Origin: Mobula hypostoma | Lineage: Eukaryota | Assembly: GCF_963921235.1 (NCBI RefSeq) | Contig: NC_086106.1 | Coordinates: 20,708,001 to 20,772,000 of the forward strand | Length of the DNA stretch: 64,000 nucleotides | Reading direction: 5' to 3' | Shown: positions 1 to 64,000 of the stretch, in pieces | Layout of the letters: every line of letters starts with the position of its first letter | Position numbering within the stretch: the stretch's first letter is position 1 | Notes under the pieces: model-generated | What the model was told of the DNA's origin: nothing | What the model saw: the letters and a program-made list of their open reading frames with translations, nothing else | Database searches by the model: none | Program-made: the position numbers and the translations under genes

Positions 1-159
1 TCGTCACTTGAAAAACTGGAGACTCAAGTGCAGTACTCGACTGACCATCACAGTTCTTATCGCTTTCCTAACCAATATGATGTATGACAATTATCTAATC
101 AGTTATTCTCCTGATAGGAAAATAAGCGAAGAGCAACATGTTAAAGATTGAGCACCTAC

Positions 160-216
160 TTGGTTCAACGATCAAAGTAGTTGCATTTCCAAGAATAAGC
201 TTAGTTTCCATCGTGT
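160..216 (-). CDS. TCR-type (alpha/delta-like) J segment, copy 1
   Basis: Minus strand reads TMETKLILGNATTLIVEP, a variant of the K-L-I-F-G-x-G-T-x-L-x-V-E-P J motif (F>L, G>A). It ends in a phase-1 donor CCA A|gtaggt and lies about 300 bp downstream of a 12/23 D segment. Confidence 0.8.
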
Positions 217-244
217 TACAGTTATATCTTGTTATAAAATCTTT
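217..244 (-). other. Degenerate short-spacer (12-type) RSS of J copy 1
   Basis: On + it reads tacagtt (217-223), then atatcttgtt(at), then ataaaatct/aaaatcttt. Spacer is 10-12 nt depending on nonamer register; the heptamer lacks the canonical CAC. Confidence 0.5.
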
Positions 245-478
245 CGGGATTCCCTCCACATTCCCCGGTAGCTGGCTGTCTTGTCTTCCAATGATATAGC
301 CGGTCAGGAAAGCACGATTGCTTCTACTAGTGAGCGACCCATGTAATAGGAAAAAACTTCGATATTCGGTGGTTGATAAAGAACAGAAAATGGTCATTAA
401 ACGCAGCGGAAATTTCCTGGCTGCCAATGCCGCTTGATAGTAACCGATCTGCCGTCAGGACGAGGTCTGCGGCTGAGA

Positions 479-554
479 AGCTAATGTTTGGTCGCGGATG
501 GCATTTCAGATTCTGTGTCTACCACACACTGTGTTATACGGCAATACAAAAAAC
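479..554 (-). other. D segment D2 (TGTGGTAGA, 518-526) with 5' 12-RSS and 3' 23-RSS
   Basis: On +: agctaatgt-23 nt-ttctgtg [tctaccaca] cactgtg-ttatacggcaat (12)-acaaaaaac. The 12/23 layout is the TCR delta/beta D type. Confidence 0.8.
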
Positions 555-857
555 TTTTTCCTCCATGTTACCCGCAGGGACACTTGAGGAAATGCCCCAC
601 CGCACAGCAGATTTGAAGAGAGAGAGAGAGAAAAATAACTTAACGAAGCGTATCACAGAACTGTGAAGACAGTTGATCAGTGATAGGAACAGCTTCTCTC
701 CAACGGAATAATCGTCAGAATTCACAAAACAGGCTACATGCATTCATCAGAGAACAGTGCAGAACGAGCACAAGGATAATAGAAAAAACATAAGATTTCC
801 GCATCTGAGCAGCATTTGAAACTAACCAGTGGGGATGTCAATGTATTGCAACTCGGA

Positions 858-937
858 GGTTAATGTGCGGCAGCTGATGGCATTTCATATACTGTGTGTA
901 TCGTAGTCCCACAGTGAAAGAAGTCAATACAAAAATC
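858..937 (-). other. D segment D1 (GGACTACGATACA, 897-909) with 5' 12-RSS and 3' 23-RSS
   Basis: On +: ggttaatgt-23 nt-tactgtg [tgtatcgtagtcc] cacagtg-aaagaagtcaat (12)-acaaaaatc. The 12-RSS is near consensus. Confidence 0.88.
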
Positions 938-1044
938 TTTCTCTCAGTCACTTGACCATACACATAACGCTTTCAATGCAGTAACCACGTCCGGAAGAGC
1001 TTCATGTGAGTGTTACAGAATGAAATAAAAACTCTATAAACAAC

Positions 1045-1365
1045 AGTGCCAGTAGACGCCCAGAATCGGTGTCACTGACAAGATATTTAAGAAGGTCCGG
1101 CATCGAATTGCTGTAGGCATCACTGCGCTTCATGAATGCTCCAATATTCATCGTCGATTCAGCCCCCATTTCTGAAAACTTTTCGATTCATTAAATGTCC
1201 GGTGAGTTAACGAATTCAGCCCTGGATACCTAATTGCCTACTAAACCCTTGTAATCGAATGGGACAACAGATTTACAAAATCTACAATGTTCCCGGTAAT
1301 GGAATTTCTGATAATTCCAATCCTGCAAATCGGAGCCCGAACTTCGACTCGATTTCGAGAATATC
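1045..1365 (-). pseudogene. Degenerate TCR-like V exon immediately upstream of D1, copy 1
   Basis: Acceptor ctttgacag|G followed by about 320 nt. The 3' end reads LNILSVTP-(ED)SGVYW, resembling FR3 LxIxSVTPEDSxVYYC, with frameshifts and stops. No intact RSS. Confidence 0.4.
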
Positions 1366-2129
1366 CTGTCAAAGAATAATGCTAGCCTAAGCAGAATACT
1401 GTCTGCCTTAAAATAGTTACTGTTCTTATCTCAAGTGATACTCGTAGATTCATACACAACATCCATTCATTAGTGATTATTCCTCATGAACTAAACAGAA
1501 TAACTACTCACAATAATTCAGACTAACAGATTTATACGATCCTCATCAAATACAGCACCGCTGCGCTATCCTGAATTCAAAGTTTTCTTTGCGGAATGCA
1601 CGATATATTCTACTCCAACGTTCTGCCTCCGAAAGTTTTCCGCGGTTTTCTCCCCTTTTCCCCCATTTCTCGGAAAGTTGAGCTCAGAGCAATCTTGGCT
1701 TACCGTGCATGTCTTCCCTTTCTGCATTTGGTTGTTGGAAGATAATTTTAAATAAGTTTTATTTGTTCGTGTTATTACTCTTTAACTGTAGATATTCACT
1801 CTGCGACTAGAGAATCTTTTTTTGCAGCTTATTTTTTTTTTTAATTTTATTTTTATTTGGATAAGGAGTTCACAATTATCATGTACTTTTTTCACACATA
1901 TAACCTTTTCCATTTTTTATATGTATTAAACTACAATTATTTATACATTCTTAAGTACACATTGAGATGATATAAAAGCTAAATAAACATTTAAATAGAT
2001 AATTATGTACTGTGGTAAATCTATCGGGCCTGTCACCCCACTTCTGATTGTCTCTGAAATCTTGCCATCGTGTTCACTTCCACTACTTCTCTTAAATTTC
2101 CAGTCCCTTTCCACTCTCCACATTTCTAA

Positions 2130-4560
2130 TGTCTCGTGTAACAATTTTGGTATCCTTCCTTTAATTATAAATCTATGTGACCGAAGATATCACAGTTTCA
2201 CCTTGGCATGAAAACGCTGACTACCTTCCCTATCATTCTCCCTCATTTCACGTATTCTACCAGGTTGGCCATCAGCCTCCAGTACTTAAGATAAAAACAA
2301 TCTTAGTTTGTCTAAATTCCCACCATACACTCCAATTCAGATAACATACCGGTGACCTTTTCTGCGCCATATCAAAAGCCTATCATCCTGCCTAAAATGT
2401 GACGACGAGACGATAACGACTCACAATATTCAAAATGCGCTCCAGGCACGATTTTATATATAAGGGCATAATATAAGAGCAGAATTCAGCCATTTGGCGC
2501 AAGTAGTCTGCTTCGCCATTTTATTATGGCTGATCCAATTATCCTCTGAGCGCCAATCTGCTGCCTTCTCCCCATATCACTTCATGCCCTGACCAATCAA
2601 GAATCTATCAATCTCTGCCTTAAATATACTTAAATATGATTTTGCCTCCACAGCTGCCTGTGCCAAATAATTCTGCAGATTCACCACTGTATGGCTGAAA
2701 GAAATTCCTTATCATCTCCATTTCAAAAGGATGGCCCTTTATTCTGACGCTGTGTACTCTGATTTTGGACTCTCCCAACAGAGGAAACATCGTCTTCACA
2801 ACGATTCACCATTCACCATTCGACAGGTTTCAATAAGGCCACCCCTCATCCTTCTGAATTCTAGTGAATACAGGTCCAGAGCCATCTAAGGGTCTTCACA
2901 TGGAAAGCGATTCCATTCTGGAATAATTTCCGCCAGTTGCCTTTGATTCCTCTTCAGTTTCAGCAGATCCTTTGGAAGATAAGGGGCTGAAGCCTGCTCA
3001 CAATGCTCTACGAGTGGCCTCACCAGTGATATATAACGTTTCAATATTATATCCTTGCTTTTATATTCTGGTGCTCTTGAAATGAATGCCAACATAATAT
3101 TTGCCTTCCTGACTACAGAATCAACCTGCAAATTAAAAGTTAAGGAATCCTGCACAGGGAATCACAAGTCCCATTGCAACTCATTGGTTTGTATTTCCTT
3201 TACATTTAGAAAATAGAGAATCATTTATTTTCTTCTACCAAAGTGCATGAACATACAGTTCCTAACAATATATTCCATCTGCCATTTCATCGCCAATTAT
3301 TTTAATCTGTTTAATTCCTTCTTCAGCCCCTCTAGTTTCTCAAACTACATGTTCCTGCAAATCATTGACATATACATGTCACGTAAAATGAAGCGGTTCT
3401 AAGTCAGATGCCCGTGGAACATCATTAAACGCCGGCAAGTGGCAAGTAGCCAGAAAAGGCTCACTTTGTTCCCACTCTTTCATATATGCTGGAATCTTTC
3501 TTTTTTTTTTTGTAATACCATAGGCCCCTAGTTTGTTCAGCAGCCTCATGTACGGCATATTGTCAAAGGTCTTCCGAAAATTCAAGTTCACAACATCAGA
3601 TGATTCTTTTTGTCTCTCCTGCTTGATAATTCTTCAAATACTTTCAGAAGATTTGTCAGGTAAGATTTACCCTTTCACGAAGCCATGCTGGCAAAGACTT
3701 ATTTTATCATGTGCCTCCAAGTATACTGAGACTTCATCCTTAATAATTGAATCCAACATCTTCCGAACCACTGTGGTCAGACTAACGAGCCTATCGGTTA
3801 CTTCATCTTCTTCTCTCCCTTCTCGAAGCCATTTGAATATTTCCCGTCTTCCGGTACAATTCCGGAATCTAATGATTCGTGAAAGACCATTGCTAATGTC
3901 TCCACAACCTCTGCAGCAACCTCCTTCAGAACCCTGGGGTGTAAGCCATCTGGTCCAAATAATCTATCTACCTTTAGACCTTTCAGCTTCCCAAGAGCAT
4001 TCTCTCTAGTTATGGTAACTTCACACATTTCCTGCTCCCTGAAACCTGGAACTTCCACCATACTGCTAGTGCTTTCCACAGCGAAGACTAATGCAAAATG
4101 ATTCATCAGTTTTTCCGCAATTTTTTTTGTTTCCAATTACTACCTTTCCAGCATTGCTTTCCTGTGGTCCTATATCCACTCTTGCCTCTGTATTACGCAA
4201 TACTTACCTGTAGAAACGTATCCTCTTTCATATTATTGGCGTGCGTACATTCGTATTCCATTTTTATCTGCTTAGTGACTTTTTAGTTGTTTTCTGCTGG
4301 TATTTGGAAGCTTTACAATCCTGTGACTTCCCACTTTTTTTTTGTTTTATTGCATGCCTCTACTTGACTTTATGTTGGCTTTGACTTCTCTTGTTAGTTA
4401 GAGTTGTGTCATCTTTCCTTTAGAACATCTCTTCCTCTTTGGGATGTACATATCCTCTGCCTTCCGAATTGCTTTTAGAAATTCCAGCCTCGGCTGCTCT
4501 ACCGTTTTCCCTGCCAGTGTTATTTTCCAATCAAATATCATCAACATTACTTGCCAGCAT
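2130..4560 (-). mobile_element. Degenerate CR1 LINE (ORF2 RT fragments)
   Basis: ORFs 2886-3155 (VVRKANIMLAFISR...LVRPLVEHC) and 3798-4136 (GPDGLHPRVLKEVAAE) are CR1 ORF2 motifs. Boundaries are approximate. Confidence 0.85.
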
Positions 4561-5049
4561 TTATACACAATTGCATGCACGATAACTGGCTATATATTGT
4601 TGGCGTCTTTTGGCACATTTCTTCCCAGAGACGAAAACGTAGCCATAGGGCCTGGAGGTGTTGCGTGCCTTAATGAATGGTGGGCCGTGTGGTATGACTT
4701 TTGGAAGGGTCACTCATGCCAAACAGGTCAAAGGGTAGAGGCCACATTGAGAGTAGTCTGCCGGTCCTCTAGGTTTGCTGACTCTGATCAGCACAAACAA
4801 TCAGTACTAGCAAAAAAAAAAAAAAAAAAATCACCACCATGACGTTATACACTGCTGAAGTACTTGCTTGGCTCGGAAAGGCCCTGGGATGTTCTGGAGT
4901 TATAGAAGTCAATGAAAATAAAATTGGTTTCATCAAAGTAATTTCAGTAAATTAAAAAAAAATAGAAACAGCGGAGTTGCCATTAATCAGACTAATAGAG
5001 TTTGGTGGAAGTCCACTGATTTGAAACATGAACTCTTTTCTTCACCCCA

Positions 5050-5357
5050 CAGATGTTCTCTGAGATTCTCATTGTTGGCAGTGCAGAAAGAACAATAATA
5101 TTAGTCGGCGAAGTTTTCAGCTAGATATCTCTTACATCCCGTGCCCAGTAGGTGTTAAGTATGATTCTGTCTGGATCAGTTTTCCTCTGGGTCTTACAAA
5201 GCCACTCATCAAATTGACAGCAGGCTTCTGGGGTGAAGAGTAGAGCTGGAGCATGGTAGATCTGTCGAGTACTGCTGTGGTCGAAGGTGGGATTGGAGAT
5301 CGGTGGACTACATGGCTGCTTGTGTGGAGAGGAGAACTGGAGCTGGGTGCGGCAACA
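5050..5357 (-). pseudogene. Degenerate Ig C1-set (CH2-like) exon, copy 1
   Basis: Paralog at 58250-58562 reads ...PAPALLSTQ...SAELTCSSSPLHPGNLLSV*W...HYC, a C1-like Cys/Trp/Cys pattern with many stops. It lies directly 3' of a CH1-like exon. Confidence 0.4.
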
Positions 5358-5483
5358 CACAGTAAATTTGTAATGAAAAAAAAAACACGGTTGTTTGTAG
5401 AAAATTATCGATGGTGAATCAGCAGGTGGGGTGAAAATCGGTCTGAGTTTAGTCTGTATTGTAATAAATTGACAGAACAGCGG

Positions 5484-6604
5484 TGTCAAGGTCCGGTCTC
5501 TGAAGTACGCATTATGGTTCACGGACCGGTCTATCGGTCCTTATTCCAGGTTTTCCGGTTTTCCCTTCTGTTGGGTGCCTATATTGAAGCACAAGATTCT
5601 TATTTTGGGCTGACTACATAAATAGCTGCTGGGTTCAGCTTCATGCTCGACATTTCCCTCCCCTTTCCCTTCCTTATGAAGCCCCGTCTGCAACCTTCGC
5701 CTGAAGCCTCGCCTGTAACGCCATCAGGTTCAGCAGCCGGGACAAGCTTGGGACCTTGTTGTGTCTAGATAAGGAACTGTCTGTCGTTGTCTGGAACTGT
5801 CTCTTTATGTCCTCGCCTTCGCTTAGTAGGTCCGGCCGTTGCCGCTACCTGGAATTGGGAACTGTCTTGCGTCCACGTCTTCGTTAGGCAGGTCCGGCGA
5901 TTTACCGCTACCTAGTGTTGCGAACCGTCTCGTCGTGTTCAGCGCTCTGTGTAGACCCTCGGGCCCAAGTCCAGTTCCCAAGGAGGGGTACTGGCTCTGT
6001 GTTCCATGTCCCTATGTCCCTGTCTCTCAAGTCCAAGGCTCCGTATTCCCGTGCTATAGACCAAGGATCTGTGTCCTGTCCTCCCCAAGACCAAGGCTGT
6101 GTGTTATGCGATCCTGTCGTCCCGAGTCGAAGATTCCAAGGTTCCTGTAGTCCCAAGTCCAAGGCTTTGCTGTTCCTGAGTACCAATTCAGGGCTTCGTG
6201 TTCTCGTCCTGTCCATGTGCTTCGTCCGGTACTATGGTACCTTCGTCCTGTCCAAGAGTCTCACATCCAGTCCTGTTGCTAGTCCTCGTTCTGTAGCCAC
6301 GTCTTCTCCTCGCCTGGATACAGGGTCCGAGGCACAAGTCAAGACCGAGGTTCCAGGTCCCTTTCCAGTCTCTGGCTCGGAGTCCTTGTCCATCTTCCAG
6401 GTTCCTAGTGCCTCGTCGAGGTGCTGCTTTCCTTGTCTAGTCGTAGCCCAGGCCCTGTATTTAGCTTCGTCCAGGGCCTGTATCTTGTCCAGCGTCGTTT
6501 CTTCCCCACTTCCCTTGCTTCCTTGACACACCTAGTCCTGTTCCTTGTACTTCAGTGTCTCTGTCTTGCATTTGGGACCGCCACCAGCGCCCGCCCCCAT
6601 GACA
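5484..6604. mobile_element. Solo-LTR-like insertion, TG...CA ends, 5-bp TSD (agcgg/accgg)
   Basis: Begins tgtcaagg and ends catgaca. The empty site gaac-accgt-attgcattgacaac is present in the paralog at about 58692-58712. Confidence 0.85.
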
Positions 6605-6629
6605 ACCGGATTGTATGGACAACAGGTGG

Positions 6630-6975
6630 GTAATAGGAGGGAGGAGAAAATGGTGGCCCGACGCAGAGCGCCATTGTGTATCTAGGGCGCCGTACACAAT
6701 CCGGATTTGATGGAGACAGGCGTGAGAAGCGCAGAGGAACATCTGGAGTAACTTCTGAAATGCCTGCTTCGCTGCCGCTGCTGCTGTGTGATCGAGAATC
6801 TCCGGAGACGAAGGCCCCAAATCCTCGGCTTTGCTTATCGCCTGTTGCCAGGGTGGGGGTCGAAGCGCTCGGCAGTGATGGTGCTCAGTGCTCGCTGTCG
6901 AAGAGGTGGTCGGAGGCTCGATATCGGCCATCCCAGTCCTTACATGGAGTGTATCTGATCGAACGGGATCTTTTA
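6630..6975 (+). repeat. Interspersed SINE/LINE-end-like repeat (related copies at about 42135-42800 and 45340-45965)
   Basis: Shared motifs gagaa(a/t)atgg(t/c)gg.., gatttgatggagac(a/g)g.cgtga.ag and aaatgc..gcttcgctgcc..tg across the three loci. Confidence 0.65.
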
Positions 6976-7420
6976 CTGGGCATCTATTGATCCTCGCTGG
7001 GAGTCACTTTTCCTCGGTTGTTCGGTTCGCTTCCAAACAGATCTCCAGTGGTACCTTCACCTGCTCCTAGACTATCCACTCGGAATCTGATTGATGTGTC
7101 CCAGTTTAAAGGCCGGCGTAGGCGCCCGAAGAGACCAATTTAAATAGTTTTATTGTTACGTAGCATTTGGGTGAAGGCCCGGCACCTGACGAAGTGAGGG
7201 TGGGAGGGTTCCTGAGTCCGCTGACGAAGTATATAGGTGACCCTATCCACAAAGGCGCTTGTCTCCGAGCTGCCGTGTGACGCCATCCTCTGAAAGCCTC
7301 GGTCAAGCCATTCAGCACTTCCTCTCTCACAACATATTTTCCCTCGTGTGGACGCCCGAACTTGCCAGATGGACAGTAATCAAGCTGTGGCGATCTGTCT
7401 TGCCCTTTCCCTTATCGGTG

Positions 7421-7459
7421 GGTTTTTGTCCAGGTGCAGTCGCAGTCTCTCTCACCGTG
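7421..7459 (-). other. 23-bp-spacer RSS of the VH gene
   Basis: Minus strand: CACGGTG-agagagactgcgactgcacctgg (23)-ACAAAAACC, with a consensus nonamer. Confidence 0.95.
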
Positions 7460-7755
7460 TATCGCACAGTAATATGTGCCTGTGTCGCGCAGTGTCAGGT
7501 CGTTCATTTGCAGATAAAAACTGCCTCTGTCCTTGGAAGCGGTGAACCGTCTCTCGATTTCAGGCGCGTAATACTTATTACTTTCACTATAATAACGTAC
7601 CAACGTTTCCAGCCCTTTCCCGGAGGCCTGTTTCACCAAGTACGTGTGGAGGTTGTTGATATTGACACCACTGACTTCACAGGACAGTCTGTGCGACTCT
7701 CCGAGCTTTACGACGGCTGAGTCGAGTTGCTTCAGCTGGATGTCGGACCGCACGT
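7460..7755 (-). CDS. IGHV: IgH-type V exon (shark IgW/IgM-like VH), open frame, conserved Trp residues replaced
   Basis: Acceptor tttatttcttgccag|AC. Reads DIQLKQLDSAVVKLGESHRLSCEVSG...VKQASGKGLETLVRYYSESNKYYAPEIERRFTASKD...LQMNDLTLRDTGTYYCA. Both Cys are present, and YYAPxIxxRFTASKD is typical of elasmobranch VH. Confidence 0.95.
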
Positions 7756-7864
7756 CTGGCAAGAAATAAAGAGCAGCGATTAATGAAATGACCCGGAGGC
7801 ATAGGCTCCAAAGGCTTAGAAAAGCCGGCTACCCCGGTGGTGCGTCGGGCCGCGGGACACATAC

Positions 7865-7910
7865 CTGCAAGACAGAACAAGAGGAGACAGATATAAAGAA
7901 CGACACCCAT
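7865..7910 (-). CDS. IGHV: Leader exon of the VH gene
   Basis: ATG GGT GTC GTT CTT...CTT GCA G|gtatgt encodes MGVVLYICLLLFCLA, a hydrophobic signal peptide. A 109-nt GT-AG intron (7756-7864) joins it in frame to the V exon. Confidence 0.93.
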
Positions 7911-8264
7911 CGTTCTGAGCACTGAGTCGGACTTAAACACTTTTGAGATCGGTGCTTCAGCTCAGGCTGGATTTAACGCGAATCGAAGTGAGCGCTGATT
8001 AAATAGATACACTGACTGCGAGTGAGAGAGGATGTCGCAGCATGAACACGTTCTCAGCAACTGAAACCAAAGAGGCAGCTTCCTGTTCCCTCCCCCGGCA
8101 GAGATTTCAATTCCCCAAAAGATGTTCGCCTGTGTACAGGACACGGGTTATCGGCAGTGACCAGAAAAGGATTGAAGATCTGTCGCTCTCTGTTCAAATG
8201 ATCAACTTGAGCATGGGAGAATTTATTTAAACTGAAACACGAAGAATGCCAGCGGTAAAGAAAT

Positions 8265-10290
8265 GAGAGACACCGTCAGGTGACAAATATCCCGCTGCGA
8301 GACAGAGAGTGAGAAGCACCAGTCAGTGGACAGATAGTACCCTGAGGCAGGGGCTGAAAGACGCTAGTCAGGAAATATACAGATGAGTAAGACAGGAGCT
8401 GGCCAGAATTAAATGGAAAAGAACACAAGCAGGGATGACGGCAGAGTAGCAATGACTGGATTTGCTGGAAGCAATTCGGAAGGCACAGAACATACGCACC
8501 CCGAACAGGAATAAGCTTTCTGAAGGCAAGATGACGCATCTGTGATTAACAAAACGTCAAAGCCCACATGAAAGACAAAATGGGAGCATATCTTGGAGCA
8601 ATATTTTGTGGGAAGTTTACAGATTGGGAAGATTTTAAATACAAACAGAAGGCAACTAAAAAATCATTAAGAAGGTAAAGATGGAATACCAAATTGAAAA
8701 TGTCACTCCACTCTACGAGAGCGGAGAAAGGCAAAAGAAAGTAGATTATGGCCATTTAGTCCATAATGTTGGAGCCGATTCTTCAGGGTGTAATTTCAGG
8801 GTACTTGGAAGCACGTGCTAAAATAGGTCGCTGGTGGCATGTTTTCATTAAGGGGAATCATTGCCTGACAAATCTGTTGGAATGTTTGAAAAATAACACA
8901 CAGATAGACAAAGGAAAACCGTTTGATGCTGTGTACATAGAATTTTAGAAGGCCTATGACAACATGCTACACGTAGGCTGCTTATCAAGGTACAAGCCCG
9001 TGCTACTACATGAGATATTTAAGTATGGGCAAAACAGTATCATGTTTACAGGAGGCAAAGTGTCGGAATAAAGGGAGCCTTTTCTGGATGGCTGCCGGTG
9101 ATTAGTGATGTTCCACAGGGGTCTGTGTTGGGATCGATACTTTTCAGGTAAAATGGCAATGACGTGGATGGCCTTGTCGCAAGGGTTGTAGACGACAAGA
9201 AGGTAAGTGGATGAGCAAGTAATTCTGAGGAATTAAAGAGCCTGCAGAAGGAAGTGGAGAGATTATGTGAATGGGCAAAGAAGTGGCAGGTGGAATACAG
9301 TTTCAGAAAGTGCATTCGTCAAACACATTGGAATAAGAAATGAAAGGCTTGACTATTTCCTGAATAGAGAGAAAATACAAAGATCTGAGGCGCAAAGGGA
9401 TTGGGAGACCTGTGCGCGATTCTCTAAAAGTTACTTTGATAGTAGTGTCTTTGGTGAGGAAATAAAATGCGATTTTTGCTTTCTTTCCAAGGGGACTAGA
9501 ATCTAAAAGCAAGGATGTTATTTTGAAGCTTTATAAAGCATTGTTAAGGCATTATCTAGAGTAATGTGATACGCATTATTTACGATTGGGTGTGCTGAAA
9601 CTGGAGGGGTTTCCGAGAAGATTCATGTAAATGACACTTGAATTGAACGGCTTGTCATTTGAGGAGGTTTCGTTGGCTGTCGGCCTCTATTCACTGGAAT
9701 TCAGAATAATGAAGGTTGATCTTTTTGAAACCTATTGAATGGTAATGGGTCATGATAGCGTAGATGGGGAGAGGATGTTTCTTTTGGTGGGAATGTCTAA
9801 CTCCAGCGGAGACAGCCACAGATTGGCGGTCCTTTCAGAACGGTGATGAGGAGGATTTACTTTAGCTAGAGAATTGTGATCCTGTGGAATATGTTACCCC
9901 AGGCAACTGTTGAGGCCACGACTTTATGCATATTTAAGGAACAGGTACTTAGATTCCCGATTGGGAAGGAGATGAAGGGATACCGGGGGAAGGCGGTGGA
10001 TGGGAGCCAAGAGGAAAAATAGATAGGCCATGATCAAATGGTTGCGCAGACTCAATGGTTTAAATGAGTTAATTCTGCTAATCTATCTTATGGTCTAATG
10101 GTCAGCAGTTAAATATCACCCGCAGAGACAGGGACTGACAGACAGTCCTTAGTCGGATGTCCATCTGATAGACAGGGACCAAGAAAGTAATCATTGGAAG
10201 ACATCTTCGTGATATAAAGGGACGGAGACACCAGTTAGTGGACAAATATCCCTCTGATAGACAGGGACTAAGACACACGAGTCAAATGGG
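8265..10290. repeat. Degenerate tandem array of about 44-bp units, split by a CR1 insertion (about 8500-10080)
   Basis: Units resembling gagacaccagtcagtggacaaatatccctctgatagacagggact occur at about 8265-8400 and 10100-10290. Confidence 0.6.
8500..10080 (+). mobile_element. Degenerate CR1 LINE
   Basis: ORF 8766-8948 (GNHCLTNLLE...DKGKPFDAVYIEF) and downstream RT remnants. Confidence 0.85.
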
Positions 10291-10379
10291 TGATGTCCTC
10301 TTTAAAAACACAGTCTAAGAGACAGCGATCTGGGCAGGAAAAAAAAAATAACAACAAAAATAATTACCACACAATGCAC

Positions 10380-10808
10380 TGACCGCACCCATAGCACGCA
10401 AAGCAATATTAAGCCCACGTCCCTGGTTGAAAATAGACTGATAAGAGATATTCCTTTTCCGAGACCTGACAGCATGAATTTCAGCACCAAACACTGGGTT
10501 CGTCTCCCCTACCCAGTGTTCGAAAACTCTTTGACCTATTTCAACCGATGAGAGAAACATGAGGATTGATACAGGTAGCCCAGGAGCTGACACCGAACTT
10601 CAGGAGAAGTAGTTGTTGCTGGTAATAGTACAGTTCCCAGTAGGTTTGCAGATAAGCTCGACTTAACCGGTGCTGGAAAAAGAAAAAAACAAAACTAAAA
10701 AGAAAAACAAACTCGTTTGGGAAGGCATCCACGGTGCAAATCAGCAGGCAGGAGAATTTTGCTTACCCAGACTGCTGTGGGCAGTACTGCGTGTAACAAA
10801 TCTTGCAT
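10380..10808 (-). pseudogene. Degenerate V gene (leader, about 90-nt intron, V exon), probably TCR-type
   Basis: Leader-like MQDLLHAVLPTAVW|gtaagc and a strong acceptor ttttcttttttccag. The exon reads ...PEVRCQLLGY...HRLK* (from HWxKQ) and ...ISLISLFSTRDVGL..CVLW. It has stops and no RSS. Confidence 0.5.
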
Positions 10809-11980
10809 TCCCACTCAAATATTAACCGCGCTGACAGACTTGCTAATCGATCAAACATTCAGCCCTACTAAAGTGATTTTCAGTGACTCATCAGCTTTGA
10901 TGACTTCATGACAAACTAGAGCCGTTTCTGCAGACAATGAAGTACGTTTTGAAGCAGAATCACTGTTGCCAAGGATGGTAGTTGGGACACACATTACACA
11001 AAGCAAATTCTCTTAAAAAACAGTGAAATATAAAGCGATGGGACACATTATGATGCTTGTTAAGTTACCCTTGTCCGGACAGATAATGGAAAACCTTGCA
11101 AACCTTTAAAGCCCACTTGACAATACCATCATGACAGGAATTAAAATGTTGAATGTTATGCCTTTCTCCAATAGGAAGATTAATTTGTCGTAGGCTTTGG
11201 AGGCTTGCGTGTTGTCTGGAATCAGGACATAGTGCTTTGGCTCTTGCTTGGGATACCTATGCCAAACAGGTCAAGGGGAGAAACCATGTTAAGAGTGGTC
11301 CCCTACCGCTCTAGATTATGGGGTTCTTCCCAAGACTAAGAACCCTGAACGGTCAAAAGCAAAATGTTCCGGAAACAGAAAAGAGGATTATATCTATACC
11401 TGTGTGCGATTGTATTTCTTAGTCTCATGTTGGGATTTGAATAACTGACTGGATTCAAACCAGAGAGGAAGCTACTGGTACGACGAAGGAAGCCCTGACC
11501 ACTAAGAAAATCAGGACCAGAAACGTTTTTTTTCAACAGTTTATAGACCAGGAGTCTCCGGATGATCGCCGTACCGTAGAAACAGAAATGCGGACCCTGA
11601 AACTCATTTGGGGCAAAATAGATAAGATAGCCAAAGACAGACAGAGGCAGGGGACCTGCATTGCTGTCCTAAATGACATCAGCGTAACAGACAGTAATTA
11701 ACTAAATTCAGAACACGACATACCCTATCGAGAAACATACATGCTTCAATGGTGCCGATGTGTCTACCATTTATCGTAGATTTCCTTTTTGCATTTGTCG
11801 TCACGAGTGGTTGCCTCACTCTTATCCAGATCAAATGTCGTCTCCAATATCCCCGCCCAAGTGATCCATGATCAGTGTAGCTCATTTCACAACCTTCATA
11901 GTTAATCACAGCTCTGCAATTTGTGTGCCAACTGCTCTCCTAAACATCTACGTACATTTTAATGCAAAGGCTTTTATATA

Positions 11981-13520
11981 CAGTGCCTAGAAAACGTACT
12001 CATCCTCCTTGGAATCTTTCGTATTTTATACTTTTAGAACATTGAATTACAATGGATTTAGTTTAGCTTTTTTGAGACTGATCAATAGAAAAAAAAGTCA
12101 CTTTTGTCTCAAATTATAAACAGATCTCTACAAAGTGATCTACATTAAATGCAAATATAGAACACAAAATAATTGTCTGCATACGTATTTACCCCCTGCA
12201 GGTCTGTGTTTAATACATGCACATTTGGCGGCAATTACAGCTTTGGACATCTGGACAATGTAATTCTCCCCCATTCATCTTTACAAAGTTGATTAAGCTC
12301 TGTCTGATTGTATGGAGATCGTGAGTACACAGCCATGATCAAATCCAGCCATAAGGTCTCAATGGGATTGATGTCTAGAATCTGAACTGGCCACTCCAGG
12401 ACATTAACTCTTTTTTATGCGATCCTGCGTAGCGTTCCCGTTATGCTTTGCGTCATTGTCTTGTAGGAAAACAAATCTCCAAGTCACAGTTCTCTTGCAC
12501 ACTGCATCAAGTATTTCGCTCTATTTTGATCCATTAATTTTACCTCCTACACCTATTAACTTCCACGCCCTTCTGAAGGGAATCATCCTCACAGCATGGT
12601 GAGACACCACTATGCTTCATGGTAGGAGTGATGTGCGGTGTTTGGCTTACACCGAACATAGCGTTTCGACTGATGGCCATAAAAATAAAATTTGGATTCA
12701 TAGACCATAGACATTTTTTTGCAGCTAACTGCCGAGTTTCTCACATTCGTTTTGGTAAACTCTAGCCGAAATTGCATGTGAGTTTCCATTTAACATATTG
12801 GTTTCTCTGTGCCATTCTCTCATAATGCTGCGAATGGTGAAGCATTGAACAACAGGTGTTGTATGCGCAGTATGTTTCATCTCAGCTACTAAATCTTTTA
12901 ACTCCTCCAGAGCTGGCATAGGTCTCTCGGTGGCCACCCTCATTAGTTTTTCTTCCTATGCGGTCATCCATTTTTGAAGTTGGCTCGATCTATGCAGATT
13001 TATAGCTAAGCCATATTCTTATATTTTCCGATGATTGACTTAATTCATTGACCTGGAAATACTCTTGTATTCATTTCATGACTTGTGCTTTTTAATAACC
13101 TTTACGTGGAGATACTTAGGGTGTTTTTTTCTTTACATGGTGTAGTTTGTGTCAGGACACTATCTCACCAGCAGCTGGACCTTCCAAATACAGGTTTAAT
13201 TTTAGTACAATCAGTTGAAACACATTGACTGCACAGGGGACTCCAAAAACTGAGCTCCATTTAACTAATTATGTAAATTCTAAAACCAATCGCCAGCGCC
13301 TGCGATTATTTGGTGAGATATATTAAATAGGGGGAGGGGGAAAGATGGGCCCTGGTGGTGGTGATGAATACCTAAGTTATCATTTTTTTTTTTTTTTGCT
13401 TTAGATGTATATTTAATTTAAATCCCTTTGCAGGTCTCTTTTCATTTTGACACCAAAGGGTCTTGTTCTATTAATTAGTGTCAAAAAAAGCCAAATTAAA
13501 TCCATTGGGAATCAATGTTA
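11981..13520 (-). mobile_element. Tc1/mariner DNA transposon remnant
   Basis: TA|cagtgcctagaaaa terminus at 11981. Minus strand at about 12270-12415 reads KRVNVLEWPVQILDINPIETLWLDL...ELNQLCKDEW, matching the Tc1 motif VLEWPSQSPDLNPIENLW. Right end is approximate. Confidence 0.8.
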
Positions 13521-13876
13521 GTTCATATGTCTATAAGGCCTAGGAGCAGAATTAGACAATTTGGCCCATTGAGGCTGCTCTGCCATTTAATCATGGCCGA
13601 TCGTTTACCCCACTCCTGAGCCAAAATTCCCCGCCCTTCCTCCTGAAACCTTCGATGCCGTGCCCAATCAATAATGTTTCAGGCTCTGCCTTAAAAAACA
13701 CCCAACGACCCGCCGTTCACAGCTGCCATTGGTATTAAATTCAAGCAATTCACCACCCCCTGGCTGAAGAAATTTCCCTGCATCTCTGTTTTAAATGGAC
13801 AACACCGTATCCTCAGAATGTGTCCACTTGTTTCCTAAACACTATTTGCCCCTCCACCAATCTTCGTATTATAGAA

Positions 13877-14862
13877 ACATAGAAACATAGAAAATAGGTG
13901 CAGGAGTAGGCCATTCGGCCCTTCGAGCCTGCACCGCCATTTATTATGATCATGGCTGATCATCCAACTCAGAACCCAGCCTTCCCTCCATACCCCCTGA
14001 CCCCTGAAGCCACAAGGGCCATATCTAACTTCCTTTTAAACATAGCTAATGAACTGGCCTCAACAGTTTGCTGTGGCAGAGAATTCCACAGATTCACCAC
14101 TCTCTGTGTGAAGAAGTTTTTCCTAACCTCGGTCCTAAAAGGCTTCCCCTCTATCCTCAAACTGTGACCCCTCGTTCTAGACCTCCCCAACATCGGGAAC
14201 AATCTTCCTGCATCTAGCCTGTCCAATCCCTTTAGGATCTTATACGTTTCAATCAGATCCCCCCTCAATCTTCTAAATTCCAACGAGTACAAGCCCAGTT
14301 CATCCAGTCTTTCTTCATATGAAAGACCTGCCATCCCAGGAATCAATCTGGTGAACCTTCTTTGTACTCCCTCTATGGCAAAGATGTCTTTCCTCAGATT
14401 AGGGGACCAAAACTGCACACAATACTCCAGGTGTGGTCTCACCAAGGCCTTGTACAACTGCAGTAGTACCTCCCTGCTCCTGTACTCGAATCCTCTCGCT
14501 ATAAATGCCAGCATACCGTTCGCCTTTTTCACCGCCTGCTGTACCTGCATGCCCACTTTCAATGACTGGTGTATAATGACACCCAGGTCTCGTTGCACCT
14601 CCCCTTTTCCTAATCGGCCACCATTCAGATAATAATCTGTTTTCCTATTTTTGCCACCAAAGTGGATAACTTCACATTTATCCACATTAAATTGCATCTG
14701 CCATGAGTTTGCCCACTCACCCAACCTATCCAAGTCACCCTGCATCCTCTTAGCATCCTCCTCACTGCTAACACTGCCACCAAGATCTGCAATCTTGGCA
14801 ACAACGCCTTCTAAATCATTGATATAATACATAAAACGTTTTCGAGCACCCGCCACGCTCAC
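13877..14862 (-). mobile_element. 5'-truncated, relatively young CR1 LINE (RT C-terminus and 3' UTR)
   Basis: 297-aa ORF 13969-14862 (QGDLDRLGEWANSWQMQFNVDKC...YKALVRPHLEYCVQFWSP) with the 3' tail repeat atagaaacatagaaacatagaaa. Confidence 0.95.
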
Positions 14863-17539
14863 TACATGAAATAGTAGGACAAGATATATTATTCTTGTTT
14901 AAAACAATCAGGCTTTAGTTGACTGCAATCAATTGCTGAGCCAACAGACTTCCATTGGTGCTGCAAACTTTTGCAGATCCTATGATTGCTTTCCTGGAAA
15001 TAAAATATACTGGGCGGCAGAGTCGTGCACTTTATAACGTTGTTATCCTATAGTTTCTACAACCGGCTTTCGTTCTTGAACTGGGGAAAGATAAGTGTCC
15101 CCCCCAAAAAAAAATAGAATTCAGCGGGCATGTTCAAGGGTGATTATTTCATTTTCCGTTCCTTGTGGGCTGAATCAACATGTTCATTTGCGCAGTAAAG
15201 TCCAGCGGGGCCCAATTCAGGTCTGAATGTGAGGAATCAACAGTTGTGGGTTGGTGGTCAAGCCGGGAGAGATTACAAAAGTACATGGGATTGCGAATAG
15301 CATCGTGTGGATGTGATCACTCTGTTGTCGCCATATTAGGACCAATGCTGAGAAGCAGACATATTGTCATACATCGATGGCACGAGCAGCTAATATTTGG
15401 TTGAGGTTATGTTTACATAGGTCATTTAGAAGTTGGGCGATCGACCATGAGTGTGCAGTCATCATAGATTCCAGAGATATACATTGAATGGGCTGATGTA
15501 TCTGGAGTTACCAGGGGCCGAGAATGTATTTCAACTGTCTTCAATTACATGGAGAGGTTGAATTGGCAAGACTTATTTTCACTAGAGCGTTGAAAAGTTA
15601 AATCTAACTTCGGAAAAGTGTATAATATTTTTGAGCAGTTTAGATAAAGCAAAAGTCTGCATCCCACCCTACGTAGTTAAGAACCAGAGGGCACAAAATT
15701 ATGGTGATACGGAAGAAATTAGGAAATATGTTAGCGCTGTTATCCCAAACGCATGGTTGTGGGTATCTGCAAAGAGTTATTAGAAAAGGTAGTGAGGCTG
15801 ATACAATGCGTTGTTTGAAAGGCATTTCGAACTGAGGTGCAATGTCACTAATTAGCACTTCCCATTCTCTCAGTAGGTTTATGGTTGTGATAATGCTGGC
15901 AATCCTGGCCTATCGGGTAGGCATTCCTTCTATGCATTTTGAAACTGGTAGATTATTTTACTGACGTTCATTCGTTCGTGTTCTTACTCTCTAACTGTAC
16001 TGATTCACTCAGTGATTAAGCAACCTTTGTTTTATATCGTATTGCTAATTTTAGCCGTGTTTGCCCCTCCCCGCCCACACATTAGTGGCACAAATTTTAT
16101 TTTGGCTCGTTCATCTTCCGACGCTGTCTGCTTGAACACAATCTTTAAGTAACGTTTCTCCCTTGCCGTCGATACAGTCTGATATGGGTATTTCCAGATT
16201 TATTTTTGTATTCCCAGCACTTGCATTTAAAAAAAAAATATTTTATGACAAACGTTTAATATAAAGATTAATTTCTAAGGACAGCGACGTGGGCGTAACA
16301 GTCGAACATGAACACATGGGGTGCAGCTCAGAACATACGATATGGAAGAGTACAGGCAGATCTAGTTCAACCCACCCCATATCTGTGCCAATCTTGATGT
16401 TGTTTTTAAGCAGCATATCTACCTACAACTCCCCCAGTCGGTGGATGAGAAATGCCTATCAAATTTTCTCTTACAAGTTGCCATTTTATCCATTACTACG
16501 TATTCTTCTCACGTTCCAGGCCTTTTCCACTCCACATTCCTTTACTGACAATTGAAGCCTCTTTGCTATAGTCCCTTTCATCTTAAATCTATGTTGCCGA
16601 GGATTTCACGGTTTCATCTTTGGCATCGAGACACCGATTATCTTCCTTATCATTTTTTCGCATTGTATACAATCAATCAGGTCGGTCGTCAGCCTCTGGT
16701 GCTCAAGATAAAGGAATCCTATTTTTTTTACTCTCCCCTCGTAGATCATGCAGTCTTATGCAGGTAACATATACGTGAACCTCTTCTGCGGCACATCCCA
16801 GGCCCCGCATCCTTCCTAACATATGACGATGAAAACTGTTTGCAAAATGCGGTGGAGCAAATATTGTATATAACATTACTTGCCAGCATTTATGCACAAT
16901 TACACGAAAGATAACGGGATATATCTTGTACGTTTCCTTCAGCATGCACCTCCCGCGGACCAAAACATTGTCAGAGGGTTTGGTGGCTTTTGTGCCTCAA
17001 GGCCACGGAGGGTCTTGTGCGTTGATACTTGTTCGGGTCCTCCTTGGCATACAGGTCCAATGTAGAGGCCACACTGAACGTAGACAATTTAGAAGGTTCC
17101 GGGTTTGAGAGGCGCGCAGTTTTAAGTTCCTTGGCACACGTATCACTGAGGATCTCACGTGGTCTGTACATCACGGCTGGATGGAGAAAAATGCACAAAA
17201 GTGACTCTTTTACCTCAAACAGTTGAAGAAGTTTGGTATGGGTTCCGAAATCCTAAGAGCTTTCTGCAAAGGTACAGCTGAAGACAACTTGACTGAATGC
17301 ATCAATGTCTGATATGGGAATTATATATCACTCTATTGCAGGACTCTGCAGGCGTGGAGCAGACATCCCAGTGAATCTTAAGGTATAATTTTCCCACTTT
17401 TCAGGACATTTACAGTGACAGCTGCTACCGCCCTGAAAACGGTACCACAGCATAAAAGCCAGCACCAACAGACTCCGGGACAGCTTCTTTCATCAGGCCA
17501 TCAGATTGATTCATTCACGCTGAAATAATTTCATTTAAG

Positions 17540-20500
17540 TAACATAGAAACATAGAAACAAATACATAACGATACAGGCCCATCGGCCCAGAAAGCTGTG
17601 CCGCACATGTCCCTACCTTAGAACTTCCTAGTTTTCCCCTTAGCCCTCTATTTTTCTAAGATCCATGTACCCATCTAGGAGTCTCGTAAGAGACCCTACT
17701 GTTCCGCCTCCAATGCCGCCGGCAGCTCATTTCACGCACTCACCGATCTCTGCCTAAAAAAAATAACTTACCCCTGACATCTCCTCTGTACCTACGTCCA
17801 AGCATCTTAAAAATATGCCCCCTTGTGCTAGCCATGTCAGCATGGGGAAGACCCTCTGACTATCCACATGATCAATGCCTCTCATTATCTTGTACACCTC
17901 TATCAAGTCACCTCTCATCCTCCGTCGCTCCAAGGAGAAAAGGCCGAGTTCACTCAATCAGGCAACACCTTTGTAGATCTCCTCTGCACCCTTTCTATGG
18001 TTTCCACGTCCTTCCTATAGTGAGGCGACCAGAAGTGAGCACAGTACTTCAAGTGGGGTCTGGCCAGGGTCCTGCAACATTATAGCTGCAACATTACCTC
18101 TTGACTGTTAAACTCAGTCCCACGATTGATGAAGGCCAATGCACCGCATGCCTTCTTAAACATAGATTCAATCTGCATAGCAGCTTTGAGTATCCTGTGG
18201 ATTCGGACCCCTTTGATCATCCACACTGCCAACAGTCTTACCGTTAATACTACATTCTGCCATCATATTTGATAACCAAACTGAACTACCTCACTCCTAT
18301 CTGGGTTGGACTCCATCTGACACTTCTCAACCCAGTTTTGCATCCTATCATTTTCCAGTTGTAACCTCTGACTGCCCTCCACACTATCCGCAACACACAC
18401 AACCTTTGTGTCATCAGCAAGTGTACTAACCTATCCATCCACTTCCTCATCCAGGTAATTTATAAAAACCACAAAGAGTAGGGGATCCAGAACATATCTC
18501 TGAGGTACATCACTGGTCATCAGCCTCCATGCAGCATATGTCCCATCCACAACCACTCTTTGCCTTCTGTGGGAAAGCCAGTTCTGGATCCAGAAAGCAA
18601 TCTTTCCTTGGATCCCGTGCCTCCTAACTTTCTCAATCAGCCTTGCATGGGGTACCTTATCAAACACATCAACGGCTCTACATTCATCAATGTGCCTAGT
18701 CACATCCTCAAAAAAATTCATCAGGCTCGTAAAGCACGACCTGCATTTGACAAAGCCATGCTGACTATTTCTAATTATATTACGCCTCTGCAAATGTTCA
18801 TAAATCCTGCCTCTCAGGATGTTCTCCATTAACTTACCAACAACTGAAGTAAGACTCACTGGCCTATAATTTTCTGGGCTATCCCTACTCCCTTTCTTGA
18901 ATAAGTGAACAACATCAGCAGCCCTCCAATCCTCCCGAACCTCGCCTGTCCTCATTGAAGATGCAAAGATGATTGCCAGAGGCTCAGAAATCTCCTCCCT
19001 CGCTTCCTATTATAGCCTGGGGAACATCCCGGCCGCTCCGGATGACGTATCCAACGATGATTTCCAAACGTTCTAGCGCATCCTCTTTCTTAATATCTGC
19101 ATTCTCAAGCTTTTCAGTCCACTGCAAGTTATCCTTACAATTGCCAAGATCTTTTTCCTTAGAGAATACTGAAGAAAAGTATTCATTAAGTACTTCTGCT
19201 ATTTCCTCCGATTCCATGCACACTTTTCCATTGTCACAATTGATTGGTCCTATTCTCTCTCGTCGTATCCTCTTACTGTTCACATACTTGTAGAATACCT
19301 TCGCGTTTCCTTAATTCTGTGCGCAAAGGCCTTCTTATGGCCCCTTCTAGCTCTCCTAATTTTATTCTTAATCTCCCTTCTGGTAGCCTTATATTCTTCC
19401 AGAATCAGATCATTACCTCGTTTTTTGAACCTTTCGAAAGCTCTCCCTTTCTTCTGGGCTAGATTTACAACAAATTTGTGCACCACGGATCTTGCACCCT
19501 ACCATTCTTTTCATGTCTCATTGGAACGTAACTACTCAGAACCACACGCAAATATTCCTTGAACATTTGCCACATTTCTTCGGTACGTTTCCATGAGAAC
19601 ATCTGTATCCAATTTCTGCTTCCAACTTTCTGCCTGGTAGCCTCATAGTTCTCCATACTCCAATTAAACGTTTCCCAAACTTATCTGTTCCTATCCCTCT
19701 CCAATACTATGCTAAAGGAGATAGAATTGTGATAACTATCTCAAAATTGTTCTCCCACTGATAGACCTGACACCTGACCAGGTACATTTCCCAATACCAG
19801 ATCAGGTGCAGCCTCTTCTCTTGTAGCCATATCTACAAATTGTGTTGGGAAGCCCTCCTGAACACACCTAACAAACTCCACACCATTTAAACCCCTCACA
19901 CTAAGGAGATGCCAGTCAGTATTTGGAAATTAAAATCTCCCACCACAACAACTCTGTTATTATTACTCCTTTCCAGAATCTGTCTCCCAATCTGTTCCTC
20001 GATGTCACTGTTACTATTGGGTGGTCTATAAAAAATCACCCATTAGAGTTATTGACCCTTCGTATTCCTAACTTTCATCGACAGAGACTCCGTAGACAAC
20101 TCCTCCATGACATCCACCTTTTCTGAAGCGGTGACGCTGTCTCTAATCAAAGGTGCCACGCCCCCACCTCTTTTGCCTCCCTTCCTATCCTTTCTGAAAC
20201 ATCTAAAGCCTGACATATTAAGTAGCTATTCGTGCCCCTGCAGCATCCAATTCTCCGTAGTGGCCACAACATCATACCTCCAAGTGCTGATTCACGCTCT
20301 AAGCTCGCCGCTTTATTCATGATACTCCTCGCATTAAAATGGACACATCGGACTGAGTGCGTCTCTTCTCTATCACCTGCCTATCCTCCCTTTCGCACTC
20401 TCTCCAAACTTTCTCTATTTGCCAGCCAAACTCACTTTCTTCCATCACTTCAGTTCGGTTTCCACCCCCGGCAATTCTAGTTTAAACTCTCTCCAATAAC

Positions 20501-21560
20501 GTTAGCAAACCTTCGCGCGAAGATGTTGGTCCCCCTTGGATTCAAGTGCAACCCATCCTTTCTGTACAGGTCACACGTGCCTCAGAAGAGGCCCTAATTA
20601 TCCAGAAATCTGAATCCCTTCCCCCTGCTACAATCTCTCAACCACGCATTTATCCTCCACCTCATTCTATTCCTATACTCACTGTCACGTGGCACAGGCA
20701 GTAATCCCGAGACCACTACCTTTGAGGTCCTGCTTCCCAACTCCTCTCCTAATTCCCTGTCGTCTGTTTGCAGGATTTCCTCGCTTTTCCACTGTTGTTC
20801 TCATTCCCACTTCAAGATATCGAGCAACACACATAAAAGCAGCCGGGAAACGCAGCAGGCCAGGCAGCATCTCTAGAAAGAGGTGCATTCGACGGTTCGG
20901 GCCGAGATGAAGATATCGAGGACGCGATCAGAAACATCCGGTACCCTGGCACCTGGGAGGCAAACTACTATCCGCCTTTCTTTCTTGCGTCCACAGAATC
21001 GCCTGTCTGACCAACTATAGTGTCCCCTATCACTGCTGCCATCCTCTTCCTTTCCCTACCATGTTGAGCCACAAGGCCAGACTCTGTTGCAGAGGCGCAA
21101 CCACTGTTGCTTCCCCCCGGTAGGCCATCCCCTCCAACAGTACCCAAGCAGGAATAATTATTGTTAAGGGGGGTAGCCACTGGGGTACTCTTTAGTACCT
21201 GCTTCTTCCATTCCCTCTCCTGACTGTTTCCCACTTCTCTGTCTCCTGTGATCACGGGGTAACCACCGGCCTATAGCCCCTGTCCGTAACCTGCTCACTC
21301 TTCATGACCAGATGAAGTGCGGATGTGGTCGTCTGGGAGGCCGGGGGTCTCTAGGACCTCCCAATTCGACACCGAGCACAGAAAACTGGCCTCACACACA
21401 TACACTCTGTCTTTATTTTAAACAGATAACCTATATGGCCTCGACCCTTTATCTCCGAAGCCCCGTTGAACCAAATCCTTCCTACTCTGTCTCCGACTAC
21501 TCCGACGCCCGCTCTGTAAATCTACCTTCTATTTAAACGTTTCCCGCTGTTCTCACTGGC
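17540..21560 (-). mobile_element. Near full-length degenerate CR1 LINE
   Basis: RT ORF 18431-18955 (NYRPVSLTSVVGKLME...QHGFVK), endonuclease remnants near 20 kb, and an ORF1 esterase-like AAVIGDTIV near 21 kb. A short Penelope end is inserted at about 20825-20910. Confidence 0.9.
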
Positions 21561-21879
21561 CGACCTCCACGCGCTTATGCGGTCATGACCCGTTAAAGTA
21601 GAAAAATCCGTCACCTTTTCAACACTGCTCGCGTTAAAAATCTTCGCCTTGTTCACACTGGCCGACCTCCACCTATATTTCTATTTCCTTAGAAATATAG
21701 CATATTGCTATTTCCATTGAAATACAGCATATTTCTATGCTATATTGACTGTTCTGTTGTACATAATATTTAGTACAAATTAATGCAAATTGCACATTAC
21801 ACATTCAGACGGAGACGTAACGTAAAGCTTGTTACTGCTCATCTGTGTGAAGTATGGAAACAATAAAGTTTATTCAAAT

Positions 21880-22284
21880 TTAATTCAAACTCAACAGGGT
21901 GCTGGGGTGAAGAAGGTAATAGGCGATGTCTGGTTCAGCAGCTTGCTCGAGTTGAGAGGTGATTGGAGCTGGGCCTGTTAATTCAGAAGAAACTTGCAAA
22001 CTGTTAAGGCTTGAATAATTGTATAAAATGATAGATGGTGAATCAGCAGATCTGCGAGATGCGGTTTGGTATTTGTCCGTATTGAAGCAAGTAAATAGGA
22101 CATGGCATAGTATGATAAACAGGTGGTTAATTTTATGTATCTCTCGGGATCTGGGCATTGCCGGTAGTCAGAATAAATTAGACATCTGAGCTGCATTTGG
22201 GGCCACCTACATTGATGGCACATGAGACATAATATGCTGTAATGGTAACAGTGAGAAATCTCCTTCATTGAGGTACCACTGAAC
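21880..22284 (-). pseudogene. Degenerate IgH CH1-like exon plus the truncated start of the next exon
   Basis: Strong acceptor ttttattctagttacttcag|GT. Reads GSVVP...VSC...LTTGNAQIPRDT*N*PPVY...QIC*FTIYH. It lies about 4 kb 3' of a JH and is paralogous to 5230-5483 and to 58440-58732 plus 61884-62040. Confidence 0.5.
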
Positions 22285-23009
22285 CTGAAGTAACTAGAAT
22301 AAAAATACAAATTGTAACGATGCTGGAAATCAGACTGCAGATCTAAATCCTTTGCAGATTATTATTAACTGAGTAAAAAACTACTGCTTTGTTGTGGTGG
22401 TATCCTTGGACTGTATCCATCTCTCTGCACTATTCATCTGTCTTTTTGTACTGCCCTGATCTCCATCTCTCTGAATCCACCCTTATTTTGTATCGATTGG
22501 GTCACTGTGCCACTGTGTCCTGAACAATATTTTTCCTTCAGTAACATCACCAGAACCGACCGTCTGATCGTTATTCCTTGAGATTGGAGGATTTGTTGTG
22601 TGAGAATGGCTCTACATTTCCTACTCTACAACAGGGCTGTCCTTTGTAACCACGCTATTACCTGTGAGGTACACAGGACACCGAGAAGGTGCTCTGTAAA
22701 TGTCGTGACTGTATGTAGCAACCACTTTTTGCTGAATCACCGGTGAATACTTCACTCCAAATCCCCGGTTTCCTTGAGCTAAATAAGTCGAAGGAATAAT
22801 CACTCCGGTCCCAACAAAACCATGGTTTTGAGACGGCTGTCCTACTCTAGTCCCCGGTATGTGTGGATGCGTGTAATTTACCAACCTGTTACAACTGAGA
22901 GCCAAAAAACAAAACAAAAAAAAAATACAAAAAAAAACAGCACACTGCATACGATTACAGGGATTATATTTATGAATATGTAAGCGACAGGTATTCTGCA
23001 GATGCTGTA

Positions 23010-23985
23010 AATTTAAGCAACGCACATCAAAGTTGCTGGTTAACGCAGCAGGCCAGGCAACATCTCTAGGAAGAGGTGCAGTCGACGTTTCAGGCCGAGA
23101 CCCTTCGTCAGGACTAACTGAAGGCAAAGTGAGTAAGAGATTTGAAATTGGGAGGGGGAGGGGGAGATCCAAAATGATAGGAGAAGACAGGAGGGGGAGG
23201 GATTGATCCAGGAGCTGTACAGGTGATAGGCAAAGGGGATACGAGAGGATCATGGGACAGAAGGTCCGGGAAGAGAGACAAGGGGGGCGGGGTGATCCCA
23301 GAAGATGGGGAAGGGGGAAATTCAGAGGGACAGAGAGAGAAAAAGGAGAGTGAGAGAAAGAATGTGTGTATAAAAATAAGTAACAGATGGGGTACGAGGG
23401 GGAGGCGGAGCATTAGCGGAAGTTAGAGAAGTCGATGTTCATGCCATCAGGTTGGAGGCTACCCAGACGGAATATAAGGTGTTGTTCCTCCAAACTGAGT
23501 GTGGCTTAATCTTTACAGTAGAGGAGGCCGTGGATAGACATGTCAGAATGGGAATGGGATGTGGAATTAAAATGTCTGGCCACTGGGAGATCCTGCTTTC
23601 TCTGTCGGGCAGAGCGTAGGTGACGAGAGAAGCGGCGAGAGGCACTTATCCGTGTAAGCGGAATAAGTGCTACACATGGCCTTACACTTCCTCTCCTACC
23701 ACCATTCAGGGCCCTAAACAGTCCTTCCAGGTGAGGCGACACTTGACCTGTGAGTCGGCTGGGGTGATATACCGCGTCCGGTGCTCCCGATGTGGCCTTT
23801 TTTATATTGGCGACACCCGACGCAGACTGGGAGACCGCTTTGCTGAACACCTACGCTCTGTCCTCCAGAGAAAGCAGCATCTCCCAGTACCAACACGTTT
23901 TAATTCCACATCCCATTCCCATTCTGAAATGTCTATCCACGGCATCCTCTACTGTAAAGATGAAGCCACACTCAGAGTTCTCAGA
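23010..23985. mobile_element. Two Penelope-like GIY-YIG end fragments in inverted orientation
   Basis: Minus 23010-23615 and plus 23620-23985. ORF 23620-24042 has VIYRVRCSRCGLFYIGDTRRRLGDRFAEH. Confidence 0.88.
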
Positions 23986-24585
23986 TTTTCTCAGATTTAC
24001 ATGATTTTCTCAGATTTACATGACAAATACCAGTTACATTGAATGAAACTGAGCAGAGAGTGAGACCAATCTTCCGATATCGTTGTGCTTCATTTGAACA
24101 CACCCAATAAACTCAGAGGTCTATCTACCCTTCCTTGTATCCTTACAAAACGCCTGTACACTCTTGCTGGCCATCCCACCCCCCCCCGCCCCTCACCCCG
24201 ATTCTCTACATTCACTAGTGGAACACACGATCATTCAGGCAGGATGTTCCAGGTCACAACCATTCATCAACAAACGTTCCCTTAAATGCTCCCCATTACA
24301 CGTATTTGACTTGAAAGCTCTCTGCCTACAGTACCTTCACTACCATTCTCACCCCACTCAAGAATTCAAGGCTCTCTGGAATATATGAAGGAAAGGTGCC
24401 TTAATTACCGTTTTATTTTTCCTGCAAATTCCCCACAGTCTTCCAATCTCGAAAATCGCTCCTTACGTATCCAACATCCTTTCCCATCAGCGAATAAAAC
24501 TAATACCTTAATCCCATCAATTAACCCTGGATATCTTTTGCTGTATCCTACGACAGCCCTCATGCTGAATGCTATATCATGGGAC

Positions 24586-26013
24586 TATCACAATGACTGG
24601 GGCATAGGGAGCAAGGGTGGACCCACATGCAAGACGCATCTTGTGAGGTTGATTAAATTTAGTTTATTGTTCGATATCAGGAGAGCCAGGCAGGAGCAGG
24701 AGTAGCGAACTGGACAAGGACTAGGCTGGGAGCAAGGGTCTGGGCTAGGACTCGGAATCGGCTCCCAGAACTAGAGGACACATGAAGAGGTTAGGGTATG
24801 GACTCCAAGCCCGAGACTGGGCAAGGACCCAGTACCTGGGTATTGCCTCGGGCTCGGACCCCAGAGCCAGGCATGGACATGATATGGGCTAGGAGAGGAA
24901 GAACGTGGGAACACAGAGCCTTGCTGTCGGGGAGCAGGTACATGGAACCATGGACACATACACAGAACACAGAGTTGGGACCCCTCCTTGGGTACAGGTC
25001 ATAGGGCCGGGACTCGCACACAGAACAGACAGCTGGGACACCGCCTTGGGTACAGGACATAGGGCCGGGACTTATGAACCCCCGCGGGGCAAAGGGAAGA
25101 CGGCCTGACTTACCCCACCGAGGCGAGGACAAGACAAGACATGACATGATCCCCCGCGGGGCAACGGCAAGACGGCCTGACTTACCCCATGGAGGCGACG
25201 ACAAGATAAGAGAATACATGACTCCCCGCGGGGCAACGGCAAGACAGCCTGACTTATCCCACGGAGGCGAGGACTAGACAAGACAAGACAGAGACGAATG
25301 AACACCAGACAGTACCTATTAAGCTCCGGTGATGGAACTAGACCGAAGTGCAGGCGGGGGCTGCAGACGAGTGCGAGAGGCGAAGGGGGCAGAAAAGGGA
25401 TTCAGACAAGGGGGTAGGGCAGAAATCACAGACCGCTAGGGCCAGGACTTGACTCAGAACTGGGAAGCCGCCAAGACCAGGACTTGACTTGTTGCTAGAA
25501 TGCCGCTAGGAGCAGGACTTGGCTTGCTGCTTGAATGCCGCCAGGGAAGGACTGGACTTAGTGCTTGAATGCCGCCAGTGCCAGGACATGGTACTTGGAA
25601 CCTCCGGGTAGTGCGAGCTCTCGACTCCATCCGGGAACAGTAGATAGCGGTTCTTGATTCCCTCCAGTGGGTTAACTGACGGACCCACCTTGATGAGGAA
25701 ACTTTGCAGGCTCGCTTCGGCGAGGTAACTGGACTAGTTTGCTCCGGTGAGGAAGGGCGAAATACCGGCAATCGCTTCGTCAGAGACTAGGCTTGCTCCG
25801 GCAGATGACATCGGCACACCGTACCTTTTAATGACTTTGCAGACGCTCCCGCCCCGAGCGGCTGAAAGCCGGAGACTATAAACTACCGGTTCAGCAGAGT
25901 GTTAATTGCCTCTAATCACCAAAGTTGAGGGACACGGGAAAACAGGGAATCAACGGTCCGGATCGTAACATAAACAAGCTAAATTTAAACGGACGCCGAT
26001 CCGGGCCATGACA
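24586..26013. mobile_element. Solo-LTR-like insertion with 5-bp TSD (gggac/gcgac) and internal repeats of about 60 bp
   Basis: Ends tatcac.../...catgaca. Same family as 30015-31336 and 54250-55739. The empty site gggac-tgacac is at about 62506 in the paralog. Confidence 0.8.
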
Positions 26014-26546
26014 GCGACTGATACCACCTGTACCCTGGGGATATTAAACCTCCAACTATTCCTTCACCTTATGTCTTAATCCCATTACCTTCAATGTGAA
26101 GTCTGCCGACAGCAAACCTTCATTCCAAAATTTTGGCACTGAACAAATCCATTGTTATCACTGACAGGACAAGTTCAACTACGCTGAAACTCCCAGTCCC
26201 TGAACGTGGCTTCAGTTACCGTTGAGTATCAGAAGTCAGACATGAACTAATAATGACCTCAGTCAGCACAATCAGCTGCTGTCAAGGCACGGTTTGGTGA
26301 CGTAATCCGACATGTTCCCCTGCAGTCTGTTCCCTGTCTATGGACGGTTCACTAGTGGAATGGGGTAACCGTATATTGTTATTAGGTACAGTCTGGCTCT
26401 TAGAGAAACCTGCCTTTTCGGGGAGATTTGTGTACTTACTTTAAGTATCTCACTGATGTCAAGTGAATCATTGAATACGCCAAAACCGTAAATTCGTAAA
26501 ATAATAAAAAAAAAGAACGAGAATGGAACTCAGAAGCTGGTTTCAC

Positions 26547-26633
26547 TTGGAGTCACTGTCAACGAGCTTTATTCGCCCTAGTAAGCAAGATAGTCACAGT
26601 GCCCAGTGTCCCCACTCGCTCAATGCAATAATT
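26547..26633 (-). pseudogene. IGHJ: IgH J pseudogene with 23-RSS (J 26547-26594)
   Basis: Minus strand: aattattgc-23-CACTGTG, then YLAY*GE*SSLTVTP and |gtgaaa. Matches the YFDYWGxGTxVTVTS pattern with W>TAG and G>TAA. Confidence 0.8.
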
Positions 26634-27639
26634 TAGTTTGTGACACCCCTCTTTACTGGGTGTTTCCAGAGATGCGCTCGTTAATCCCTCGCTATTAGCC
26701 ATCCGACTCAGTGATGACAAAAAACACCTTACTCGGACTTCTTACTTCGAGGGTGGATATGACCTGGGTCCCATCAGACATGGGAATTTGGGATGTATCG
26801 CCCACCCAAATCCTGATTTGTTTGAATAGGGTGTAAATTAGTGCCGAAAAGCAAATACTCGTCGGCAAGAAATTGCAGACTGTATACGGCCTACAATTAT
26901 AAAGAAAGTATATTTCCAATTGTCAGCTTTATGGAACAGTTCGTTGGAAAAAATTAAACAAAAAGGAGGCCACTACTATGAATCCAATCCAAATGTGCAT
27001 ATAAATTGAACCTCATCTTGAAGTTGTCTTTAACTGCCGCGTTGGACTCACGGTCTGCGTGAAGGCACACATCAACATCCTAAAGTCACTCTAAATCCAC
27101 CTCGAACAAAGGGACTCTTACACGGGAGTATAGATCCTTCCTCCTTGAACCCATTTTTTTGCACCAAACATCTGTGCAACACAGACGGCATCATCAGCCA
27201 TCTTCCTTCCTGTCTTCTGCCAGCTCCCAGCAAAAAGACTTCGACCAACATCAGTGTACGTCACAAAAGCTTCTCCGCCCATGTTTTCAAGAACCTTCTC
27301 CCAAATCCACGAAGATGACTGGCTGACACAACACTCCTAAGTTAAACAACAAAGTTCCTTACCTTTAGCTCAATCTCAAATATGCTGATAGCAGAACAGA
27401 CTGCTCTTACAAAACTGCTAATAGAAATACCTACAGCATAGCAGTAAAAATCATAACCGGGGCGTGGCAGATGCCAGTAACATCTAATTAACTCAGTATC
27501 GGTCAGCATGACCCCTGTCCGGAAGTGGATCGGCCGCTCCGATTGCAATCCCAAACTCAGACCTTGGGTCTTCCTGTCATTTTCAGATATTTCCGTCTGT
27601 GGACATATGCTCCGACATACTCCAGAGACAGAGCAGAAT

Positions 27640-27960
27640 CCTTTCGGAAATTTTCTCGCTCCAAAATAGACGTTTACCTTTGCAATCCGAATCAGGTTTC
27701 ATGGAGATGACTGTGGAAAGCAGCAAAGCGATTTCGTGGATGCAGACTGGGCCGCAGACCCTGATTTGTCAGGAACAGCTTCTGGTCATCTCCTTACCGC
27801 CATGGTTCATATCACGGTACTTCACCGAAGATCACAAACTGCCTTCATTACATCGAACCACAAATCAGGTGGATCTCAAAGACGGCCAACCGGCTCATTA
27901 ACCTTCCCTCTCTTTGTGGGTGTTTCACACAGTAGGACTCAATCTCCGCCATCCCAGTGT
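27640..27960 (-). pseudogene. Highly degenerate VH pseudogene
   Basis: Nucleotide paralog of the VH pseudogene at 63737-64000. The 3' end reads NLIRIAKVNVYFGAR (cf. ..EDTAVYFCAR). It lies about 1 kb upstream of JH 26547. Confidence 0.45.
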
Positions 27961-28366
27961 GAAGTGGAGAGGATAGAATCCAACAAGACTTTTCACTGAG
28001 CTTCCACTGACAGCTAATCCTCGGTGTTCCGTTCCCATCCAAAGACATCTCCATTGGAACTTAGACCCACTCCCAGATTATCTTCTCGGGATCTGATTTA
28101 TATCCATGTCTTCCAGGGTAAAGGTTGGTGGAAACGCTCGAAGAGCCCAATATAAAGAGCTTGTAGCAGTAGACATGTGCATGGAGCGAGCCGCCATCTT
28201 TTTCACTGTATCACCCATTACAATAGCCACTGTGATGTACAGACATATGATAAACTCCGCCCCTCTCACTATCCCAAGCACAGTTACTCCACAGTCAAAC
28301 TGTATTAGATCACCAAAATGTCCTTGATCATAATTGTTTCTCATAGCCAGTCCATTTACTGTCACA

Positions 28367-28600
28367 GATAGACTAAAAGTCCACACTTTGACCAGATTGA
28401 CCTGTGACCAAATTTGCACTCACGCCGCTTCCATCTGAGCTGATATCAGAAGCGCGTGGTGTCCAAGGCAAATTTAAGATTTCCAAGAACAGCAGCACCG
28501 CTCATCCGCAAATGAATAACCTGATACTGGACGACACTACCAACTATTACTGTGCGAGAGACAGATTGAGAGAGATCGCAAATGGACCGGAACAAACACT
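28367..28600 (+). pseudogene. IGHV: Internally deleted VH pseudogene on the + strand with 23-RSS
   Basis: TRLTC near 28400, then GVQGKFKISKNSSTAHPQMNNLILDDTTNYYCAR (28458-28559), then cagattg-23 nt-acaaacact. The spacer starts agagaga as in the 7421-7459 RSS. Confidence 0.75.
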
Positions 28601-28759
28601 CAGAGAGAGCGTCTGCACTTAGGGGGCTGAGGAAAAGCTCAACAGTGATCGCTACAGCTGCATTCCAGTCTATCTGAGCACTTCGATCTTTCATGCAATG
28701 GAAGGCGGATTGACAACGGAGAATCCTGAGAAGAGATGCTGCATGAATGGACGGAATAG

Positions 28760-29990
28760 TTCACCGGATCACACTATGTATAAACGCCAAATAGGAAGAA
28801 ACATTCTAAAAGGCTAACAAGAGGTCAAAACCAACAAAAAAGCCAAAGAGTGGCTATAGCATCAAGTAAACAGTCGTGGGAATTTAGCAACTTGGTAGAT
28901 TGGGAAGATTTTAAATACCAAGAGAAGGCAACTCAAATGTCATGAAGAATTTAAAGATGGAAAACGAAATTTGGATAGCCAATAATATTAGTGAGGATAG
29001 CAAAAGTTTATTCTGGTTCATAACGGGTATTAGAGATGAGATAAAGGATAGCAGACCACTGGTAAAAGATTCTAGAGAGGTAGTAATGGGAGACAAGGGA
29101 ATAGTGGACAAACTGAATAGGTATTTTGCATCAATCCTGATTGTGTAATACACTGGCAGTATGGTGGAAATTCTAGGGGTCAATGATCATTGAAATCTCT
29201 GGTTCCCGTTGAAACGGAGATGGTTATTGAGAAACTGAAAGTTCTGAAGATGGCTAGCTTATTTGGACTAGATGGTGTGCACTCCAGCGTCCTGAAAGAG
29301 TGGCTTAGAGAATGTGGAGGCATTAGAAATGATCTTTTAAACATCACTGGATTCTGGAATGGTTGCAGAAGACAGGAAAATTGAAAGTTTGTTGGGAACA
29401 TGTTGGAGCCGATTGTTAAGGGTGTTATTTCCGGATACTTGGAAGCACATGATAAAGTAGCCTGTAGGTCGTTAGTGTAGTTTCGACAAGGGAAAGCCTT
29501 CTTCACCCCCGACTCAACCTGCAAGTTAACCTTTCTGCTGCTGCGCAACAAGGACTCCCAAGTCCCTTTGCATCGCACATTTCTGTGTTTTCTCCCTATT
29601 TCGAAAATGGTCTGCACATTTATTTCTACTTGAAAAATGCACGACCATGTATTTTCCAGAATTATATTTCATTTGTCTCTCTCTTGCCCGTTCTCTAAAT
29701 ATATCTAAGTTCTTTTGAGGTCTACCTGTTCCCTCAACTCTGCCTGCCCCACCATCATCTTCCTATCGTCTGCAAACCTGGAAGTAAAGACATCTAAATC
29801 ATTCATAAACAACATAAAACCTGCCTGACTAACCTTAATAGGCACTCGCCATTTTACTACATCAAATCGTGGGGAAAGTTACAGTAAATCATTCTTGTTT
29901 AAAGCCATCAGGCGCTTACTGAGCCAACAGGCTTCCATCAGTGCTATAAACTTTCACCGATCCTATGATTGCTTTTCTTCAGGATAACAT
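28760..29990. mobile_element. CR1 LINE fragments on both strands
   Basis: ORFs 28942-29148 and 29190-29384 (GLDGVHSSVLKE) on +; RT C-terminal remnants on -. Confidence 0.8.
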
Positions 29991-30014
29991 TTATTGGAGT
30001 GCAGAGTAGTGCAG

Positions 30015-31336
30015 TGTCATAATGGGGGTGCTGGGAGCGGACCTAAATGCAAGATACAGACACTGAAGTACTAGGAACAGGACTAGGCGTGACAAGTTAG
30101 TAAGGGGAGAGGGGAACAAAGGACACTGGAGATGACACAGGCGCTGGTCGGGACAAGGATTCAGAGCCTGGGCTAGAACTTGACTTGGATAGCGGAACCA
30201 GGACATGGAACATGGAAGTAGGAAACTGGGCTTGGACACCGTGCCAGAGACTGGACAAGGACCTCGAACCTGGGTCTTGACTCGGGCTCGGACCCCGGAA
30301 CTAGGCGAGGACATGACGTGGCTACATGACTGGACAAGGTTTCGGTTTGTTCGAGGCTTGGGTATGGACTCCGAGCCAGAGACAGGACAAGGTCCCAGAA
30401 TCTGCGACTTGACTCGTGATCGGACTACTGAACCAGGCGAGGACAAGACGTGGCTACAGGACGAGAAGAGGCGACAGGACTGGAAGTGAGACTCCTGGAT
30501 GGCAAAGGGAACTCCCTCCTGGGCTGGGCGATACACATTGACAAGCCGAGAACACAAAGCAATGGCTTGGACAGGGTAAGGTTTTTGGATCGTGGCTGAG
30601 ACTGGACGAGACCCCGAAGCCTTTACTTTGCCGAGGGAGAGACAGGGAAGTAGAGCCTTGGTCAAGGGAGAGACAGGAACATGGAAAATAGAGCAGGGAC
30701 CCCTCCTGGAAGCAGGACGTAGGGCCGAGACTCATACATAGAACACAGAGCCGGGACCCCTCCGTGGGCTCAGGACGTAGTGCCGGGACTCATTACACAG
30801 AATGCAGAATACGACGAGACGGTTCCCAACACTTGGTAGCGGCAAACGGTCGGACGTCCCGAGTGAACGCGTTGACACAGAGACAGTTCAAAACAACTAT
30901 AGACAGTTCCTTATCTTGCTCCGGCGATGGAACTTGACAGCAGTGCAGGCGAGGGTTACAGGCGAGGCAAGGCTTTAGACAAGGCAAAGCGAGGAAAGGC
31001 TTCAGAGAAGGCAAGGCGAGTAAAGGCTTCAGACGAGGCAAGTCGAGGCAAGACTTCAGACGAGGCAAGGCGAGGTAAGGATTCAGACGAGGCAAGGCGA
31101 GGCAAGACTTCAGACGAGGCAACAGAAGGAAGGGGAGGGGAAGGGATTCAGACAGGGGGTTTGGACAAAAAAAAAAATCCAGCAGTCAGAGGCTGAATCC
31201 TGAAGCTATTTATGAAGGTAGCCCAAACGGGAATCAGCTGCCTCAACAGAAACTGGGGAAAACAGGAATACCTGGAATAAGGAACATTGACCGGTTCGTG
31301 AACCAGAATGCGGATTTCACGGACCGGATCATGGCA
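30015..31336. mobile_element. Solo-LTR-like insertion with 5-bp TSD (tgcag/tgccg) and internal repeats of about 30 bp
   Basis: tgtcat...catggca ends. Tandem units of gaggcaaggcgagg(c/t)aag(a/g)cttcagac at about 30950-31125. Confidence 0.8.
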
Positions 31337-31914
31337 TGCCGGTTATGAGGTTCTTATCCCAGAATTTCGTTCAAGACCTCGTGAAAGGTAAGTATCCCTA
31401 TAGATGAAAGCTATGTGTCGCCGAATGCAGAGGGTATGCTTAAGAGCGATTATTTCATTTTCCATTCTCATGTGCTGAAATCAATATGTTCAATTGCGCG
31501 GCAAAGTCAAACTGGGACCACGATAGGTCAGAATTTAGTGGTCAAACCGGGTAAGATTGCAAAAGCACACGAGAGTGCTGAAAACACGGTGTATATGCAA
31601 TTATACAATTGTCGACATTATCAGGACCAATATTGAGAAGCACGTGTAGAGTCAGGAACGGTGTCACAAGCAGCTAATATTTCTACAGGCTCATGTTTAC
31701 ACAAGGTCATTTAGAAGTTGGAAGTTGGAAGATGGACAATGAGTAAACAGTCACCTTGGAATCCAGAGATAGGAAATGCATCGGCGAGTGAATCTGGAAT
31801 TACCTGGAGTAGAGAAGAAAATTTCACCTGTTGCCAAAAGTAGAGGGATTTAACTACATGGACAGTTTGAAAGGCTGGATTTATTTTCACTGGAGCATCA
31901 AAGGTCAAATCAAA

Positions 31915-33860
31915 TGTAAGGGGTTTCTTCTTTTATGTTACTGCGTAGGTTAATTAAAATGGCTTCTTTGTTATGTTAACTGCTGAAGAACTTCTCTCCC
32001 TAGAAGCTTGTTTGGGTGTCATTTGGGTAATATTATAGATAAGAGAGAGAACAAACCAATTGGGATAAATGTTATTGTTTCCAGTGTGTCAGTAATTTAT
32101 TGCGATGCGCGGGTTTTTGGGGAAAAGTCGTGATGGACAGAGAAGGAATTAAAACTTTCTTTGGACGAGTATCAGGTCAGGAGAAAAAGGCAGTTCGGGA
32201 AAAGTGACCGAAGCGAAGTGTAAAATGTGGAGTAGTTTTTGGCCGGCGGAATTTTGTACAATCTGAGAAAAATTACCCGATGTACCAGGTGAACTTCCTG
32301 GTGTTGAAACAAACGGTGGTGGACCTGGGTATGGAAACTCAGGTCGTCAAACGGAATTCCGAGCCGACACTGCCGTCATGTACTGAGGAATTTATCCAAA
32401 GACACGGAACAATGACCCACCTTAGAAAGAATCAGCAGAAACTCAAGACATCGATCCAGAAAAGATTGGAAGACTTAGAAGTTGGGAAGACCAAGGAAGT
32501 TGTCTGACTAAGTCCAACAGAAAGCCGAGAGCCCAGAGAGAGGTGTTTGACTACACTTCCGAGGAGATGAAGCAATTGAGGATAGATCTGGGAAAAGGGA
32601 AGCCGACACTTGAAAGGAACCTGAAGATGACTATCGACAACTTAAGTGAAGTGGAGGAGTCCAAGAAGAAGCTGACGTCTCGACTACAGGAGGCTGAAGA
32701 GACTGCTGAGGCAGCCCCGGCTAAATGCTTCAGTTTGGAGAAACTCAAACAGCAGCTGCCGATCGAGGGAATGAGGAAGAATACGGATTCGAAGGATGAT
32801 GTGCTGGGCTTGTGGGCACGCCCACGTCTCGCACGCTTCCTCCCCTTTTGGGGTGTATAATATCCCAAAATACAGGCCGAGCCTGGCAGAGCTGGAACAG
32901 TTCTTCGCAGACACGACCTGCGAATCAGACCCCACTTTCCTCTCACTCCCAACAGTACGGACAGCCCCGAGTCCCTCCAGCAACTCGTCAGCGCTAGTCT
33001 GAACTCGAACAAAGACTTCACCCAACAGGCATGTTGCAATAACCAGCAAATAACCCACAGAGACACACATTACTGATTTAATAGAGCAACCACGCAACAC
33101 AGCACTGAATCCAATCCCGGACAAAAGCCCCAAAATGTAGCCCCCCCCCTGGCAAGCCTCAGGGTCGCTGAACTCGCTGTCGTCTAGGGAAATAGCTCTC
33201 GTCCCGTCAAACTGGGTTATTCAGTTTCCGTGGATGCTGTGTGATGTACCCCACCGCGCCAAATAACAGACAATACACAATATACGATTAAATGAATTAC
33301 AATTTATAGATATCACTGGAACTATATTATTAATAGAGGTAAAATATAAAAGGAAAATAAAGCGCATCGCACTTATCAAAGTTCAGTCTCTTCGTGCACA
33401 AACAGTTGGAACTCTAGTAACGATCCTCTCTTCACCATTCGATCCCCTCTGACCACCTCGACCTGCAGCCTGGGACCAACCACGGTGGTCAACCAGAAGT
33501 TCCACACGAGTCTGCCTCCGTCTCCACTTTCCTCGACTAAGACACTAGACCTCGGACACCTGCTCCGCGTTCGACCCCGTCAGCAAGCTCACAGCACCTT
33601 GTCCATTCTCTCTCTGTCCATCGCTTCTTCTCCCGAAAAACCCGCGCATCACAATAACTTACAGACACTCTAGAAATAATAACATCTATTTCACTTGGTT
33701 TGTTCGTACTCTTATCAATAATATAGCCCAAACAACACCCAGACAAGCTGCTAGCGAGAGAACTGTCTCAACAATTAACATAACAGTAACTATAACATAA
33801 CAAATATGGCATTTTAATGAGCCTCGCCGTAACGTTAAAGAAGAAATCCTTTATACGCTT
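31915..33860. mobile_element. Two related LTR sequences in inverted orientation; the minus copy is followed by a tRNA-Pro-like PBS
   Basis: 31915 tgtaaggggtttcttc... is the diverged reverse complement of about 33640-33860. The minus LTR ends ...ggggctaca at about 33139 and is followed by tggggcttttgtccgggat (cf. PBS-Pro TGGGGGCTCGTCCGGGAT). Confidence 0.7.
32560..32820 (+). pseudogene. Myosin heavy-chain rod-like fragment, copy 1
   Basis: EESKKKLTSRLQEAEETAEAAPAKCFSLEKLKQQL closely resembles sarcomeric MYH rod sequence ([35 protein letters not shown]). Confidence 0.7.
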
Positions 33861-34289
33861 CACGCTTCCCTCATCAAATAAAAGTATGTCCTCATGACTT
33901 CCAAATAACTCGTCAACCAGCCCTGCAGACTAAAAAAAAAAATCCAGGTACACACAGTGACATTGCTCCCCAAGCAATGGACCTTACGCCGGTCCCATGG
34001 GCCCTACAGAGGTCAGCCTATCTGGGAGATTCCTAATCCACCGAGACCTCCGTCCGCAGCCCCTCACCTAAACCCTTAAGGCTCGGACACTACGGGGGTT
34101 ACGCGGGTCAGAATGCCAAATCCCCTCTCAATCCCTCACTCATGACTCCACTGCAACTCGGAGCTCCCTGTCCCGTGTTTCAGGGCCCTTCTTTTCCTTC
34201 CTGGTCCTGCTGTAACCCAGGCTGCCCACGGCTAGCCCTCCCCGATACACCTGAGGGCTCTTCCTCAATCACGTGAAGTTAGCGAAAGG

Positions 34290-34547
34290 CAGCATATACC
34301 ACAAGCCCAGCACATCATCCTTTGAATCCGTATTCTTCCTCATTCCCTCGATCGTCAACTGCTGTTTGTGTTTCTCCAAATTAAAGCATTTAGCCGGTGT
34401 TTCCTCTGCAGTCTATTCAGCCTCCTTCAGTAGAGACGTCAGCTTCTTCTTGGACTCCTCCATTTCATTTAAACTGTCGGTAGTCATCTGCTGGTTCCTT
34501 TCAAACGTCCGTCTCCCTTTTCCCAGATCTGTCCTCAATTGTATCAC
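34290..34547 (-). pseudogene. Myosin heavy-chain rod-like fragment, copy 2 (inverted, with a stop)
   Basis: Reverse complement of 32575-32820, including gaggagtccaagaagaagctgacgtctc. It is cut at 34548 by the Gypsy LTR. Confidence 0.7.
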
Positions 34548-37500
34548 TGTTAAGGATCTGGCCTGAACACTGGTTCGAAGGGCCTCTGCTGGTAGCTCTG
34601 GATCGCGACAGTCTTTAATTTCTGTTTTCTTTCACCTGGCCATGTGGGTTCTGGCCCAAACCCTTTCGTTTTTTTAAACTTCCTCCAATTACCTGCTTGT
34701 CTCCTCATTTGCACCCACCTGTTTCTAATTTTCACTCATCGCCCTGTACATTTAAACCCTGCCTTGACGAGCATAGTCTGCCATTTCGTCCCAGTTCTGA
34801 CATGTGTCGTTCTAGCCTGTCATTACGACTTCTGCCAATCGATTTTGCCTCATTCTGTGTTTTGGATTTTGCCCGTTCTTGGACCTGATTTTTGCATCTG
34901 CGCTCTGGATTGTCTGCCCTCGCCTGACGAGCTGTCCTGGTAAGATCTCTGCCTGCCATTTCGGATTTGTGCCTGCCTTCCGTTTTTGAAAGACTGTTGC
35001 CCTTGTGCTCCCTAATAAATCCTGGTGAAAATGTAGTCATTGATCTGCACTTGAGTTCCACCGATACTCGACAGAACGAACTGGACAAGATAGACTGAGC
35101 GGACCCCAGCCAGGTGCGTGAGGCCCTCTCCCGACAGGGAGCATTGTTAGGGAGACATGAAACGGAGTTTGCCTCTATTAACCAGTCAATGGAAACCTTC
35201 TCCACCACTCTGACCAGCATGGCCTCCCAGCTACAGCAGTTTCAGCTGGCGCTGAGCTCTCACCGGCCTTCCCTTGCTGCGCCATCAGCCCCACAGACTC
35301 CAACCCAACCTGCCCGAGAGCCCCTTTTACCTCCACGTGAACATTCCAATGGTGAGCATGGCTCCTGCAGATCCTTCCTGTCTCAATGATGGCTGATTTT
35401 TGAGCTGGAGCCCACTACCTTTCCCTCTGATCAATCCCGTATTGCTTATGTTATCACGCTGCTGTCAGGAAGAACAAGAGAGTGGGGTACGGCTGTGTGG
35501 GACAGCAGAGCCCCTTTTTTCCACACGTTTATGGACTTTTATGAGGAGATGAGAGGAGTCTTTCACCCTTCCATCAGGGGCAAGAGGCAACAAGGGAGAT
35601 GCTGCGAGTTCGTCGGGGTAACCGTTCTGTTTCGGACTACAACATTCAGTTCCACACAGTAGCCGCCACTACCAACTGGAATTCGGCTGCCCAATCTGCC
35701 ATGTTCCTCTGTGGGCTTAGCGAAGAGGTTAAGGATGAACTAAACACCCGCGACCTGCCTGCTGGCTTCCAAGAGCTGGTAGATTTGGCCATTAAGATTG
35801 ACAGCCGCATAAAACAGCGTCAGCAGGCGCGTTATGTCCGGGGCGTCACGAAGATCCACCAGGGGGTGTCTGGCCCCTTCCCAGCCAACACCCAGATCTC
35901 CTTCCCTGAGTCTTCAGTCACCTCCATTCAGCCCAACGGAGCTGATGCAGATTGATCGTACCCTCCTGTCTCCTTCGGAAAGAAGGAGGAGAGTCAGTGC
36001 TAACTCCTGTAGTACTGTGGTCAGGCTGGTCACTACGTATCTACCTGTCTCGTAAAAGGCCATCGCTCGCTCGTAAAGAGGGGACTACGGTGCGAGCAGT
36101 ACTTCCTTTCCCCGGTTTCCCGTCCCTCGAACCCTGCTACCAGCTTTTAAACTGGCTGAAGGGAGGAGACACACAGTTTCAGTTTTTATCTACTCTGGGG
36201 CAGAGGGAAACTTTATCAATTCCAGTTTTACGGCCAATTTCGGGATGTTACTCTCCCGTCTGAAGCAACCTCTGGAGGCCAGCGTTTTAACCGGAGTGAA
36301 ACTTGCCATGGTCACCCACTCTACAGCTCCGGCGAGTCTCCTCTTTTCTGGCAATCACCAGAAGAACATTGCTTTCCATGCAATAGATTCCCCCAAAGCT
36401 GATGTTGTGTTAGGCCACCCATGGCTTGCTCAGTTCGGTCCACACATTGATTGGTCTAATAACAGAGTGTTAAGCTGGAGTCCTTCCTGCCTAATCATTG
36501 TCTGCGTGTTGTTCATGCTACTCAAAGTCCGGTTCTTCTGCTTACAGAAGAGTTCCTGATCTGTCCTCTGTACCCCCTGAATATCTGGACCTAAAGCTGG
36601 TATTCAGCAAGACTCGGTCCACGACCTTACCCCCACACCGCCTCTATGACTGTGCTCTAGATCTCTTTCCGGGAACCTCGCCACCTAGGGGCCGGCTGTA
36701 TTCCCTGTCTCCACCTGAAAGGGAAGCGATGGACAAGTATATCCAGGAGGCCTTGGCTGCAGGAATTTTCCGTCCCTCTTCCTTCCCAGCAGGCGCAGGG
36801 TTCTTCTTTGTAGCCAAGAAGGACGGGTCCCTGCGTCCTTGCGTGGACTATAGAGGTCTCAATGAGATCACCGTTAAGAACCGCTATCCTCTTCCTCCTA
36901 TCTCATCTGCATTTGAATTGCTCCAGGGTGCCTCTATCCAAGCTCGATCTCCCAAACGCTTAACATCTGATCCGCATAAGAGAGGGGGATGAGTGGAAGA
37001 CCGCATTCAATACTCCATCTGGGCACCACGAATATTTGGTAATGTCTTTCGGGCTTTCTAATAGTCCTGCTGTGTTCCAGTCCCTGGTGAATGGTGTCCT
37101 CAGAGACATGCTACATCAATTTGTATTTGTGTACTTCGATGACATTCCGATATTTTCTACGTCCCTCTCTGAACACATCCAGCACGTCCGTCGGGTGCTC
37201 CAATGACTCCTAGAGAATCAATTGTTTGTGAAGGCGGAAAAGTGTGAATTTCAGCGGAGTTGAACTTCATTTGTGGGATATGTGATCAGCGCTGGAGGAA
37301 TCCAGATGGACCCTCAGAAGATCAAAGCTGGTGGAGGAGTGGCCACAACCCGCATCTCGACGAGATGTCCAACGCTTTCTTTGATTTGCCAACTTCTATC
37401 GCCGATGCATTCGAAATTTCAGCATCCTGGCCGCCCCGCTGACTGCTCTAACCTCCTCCAAGTCGAAGTTCGCCTGTAATCCAGCGGCTGAGAAAGCCTT

Positions 37501-40500
37501 TTCTGATCTAAAGACTCGTTTCACCACGGCACATATGCTCCTTCAGCCCGATCCTACAAGGCAGTTTTTTGTAGAGACTGACGACTCTCATGTAGGAGTA
37601 GGGGCTCTACTGTCACAGCATTCAGCAGAGGACGACAAGCTACACCAGAGCGCCTTTTTTTCCCGACAAATTTTCGCCCGCAGAACACAAGTATGCCATC
37701 GGCAATCAAGAGTTATTGTCTGTTAAACTTGCTCTTGAGGAACGGCGTGATAGTCCTGAGGGAACGTCTCCTCCTTTTCTAATCTGGACAGATCAAAAGA
37801 ACTTGGAATATATCCGTTCAGCCAAACTTCTCAACTCCCGCTAGGCTCAGTGGTCCCTGTTCTTTGCCCGTTTTAGATTCACCCTGGCCTAGCGTCCTGG
37901 CTGTGAGAACGGTAAACCTGACGCGATCTCCAGGTAATTTCCAACAACCGACGAGGCGCCGGAGGTTACGACCATTCTCCCCAAGCAAAGTCTGGTCGCC
38001 GCAGCACAGTAGGAGATTGAATCTGTGGTCCAGTCTGCCTAGCAGAATAAATCTGTTCCTTGTGCCTGCCCTGGTAATCTATTGTATGTTCCCCAGTCTG
38101 TGCTCTCCCAAGTTCTCCAGTGGGGACACACCTCCAGACTGGAATGTCACCCTGGCATCAGACGCACAACGGTTTTTATCAGTCGAAGATTTTGGTGGCC
38201 ATCCCTGAGGAAGGATGTTGAGAGCTTCATTTCTGCCTGCCCAGTCTGTGCACAGAACAAGATCTCCAGCAAACCACCAACTGGCCCCCTGCAAACCCTG
38301 CAGGTTCCGAGAAGGCCCTGGTCACACATTGCACTAGACTTGGTCACCGGACTCCCTCCGACAGACGGTAAAACTGCCGTTCTTACCTTAGTGGCACACA
38401 TCAAAGTTGCTGGTGAACGCAGCAGGCCAGGCAGCATCTCTAGGAAGAGGTACAGTCGACGTTTCAGGCCGAGACCCTTCGTCCGGACTAACTGAAGGAA
38501 GAGTGAGTAAGGGATTTGAAAGTTAGAAGGGGAAGCGGAGATCCAAAATGATAGGAGAAGTCAGGAGGGGAAGGGATGGAACCAGGAGCTGGACAGGTGA
38601 TTGGCAAAAGGGATACGAGAGGATCATGGGACAGGAGGTCCGGGAAGAAAGACAAGGCGGGGGAGGGGGGACCCAGAGGATGGGCAAGGGGTTTATTCAG
38701 AGGGACAGAGGGAGAAAAAGGAGAGTGAGCGAAAGAATGTGTGTATTAAAATAAGTAACAGATGGGGTACGGGGGGAGGTGGGGCATTAGCGGAAGTTAG
38801 AAAAGTCGATGTTCATGGCATCAGGTTGGAGGCTACCCAGACGGAATATAAGCTGTTGTTCCTCCAACCTGAGTGTGGCTTCATCTTTACAGTAGTGGAG
38901 GCCGTGGATAGACATGTCAGAACGGGAATGGGATGTGGAATTAAAATGTGTGGCCACTGGGAGATTCTGCTTTCTCTGGCGGACAGAGCGTAGATGTTCA
39001 GCAAAGCGATCTCCCAGTCTGCGTCGGGTCTCGCCAATATATAAAAGGCCACATCGGGAGCACCCGACGCAGTATATCACCATAGCCGACTCACAGGTGA
39101 AAAGTCGCCTCACCTGGAAGGACTGTTTGGGGCCCTGAATGGTGGTAAGGGAGGAAGTGTAAGGGCATGTGTAGCACTTGTTCCACTTACACGGATAAGT
39201 GCTACGAGGGAGATCAGTGGGGAGGGATGGGGGGACGACGAATGGACAAGGGAGTTGCGTAGAGAGCGATCCCTGCGGAATGCGGGGGGGGGTGGGTGGA
39301 AGGAAAGATGTGCTTAGTGGTGGGATCCCGTTGGAGGTTGCGGAAGTTACGGAGAATAATATGTTGGACCCGGAGGCTGGTGGGGTGGTAGGTGAGGACC
39401 AGGGGAACCCTATTCCTAGTGGGGTGGCGGGAGGATGGAGTGAGAGCAGATGTACGTGAAATGGGGGAGATGCGTTTAAGAGCAGAGTTGATAGTGGAGG
39501 AAGGGAAGCCCCTTTCTTTAAAAAAGGAAGACAGCTCCCTCTTCCTAGAATGAAAAGCCTTATCCTGAGAGCAGATGCGGCGGAGACGGAGGAATTGCGA
39601 GAAGGGGATTCCGTTTTTGCAAGAGACAGGGTGAGAAGAGGAGCAGTCCAGATAGCTGTGAGAGTCAGTAGGCTTATTGTAGACATCAGGGGATAAGCTG
39701 TCTCCAGAGACAGAGACAGAAAGGTCTAGAAAGGGGAGAGAGGTGTCGGAATTGGACCAGGTAAACTTGAGGGCAGGGTGAAAGTTGGAGGCAAAGTTAA
39801 TAAAGTCAACGAGTTCTGCATGCGTGCAGGAAGCAGCGCCAATGCAGTCATCGATGTAGCGAAGGAAAAGTGGGGGACAGATACCAGAATAGGCACGGAA
39901 CATAGATTGTTCCACAAAGCCAACAAATGGGCAGGCATAACTAGGACCCATAAGGGTGCCCATAGCTACACTTTTAGTCTGGAGGAAGTGGGAGGAGCCA
40001 AAGGAGAAATTATTAAGAGTAAGGACTAATTCCGCTAGTTGGAGCAGAGTGGTGGTAGAGGGGAACTGATTAGGTCTGGAATCCAAAAAGAAACGTAGAG
40101 CTTTGAGACCTTCCTGATGGGGGATGGAAGTATATAGGGACTGGACATCCATGGTGAAAATAAAGCGGTGGGAGCCAGAGAAATTAAAATCATCGACAAT
40201 TTTAAGGGCGTGAGAAGTGTCACGAACATAGGTGGGAAGGGATTGAACAAGGGGGAATAAAACCGTGTCGAGGTATGCAGAAACGAGTTCGGTGGGGCAG
40301 GAGCAAGCTGAGACAATCGGTCGGCTAGGACAGGCAGGTTTGTGGATCTTGGGTAGGAGGTAGAAACAGGAAGTGCGTGGTGTGGGAACTATAAGGATGG
40401 TAGCATTGGATGGGAGATCCCCTGAGCGGATAAAGTCGGTGATGGTGTGGGAGACAATGGCCTGGTGCTCCTTAGTGGGGTCACGATAGAGGGGTAAATA

Positions 40501-41370
40501 AGAGTAGGTATCCGCGAGTTGTCGCTGTGCCTCGGCAAGGTACAGGTCAGTACGCCGGACTACAACAGCACCCCCCTTATCGGCCGGTTTAATAATAAGG
40601 TTAGGATTAGTGTGGAGGGGGTGGAGAGCAGAGCGTTCCGAAGGAGTGAGGTTGGAATGGGGACAAGGTGCGGTGAAGTCGAGACGGTTGATGTCCCGTC
40701 GGTAGTTTGCGATAAAGAGATCCAGAGCAGGCAGAAGACCAGAGCGGGGTGTCCACGAAGAAGAGGAGGGTTGAAGACGGGAGAAGGGATAATCGGTGGG
40801 GGTGGAAGAGTCCTTGCCGAAGAAGTAGGCTCGGAGACGGAGACGGCGGAAGAAAAGTTCTGCATCATGTCGAACACTGAACTCGCTGAGGTGTGGGCGA
40901 AGGGGGACAAAGGTAAGGCCCTTACTGAGGTCAGAGCGTTGTGCCGCCGACAGTTGAAGGTCGGAGGGGATGATAAGGACCCGGCATGGATGAGAGCTGG
41001 GCTTAGAGGGGGGATCCACCTCAGTGGATCGTTTTTCCAAATTGGTCCACTTAGTTCCCCTTCCCAAGGTGCCCTCTGTCAAGGAGACTGCGAACCTGGT
41101 GATTCAGCTCGTTTTTCGTATTAACGGTCCCCCCTTTGAAGTGGTATCTGATAGAGGTTCGCAATTTACCTCCCTGTTTTGGAGGGCTTCTTGCAAACTT
41201 CTCGGGATCACGGTTAACCTCTCATCTGGGTTTCATCCACAGAGTAATGGCCAGACCGAGCGGGCTAATCAGCAGATCGAGGTGATGCTCCGTTGTGTGA
41301 CATCCCAGGAATCTTCCTCTTGGAGTCAGCAACTTCCCTGGGTCGAGTACGCCATTAATTCTTTGGCATA
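34548..41370 (+). mobile_element. 3'-truncated Gypsy/Ty3 LTR retrotransposon (5' LTR 34548-35073, gag, pro, RT, RNase H, integrase), frameshifted
   Basis: LTR tgtt...gaca. RT region has [35 protein letters not shown]. Integrase has GHPG-like ECHPGIRRT, RPWSHIALD and DRFSKLVH...SDRGSQFTS...[10 protein letters not shown]. No 3' LTR. Confidence 0.95.
38395..41017 (-). mobile_element. Penelope-like element (RT plus GIY-YIG) nested in the Gypsy integrase
   Basis: 622-aa ORF 39214-41082 (FYLLPKIHK, MDVQSLYTSIPH, AMGT, FLRYIDD) and GIY-YIG in ORF 38787-39686. Imperfect 10-bp TSD accttagtgg/acctcagtgg splits TAVLTLV|DRFSK. Confidence 0.95.
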
Positions 41371-41609
41371 GTCACATTCATCGTCATAGTCATACTTTAT
41401 TGAAACCCAGGGGAAATTGGTTTTCGTTGCAGGTGCACCATAAATAATAAATAGTAATAGAACCATAAATAATTATATAGTTCTTATATGTGATGGATTC
41501 TGAATTAAAGAATGCAGATGCTGTAACATTGAAAAAAATAAGTATTTAAGGTGATGGAAACAAAGGGCGTGATGTTGAGCTTCTGAGCCTTTCAAATAGT
41601 TCTTGCTTT

Positions 41610-41929
41610 AGAGGTAATCTGTGATATTTCGGGTAAGCCTGTAGGGTACAGATTGTATTTCAGGCTGGAACCCGCAGCATCTCACTGCTCTTCTGAAGCA
41701 GTAACTTGAAATGGACGTGAAGCATAGTGACCTTCACCGATACAATTGGGGGCAGGACAGACAATGGTATCCCATATTGCGTTGTCTTTATTAATCATCC
41801 ATTGAAACGATGGGCCAAATATTTTCCTTTGTGTGCAACCAATACATTTCTGTGGTTAAATCTGCAGATGACAATTGAATGCAGGACACGAACTAACATA
41901 CCAGACAAAAACTTTGCCAGATATAGCGT
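41610..41929 (-). pseudogene. Degenerate Ig C1-set exon (IgH CH1-like)
   Basis: Polypyrimidine tract plus tcaag|AC. The phase-1 frame reads AISGKVFVWYVSSC...IGCTQRKIFGPSFQWMINKDNAI...PAPNCIGEGHYASRPFQVTASEEQ*, aligning loosely to shark IgM CH1 (..SSC..YGC..VTWKKDKEPI..GTYTLSSQLTITESE). Confidence 0.45.
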
Positions 41930-43069
41930 CTTGATCATGAATAGGAGAGGAAAAAAAAACTAACAAACAAGAACTCAAAGAACTTTACGGTAGGTTTACA
42001 AAACTTCCAAAGCTTAATGCTTATGTTCAGATATTTCCATTCTAGGTGACTTTTAAGAGGGTTTGTACGTTTAGAGCAGCACACGCAAGAGGATGTATGA
42101 GGTTACGGCCGAAATCTTGAGGGTTTATTCCACTAGGAGGAGAATATGGCGGCGTGATGGCAGCGCGCTCGGTGGCTTCGGTGGTGATGTCTGTTATCTG
42201 TCAAGTAGGGGACCGTGCAAAATTCTGATTTGATGGAGACGGACGTGAGAGTACGGACGAACATCTGGAAACTTCTGAAATACCCGCTTCGCTGCCGCTG
42301 CTACTGTGTGGTAACCGGAGTCTCCGGAGCAGAAGGCCCCAAAATCCTCGGCTTTGCGTGCTTCAGCCGCCGGGGTAATATCGAAGGCGCTTTGCAGAGC
42401 ATGGCGCTCGGGAGGCTGGTCGGAAGAACGAAGTTTTCGGACATATGGGCTCAGTGTCGGCTGTGGTCGGCTGCTTGCAAGGCAACGACAAGTTGACAGT
42501 GCCTGGCGGTTTATGGCAGGGTGTTTCTCCCTTTTGCCGCCTGCTATCGGAGGCTCGCGAGTCGATCGACTTGGGGACCTTTGAGGCTTTATTTACCGTA
42601 CCCATGGTTTGTTCTTCATCAAATTATGGTATTGCTTTACACTGCTGTATCTATATGTTATAATTATGTGGTTCGGTCAGTGTTAATTTTTGGTTTGTCC
42701 TGTTTTCTGTGATATCACTCCGGAGAAACGTTGCATCATTTTTTAATGCATGCATGCATTTCTGAATGACAATAAACTAGGACTGAGTGTTTTCATAATC
42801 TAATCTAATCCTCACCGACGCTAAGTAACCTGCTGAGATCACCAGAATGATGATCGTTTTATTATAGATTTAGAGCGTCTGCAGAATCTTTTGTATTTGT
42901 GACACGGTCATATGTTCCCTCAAATTCTCAATCCGATTCTTCATTGGCCGCTTTGGCCATGCCGACATTTTGTTTTGGACACACTGAACTAACTTTAGTC
43001 TTTTGTTTGTATTATTCTGTGTAGTTCCTATTGAACTGCATGTTGAAATGCTTTCCAGTGTCTTTATAG

Positions 43070-45195
43070 CAGGGGTCCCCAACCTTTTTTGCACTGCGGA
43101 CCTGCCGACGGGGCGTGGGGCGTAGGGTTGCCAACGGACAAGACAACGGTCAAATATTTGTGACTCACATCAAAGTTGCTGGTGAACGCAGCAGGCCAGG
43201 CAGCATCTCTAAAAAGAGGTACTGTACCTCTTCCTAGAGATGCTGCCTGGCCTGCTGCTCTCACCAGCAACTTTGATGTGTGTTGCTTGAATTTCCAGCA
43301 TCTGCAGATTTCCTCGTCTTTGCGTCAAATACGTTGTGTTTACCCTAAAAAGACTAGAATGACCATGAACCCTTGCCCGTGCACCAGTGCCTATGCGTAA
43401 CCTACGTACGCGCGCGCCTGCCGATTTTTTTTCCTCCTGAAAACTGCCTTTTCGTGATTCCATTCCGGTGGGGGGGGGGAGGTAGAATATGTTCTTAATC
43501 ACGACCGGAATGTAGGTGATAAGTGGCTAATGCACTCAGTTTCGCTTCTAAAAGGGTTTATGTACGTATTTAATATTAAACACATAGCGCATATTTTCCT
43601 CGCATAAATGCAGTGATAAGTCAATTATCAGGGGAGAACGGGGGAGTTTGAAGTAAGTGTTGAACGAACTTCCAGTAGAAGTGGTAGAGGCAGGTTCGAT
43701 ATTATCATTTAAAGAAAACTTGGATAGGTATATGGACAGGAAAGGAATGGAGGGTTATGGGTTGAGTGCAGGTTGAAGGGACTAGGTGATGTGACGACAA
43801 TGCAAGTTATCAGAAGATTGATGCGGATGAGAGAGATAAGCGAGACAAACAGAGAAACATTCAAAATGCTAATAAGCGAGAAGAGAGAGAATAACGAGAA
43901 AGAAACACACTTCAGAATATTGGCAGACCGGTTGCTTTGAACCTGAACTGTTTGAAGCTTGATGGACAGGCGATACTCCAGCAGAGGGATAAAAATAACA
44001 GGTTCGCTACGGCACGACACACCACGAGATCACGAGATAACGAGACCCTGGAAGAGCGGTGTGCCCCCACAAGTTGGTGTGAGTTTGGAGGTCTTATCGC
44101 GGGAACCGACTATAGACGCACAGGGTGAAAAGCGTACGATCGGTGGGAACCTGGTGTGTGTGCCCGCCCTTGCCTGGGTGCCGGGTTCATCGCGGATGAA
44201 CGGTCGTATCCGGAACGGAGGGGTCACAGTCGGTGACCACAGAAGACATAACAAAAGGGTCCGCCAACTGCGAAGAACATCAAAGGTCTGTCTGATTCAA
44301 AATGTGCATTCTCTCTCTCTCTCCAACAGCACAGCAGCGATTACTGCGAACTGTACGAAGCTGAACTGAACTCTGCGTCACTTAAGACTGATCATTTTAC
44401 CCCTAGACTGCGATAGAGGTTGGTTGACTCCTATTACCCTAGTTCTGTGTACACATGTGTATTATCATTGCTAACCTGTTGCATTTACATCCTTACGATT
44501 AGAGTACTGTGTTACTTTTTTTTAATAAAACTTTATTAGTTTCTGTTAAACCAGACTCCAAATAAGTGATCTATTTCGAGATAGTCCATTTCCGTGTTGT
44601 AATTGTTATATGGTTATATAAGTCACTTATAAGTCAATAGCATCATTACATTTTAAGTAACGTTTGGATATTAAACACACAGCGCATATTTTCCCCGTAT
44701 GAACATATAAAATCATTGCAACACACCAATATCGCTGAATCAGTGGGCGCCCTGGGCTTGTTTTCCTGCAACAAGACGGTCCCATCGAGGGGTGATGGGA
44801 GACAGCGATACTCGAAGGGGGTTGCTTATGTCCAGTCTATTCCGCAATTTAGTTTTCGTTGCATTCATTGCAGAAAACGCGGCTTCGCAGAAATATGTTG
44901 GAAGCAACGTTTTCGGTGCTTTTGTGGCTATCTCAAGATATTTACCCTTGACTTTGATCCGGAATGCCGGCAGAGATGTTATGTCAAACATACTTTTCAG
45001 CCCGTCATCATTTGGTGACACGGTTGACTCGCGGGTAATGACCTCGCATGCGTAATGGCTCAACAGTGGCCGTGACAGGGAATGAGGAAAGGTGCAGCTG
45101 ATTCATATGGCCAAATCATATTGTTTCCTCACGGCCCGGTAGCGCATGCTTTGCGGCCCGGTACTGGTCCGCGGCGCGGTGGTTGGGGACAGCTG
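43070..45195 (-). mobile_element. hAT (Charlie/Buster-type) DNA transposon with nested insertions
   Basis: TIRs caggggtccccaacc / ggttggggacagctg with a perfect 8-bp TSD ctttatag. ORF 44740-45063 (LLPTYFCEAAFSAMNATKTKLRNRLD) is a hAT C-terminal dimerisation domain. Nested Penelope end (about 43165-43320) and LTR-like sequence (about 43790-44570). Confidence 0.92.
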
Positions 45196-46149
45196 CTTTA
45201 TAGAATTTCATTCAACAAATTAATCTAGCACCATGATTTAAACGTGCAACTATTTATAAATCATAACTCTTAGTTCTCCTTTAAGAATTCTTCCCGAAGC
45301 CTTTGCCTCATGCCTTTGATAATATTATTATGTGAAGCAAATTCTGGCGGGAGGAGATGATAGCAGCGTGCCGTCCGCGCGCAGCTGCCCGGTGATAATG
45401 ATATCGTATCCGTTCAATAGGGGCCGTGGACAATACTGATTTGATGGAGACAGACGTGAAAGCACAGAGGAACTTCTGGAGAAATTTCTGAAACGCCGGT
45501 TCGCTGCCTCTGTTACTGGGCGATCGAGAATCTTCCAGTGGGAATGCCTCAAAATCCCCGGCTTTGCTTGCTGCTGGCGACCGAGACTGAGGTCGAATCG
45601 TTCGGGTAGAAATCGTACTCGGTATTCGGTGTCGGAGGGCTGATCGGAGGCTCGAAGTTTTCAGACGACTCAGAGTCAGACTGTGGTCGGGCACGGCAGG
45701 GAATATTTTCTTCTTTCTCCCGTCTGCGTGAGATGTGGCACATTCGAGAGACTTTGAACTTTTGTTCTGTGCAATGGCCTGTTCTTCATCAAGTTGTGGT
45801 ACTGTTCCACAGTTGGATCTATATGTTATAATTATGTGGTTTTGTTATTTTTTTCCGTCTTGGTCTGTCCTGTGTTTTGTGATATCACACCGGAGGAATA
45901 TTGTATCATTTCTTAACGCATGCATTACTAAATGACAATAAAAGAGGACTGCAGGTCCTCATAACCTAAAAATAAAACAAACACAAATATGCATTACATA
46001 AATGTCTTTCAATATCAGATACATAAATTGACAATTTAGCCTTGTTTACTCCAATGAAAAAGGCCTCAGACATCCAGACCCACCTTATCAGTAACATAGT
46101 CTGATCCAATTAACGTCTAGGTGCATCTCTTCTGCACTTACTCCAAATA

Positions 46150-48200
46150 TATTCTAATCAAATAAGACGAGAATTCATAAAAAGAAAAGGATAGCGCTCA
46201 ATCGCTGGGAACGACCTCGAGGGTAGTAATCTCAGGGTTACTTCCACCGTTACGGGATATGAGGGAAAGTGGGAGTATATGGCAGATAAATGCATGTTTG
46301 AAGAAGAAAGAGCCTAGGAAGCACAAATAGTTTGATCTATCGGGACTCCTTATGAAGCGTAGAGCGTGTGTGGATCAGTACATGAATGTTAGTTTACACC
46401 TGCAACAATCCGACAGACAGATTTTCTACTGCTAGCTTTAACCAAGATTTATACGTGGTCGACATCAAGCAAGAGAGAGGGAAATGTGAGGCTGGAGGTG
46501 CTGTAGAAGTCAATGACAACAAGTTCAATAGAAACGTCAGGCAGAATAATCAAATGGAGAAAGTAACGCCTACTGGGATAGATTGTATTTAGTCCAATAC
46601 AAATGGTGTGCTAAGTAAGAAATGTAAACTTAGTTCTTGCATAATTACATGCGACTGGTATATTATAGCCATTGCAGAAATATGGCTAAGGGAGGGATAT
46701 GACTTCCGATTAACCTTTCCAGAATCCCGATGATTTAGGCAGGAGGAGAAAAGAAAAGTGCGGGCGATGGCATTGTGATTAACGGGGATGTCCCAGTAAT
46801 AGGCAGCAATGAAATTATTGATCGAGTATCCATTGAGCATTTCTGAATAGAGCTGAGAAATAAGATAGAAGCGATCGCATTATGGACTTGTACTGTAGGT
46901 CTCTAAATGGTCAATGGAAATTAGAAGAGCAAATTTCCGAAGTTGTGAAGAATTGCAAGAATAATATGTTGTCGCAGTCGGGGTTTTAAACCTCGATGTC
47001 AGCCTGGGTCTGCCAAAATGTTACGGTCTTAATCTGGATATAATTTGTTAAGTACTTTGAGGGATTGTTAACTTGGGAAAAGTACAGAGTACCTTACAAG
47101 GAAGAGTGCAAACCTTGACTTGCTCTGAGGTAGTGGTGTCGGAATGGTGACTGATGTATCAGTGCGGGAGCACTTTGGGACCAGTGACCATAGGTCTATT
47201 AGTTTTAACATAGCAATATAAGTCACAGAACCGATCCACACTTTCAACTTTTAAATTGGAGTAAGGCGAATTTGGACGCCAGAGATATGTGCTTGCAGAT
47301 ATTGATTGGAGTAATGATGGAAGCAGTTTGGTGGCGTGCAAAAGGACCACAGAATGTAGAAGGCCTTTAAAATGAGTTATTGACAGATCAAGTATCCATG
47401 TTCCTGTAGTAGTGAAGTACAAGAATGGTAAGGGGTAGATAACCTGTATGATGAGAGATATTGATGCTTTGGCGAGGAAAAAGGAGGAAACGTTGTTCAG
47501 GTAGGTGTAGCTGAGTTCGAGTGATTAGCTGGAAAAAATATAGGGGACGCCTTAATATAGTGAATTAGCAATAATCAGTGCGAAATGAGACAGGAGATAG
47601 CGTTGGTAGTGGAACTTCAGGAGATCGCAAAGCAAATTTAGGTCTATTGAACGCATAACAAGACTAAAAAGAGGGAGAGTAGAGCTCCTCGAAGAGGAAT
47701 GGAGGTATATTTACATGCAGCTGTTGTAAATATACAAGGACCTAAATAAGTATTTATTTTCGAATTTTACCGCACAGAAAGAGCCTGTATTACAGTAGAA
47801 GAGAATCTCTAGGTCTCAGAATCTATGCAGGCAGTTAGAATACCAGGGCCTGACAAGGAACATATATCTAAGCGTACCGCAGGAGTCTGGAGAAAAAAAT
47901 TGCTGGAGCCCTACGTGAGATACTTTCATTACCATTATCAGCATTACGGTGCCGGATGGCAAACTCTGCACTTTATTTATTGTGGTTTTCAAAGGAAAAT
48001 AATGGAACTACAGAAAAGCGAATCTAACGTATGTTTTAAGTAAGTTAATGTGAGGACTCGGGGGGATCCTGATGCAACCTGAAGACATAATGAAGCACTA
48101 TTCAATAGTAAATGACACAACGGGTTTAAAGATAACTCACTTACTTGGCACAGTTGAAAGCTGAGTAACGGCTCCAAATATCAGCTTCCTTCTCCGGAGT
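46150..48200 (+). mobile_element. Old degenerate CR1 LINE (endonuclease to RT)
   Basis: Endonuclease start (..IAIAEIWL-like, about 46660-46700) and later CR1 ORF2 remnants. Boundaries are approximate. Confidence 0.75.
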
Positions 48201-48430
48201 AAGAATTAGTTATTGAAAAAGTTGCTACCTGATTAGACACCCCAATTACAACATTGACATTAACACCCTTTTGTGCTGTTTTCTAATCGTGATCTGCCAG
48301 TGAATTTTAAATCTTTGCACTAACTGATAAAGCAAGTGTCAGCTGAAATGCTGCAACTTCGTGCAAAGGGTGGGTTATCTTCGGATGGTAGCAAAAAAAT
48401 AACTTTACACGGAAACATAGGGCTTTGAAA

Positions 48431-48510
48431 CTTGCAGACACGTCTGGCATCGTAGTACCAGTGCCAAATGTGGTCTTAACAGTCGTGTCAAAGTAAATCA
48501 TACAAAAACT
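48431..48510 (-). pseudogene. J-like remnant with FGTGT motif
   Basis: Minus strand reads VKTTFGTGTTMPDVSA, preceded by nonamer agtttttgt. The heptamer/spacer register is disrupted and the donor is weak. Confidence 0.45.
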
Positions 48511-49301
48511 GTCCTTCCAGAACACCGCAGTGAAGCAAAGGAACATTAAAAATTAAATAATATCTGCAGGTACGAGAAATCCAAGCAACACACAAAATGC
48601 TAGAGGAACTTAGCAGGCCAGGCAGCATCGATGGAAAAGTGTGCAGTTGTGCTTACGGGGCGATTCTCTTTGCAAATTGTTTCACAATTTTTCGAATTAA
48701 ATACCAACTGCCATTCCTTGCCCACTTTCTCAATGTACCGCTCTAAGGTAGCCTAAGAGAACATTCTTCACTCCTCACTACTGCACGAATTAGGGCATCA
48801 CCTGTGACGGTGCCAAATTTCTTTCCAAACAGGTATATTGAAGAACCAAATACTGAACTGCGCAGAACAGAACTGATTACATGACTCCATATATATATAT
48901 AAACCAATCACAACTCTGCTTATTTCCACCGAGGAAACGTTTTATCAGTTTGCTATTTCACTTTGGATTCTTCGTTATGACCATAGGGCTTCCTTAAGTT
49001 CAAGTGTGCACCGGACATCACTTTGTCCTCCTCATTCCAATTGGTCACATCCTCAAAAACATAATATGATATTTGAGGCATAACCTCCGAAAAAAAGGTC
49101 ATGCTTACTATTTAGATAACTCTACCCTGGTGGAAAATGACTGTAATCAGTTACAATATCAACCCTCCAGCAATAAGGCAAACCCTTAGCCTCCTACAAT
49201 CTCAGCAGAAATAAAAATCTCATCCTATGCAGCTCTTCCTATCACTGAAACACAACCCCTTCCTTTCCCCACATGTATTTGCAGCACCATTTCCAGCTTA
49301 C

Positions 49302-49363
49302 TTTGTTTTTGAATTAAACGCACATTAGCAGTCCGACAGATTTTCCGCATGTCCACAAAAATC
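49302..49363 (-). pseudogene. Internally deleted J-like remnant
   Basis: gatttttgt-13 nt-atctgtc, then TANVRLIQKQ and a good donor |gtaagc. The FGXG core is missing. Confidence 0.35.
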
Positions 49364-49394
49364 CCTCAATTTCAGCAATAACGTTCTGTTCCAT

Positions 49395-49635
49395 ATGTAT
49401 TGCAACTATGCGCTTCATCTTCAATGCAATTTTTCTCGCCGAAATCCCACATACTATATATATGGTATTTTTGTCATTTGGATCTTGAACCCAGTCGAGG
49501 TGGTGGAATCAGTTACAACGAATTATTTTCAGGGACGTTCAGTCAAAGACTTGAGACAAGCCATCGCAAAAACGCTGTCCTTACTGCGGCAAATGGTATT
49601 CGTGCAGATGGGTCAGCTTATTGGAATGCACATGG
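49395..49635 (+). pseudogene. Degenerate TCR alpha/delta-like V remnant in inverted orientation
   Basis: LHLQCNFSRRNPTYYIY, then a 1-nt frameshift into WY. Further on, NYFQGR...KTLSL in one frame and KNAVLT...IRADGSAYW in the other. No RSS or leader seen. Confidence 0.45.
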
Positions 49636-50329
49636 GCAGTCGAAGGCTGATTTCCCTGCTGTAGACGACTAAGACTTGATAACTCTGTCCATAGTCATTC
49701 ACTCCTAGTGTGGGCAAATGGTGCACGGGCCACGGTTTGAAAGGCGCCTGAGTAGGAAACGGAGTTGCTTTTGATATTGCTGGGACTGCTGTTGCTGTTC
49801 ACTAGAAATTGTTGGCCGAACATATTTCTGTAGTGTTGTAGGAATATGGGAGGAAACCTGAAAGTACCATCAATTGTGAAATTTGACATTGAATTTCAGA
49901 GCAATGACGTATAATGAATTGCTCTGCACTGTTGTTGACAGTGCCCTTCACACAACCTTGTTGCGATTATTGATTTCAACATTCACGATGTGGCATTCAC
50001 ACTACCACTCCCATCCACCTTGACCAAGTCAGCAGATGCATGTAAAATAACACAATTGAATATAATATACTTTTACTCACTCGGTTGTACGGTCAATTGA
50101 ATCCTATCATATAATATTTTCTGTGGATACACCACATTAACCCACCAATTAAAAGCCTACACCAAGATACCAAAAGGTCTCATTATAGCAACTATCTCCT
50201 TAGTAGTATACCCTAAGTAGTTTCTCCAATACCACACCACAGGTTCCTTCGTTCTTTGAAGAAATACAGCTTACAAATGCCTATTTTTCATCGTAAGAAA
50301 TTCTACAAAGTGAACAATTCTTTTAATAC

Positions 50330-50583
50330 ACTTCATCCTAATTCAAGTGAGAAGAGGAGTGGCAAATGGCACTCAAGTGGGGCAGACTGCTACTGGTAGA
50401 TCCGCCCCACCCTCATCCGCGTAAATTGCACTGTATCCCTCAAGGGAGCCACATCAATTTAACAAAAGTAGTACTAGTGGTATTCGCAGCAGTAATAATC
50501 ATAATAGCCTCTGAAATATTCCGAAAGTTCCGAGCAACTGATGAATGAGTGTGCACCATGCCCGTACCTCAGGTTTTACCAGC
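50330..50583 (-). pseudogene. Candidate degenerate constant-like exon about 650 bp downstream of J copy 2
   Basis: Strong acceptor ttttttttttcttacttcag|G. Fragments LVKPEV, VARNF and AIMI..TFVKL..IQC loosely recall TCR delta C. All frames contain stops. Confidence 0.3.
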
Positions 50584-51237
50584 CTGAAGTAAGAAAAAAA
50601 AAACATTGTTTGCAGAATGAACGCTATTTTAAAAGGTCTTCCAAATTCTGTCGTATATTACGGAAATATATGACTCAGTCGTCAGCATAATACTCTAAAC
50701 ATTGGTTTGTATTTATATGAACTGGCTTGATGCCATTGTAGTAGCTTTGTATCATTGAAATCGAAGCTATGGATGACAAAAGATGATTATAAATTGAACA
50801 GATTGTGTTTATAAGCTATAGTTTACTTTCCCCAAGTCCACCCGAGGTTCGAAAAGTAGAGAAAGCAAAAGCTGACCTATCGATGAAGGTTTGAGAGTTC
50901 ATATGACTAGAATCCAGTTTAAACGAAGCCTGGAGGGACGCACACATGTCTCACACACGCATTGTTAAATTGTTGAAGTGTTGCTAAATTGCTCCGAATA
51001 GTTCTGCTTACTGGTCAGTGGAACATTGCTCATCAGCACATAGACGAGTGTACACATTCTACAACATTCCTTGGAACATCATCACTTGAAAAACTGGAGA
51101 CTGAAGTGTAGTACTCGACTGACCAACGCAGTTCTTATCTGTTTCCTAACCAATTATATACATGACAATTATGTAATCTTTTATTCTTCTGATAGGAAAA
51201 GAGGAAATGAACAGCATGTTAAAGTTTGGGCACTTAC

Positions 51238-51309
51238 TTGTTCAACGATCAGAGTAGTTGCATTTCCAAGAATAAGCTTAGTTTCCATCGTGTTACAGTT
51301 ACAAAATCT
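51238..51309 (-). pseudogene. TCR-type J copy 2 (J 51238-51293), RSS spacer deleted
   Basis: TMETKLILGNATTLIVEQ|gtaagt. One C is lost relative to copy 1, so the donor phase changes. Heptamer tacagtt abuts nonamer acaaaatct with no spacer. Confidence 0.8.
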
Positions 51310-51546
51310 TTCGGGATTCCCTCACATTCCCCGGTAGCTGGCTGTCTTGTCTTCCAATGATAAAGCCGGCCAGGAAAGCACGATTGCCTCTACCAGTCAG
51401 CCACCCATGTAATAGGATCAAAGCGTGGATATTCGGTGGTTGATAAAGAACAGAAAATGGTCATTAAATGCGGCGGAAATTTCCTGGCTGCCAATGCCGC
51501 TTGATATTAACCGATCTGCCTTCAGGACGAGGTCCTGCGACTGAGA

Positions 51547-51622
51547 AGTTAATGTTTGGTCGCGAATGGCATTTCAGATTCTGTGTCTACCACACACTGT
51601 GTTATACGGCAATACAAAAAAC
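51547..51622 (-). other. D2 copy 2 (TGTGGTAGA) with 12/23 RSS
   Basis: On +: agttaatgt-23-ttctgtg [tctaccaca] cactgtg-12-acaaaaaac. Confidence 0.8.
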
Positions 51623-51922
51623 TTTTTCCTCCATGTTACCCGCAGGGACACGTGAGGAAATGCCCTACTGCACAGCGAATTTGAACAGAGAGTGAGAAAA
51701 AAAAAAACAAAGCGTATCACTTGAACTGCGAAGACATTTGACCAGTGAAAGGAACAGCTTCTCTCCAACGGAATAATTTTCAGAATTCACAAAGCAGGCT
51801 ACATGCATTCATCATAGAACAGTGCAGAACGAGCGCAAGGTTAATAGAAAAACCACACGATTTCCGCATCAAAGCAACATTTGAAGCTGAGCAGTGGGGG
51901 TGTCAATGCATTGCAACTACGA

Positions 51923-52002
51923 GGTTAATGTACGGCAGCTGATGGCATTTCAATTCCTGTGCATATCGTAGTACCACAGTGAAACAAGTCAATACAAAAA
52001 TC
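51923..52002 (-). other. D1 copy 2 (GTACTACGATATG) with 12/23 RSS
   Basis: On +: ggttaatgt-23-tcctgtg [catatcgtagtac] cacagtg-aaacaagtcaat-acaaaaatc. Confidence 0.85.
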
Positions 52003-52099
52003 TTTCTCTCAGTCACATGACCATACACATAACGCTTTCAAGGCTGTGACCACGTCACTGTGAATGCTACTGAATGAAATAAAATCTGTATAAGCATGA

Positions 52100-52410
52100 G
52101 TGCCAGTAGACGTCCAGAATCGGTGTCAGTGACAAGACCTTTAAGAGGCTCGGCCATCGAATGGTTGAGCCATTGCAGCGCGTCATGAATGCGACAATAT
52201 TTATTGTCGATTCAGCCCCCACTTCCGAAACCTTTTCGATTTATTAAATGTCCGGCAAGTTAACGAATTCAGCCCTGGATACCCAATTGCCTACTAAACC
52301 CTTGTAATCGAATGGGCCAGCAGTATTTGCAAAGTCAACAATGTTCCCAGTGATGGAATTTCTGACAATTCCAATCCTGCAAGTCGGAGCCCGAACTCCG
52401 AGTCGATTTC
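52100..52410 (-). pseudogene. Degenerate TCR-like V exon upstream of D1, copy 2
   Basis: Paralog of 1045-1365. Reads ...NWV...AEFV... and LLKVLSLTP..DVYW; the splice acceptor is lost. Confidence 0.4.
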
Positions 52411-54249
52411 GAGGATATCCAGCCAAAGGAGAACGCTATCCTATGCAGAATATTGTCTGCCTTAAAATAGTTACTGTTCTTATTTCAAGTGACACTCGGA
52501 TATTCATACACAACATCCATTCATTAATGATTATTCCTCATGAACTAAACACAACAACTACTCACAATAATTCTGATTAACAGATTTATACGATCCTCAT
52601 CAACCACAACACCGCTGCGCTATCCTGAATTCAAAGTTTTCTTTGCGGAATGCACGATATATTCTACTCCAACGTTCTCTCTCTGAAAGTTTTCTGCGGT
52701 TTTCTCCTTTTTTCTCACCCACATCTCGGAAATTTGTGCTCATAGCAATCTTGGTTTACCGTGCAGGTCTTCCCTCTCGGCATTTGGTTATTGGTGGATT
52801 ATTTTAAAGAAGTTTTTTGTTCGTGTTTTTACTCTCTAACTGTAGATATTCACTCTGTGAGAAGAGAACCATTTATTCCAGCTTATTTTACGGTCAATCG
52901 AGTTTGTCACCCCACTTTTGATGGTCTCTGAAATCTTGCCATTGTATTCACTTCCACTTCTTTTCTTAAGTTTCCAGTCACTTTACACTCCGCATTTTTT
53001 TTTAATGTCTCGTGTAACACTTTTGGTATCCTTCCTCTCATCATAAATCTATGTGACCTAGGATTTCACGGTTCCAACTTGGCATGAAAACGCTGACTAT
53101 CTTCCCTATCATTATCTCTCATTTTACGTATTCTACCTGGTCGGCCATCAGCCTCCACTGCTCAAGATAAAGAAATCCTAATTTGTCTAAACTACCGCCA
53201 TACACTCCAAACCAGATAGCATACCGGTGACCTTTTCCGCGCTATTTCGAAAGCCTGTCATCCTGCCTAAAATGAGACGACGAGACGAGAACGATTCATA
53301 CCATTCAAAAGGCGATCAAACCACCATCTTATATGCAAGACCATAAGATGTAAGAGCAGAATTCCGCCATTTGGCGCAAACAGTCTGCGCCGCCATTTCA
53401 TCATGGCTGATCGAATTTTCCTCTTAGTCCCAATCTGCTGCCGTCTCCCCATATAACTTCATGGCCTGACCAATCAAGAATCTATCAATCTCTGCCTTAA
53501 ATATACTTAAAAACGATTTTGCCTCCACAGCTGCCTGTGACAAATAATTTCACAGATTCACCACTGTATGGCTGAAGAAATTCCTCCTCATCTCCATTTT
53601 AAAAGGACCACCATTTATTCTGACGCTCTTTACTCTGGCTTTGGACTCTCCCACCAGAGTAAACATCGTCTGCACAACGACTCACCATTCACCATTCGCT
53701 CGGTTTCAGTAAAATTCTGGTGAATACAGGTCTATAGCCATCAAACTGTCTTCACATGGAAAGCGATTCCATTCTGGAATAATTTTCGTCAGTTGCCTTT
53801 GATTCCTCTACAGTTTCAGCACATCCATTCTAAGATAAGGGGCCCAAGCCTGCTCTCAATGCTCTACGTGTAGCCTCACCAGTGATTTATAAACTTTCAA
53901 TATCGTACCTTTGCTTTTATATACCGGTACTCTTGAAATGAATACCGACATGGTATTTGCCTTCCTCACCACAGAATGAACGTGCAAGTTAAAAGTTAAG
54001 GAATCCTGCAAAGGGAATCTCGGGTCCCTTTGCAACTCGTTGGTTTGTATTTTCTTTACATTTAGAAAATCGTCATTTATTTTCTACAACCAAAGTGCAC
54101 GAACATACATTGCCTACCACTATATTCTATCTGTCATTTCATTGCCAATTATTCTAATGGTCTAAGTCCTCTGTAGCCCCTCTACATTCTCAAGATACAT
54201 GCTCCTCCACATCATTGACATAGAACGTAAAACGAAACGGTTTTAACTC

Positions 54250-55739
54250 TGTCATGAAGGAGATGTCGTTGAGAAGACCCAAATGCAAGACACAGACACT
54301 GAAGTACTAGGAACAAACTTGACTAGAGAGCGGGGACAAACACAAAGACTTGGGCTAGGACATTGGCTAGGTAAGCGGGCCCAGGACAAGGAACTGGGAA
54401 CAGGGAGCCTGAGCTTGGTCTCCGAGCCAGAGACTAGACAAGGACCCAGAACCTGGGTCTTGACTCGGGCTCGGACCCCGGAACTAGGTGAGGACATGAA
54501 GTGGCCACAGGACTGGACATGGTTTGGGTTCCTCATTTCTTGGGTTCTTCGAGGCGAGGACATGACGAGACTTGAGTTCTTCGGGGCAATGCCATGACGA
54601 GGGTTGGGTTCGGAATCCGAGCCAGAGACTGCACAAGGTTCCAGTACCTGTGTCTTTACTGGTGCTTGGACTTCGAAACTAGGCGAAGACATGACGTTGT
54701 CTTGGGAGACAGGACTAGGCGAGACTACAGGACAGAACGAGAGACACATGGGTAGGAAGAGGGAACTCCAGCACAGGACGAGGCACATGGATAGCACGAG
54801 AACACTAAGCCTTGACTTGGACTCAGAAACAGCCGAGCCTTGGATTCTGGACGACAGGAACGCAGAACACAGAGCTGTGTTCTTGGGGAGGACAGGAACA
54901 CAGAGTCTTATTGCAGAGCACGGGAACTCGGAGCCTAGGCCATGAGAGACAGGAAGACAGCAACATTGAACACAGAGCCGGGACCCCTTTCTTGGGAACA
55001 GGACTTAGGGCCGGGACCCGTACACGGAACACAGAGCCAGGACCGGACTTGGGGCTGGGTCTCTAATCAGAATGCTGAACAAGACGAGACGGTTCCCAAC
55101 ACAAGGTAGCAGCAAACAGCCGGACCCACATAAAGCAGGCGTGGATACAGTCACAGTTCCGAATACTAGGTAGCAGCAAACGGCCGGACCTACCTAGCGA
55201 AGGCTTAGACACAGAGACAATTCCAACTCAACGATAGAGAGTTCCTTATCTTGACACAGAAAGGTTCCTGTCTCGTTGCGGTGGTAGAACTTAACAAGAA
55301 TTCAGGCAATGCTTCAGACACAAGTTGCAGGCAGGGCCCCAGACACAGGTTGCGGGGAAAAGCTCCAGACACAAGTTGCAGACAAAGGCTCCAGACACTA
55401 GCTGCAGGCAAAAGCTTCAGAAGAAAGGGAAAAAGAAGGAAGCAGTCCAGTCTCAGGGTAACTGCAAAGAGGTACTGGCTTACCGAACGAAGACAAGGAC
55501 AGGAAGAGACAGATCCAACCGCAGGGTAACGACAAAGACGGCCTGACTTACCCCACGGAGGCGAGGATGGGATACTGACGAGAGGACCCAGCAACCACAC
55601 TCAAACCCAGAGCCACTTATATTCCCAGCCCGAAGACGAGCATCAGGAGCCTATGATTAAGCCGAACTGAAACAAGGGACAGCCGGAAGACCCGGAGTCT
55701 TGCGTCCAGAACATGGACTTCACGCACCGGACCATGACA
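54250..55739. mobile_element. Solo-LTR-like insertion with perfect 5-bp TSD aactc
   Basis: aactc|tgtcatg...catgaca|aactc. The empty site (aagtc) is at about 3402 in copy 1. Confidence 0.9.
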
Positions 55740-56246
55740 AACTCAGATGCCCGTGGAACGTCATTAGTCACCGGCAAGTGGCAAGTAGCCAGAAAAGGCT
55801 CACTTTGTTTCCACACTTTGCCTCCTGCCAATCAATCATTCCTTTATCGATGCTAGAATCTTTCATGTAATACCATAGGCTCCTAGCTTGTTCAGCAGCC
55901 TCATGTACGGCATCTTGTCAAAGGTCTTCGGAAAAACATCACATTTTTTTTTTTGTCTCTGCTGCTTGATAATTCTTCAAATACTTCCAGAAGATTTGTC
56001 AGACAAGATTTGCCATTTTAGGAAACCATGCTGGCAAAGACTTATTTTATCATGTGCCTCCAGCTATCCTGAGACTCCATCCTTAATAATCGAATCCAAC
56101 ATCTTCCGAACCACTGTGGGCGGACTAACTAGCCTATAGTTCCTTCCTTCTTCTTTTTTCCCTTCTCGAAGTCATTTGCAATTTTTCATTCTTCTGGTAT
56201 AATTCCGGAATCTAATGATTCCCGAAAGATCATTGTTAATGTCGCC

Positions 56247-57114
56247 TGTTACGTAACCAGCAACAATGAATATTAATCGAGAGATGTTATATAAAAACAA
56301 CCAATCATTTATTAAACACGTATAAACAATAAGGTAAAAAAAAAAAAGAAAACTTTAACCGGAGGTTAACAGTTCACCAACTCCACTCGGCTCTGGTTCT
56401 TAAAGCGTTAAATGGAAAAACAGTTCTTAAAGTGATACAGTTAGATATAGTTCTGAAAGCGTTAACTTCGAAAGTCCAACAGTTTTACACATTCAGTTGG
56501 GGGAGACTTCTCTGGAGAAGGATTTCTTCACAGACGCACCTTTACTGCTGGTTATGTCCACAGGATTCCCGATGCCGAAAATAAAAGTTTAAATCGATTG
56601 GCCTTAAATTCCTTTTAGAGAGAGAGAGCAGCTTTTTGCATGAACACATTGCCCTATTGCAAGAGTTATCTCGATGCAGGTTCTCTCCAACGAAGACTCA
56701 ATAAGGTCGATTCTTTACTAAACTGCCAAATGATGCCGACTTTTCTCGATCCTTCACTTTGATTAATTCTTCACTATCCCTTCAAAACTGTCGGAATTGA
56801 GTAAATTGGCACTTCCAGCCACAAATTTCCCGTTCAATAATACAAATCTTGCAAGAGAACGCACCTTCCATTTTAAAAATGAAACTGCGTCACAAAAACA
56901 AACACGCAACAGAAACGGAGGCACAACACGTTCTACCTGGAAATCTACAAACCCAAAAACCTACTGCGTCACCTGAGTCGTCCCTTATATAGTCACGGGG
57001 CACCTGTCATCACGTGACCTCACATCAGCGGGGAAATCACATCAAGTGACCTCCAAAAGACCATTACATGATTCTCACAAAAAAAAAAGATCAGATCTCC
57101 TTGAGCATGTAACA
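56247..57114. mobile_element. LTR-like insertion (tgttac...tgtaaca) specific to copy 2
   Basis: Interrupts the CR1 sequence that is contiguous at about 3895-3910 in copy 1. Confidence 0.75.
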
Positions 57115-58249
57115 CTCTACAACCTCTGCAGCAACCACCTTCAGAACCCTGGGGTGTAAGCCATCTGGTCCAAATCATCTATCTACCTTCAGACCTTTCA
57201 GTTTCCCAAGAACGTTCTCTCTAGTCATAGTAACTTCACATATTTCCTGCTCCCTGACATCTGGAACTTCCACCATACTGCTATTGCTTTCCATAGCGAA
57301 GACTAATGCAAAATGATTATTCAGTTTGTCCGCAATTTCGTTGTTTCCCATTACTATCTTTCCAGCATTGCTTTCCAGTGGTCCTATATCCACTCTTGCC
57401 TCTCTATTACACATTATGTATCTGTAGAAACATATCCTCTTTCATACATTGGCTTTCTTACTTTCGTATTCCATTTTTACCTGGTTAGTGACTGTTTTGT
57501 TGCTTTCTGTAGTATTTGAAAGCTTTGCAATCCTGTGACTTCCCACTATTTTTTGTTCTATTACATGCCCCCACTTGGCCTTATGTTGGCTTTGACTTCT
57601 CTTGTTAGTTACAGTTTTACATCTTTCTTGTAGAAAACCACTTCCTCTTTGGAATGTAAATATCCTGTGCCTTCCGAATTGCTTTTACAAATTCCAGCCA
57701 CTGCTGCTCTGCCGTCATCCCTGCCAGTGTTACTTTTCCAATCAACCATCATCAATATTTCTTGCCAACATTTATAGGCAATTATATGTACATATCTGGC
57801 TATATATTGTTGTCGTCTTTTGGCATATTCCTTCTGAGAGACTAAAACTTAGCCATAGGGCTTGGAACTCTTGCGTGCCTTAATGACCGGTGAGCCGTGT
57901 GGTATGGCTTTTGGAAGGGTCACTCATGCTGAACAGGTCAAAGGGTGGAGGCCACACTGAGAGTAGACTACGGGTCCTCGAGGTCCGCTGGTTCTGATCA
58001 GCACAAACAATCACTACTAGTAAAAAAAAAAAATGTCCCCACTATGAAGTGATACACAGCTGAAACACTTGCCGGGCTGGGAAAGCACCTGGGATGTTCT
58101 GGAGTTACAGAAGTCAATGAAAATAAAATTGGTTACATCAAAGTATTTTCATTAAAAAAAAATAAATAGAAATAGCGTAGTTGCCAGTAATCACACTGAC
58201 AGTGTATGGTGGAAGTTCGCTGATGTGAAACATTAAATCTCTTCTTTAC

Positions 58250-58732
58250 CCCACAGGTGTTCTCTGAGCTTCTCATTGTTGGCAGTGTAGAAAGCACAAT
58301 AATGTTAGTCGGTGAGGTTTTCAGCCAGAGATCTTTTATATTTCGAGACCAGTAGGTGATGAGTATGTTTCTGTCTGGATCTGTGTTCCTCTGGGTCTTA
58401 CAAAACCACCCATCAAACTGACAGCAGGTTTCCTGGGTGAAGAGGGGAGCTTGAGCATGTTAGCTCTGCAGAGTACTGCTGTGGTAGTGGGTGGGATTGG
58501 CGATCGGTGGATTACGTGACTGCTTGGGTGGAGAGGAGAGCTGGAGCTGGTTGCGTCAACTCACAGTAAGTGTGTAATGAAAAGAAAGACAACAACAACA
58601 CTTGGGTGCTTGTAGAAAATGATCGATGGTGAATCAGCAGGCCGGGTGAAACTCGGTCTGAGTTTAGTCTGCATTGTAATAAATTGACAGAACACCGTAT
58701 TGCATTGACAACAAGTGGATAATATTATTTAT
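58250..58732 (-). pseudogene. Degenerate CH2-like exon and 3' half of a CH1-like exon, copy 2
   Basis: YPLVVNA...LLIHHRS in the CH1-like part; ELTQPAP...SAELTC...SV*W...HYC in the next exon. Confidence 0.4.
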
Positions 58733-61700
58733 CTAGCAGGCCTGAACTTCAGATTGCGGCCTCTGCCATTGATCTCGGCGGCTCCACCACCTCAGGGCAT
58801 ATTCAAAACCCGGACTCGAGCAACGACCATGGACACCTTCACAGCGATTGCGCAACCACCAACTGCGACTCCAGCCTTGAACTCCAGGCCGGGTCTTTAT
58901 GTGCTGCTATTGTGACTCCCGTCTCCCCTTCCTCCACCACCACTCTGCAACCCCGTATCCCTCAGATCCCACCGTCAACTCCTGGGCCCTTAGAGGTTCC
59001 ATCTTCCTCTCACCCCAACCCTCCCTTCTCCATTGACACCCCCAGCCTCCCCCCTCCCTCCTCTGATCCCAGCTCTCAAGATTTCAGCCTTGAAATCGAG
59101 GCCGGGTCTTTATGTGCTGCTGTTGTGACTCCCGTCTCCCCTTCCCCCACCAATACTCTGCAATCCCGTCTCCCTCAGATCCCACCGTCAACTTTTGGGC
59201 CCTCGGAGGCTCCATCTTCCTCTCACCCCAACCCTCCCCTCTCCATTGACACACCCAGCCTCCCCCCTCCCCCCTCTGATCACAGCTCTTATCCGTGCCG
59301 GGTCTTTACCATCCCCTCCGACCTTCAACTGTCGGAAGCAGAACGCTCGGTTCTCAGTAAGGCCCTCACGTTTGTCCCCCTTTGCCCACACCTCAGCGAG
59401 TTCCGTGATCGCCATGATGCGGAACTTTTCAGCCGCCGTCTCCGTCTCCGAGCCTACTTCTTCGGCAAGGACTCTTCCACCCCCACCGATGACCCCTTCT
59501 TCCGTCTTCAACCCTTCTAATCTTCATGGACACCCCGCTCTGGTCTTCTGCCTGCTCTGGATCTCTTTATCGCTAATTGCCGACGGGACATCAACCGTCT
59601 CGACTTCAACGCACCTTGTCCCCATTCCAACATCACTCCTTCGGAACGCTCTGCTCTCCACTCCCTCTGCACTACTCCTAACCTTATTATTAAACCCGCC
59701 GATAATGGGGGTGCTGTTGTAGTCTGGCGTACTGAACTCTACCTTGCCGAGGCACAGCGACAACTCGCGGATACCTACTCTTATTTACCCCTCGATCGTG
59801 ACCCTACTAAGGAGCACCAGGTCATTGTTTCCCACACCATCACCGACTTTATCCGCTCAGGAAATCTCCCATCCACTGCTACCAACCTTTTAGCTCCCAC
59901 ACCCTGCACTTCCCGTTTCTACCTCCTACCCAAGATCCACAAACCTGCCTCTCCTGGCCGACCTATTGTCTCAGCTTGCACCTGCCCCACCGAACTCATT
60001 TCTGCATACCTCGACACTGTTTTATCACGCCTTGTTCAATCCCTTCCGACCTATGTTCGTGACACTTCTCATGCTCTTAAACTTTTCGATGATTTTAAGT
60101 TCCCTGGCCCCCACCGCTTTATTTTCACCATGGATGTCCAGTCCTTATATACTTCCATCCCCCATCAGGAAGGTCTTAAAGCTCTACGCTTCTTTTTGGA
60201 TTCCAGACCTAATCAGTTCCCCTCTACCACCACTCTGCTCCGTCTAGCGGAATTAGTCCTTACTCTTAATAATTTCTCCTTTGGCTCCTCCCACTTCCTC
60301 CAAACTAAAGGTGTACCTATGGGCACCCGTATGGGTCCTAGCTATGCCTGCCTTTTGTTGGGTTTGTGGAACAATCTATGTTCCGTGCCTATTCTGGTAT
60401 CTGTCCCTCACTTTTCCTTCGCTACATCGATGACTGCATTGGTGCTGCTTCCTGCACGCATGCAGAACTCGACTTTATTAACTTTGCCTCCAACTTTCAC
60501 CCTGCCCTCAAGTTTACCTGGTTCATTTCCGACACCTCCCTCCCCTTTCTAGATTTTTCTGTCTCTGTCTCTGGAGACAGCTTATCCACTGATGTCTACT
60601 ATAAGCCTAATGACTCTCACAGCTATCTGGACTATTCCTCTTCTCACCCTGTCGCTTGCAAAAATGCCATCCCCTTCTCGCAATTCCTCCTTCTCCGCCG
60701 CATCTGCTGTCAGGATGAGGCTTTTCATCCTAGGACGAAGGAGATGTCTTCCTTTTTTTAAAAAAAGGGGCTTCCCTTCCTCCACTATCAACTCTGCTCT
60801 TAATCGCATCTCCCCATTTCACGTACATCTGCTCTCACTCCATCCTCCCGCCACCCCACTAGGAATAGGGTTCCCCTGGTCCTCACCTACCACCCCACCA
60901 GCCTCCGGGTCCAACATATTATTCTCCGTAACTTCTGCCACTTCCAACGGGATCCCACCACTAAGCACATCTTTCCCTCCGCTCCTGTCTCTGCATTCCG
61001 CAGGGATCGCTCCCTACCCAACTCCCTTGTCCATTCGTCCCCCCCATCCCTCCCCACTGATCTCCCTCCTGGCACTTATCCGTGTAAGCGGAACAAGTGC
61101 TACACTTCCTCCCTTACCACCATTCAGGGACCCAAACAGTCCTTCCAGGTGAGGTAACACTTCACCTGTGAGTCGACTGGGGTGATATACTGCGTCCGGT
61201 GCTCCTGATGTGTCCTTTTATATATAGGCGAGACCCGACGTAGACTGGGAGACCGCTTTGCTGAACATCTACGCTCTGTCCGCCAGAGAAAGCAGGATCT
61301 CCCAGTGGCCACACATTTTAATTCCACATCCCATTCCCATTCTGACATGTCCATCCACGGCCTCCTCTACTGTAAAGATGAAGCCACACTCAGGTTGGAG
61401 GAACAACACCTTATATTCCGTCTGGGTAGCCTCCAACCTGATGGTATCAACATCGACTTCTCTAACTTCCGCTAAGGCCCCACCTCCCTCTCGTACCCCA
61501 TATGTTACTCATTTTTACGCACACATTCTTTCTCTCAGTCTCCTTTTTCTCCCTATATCCCTCTGAATATACCTCTTGCCCATCCTCTGGGTCCCCCCCC
61601 CCCTTTGTCTTTCTTCCCGGACCTTCTGTCCCATGATCGTCTCGTATCCCCTTTTGCCAATCACCTGTCCAGCTCTTGGCTCCATCCCTCCCCCTCCTGT

Positions 61701-61870
61701 CTTCTCCTATCATTTTGGATCTCCCCCTCCCCCTCCAACTTTCAAATCCCTTACCTACTCTTCCTTCAGTTAGTCCTGACGAAGGGTCTCGGCCTGAAAC
61801 GTCGACTGCACCTCTTTCTTCAGATGCTGCCTGGCCTGCTGCGTTTACCAGCAACTTTGATGTGTGTTAC
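58733..61870 (+). mobile_element. Penelope-like element with perfect 13-bp TSD taatattatttat
   Basis: RT (MDVQSLYTSIPHQEG, LRYIDD) and GIY-YIG remnants with frameshifts. TSD at 58720-58732 and 61871-61883. A duplicated block of about 190 bp lies near the 5' end. Confidence 0.95.
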
Positions 61871-61883
61871 TAATATTATTTAT

Positions 61884-62045
61884 ACATCATTTGGAATCTG
61901 ACCATTGCTGGTAATGCATTTGTGTTCCATTCAGACGGTATTTGGAGACAAACAAACTGATGGTTCAGGAGTCATCAAAACGCTCGAAGGGTAAGTTTGA
62001 GAAAACTCCTTCCTTTTCAGACTTCAGTAAAAGTGATTCTGCATC
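61884..62045 (-). pseudogene. 5' half of a CH1-like exon, copy 2
   Basis: Acceptor gatgcag|AA. Reads ..FDDS*TISLFVSKY..QW, colinear with 22130-22284. Confidence 0.4.
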
Positions 62046-63034
62046 ATTTCTAATGACTCGTTTTTTAAGAAAATACACATTATTACGATGGTGTATATCT
62101 GACAACAGATCCAAATCCTTTGCAGATCATTACTAAATAAATTAAAAATTGACAGTTTCGTTGGGGTGGTATCCGTGGAATGTTCATCCTTCTCTCTCCG
62201 CTACTCATCTATTTTCATGTACTGTCTCGTTTCCCATCTCTCTGAATCCAACCTTGTGTCTGTCCATTGGAAAACTGTGTCAATGAGGTCCTTGCCCAAT
62301 ATTTCTCCTTCAGTAACATCAAAAGTGTAAATGTTATCACTTTATGTCAAAACCACTTTTACTGAATCACCAGTAACACTGTTAATGTGGGAAAGCACTT
62401 GTTAAGCAAACCCAGGCGGGACTGAAGGAGGGCAACAAATTAGAGAGGCTAATCCTGGGATATCGGCTATACGATTGCTGTATGCTGGTAGAGACCGTAC
62501 ATGACGGGACTGACACGCACTGGTGCCCTGGGGATATTGAACCATCGACCATTCTCTCAGAATATGTCTTAACCCAATCATCTTCAACGTGAAATCAGCA
62601 GAAAGTAACCCCCGATACCAATAACTTGACAGAGAAAAAAAAAATCATTGCTGTCACTGACATGGAACACGTTAAAATGCAATGAATCGCTTTGCCGCTG
62701 ACGGTAGATTTAGTTGGTGCCGATTATCATAACCCAACTTTCAGTCAAACAGTGAACTCACTCATCTAAATCGTCTGGTGTCAAGGCACAGTCTGGTGAC
62801 AAGATCCCACCCCATTCCCGTGCAGTTTGTTCCCTGTCTGTGGACAGTTCACTGTTGGGGTAGGAGAGGTCGCGCTGTACTGTTACTGGGCTCTAGAGAA
62901 ATCCAGCTAGTTTATGGAGGTTCATTTACTTGTTCTAAATATATCACTGATTTCAGTTGATTCACTGCATTCGCCAACACCGAGAATTAATAAAATACAA
63001 ACGGGTGAGGATAGAATTCAGAAGTTGGATTTAC

Positions 63035-63121
63035 CTGAAGTCACTATCAACGTGGCTCATTCGCTCCGTTTGGCCAGATATTCACTCCTCTGGGTGTCGT
63101 CACTTAGCCAATGCAATAACT
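63035..63121 (-). pseudogene. IGHJ: IgH J pseudogene with 23-RSS (J 63035-63082)
   Basis: agttattgc-23-aggagtg, then YLAKRSE*ATLIVTS and G|gtaaat. 48 nt long, the same as its paralog at 26547. Confidence 0.78.
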
Positions 63122-63696
63122 GCACTTGCCTGTCTCTGTCAAGAGGTTCGGAAACGGTCCAATTGCCGAGTGAGTGACACTGAAGCCGATCTATAGTTCA
63201 CATACGTTAATGCGAACAGTGTTAAAGGGGAAGGAAACCAATAAACGCTAGGCCAAACTGGACCGTTAATTAAAACTCTCAAATGAAAAACGAAGCATAA
63301 TGTGCGACTGAAAAGACAACTGACAATAAATAAATACCGCTAGTCTTCAGAGTCAGTTGACTGCACAGTCCAATTTTTCAGGCAAGGCAGAATGCTTCGG
63401 ACGTTCTGTGTCCAAGTCTTAACAAGTACTACGACGAAATTTATGGAGTTAAATTCAATCAGAATGAAAAAAAAAAGCTGACACATGCATATTCACGAGT
63501 GCAATTACCGAATCTGCTGCGCTGCCGAATACGTGGTTTTGACAGTCACATCCAATTAGTTCAACACCTGTCAAATTGATCCCTGTCCGAACCGGAAATA
63601 ACAGCATCCTCGATTTTCATCCCAAACTCTGAGCTTGGCTCTTCCTGGCGTGTGGATTAAAGAGGCATCTTCAGAGTTTTCCTGTCGGAGGTCACC

Positions 63697-64000
63697 GGTT
63701 TCTGTCAACACACAGAAACAGAGTCTAACCATTATGAACTTTTAATTGCCCAGCATAGCAGTCCAGTCAGGCTTCTGTGATTTGGCTCTGGTAAGCAACA
63801 GAGCGGAAGTCATGTACACTGACTGTGCTGCTGATTTGTCGGGACCAGTTTCTGTTCAGCTCCCCAAAGTCGTTATCCATATCATCGAACATTGCCATAG
63901 CTCACAAACCGCCTTTAACCCATCGGGTCTGAAATCAGTTGAATCCTCGAGTCAGACAGCGGACTTCGGAATGCTCCTCACCCTCACTTCTGTGCCCCGG
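63697..64000 (-). pseudogene. VH pseudogene (runs off the window) with a 23-type RSS
   Basis: GEEHSEVRCLTRGFN*FQTRWVK... resembles VH FR1/CDR1/FR2. The 3' RSS is cataatg-24 nt-acagaaacc. Confidence 0.55.

What the first reader, a model, noticed from the sequence alone, without database searches (positions are those of the whole stretch)
1..64000. Tandemly repeated Ig/TCR hybrid unit of about 51 kb: IgH pseudo-clusters interleaved with TCR-type D-D-J cassettes
Seen: the D-D-J cassette occurs twice (160-937 and 51238-52002), each lying 3' of IgH remnants. At 63.0-64 kb, VH and JH precede CH-like exons at 58.3-62.0 kb, with an equivalent set at 21.9-28 kb. Established: TCR loci are normally single translocons, while shark IgH is multi-cluster. 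Inference: a TCR delta-like D-J core has been amplified cluster-style together with IgH clusters, a hybrid organisation that may be undescribed for batoids.
Basis: partly seen in the sequence, partly recalled or inferred. Interest (0 to 1): 0.8.

Follow-up and report, generated by a model that had tools for sequence, protein, structure and literature searches.

The report
Duplicated relic TCR-delta D-J cassettes
In a ray's single T-cell-receptor alpha/delta locus, a block of about 51-57 kb has been duplicated in tandem, carrying antibody-type V genes and a decayed copy of the receptor's D-D-J core; the V gene is still used but the J copies are dead, so this is a duplicated relic, not a new cluster-style receptor.

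Summary
The duplication is real. The D-D-J cassette lies on the minus strand at 160-937 and 51238-52002 (about 90% identical). At least six copies span 460 kb of the same chromosome. Both D segments have the TCR layout (12-RSS, D, 23-RSS).

The window is not a cluster-type receptor. All J copies here (J1, J2, J3) have lost their heptamer, their FGXG motif or their frame. The coding lesions of J1 and J2 are shared by both copies, so an already dead cassette was duplicated.

The only matching C exon in the genome is single-copy. It lies about 335 kb downstream, behind the proximal cassette and a run of intact J segments. This is one translocon.

The "CH-like exons" at 58.3-62 kb are a retroelement; no C-domain was found. 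Decayed JH relics (26.55 and 63.05 kb) and an intact antibody-type V gene (7421-7910) are real and derive from IgW clusters. The second V lies just outside the window.

RNA contigs show the V gene spliced and ending exactly at its RSS, which indicates a rearranged transcript. Whether the relic D segments are still used is open.

The scan noted a related arrangement earlier on other DNA of this genome (s1-141760).

The parts
160..217 (-). J1 relic of copy c1 (TCR-delta-type J). It reads ...ETKLILGNATTLIVEP followed by a GT donor. The heptamer is lost through a 4-bp deletion, leaving TACAGTT with a 10-bp spacer.
479..554 (-). D2 of copy c1. 5' 12-RSS at 527-554, 9-nt core at 518-526, 3' 23-RSS at 479-517 (heptamer CACAGAA).
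858..937 (-). D1 of copy c1. 5' 12-RSS at 910-937, 13-nt core at 897-909, 3' 23-RSS at 858-896 (heptamer CACAGTA).
7421..7954 (-). VH-clan V gene of unit 1. 5'UTR and leader exon end at 7865, the intron is 7756-7864, the V exon is 7460-7755 and the 23-RSS is 7421-7459. The reading frame is open, but the conserved Trp41 codon is TTG (Leu). It is transcribed and spliced.
21880..28370 (-). C-less IgH (IgW-type) cluster remnant. J-C intron piece at 21880-22700, JH relic at 26547-26594, V-J spacer at 27467-28365. Retroelement fragments interrupt it at 23.0-24.0 kb.
28461..28556 (+). Inverted fragment of a VH gene, the 3' part (FR3, ...YYCA).
38388..41014 (-). Retroelement with reverse transcriptase and a GIY-YIG-like motif, so probably Penelope-like. 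It is a 92% identical inverted copy of 59268-61873.
48145..48190 (-). J3 relic of copy c2. The heptamer is destroyed (..CCG) and the motif reads FGAV.
48439..48482 (-). Extra J-like relic. The FGTG motif is kept, but there is no recognisable heptamer or canonical donor. Its counterpart in the proximal core reads FGSS.
50080..50118 (-). J2 relic of copy c2. FGGG is replaced by IYDR after a 3-bp deletion. The same lesions are present in c1's J2, which lies just outside the window.
51238..51294 (-). J1 relic of copy c2. It has the same LGNA motif as c1, the RSS spacer is deleted, and a 1-bp deletion precedes the donor.
51547..51622 (-). D2 of copy c2 with its 12-RSS and 23-RSS, nearly identical to c1.
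51923..52002 (-). D1 of copy c2 with its 12-RSS and 23-RSS (3' heptamer CACAGGA).
59268..61873 (+). Retroelement inserted only in unit 2.
61879..64000 (-). C-less IgH cluster remnant of unit 2. J-C intron piece at 61879-62321, JH relic at 63035-63082, dispersed repeat of about 410 bp at 63135-63545, V-J spacer at 63539-63966. Its V gene lies beyond the window's end.
1..5482 (.). Duplicated block of unit 1, collinear with 51079-58697 of unit 2 at 82-88% identity. Unit 2 carries extra insertions.

Best explanation
The window lies in the V-gene region of the single TCR alpha/delta translocon of a ray.

Inferred history: segmental duplications copied a block of about 7 kb from the functional TCR-delta core (D1, D2, J1, J2, J3) into the array of C-less, IgW-cluster-derived V units upstream. 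A later tandem duplication of about 51-57 kb produced the two units seen here.

Shown here: the J copies have lost their recombination signals, motifs or frame. They are passengers, because their coding lesions predate the last duplication.

The V genes are the working parts. The V at 7421-7910 is transcribed from its own leader, and its intron is spliced. In RNA contigs it stops exactly at its recombination signal, as a rearranged V does. With no local J or C, it would have to join the functional J segments and single C exon 305-335 kb downstream; that step is inferred, not shown.

The relic D segments keep canonical 12/23 signals and could still be used as extra D segments. That is not shown.
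For: - Six cassette copies lie on one contig, all in the same orientation.
- The window's copy is collinear over about 6.9 kb with the proximal core at C40:20.3977-20.4046 Mb.
- The proximal core is followed by at least five J segments with intact FGXG motifs and a GT donor, then a C1-set exon, then further J segments.
- That C exon is single-copy in the genome.
- J lesions: J1 has lost its heptamer and reads LGNA, J2 reads IYDR, and J3 has a CCG heptamer and FGAV. The J1 and J2 coding lesions are identical in both copies.
- Other cassette copies carry different lesions such as stops, lost donors and deletions. This indicates independent decay.
- The V gene is intact apart from Trp41 to Leu, and is VH-clan.
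- Its relatives are the V genes of genuine multi-exon IgH clusters, at 79-84% identity.
- RNA-like runs X1 and X2 show joint 7755/7865 (GT..AG on the minus strand). Their contigs end at 7459-7461 with no cover over the RSS or the intron.
- Cassette words are absent from the RNA-like runs and present at 0.92-0.97 in DNA runs of the source sample.
- No constant-domain match was found in the window.
Against: - The partner D, J and C of the V transcript were not seen, because the contigs break at the junction.
- The C exon's identity as TCR-delta rests on its position. It scores only 22.6 bits for C1-set, and its best solved relatives are generic Ig constant domains.
- A second-Gly-to-Ala J motif (FGKA) is functional in salmonid TRDJ (PMC8559430). 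The LGNA motif alone therefore does not prove that J1 is dead; the verdict rests mainly on the broken RSS.
- RNA runs were available only as assembled contigs from unnamed tissues, so absence of J use is weak evidence.
- D-segment RSS blocks are somewhat better conserved than their flanks (83-86% against 75-79%) and are almost free of indels (at most one gapped position per pair). The cassettes may therefore not be wholly inert.
Confidence: 0.75

Rival explanations
1. The cassettes are partly functional. The relic D1 and D2 segments serve as additional, V-proximal TCR-delta D segments. A V joins a nearby relic D, whose 23-RSS then joins a functional J 300 kb downstream. Only the J parts are dead. 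This extends the best explanation rather than replacing it.
For: - All eight D heptamers in c1 and c2, and the four in the 20.866 Mb copy, keep the CAC next to the coding end, and spacers are exactly 12 and 23 bp.
- D-RSS blocks are 83-86% identical between old copies against 75-79% for flanks, with 0-1 gapped positions against 37-82.
- The J RSSs in the same copies have decayed.
- The 12/23 rule allows V(23) to D(12) and D(23) to J(12).
Against: - The conservation excess is weak (p 0.01-0.09 per pair, and the pairs are not independent).
- No transcript with a relic D core was seen or could be searched for.
- Two other copies have lost a D.
Confidence: 0.25
2. One reading: a functional, cluster-style TCR-delta-like receptor. 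Each unit of about 51 kb would be a self-contained V-D-D-J(-C) cluster, comparable to shark IgH clusters or marsupial TCR-mu.
For: The V has a 23-RSS and lies 6.5 kb upstream of 12/23 D segments and a J, in the same orientation, and this arrangement is repeated at least four times.
Against: - There is no C exon in the window or near the other copies, and the C exon is single-copy.
- All local J segments are inactivated.
- No supporting leaderless V lies downstream of the J segments.
- The cassette is absent from the RNA-like runs.
Confidence: 0.04
3. Assembly artefact: one unit falsely duplicated, for example two haplotypes placed in tandem.
For: None beyond the general risk in repeat-rich immune loci.
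Against: - The copies differ by 9-16%, with copy-specific retroelement insertions and deletions.
- Further copies exist at 75% identity.
- DNA runs of the source sample hold 92-97% of copy c1's own words.
- RNA contigs match copy c1's V with no mismatch across sites where c2 differs.
Confidence: 0.02

Closest known systems
IgH-like V genes inside TCR alpha/delta loci used by TCR delta (VH-delta of amphibians, birds, monotremes and coelacanth; TAILV of nurse shark)
   Same: A VH-clan V gene with leader, intron and 23-RSS sits in the TCR-delta V region upstream of 12/23 D segments. It is transcribed, spliced and apparently rearranged. IgH-TCR alpha/delta linkage and TAILV are published for elasmobranchs including a stingray (PMC12227049).
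   Different: Here the V units still carry recognisable relics of the IgW cluster they came from, namely a JH relic and part of the J-C intron. They have been co-duplicated with copies of the TCR-delta D-J core. Pairing of the V with the delta constant region was not shown here.
Tandem cluster TCRs built from VH-related V plus TCR-delta-type parts (marsupial and monotreme TCR-mu; shark NAR-TCR cassettes)
   Same: Repeated units place an antibody-related V next to TCR-type D and J segments. NAR-TCR cassettes are noted elsewhere on this chromosome by the scan.
   Different: The units have no constant exon of their own, no leaderless supporting V behind the J, and their J segments are dead. They do not work as clusters.
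Elasmobranch IgW heavy-chain miniclusters (V-D-D-J-C)
   Same: The V, V-J spacer, JH and start of the J-C intron are 71-84% identical to clusters at C40:18.4-19.7 Mb that carry 5-7 C1-set exons.
   Different: There are no CH exons. The JH has stops and a lost Trp. In unit 1 the V's own D-J region is deleted.
Expansion of TRA/TRD V regions by segmental duplication, as in the bovine and sheep loci
   Same: Tandem duplication of multi-gene blocks inside the V region, followed by pseudogenisation and transposon insertion.
   Different: The duplicated block includes a copy of the D-J core itself. I did not find that described in the papers I could search.

Membership tests
TCR-delta-type D gene segment | Short core flanked by a 5' RSS with 12-bp spacer and a 3' RSS with 23-bp spacer | tested here: met
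   D1 and D2 of both copies have heptamers that keep CAC at the coding end, spacers of exactly 12 and 23 bp, and T-rich or A-rich nonamers.
Functional TCR J gene segment | 12-RSS with an intact heptamer next to the coding end | tested here: not met
   J1 in c1 has a 4-bp deletion, leaving TACAGTT with a 10-bp spacer. J1 in c2 has lost its spacer. The J3 heptamer ends in CCG.
Functional TCR J gene segment | FGXG motif, open frame and GT donor in phase | tested here: not met
   J1 reads LGNA, and c2 also has a 1-bp deletion before the donor. J2 reads IYDR. J3 reads FGAV. Caveat: FGKA is tolerated in salmonid TRDJ (PMC8559430).
IgH minicluster (V-D-J-C) | Constant-region (C1-set) exons downstream of J | tested here: not met
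   No C1-set match in ORFs of 58-62.4 kb, 21.9-28.6 kb or 48.3-49.9 kb. The region claimed is a retroelement. The homologous stretch of genuine clusters is intronic.
IgH minicluster (V-D-J-C) | VH gene and JH segment of IgH type | tested here: met
   The V matches antibody VH chains at E down to 1e-51. JH relics align to ...FDF(W)GGGTPLTVNS plus donor, but carry stops.
VH-delta / TAILV | VH-clan V located inside the TRA/TRD locus upstream of the delta D segments, with a 23-RSS | tested here: met
VH-delta / TAILV | Expressed joined to TCR-delta D-J-C | tested here: inconclusive
   The leader intron is spliced and contigs end at the V/RSS boundary in X1, X2 and X3, but the joined partner was not displayed.
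Doubly rearranging cluster TCR (NAR-TCR / TCR-mu) | Leaderless supporting V or own C exon downstream of the cassette's J | tested here: not met
   No V or C domain lies between J of c2 (51.2 kb) and the next V (7.9 kb), apart from an inverted VH fragment.
Tandem segmental duplication | Collinear homologous blocks in the same orientation at a constant offset, diverged beyond allelic level | tested here: met
   Offsets are 51,080 bp (cassette), 57,058 bp (V) and 56,920 bp (second remnant). Identity is 82-91%.

The most novel reading that the evidence does not exclude
The relic D segments are in active use. Each antibody-type V would then have a private pair of TCR-delta D segments a few kb downstream, which then join the shared J-C 300 kb away. 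That would be a living intermediate between cluster and translocon organisation. It would also be a natural model for how hybrid receptors such as TCR-mu or NAR-TCR were assembled.
Probability: 0.2. Interest if true: 0.6.

Novelty: new variant of a known kind. Interest (0 to 1): 0.35.

Why it matters
How antibody and T-cell-receptor genes exchanged parts, and how cluster-type loci became translocons, are old questions in the evolution of adaptive immunity.

This ray locus shows three things side by side. Antibody (IgW) clusters were stripped of their constant exons and recruited as V genes for TCR delta. The D-J core of the receptor was itself copied into the V array. The copies then decayed unevenly: V alive, D signals intact, J dead.

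That gives a dated series of intermediates. It also gives a concrete, testable question: whether relic D segments add to TCR-delta diversity. It does not reveal a new kind of receptor.

Tried and rejected
- Regex and RSS scans for JH or VH inside 63-64 kb found no V. Only a decayed JH was found, and only by homology.
Only J relics are there, and Pfam gave no Ig hit.
- A protein search with the V exon against the large protein collection returned nothing.
- tblastn of the delta-position C exon against the window gave only chance hits.
- Two key papers were not held in the library: Deiss 2019 on TAILV and Ott 2021.
I wanted C1-set exons of the IgW clusters to build a local profile, and that failed for the same reason. 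The check for CH relics therefore rests on Pfam scans of open frames, not on a profile search across frameshifts.
- The test for selection on the D RSSs gave only a weak signal.
- The assembly-artefact explanation was rejected on divergence and on read support.
Full report
**Where the window lies.** The window is C40:20,708,001-20,772,000 of a 3.48-Gb, 200-contig assembly. Earlier notes of this scan call the animal a ray.

About 305 kb downstream on the minus strand, at 20,402,864-20,403,695, lies the best-preserved copy of the D-D-J cassette. It is followed by further J segments with intact FGXG motifs and GT donors (...KLIFGGGTQLTVQP...MIFGGGTQLTVVP...KLIFGDGTKLTVEP and others). Next comes an open exon at 20,372,223-20,372,615 that passes Pfam's C1-set cut-off. 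After it come more J segments.

That C exon is single-copy in the whole genome. This is the ordinary order V ... D-J-C(delta) ... J(alpha). The identification of the exon as the delta constant region rests on position, since its solved relatives are generic Ig constant domains.

Genuine IgH clusters lie at 18.4-19.8 Mb on the same contig. Each has a V followed by 5-7 C1-set exons. This fits the published linkage of IgH clusters to TCR alpha/delta in elasmobranchs, a stingray included (PMC12227049).

**The observation.** Self-comparison shows that 1-5482 is collinear with 51079-58697 at 82-88% identity. The second copy has extra insertions.

Both copies of the cassette read on the minus strand. 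D1 and D2 each have a 5' RSS with a 12-bp spacer and a 3' RSS with a 23-bp spacer, the TCR beta/delta layout. The J has a 12-RSS position, a TCR-type sequence and a GT donor.

The duplication extends beyond the window:
- The V unit at 7221-8175 recurs 57,058 bp upstream at 87-89% identity.
- The piece at 21880-22700 recurs 56,920 bp upstream at 84% identity.

Six cassette copies, two of them partial, lie within 460 kb, all in the same orientation.

The three old lineages are the proximal copy, the ancestor of c1 and c2, and the 20.866 Mb copy. They are about equally distant from one another, at 75-79% in substitutions. Copies c1 and c2 are 91% identical. This suggests an old burst of duplication followed by a later tandem duplication.

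An assembly artefact is excluded by three results:
- The copies are too diverged and carry copy-specific retroelement insertions.
- DNA runs of the source sample hold 92-97% of c1's own words.
- RNA contigs match c1's V without a single mismatch across sites where c2 differs.

**What the cassettes are.** Copy c2 is collinear with the proximal delta core over about 6.9 kb (window 48079-52915 against C40:20,397,712-20,404,647, 71-74% identity). The block copied was therefore D1-D2-J1-J2-J3.

In the window every J is damaged:

| J copy | Damage |
|---|---|
| J1, copy c1 | 4 bp missing from the heptamer region, leaving TACAGTT with a 10-bp spacer; motif reads LGNA, not FGNG |
| J1, copy c2 | most of the RSS spacer also missing; one base lost before the donor; same LGNA motif |
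| J2, both copies | reads IYDR in place of FGGG after a 3-bp deletion, with identical sequence in both |
| J3, seen in c2 | heptamer ends in CCG; motif reads FGAV |
| Fourth J-like element (48439-48482) | keeps FGTG but has no heptamer; looks dead in the proximal core too |

The J1 and J2 coding lesions are shared by c1 and c2, so the last duplication copied a cassette that was already dead.

The other copies carry different lesions: stops, a deleted FG, and donors changed to GG or CT. This indicates independent decay after the older burst.

One caution applies. A J with FGKA is the only functional TRDJ of salmonids (PMC8559430). The second-Gly-to-Ala change alone is therefore not lethal, and the verdict on J1 rests mainly on its RSS.

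**The D segments.** The D segments behave differently. All D heptamers in c1, c2 and the 20.866 Mb copy keep CAC at the coding end, and the spacers are exactly 12 and 23 bp.

The RSS blocks are 83-86% identical between old copies against 75-79% for the sequence between them. They have 0-1 gapped positions against 37-82. Per pair the excess is only p = 0.01-0.09, and the pairs are not independent. I treat this as a hint that the D segments may still be used, not as a finding.

**The IgH remnants.** The V at 7421-7910 has these features:
- an ATG leader and a GT..AG intron;
- an open V exon ending ...YYCAI;
- a heptamer, a 23-bp spacer and a perfect nonamer;
- clear membership of the VH clan.

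Its one blemish is Leu (TTG) at the conserved Trp41.

The V of unit 2 lies just outside the window (equivalent 64279-65254). It is open and keeps Trp41. The V next to the 20.866 Mb cassette has a stop.

These three V genes form a clade that is 79-84% identical to V genes of the genuine clusters at 18.9-19.6 Mb. They are only 70-74% identical to the two other VH-like subfamilies that fill 20.41-20.67 Mb.

Downstream of the V positions, two stretches (61879-64000 and 21880-28370) are 71-81% identical to parts of genuine clusters. The matching parts are the V-J spacer, the JH and the first 1-3 kb of the J-C intron. The JH relics at 63035-63082 and 26547-26594 align to ...FDF(W)GGGTPLTVNS plus donor, but carry stops. 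In unit 1 this part is deleted and replaced by repeats.

No constant-domain relic was found:
- 59268-61873 is a retroelement with a reverse-transcriptase hit and a 92% identical inverted copy at 38388-41014.
- None of the open frames tested in 58-62.4 kb, 21.9-28.6 kb or 48.3-49.9 kb matches an Ig constant domain.
- The matching stretch of genuine clusters shows no Ig-like open frame either.

The JH and the equivalence of 21.9-28 kb with 58.4-64 kb are supported.

**Expression.** Three small runs labelled as probable RNA were laid on 2400-8300.
- In X1 (same species label) and X3 (a related label), a contig joins 7755 to 7865, skipping 109 bases with GT..AG ends on the minus strand. This is the leader intron, so these runs hold RNA.
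- In X1 and X2, contigs match the V exon without mismatch and stop at 7459-7461. That is exactly the border between V coding sequence and heptamer.
- Nothing covers the RSS, the intron or the flanks.
- X3 carries 52 further letters beyond the V end that do not match the germline. It also reads TGG (Trp) at the codon that is TTG here.

This is what rearranged V transcripts look like. The joined partner was not displayed, so use with the delta constant region is inferred.

The cassette's own words are absent from the RNA-like runs. That is weak evidence, since a used J would contribute few words.

**Reading.**

Shown:
- one C exon, in a single copy;
- a translocon order of segments;
- a tandem duplication;
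- TCR-type D segments;
- dead J copies, with lesions older than the last duplication;
- IgW-derived V units without C exons;
- a transcribed, spliced V whose transcripts end at the RSS.

Inferred:
- the V genes feed the functional D-J-C 305-335 kb downstream;
- the D-J relics hitch-hiked with V-unit duplications.

Open: whether the relic D segments are used.

**Comparison with what is known.** Antibody-type V genes in TCR alpha/delta loci are known (VH-delta, TAILV), as is IgH-TCR alpha/delta linkage in elasmobranchs (PMC12227049). The scan has already described the proximal array of C-less IgW-type V units in this genome (s1-141760).

The addition here is that copies of the D-J core itself are scattered through the V array and decay asymmetrically. 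In the papers I could search I found no description of this. The two most relevant papers were not available to me.

I file it as a new variant of a known kind, of moderate interest.

Noticed in passing
window 7600-7625 (V exon); L030 and L032: In the V clade of the window, the conserved Trp of the FR2 'GLEW' motif is replaced. This residue contacts the light chain in antibodies. It reads GLETL in c1 and c2 and GPESL in the 20.875 Mb copy, while V genes of genuine IgW clusters keep GLEWL. This may reflect a changed pairing partner.
   Followed up: partly
window 7637-7639: The Trp41 codon of the unit-1 V is TTG (Leu) in this genome. RNA contigs of a related species label (X3) read TGG there, at much higher depth. 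The sister species seems to express an intact version strongly.
   Followed up: partly
L034 (C40:18,934,559-18,938,049) and hits at 18,934,159 / 18,934,769 / 18,935,412 / 18,936,059: In one genuine IgH cluster the V runs on past YYC into D-like sequence without a V heptamer, which looks like a germline-joined VD. Four V-exon-like pieces also sit about 640 bp apart in tandem.
   Followed up: no
L003 (C40:20,401,364-20,405,195), J1 of the proximal cassette: The best-preserved J1, in the presumably functional core, reads FANG rather than FGXG (...ETKLIFANGTTLIVEP). Its heptamer and donor are intact.
   Followed up: no
window 63135-63545: A dispersed repeat of about 410 bp is inserted into the IgH remnant of unit 2. 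Copies 80-82% identical lie on many chromosomes. It is SINE-like.
   Followed up: no
window 58867-59289: The 5' part of the retroelement holds a direct tandem duplication of 210 bp at 91% identity.
   Followed up: no
window 35000-38500: An LTR-retrotransposon-like element has gag/pol-type open frames and an integrase zinc-binding domain (E 5e-18). It lies next to the inverted retroelement copy.
   Followed up: partly
window 150-950: DNA runs of two other species labels hold 18-19% and 6-9% of the cassette's words. Related cassettes therefore probably exist in other batoids.
   Followed up: no
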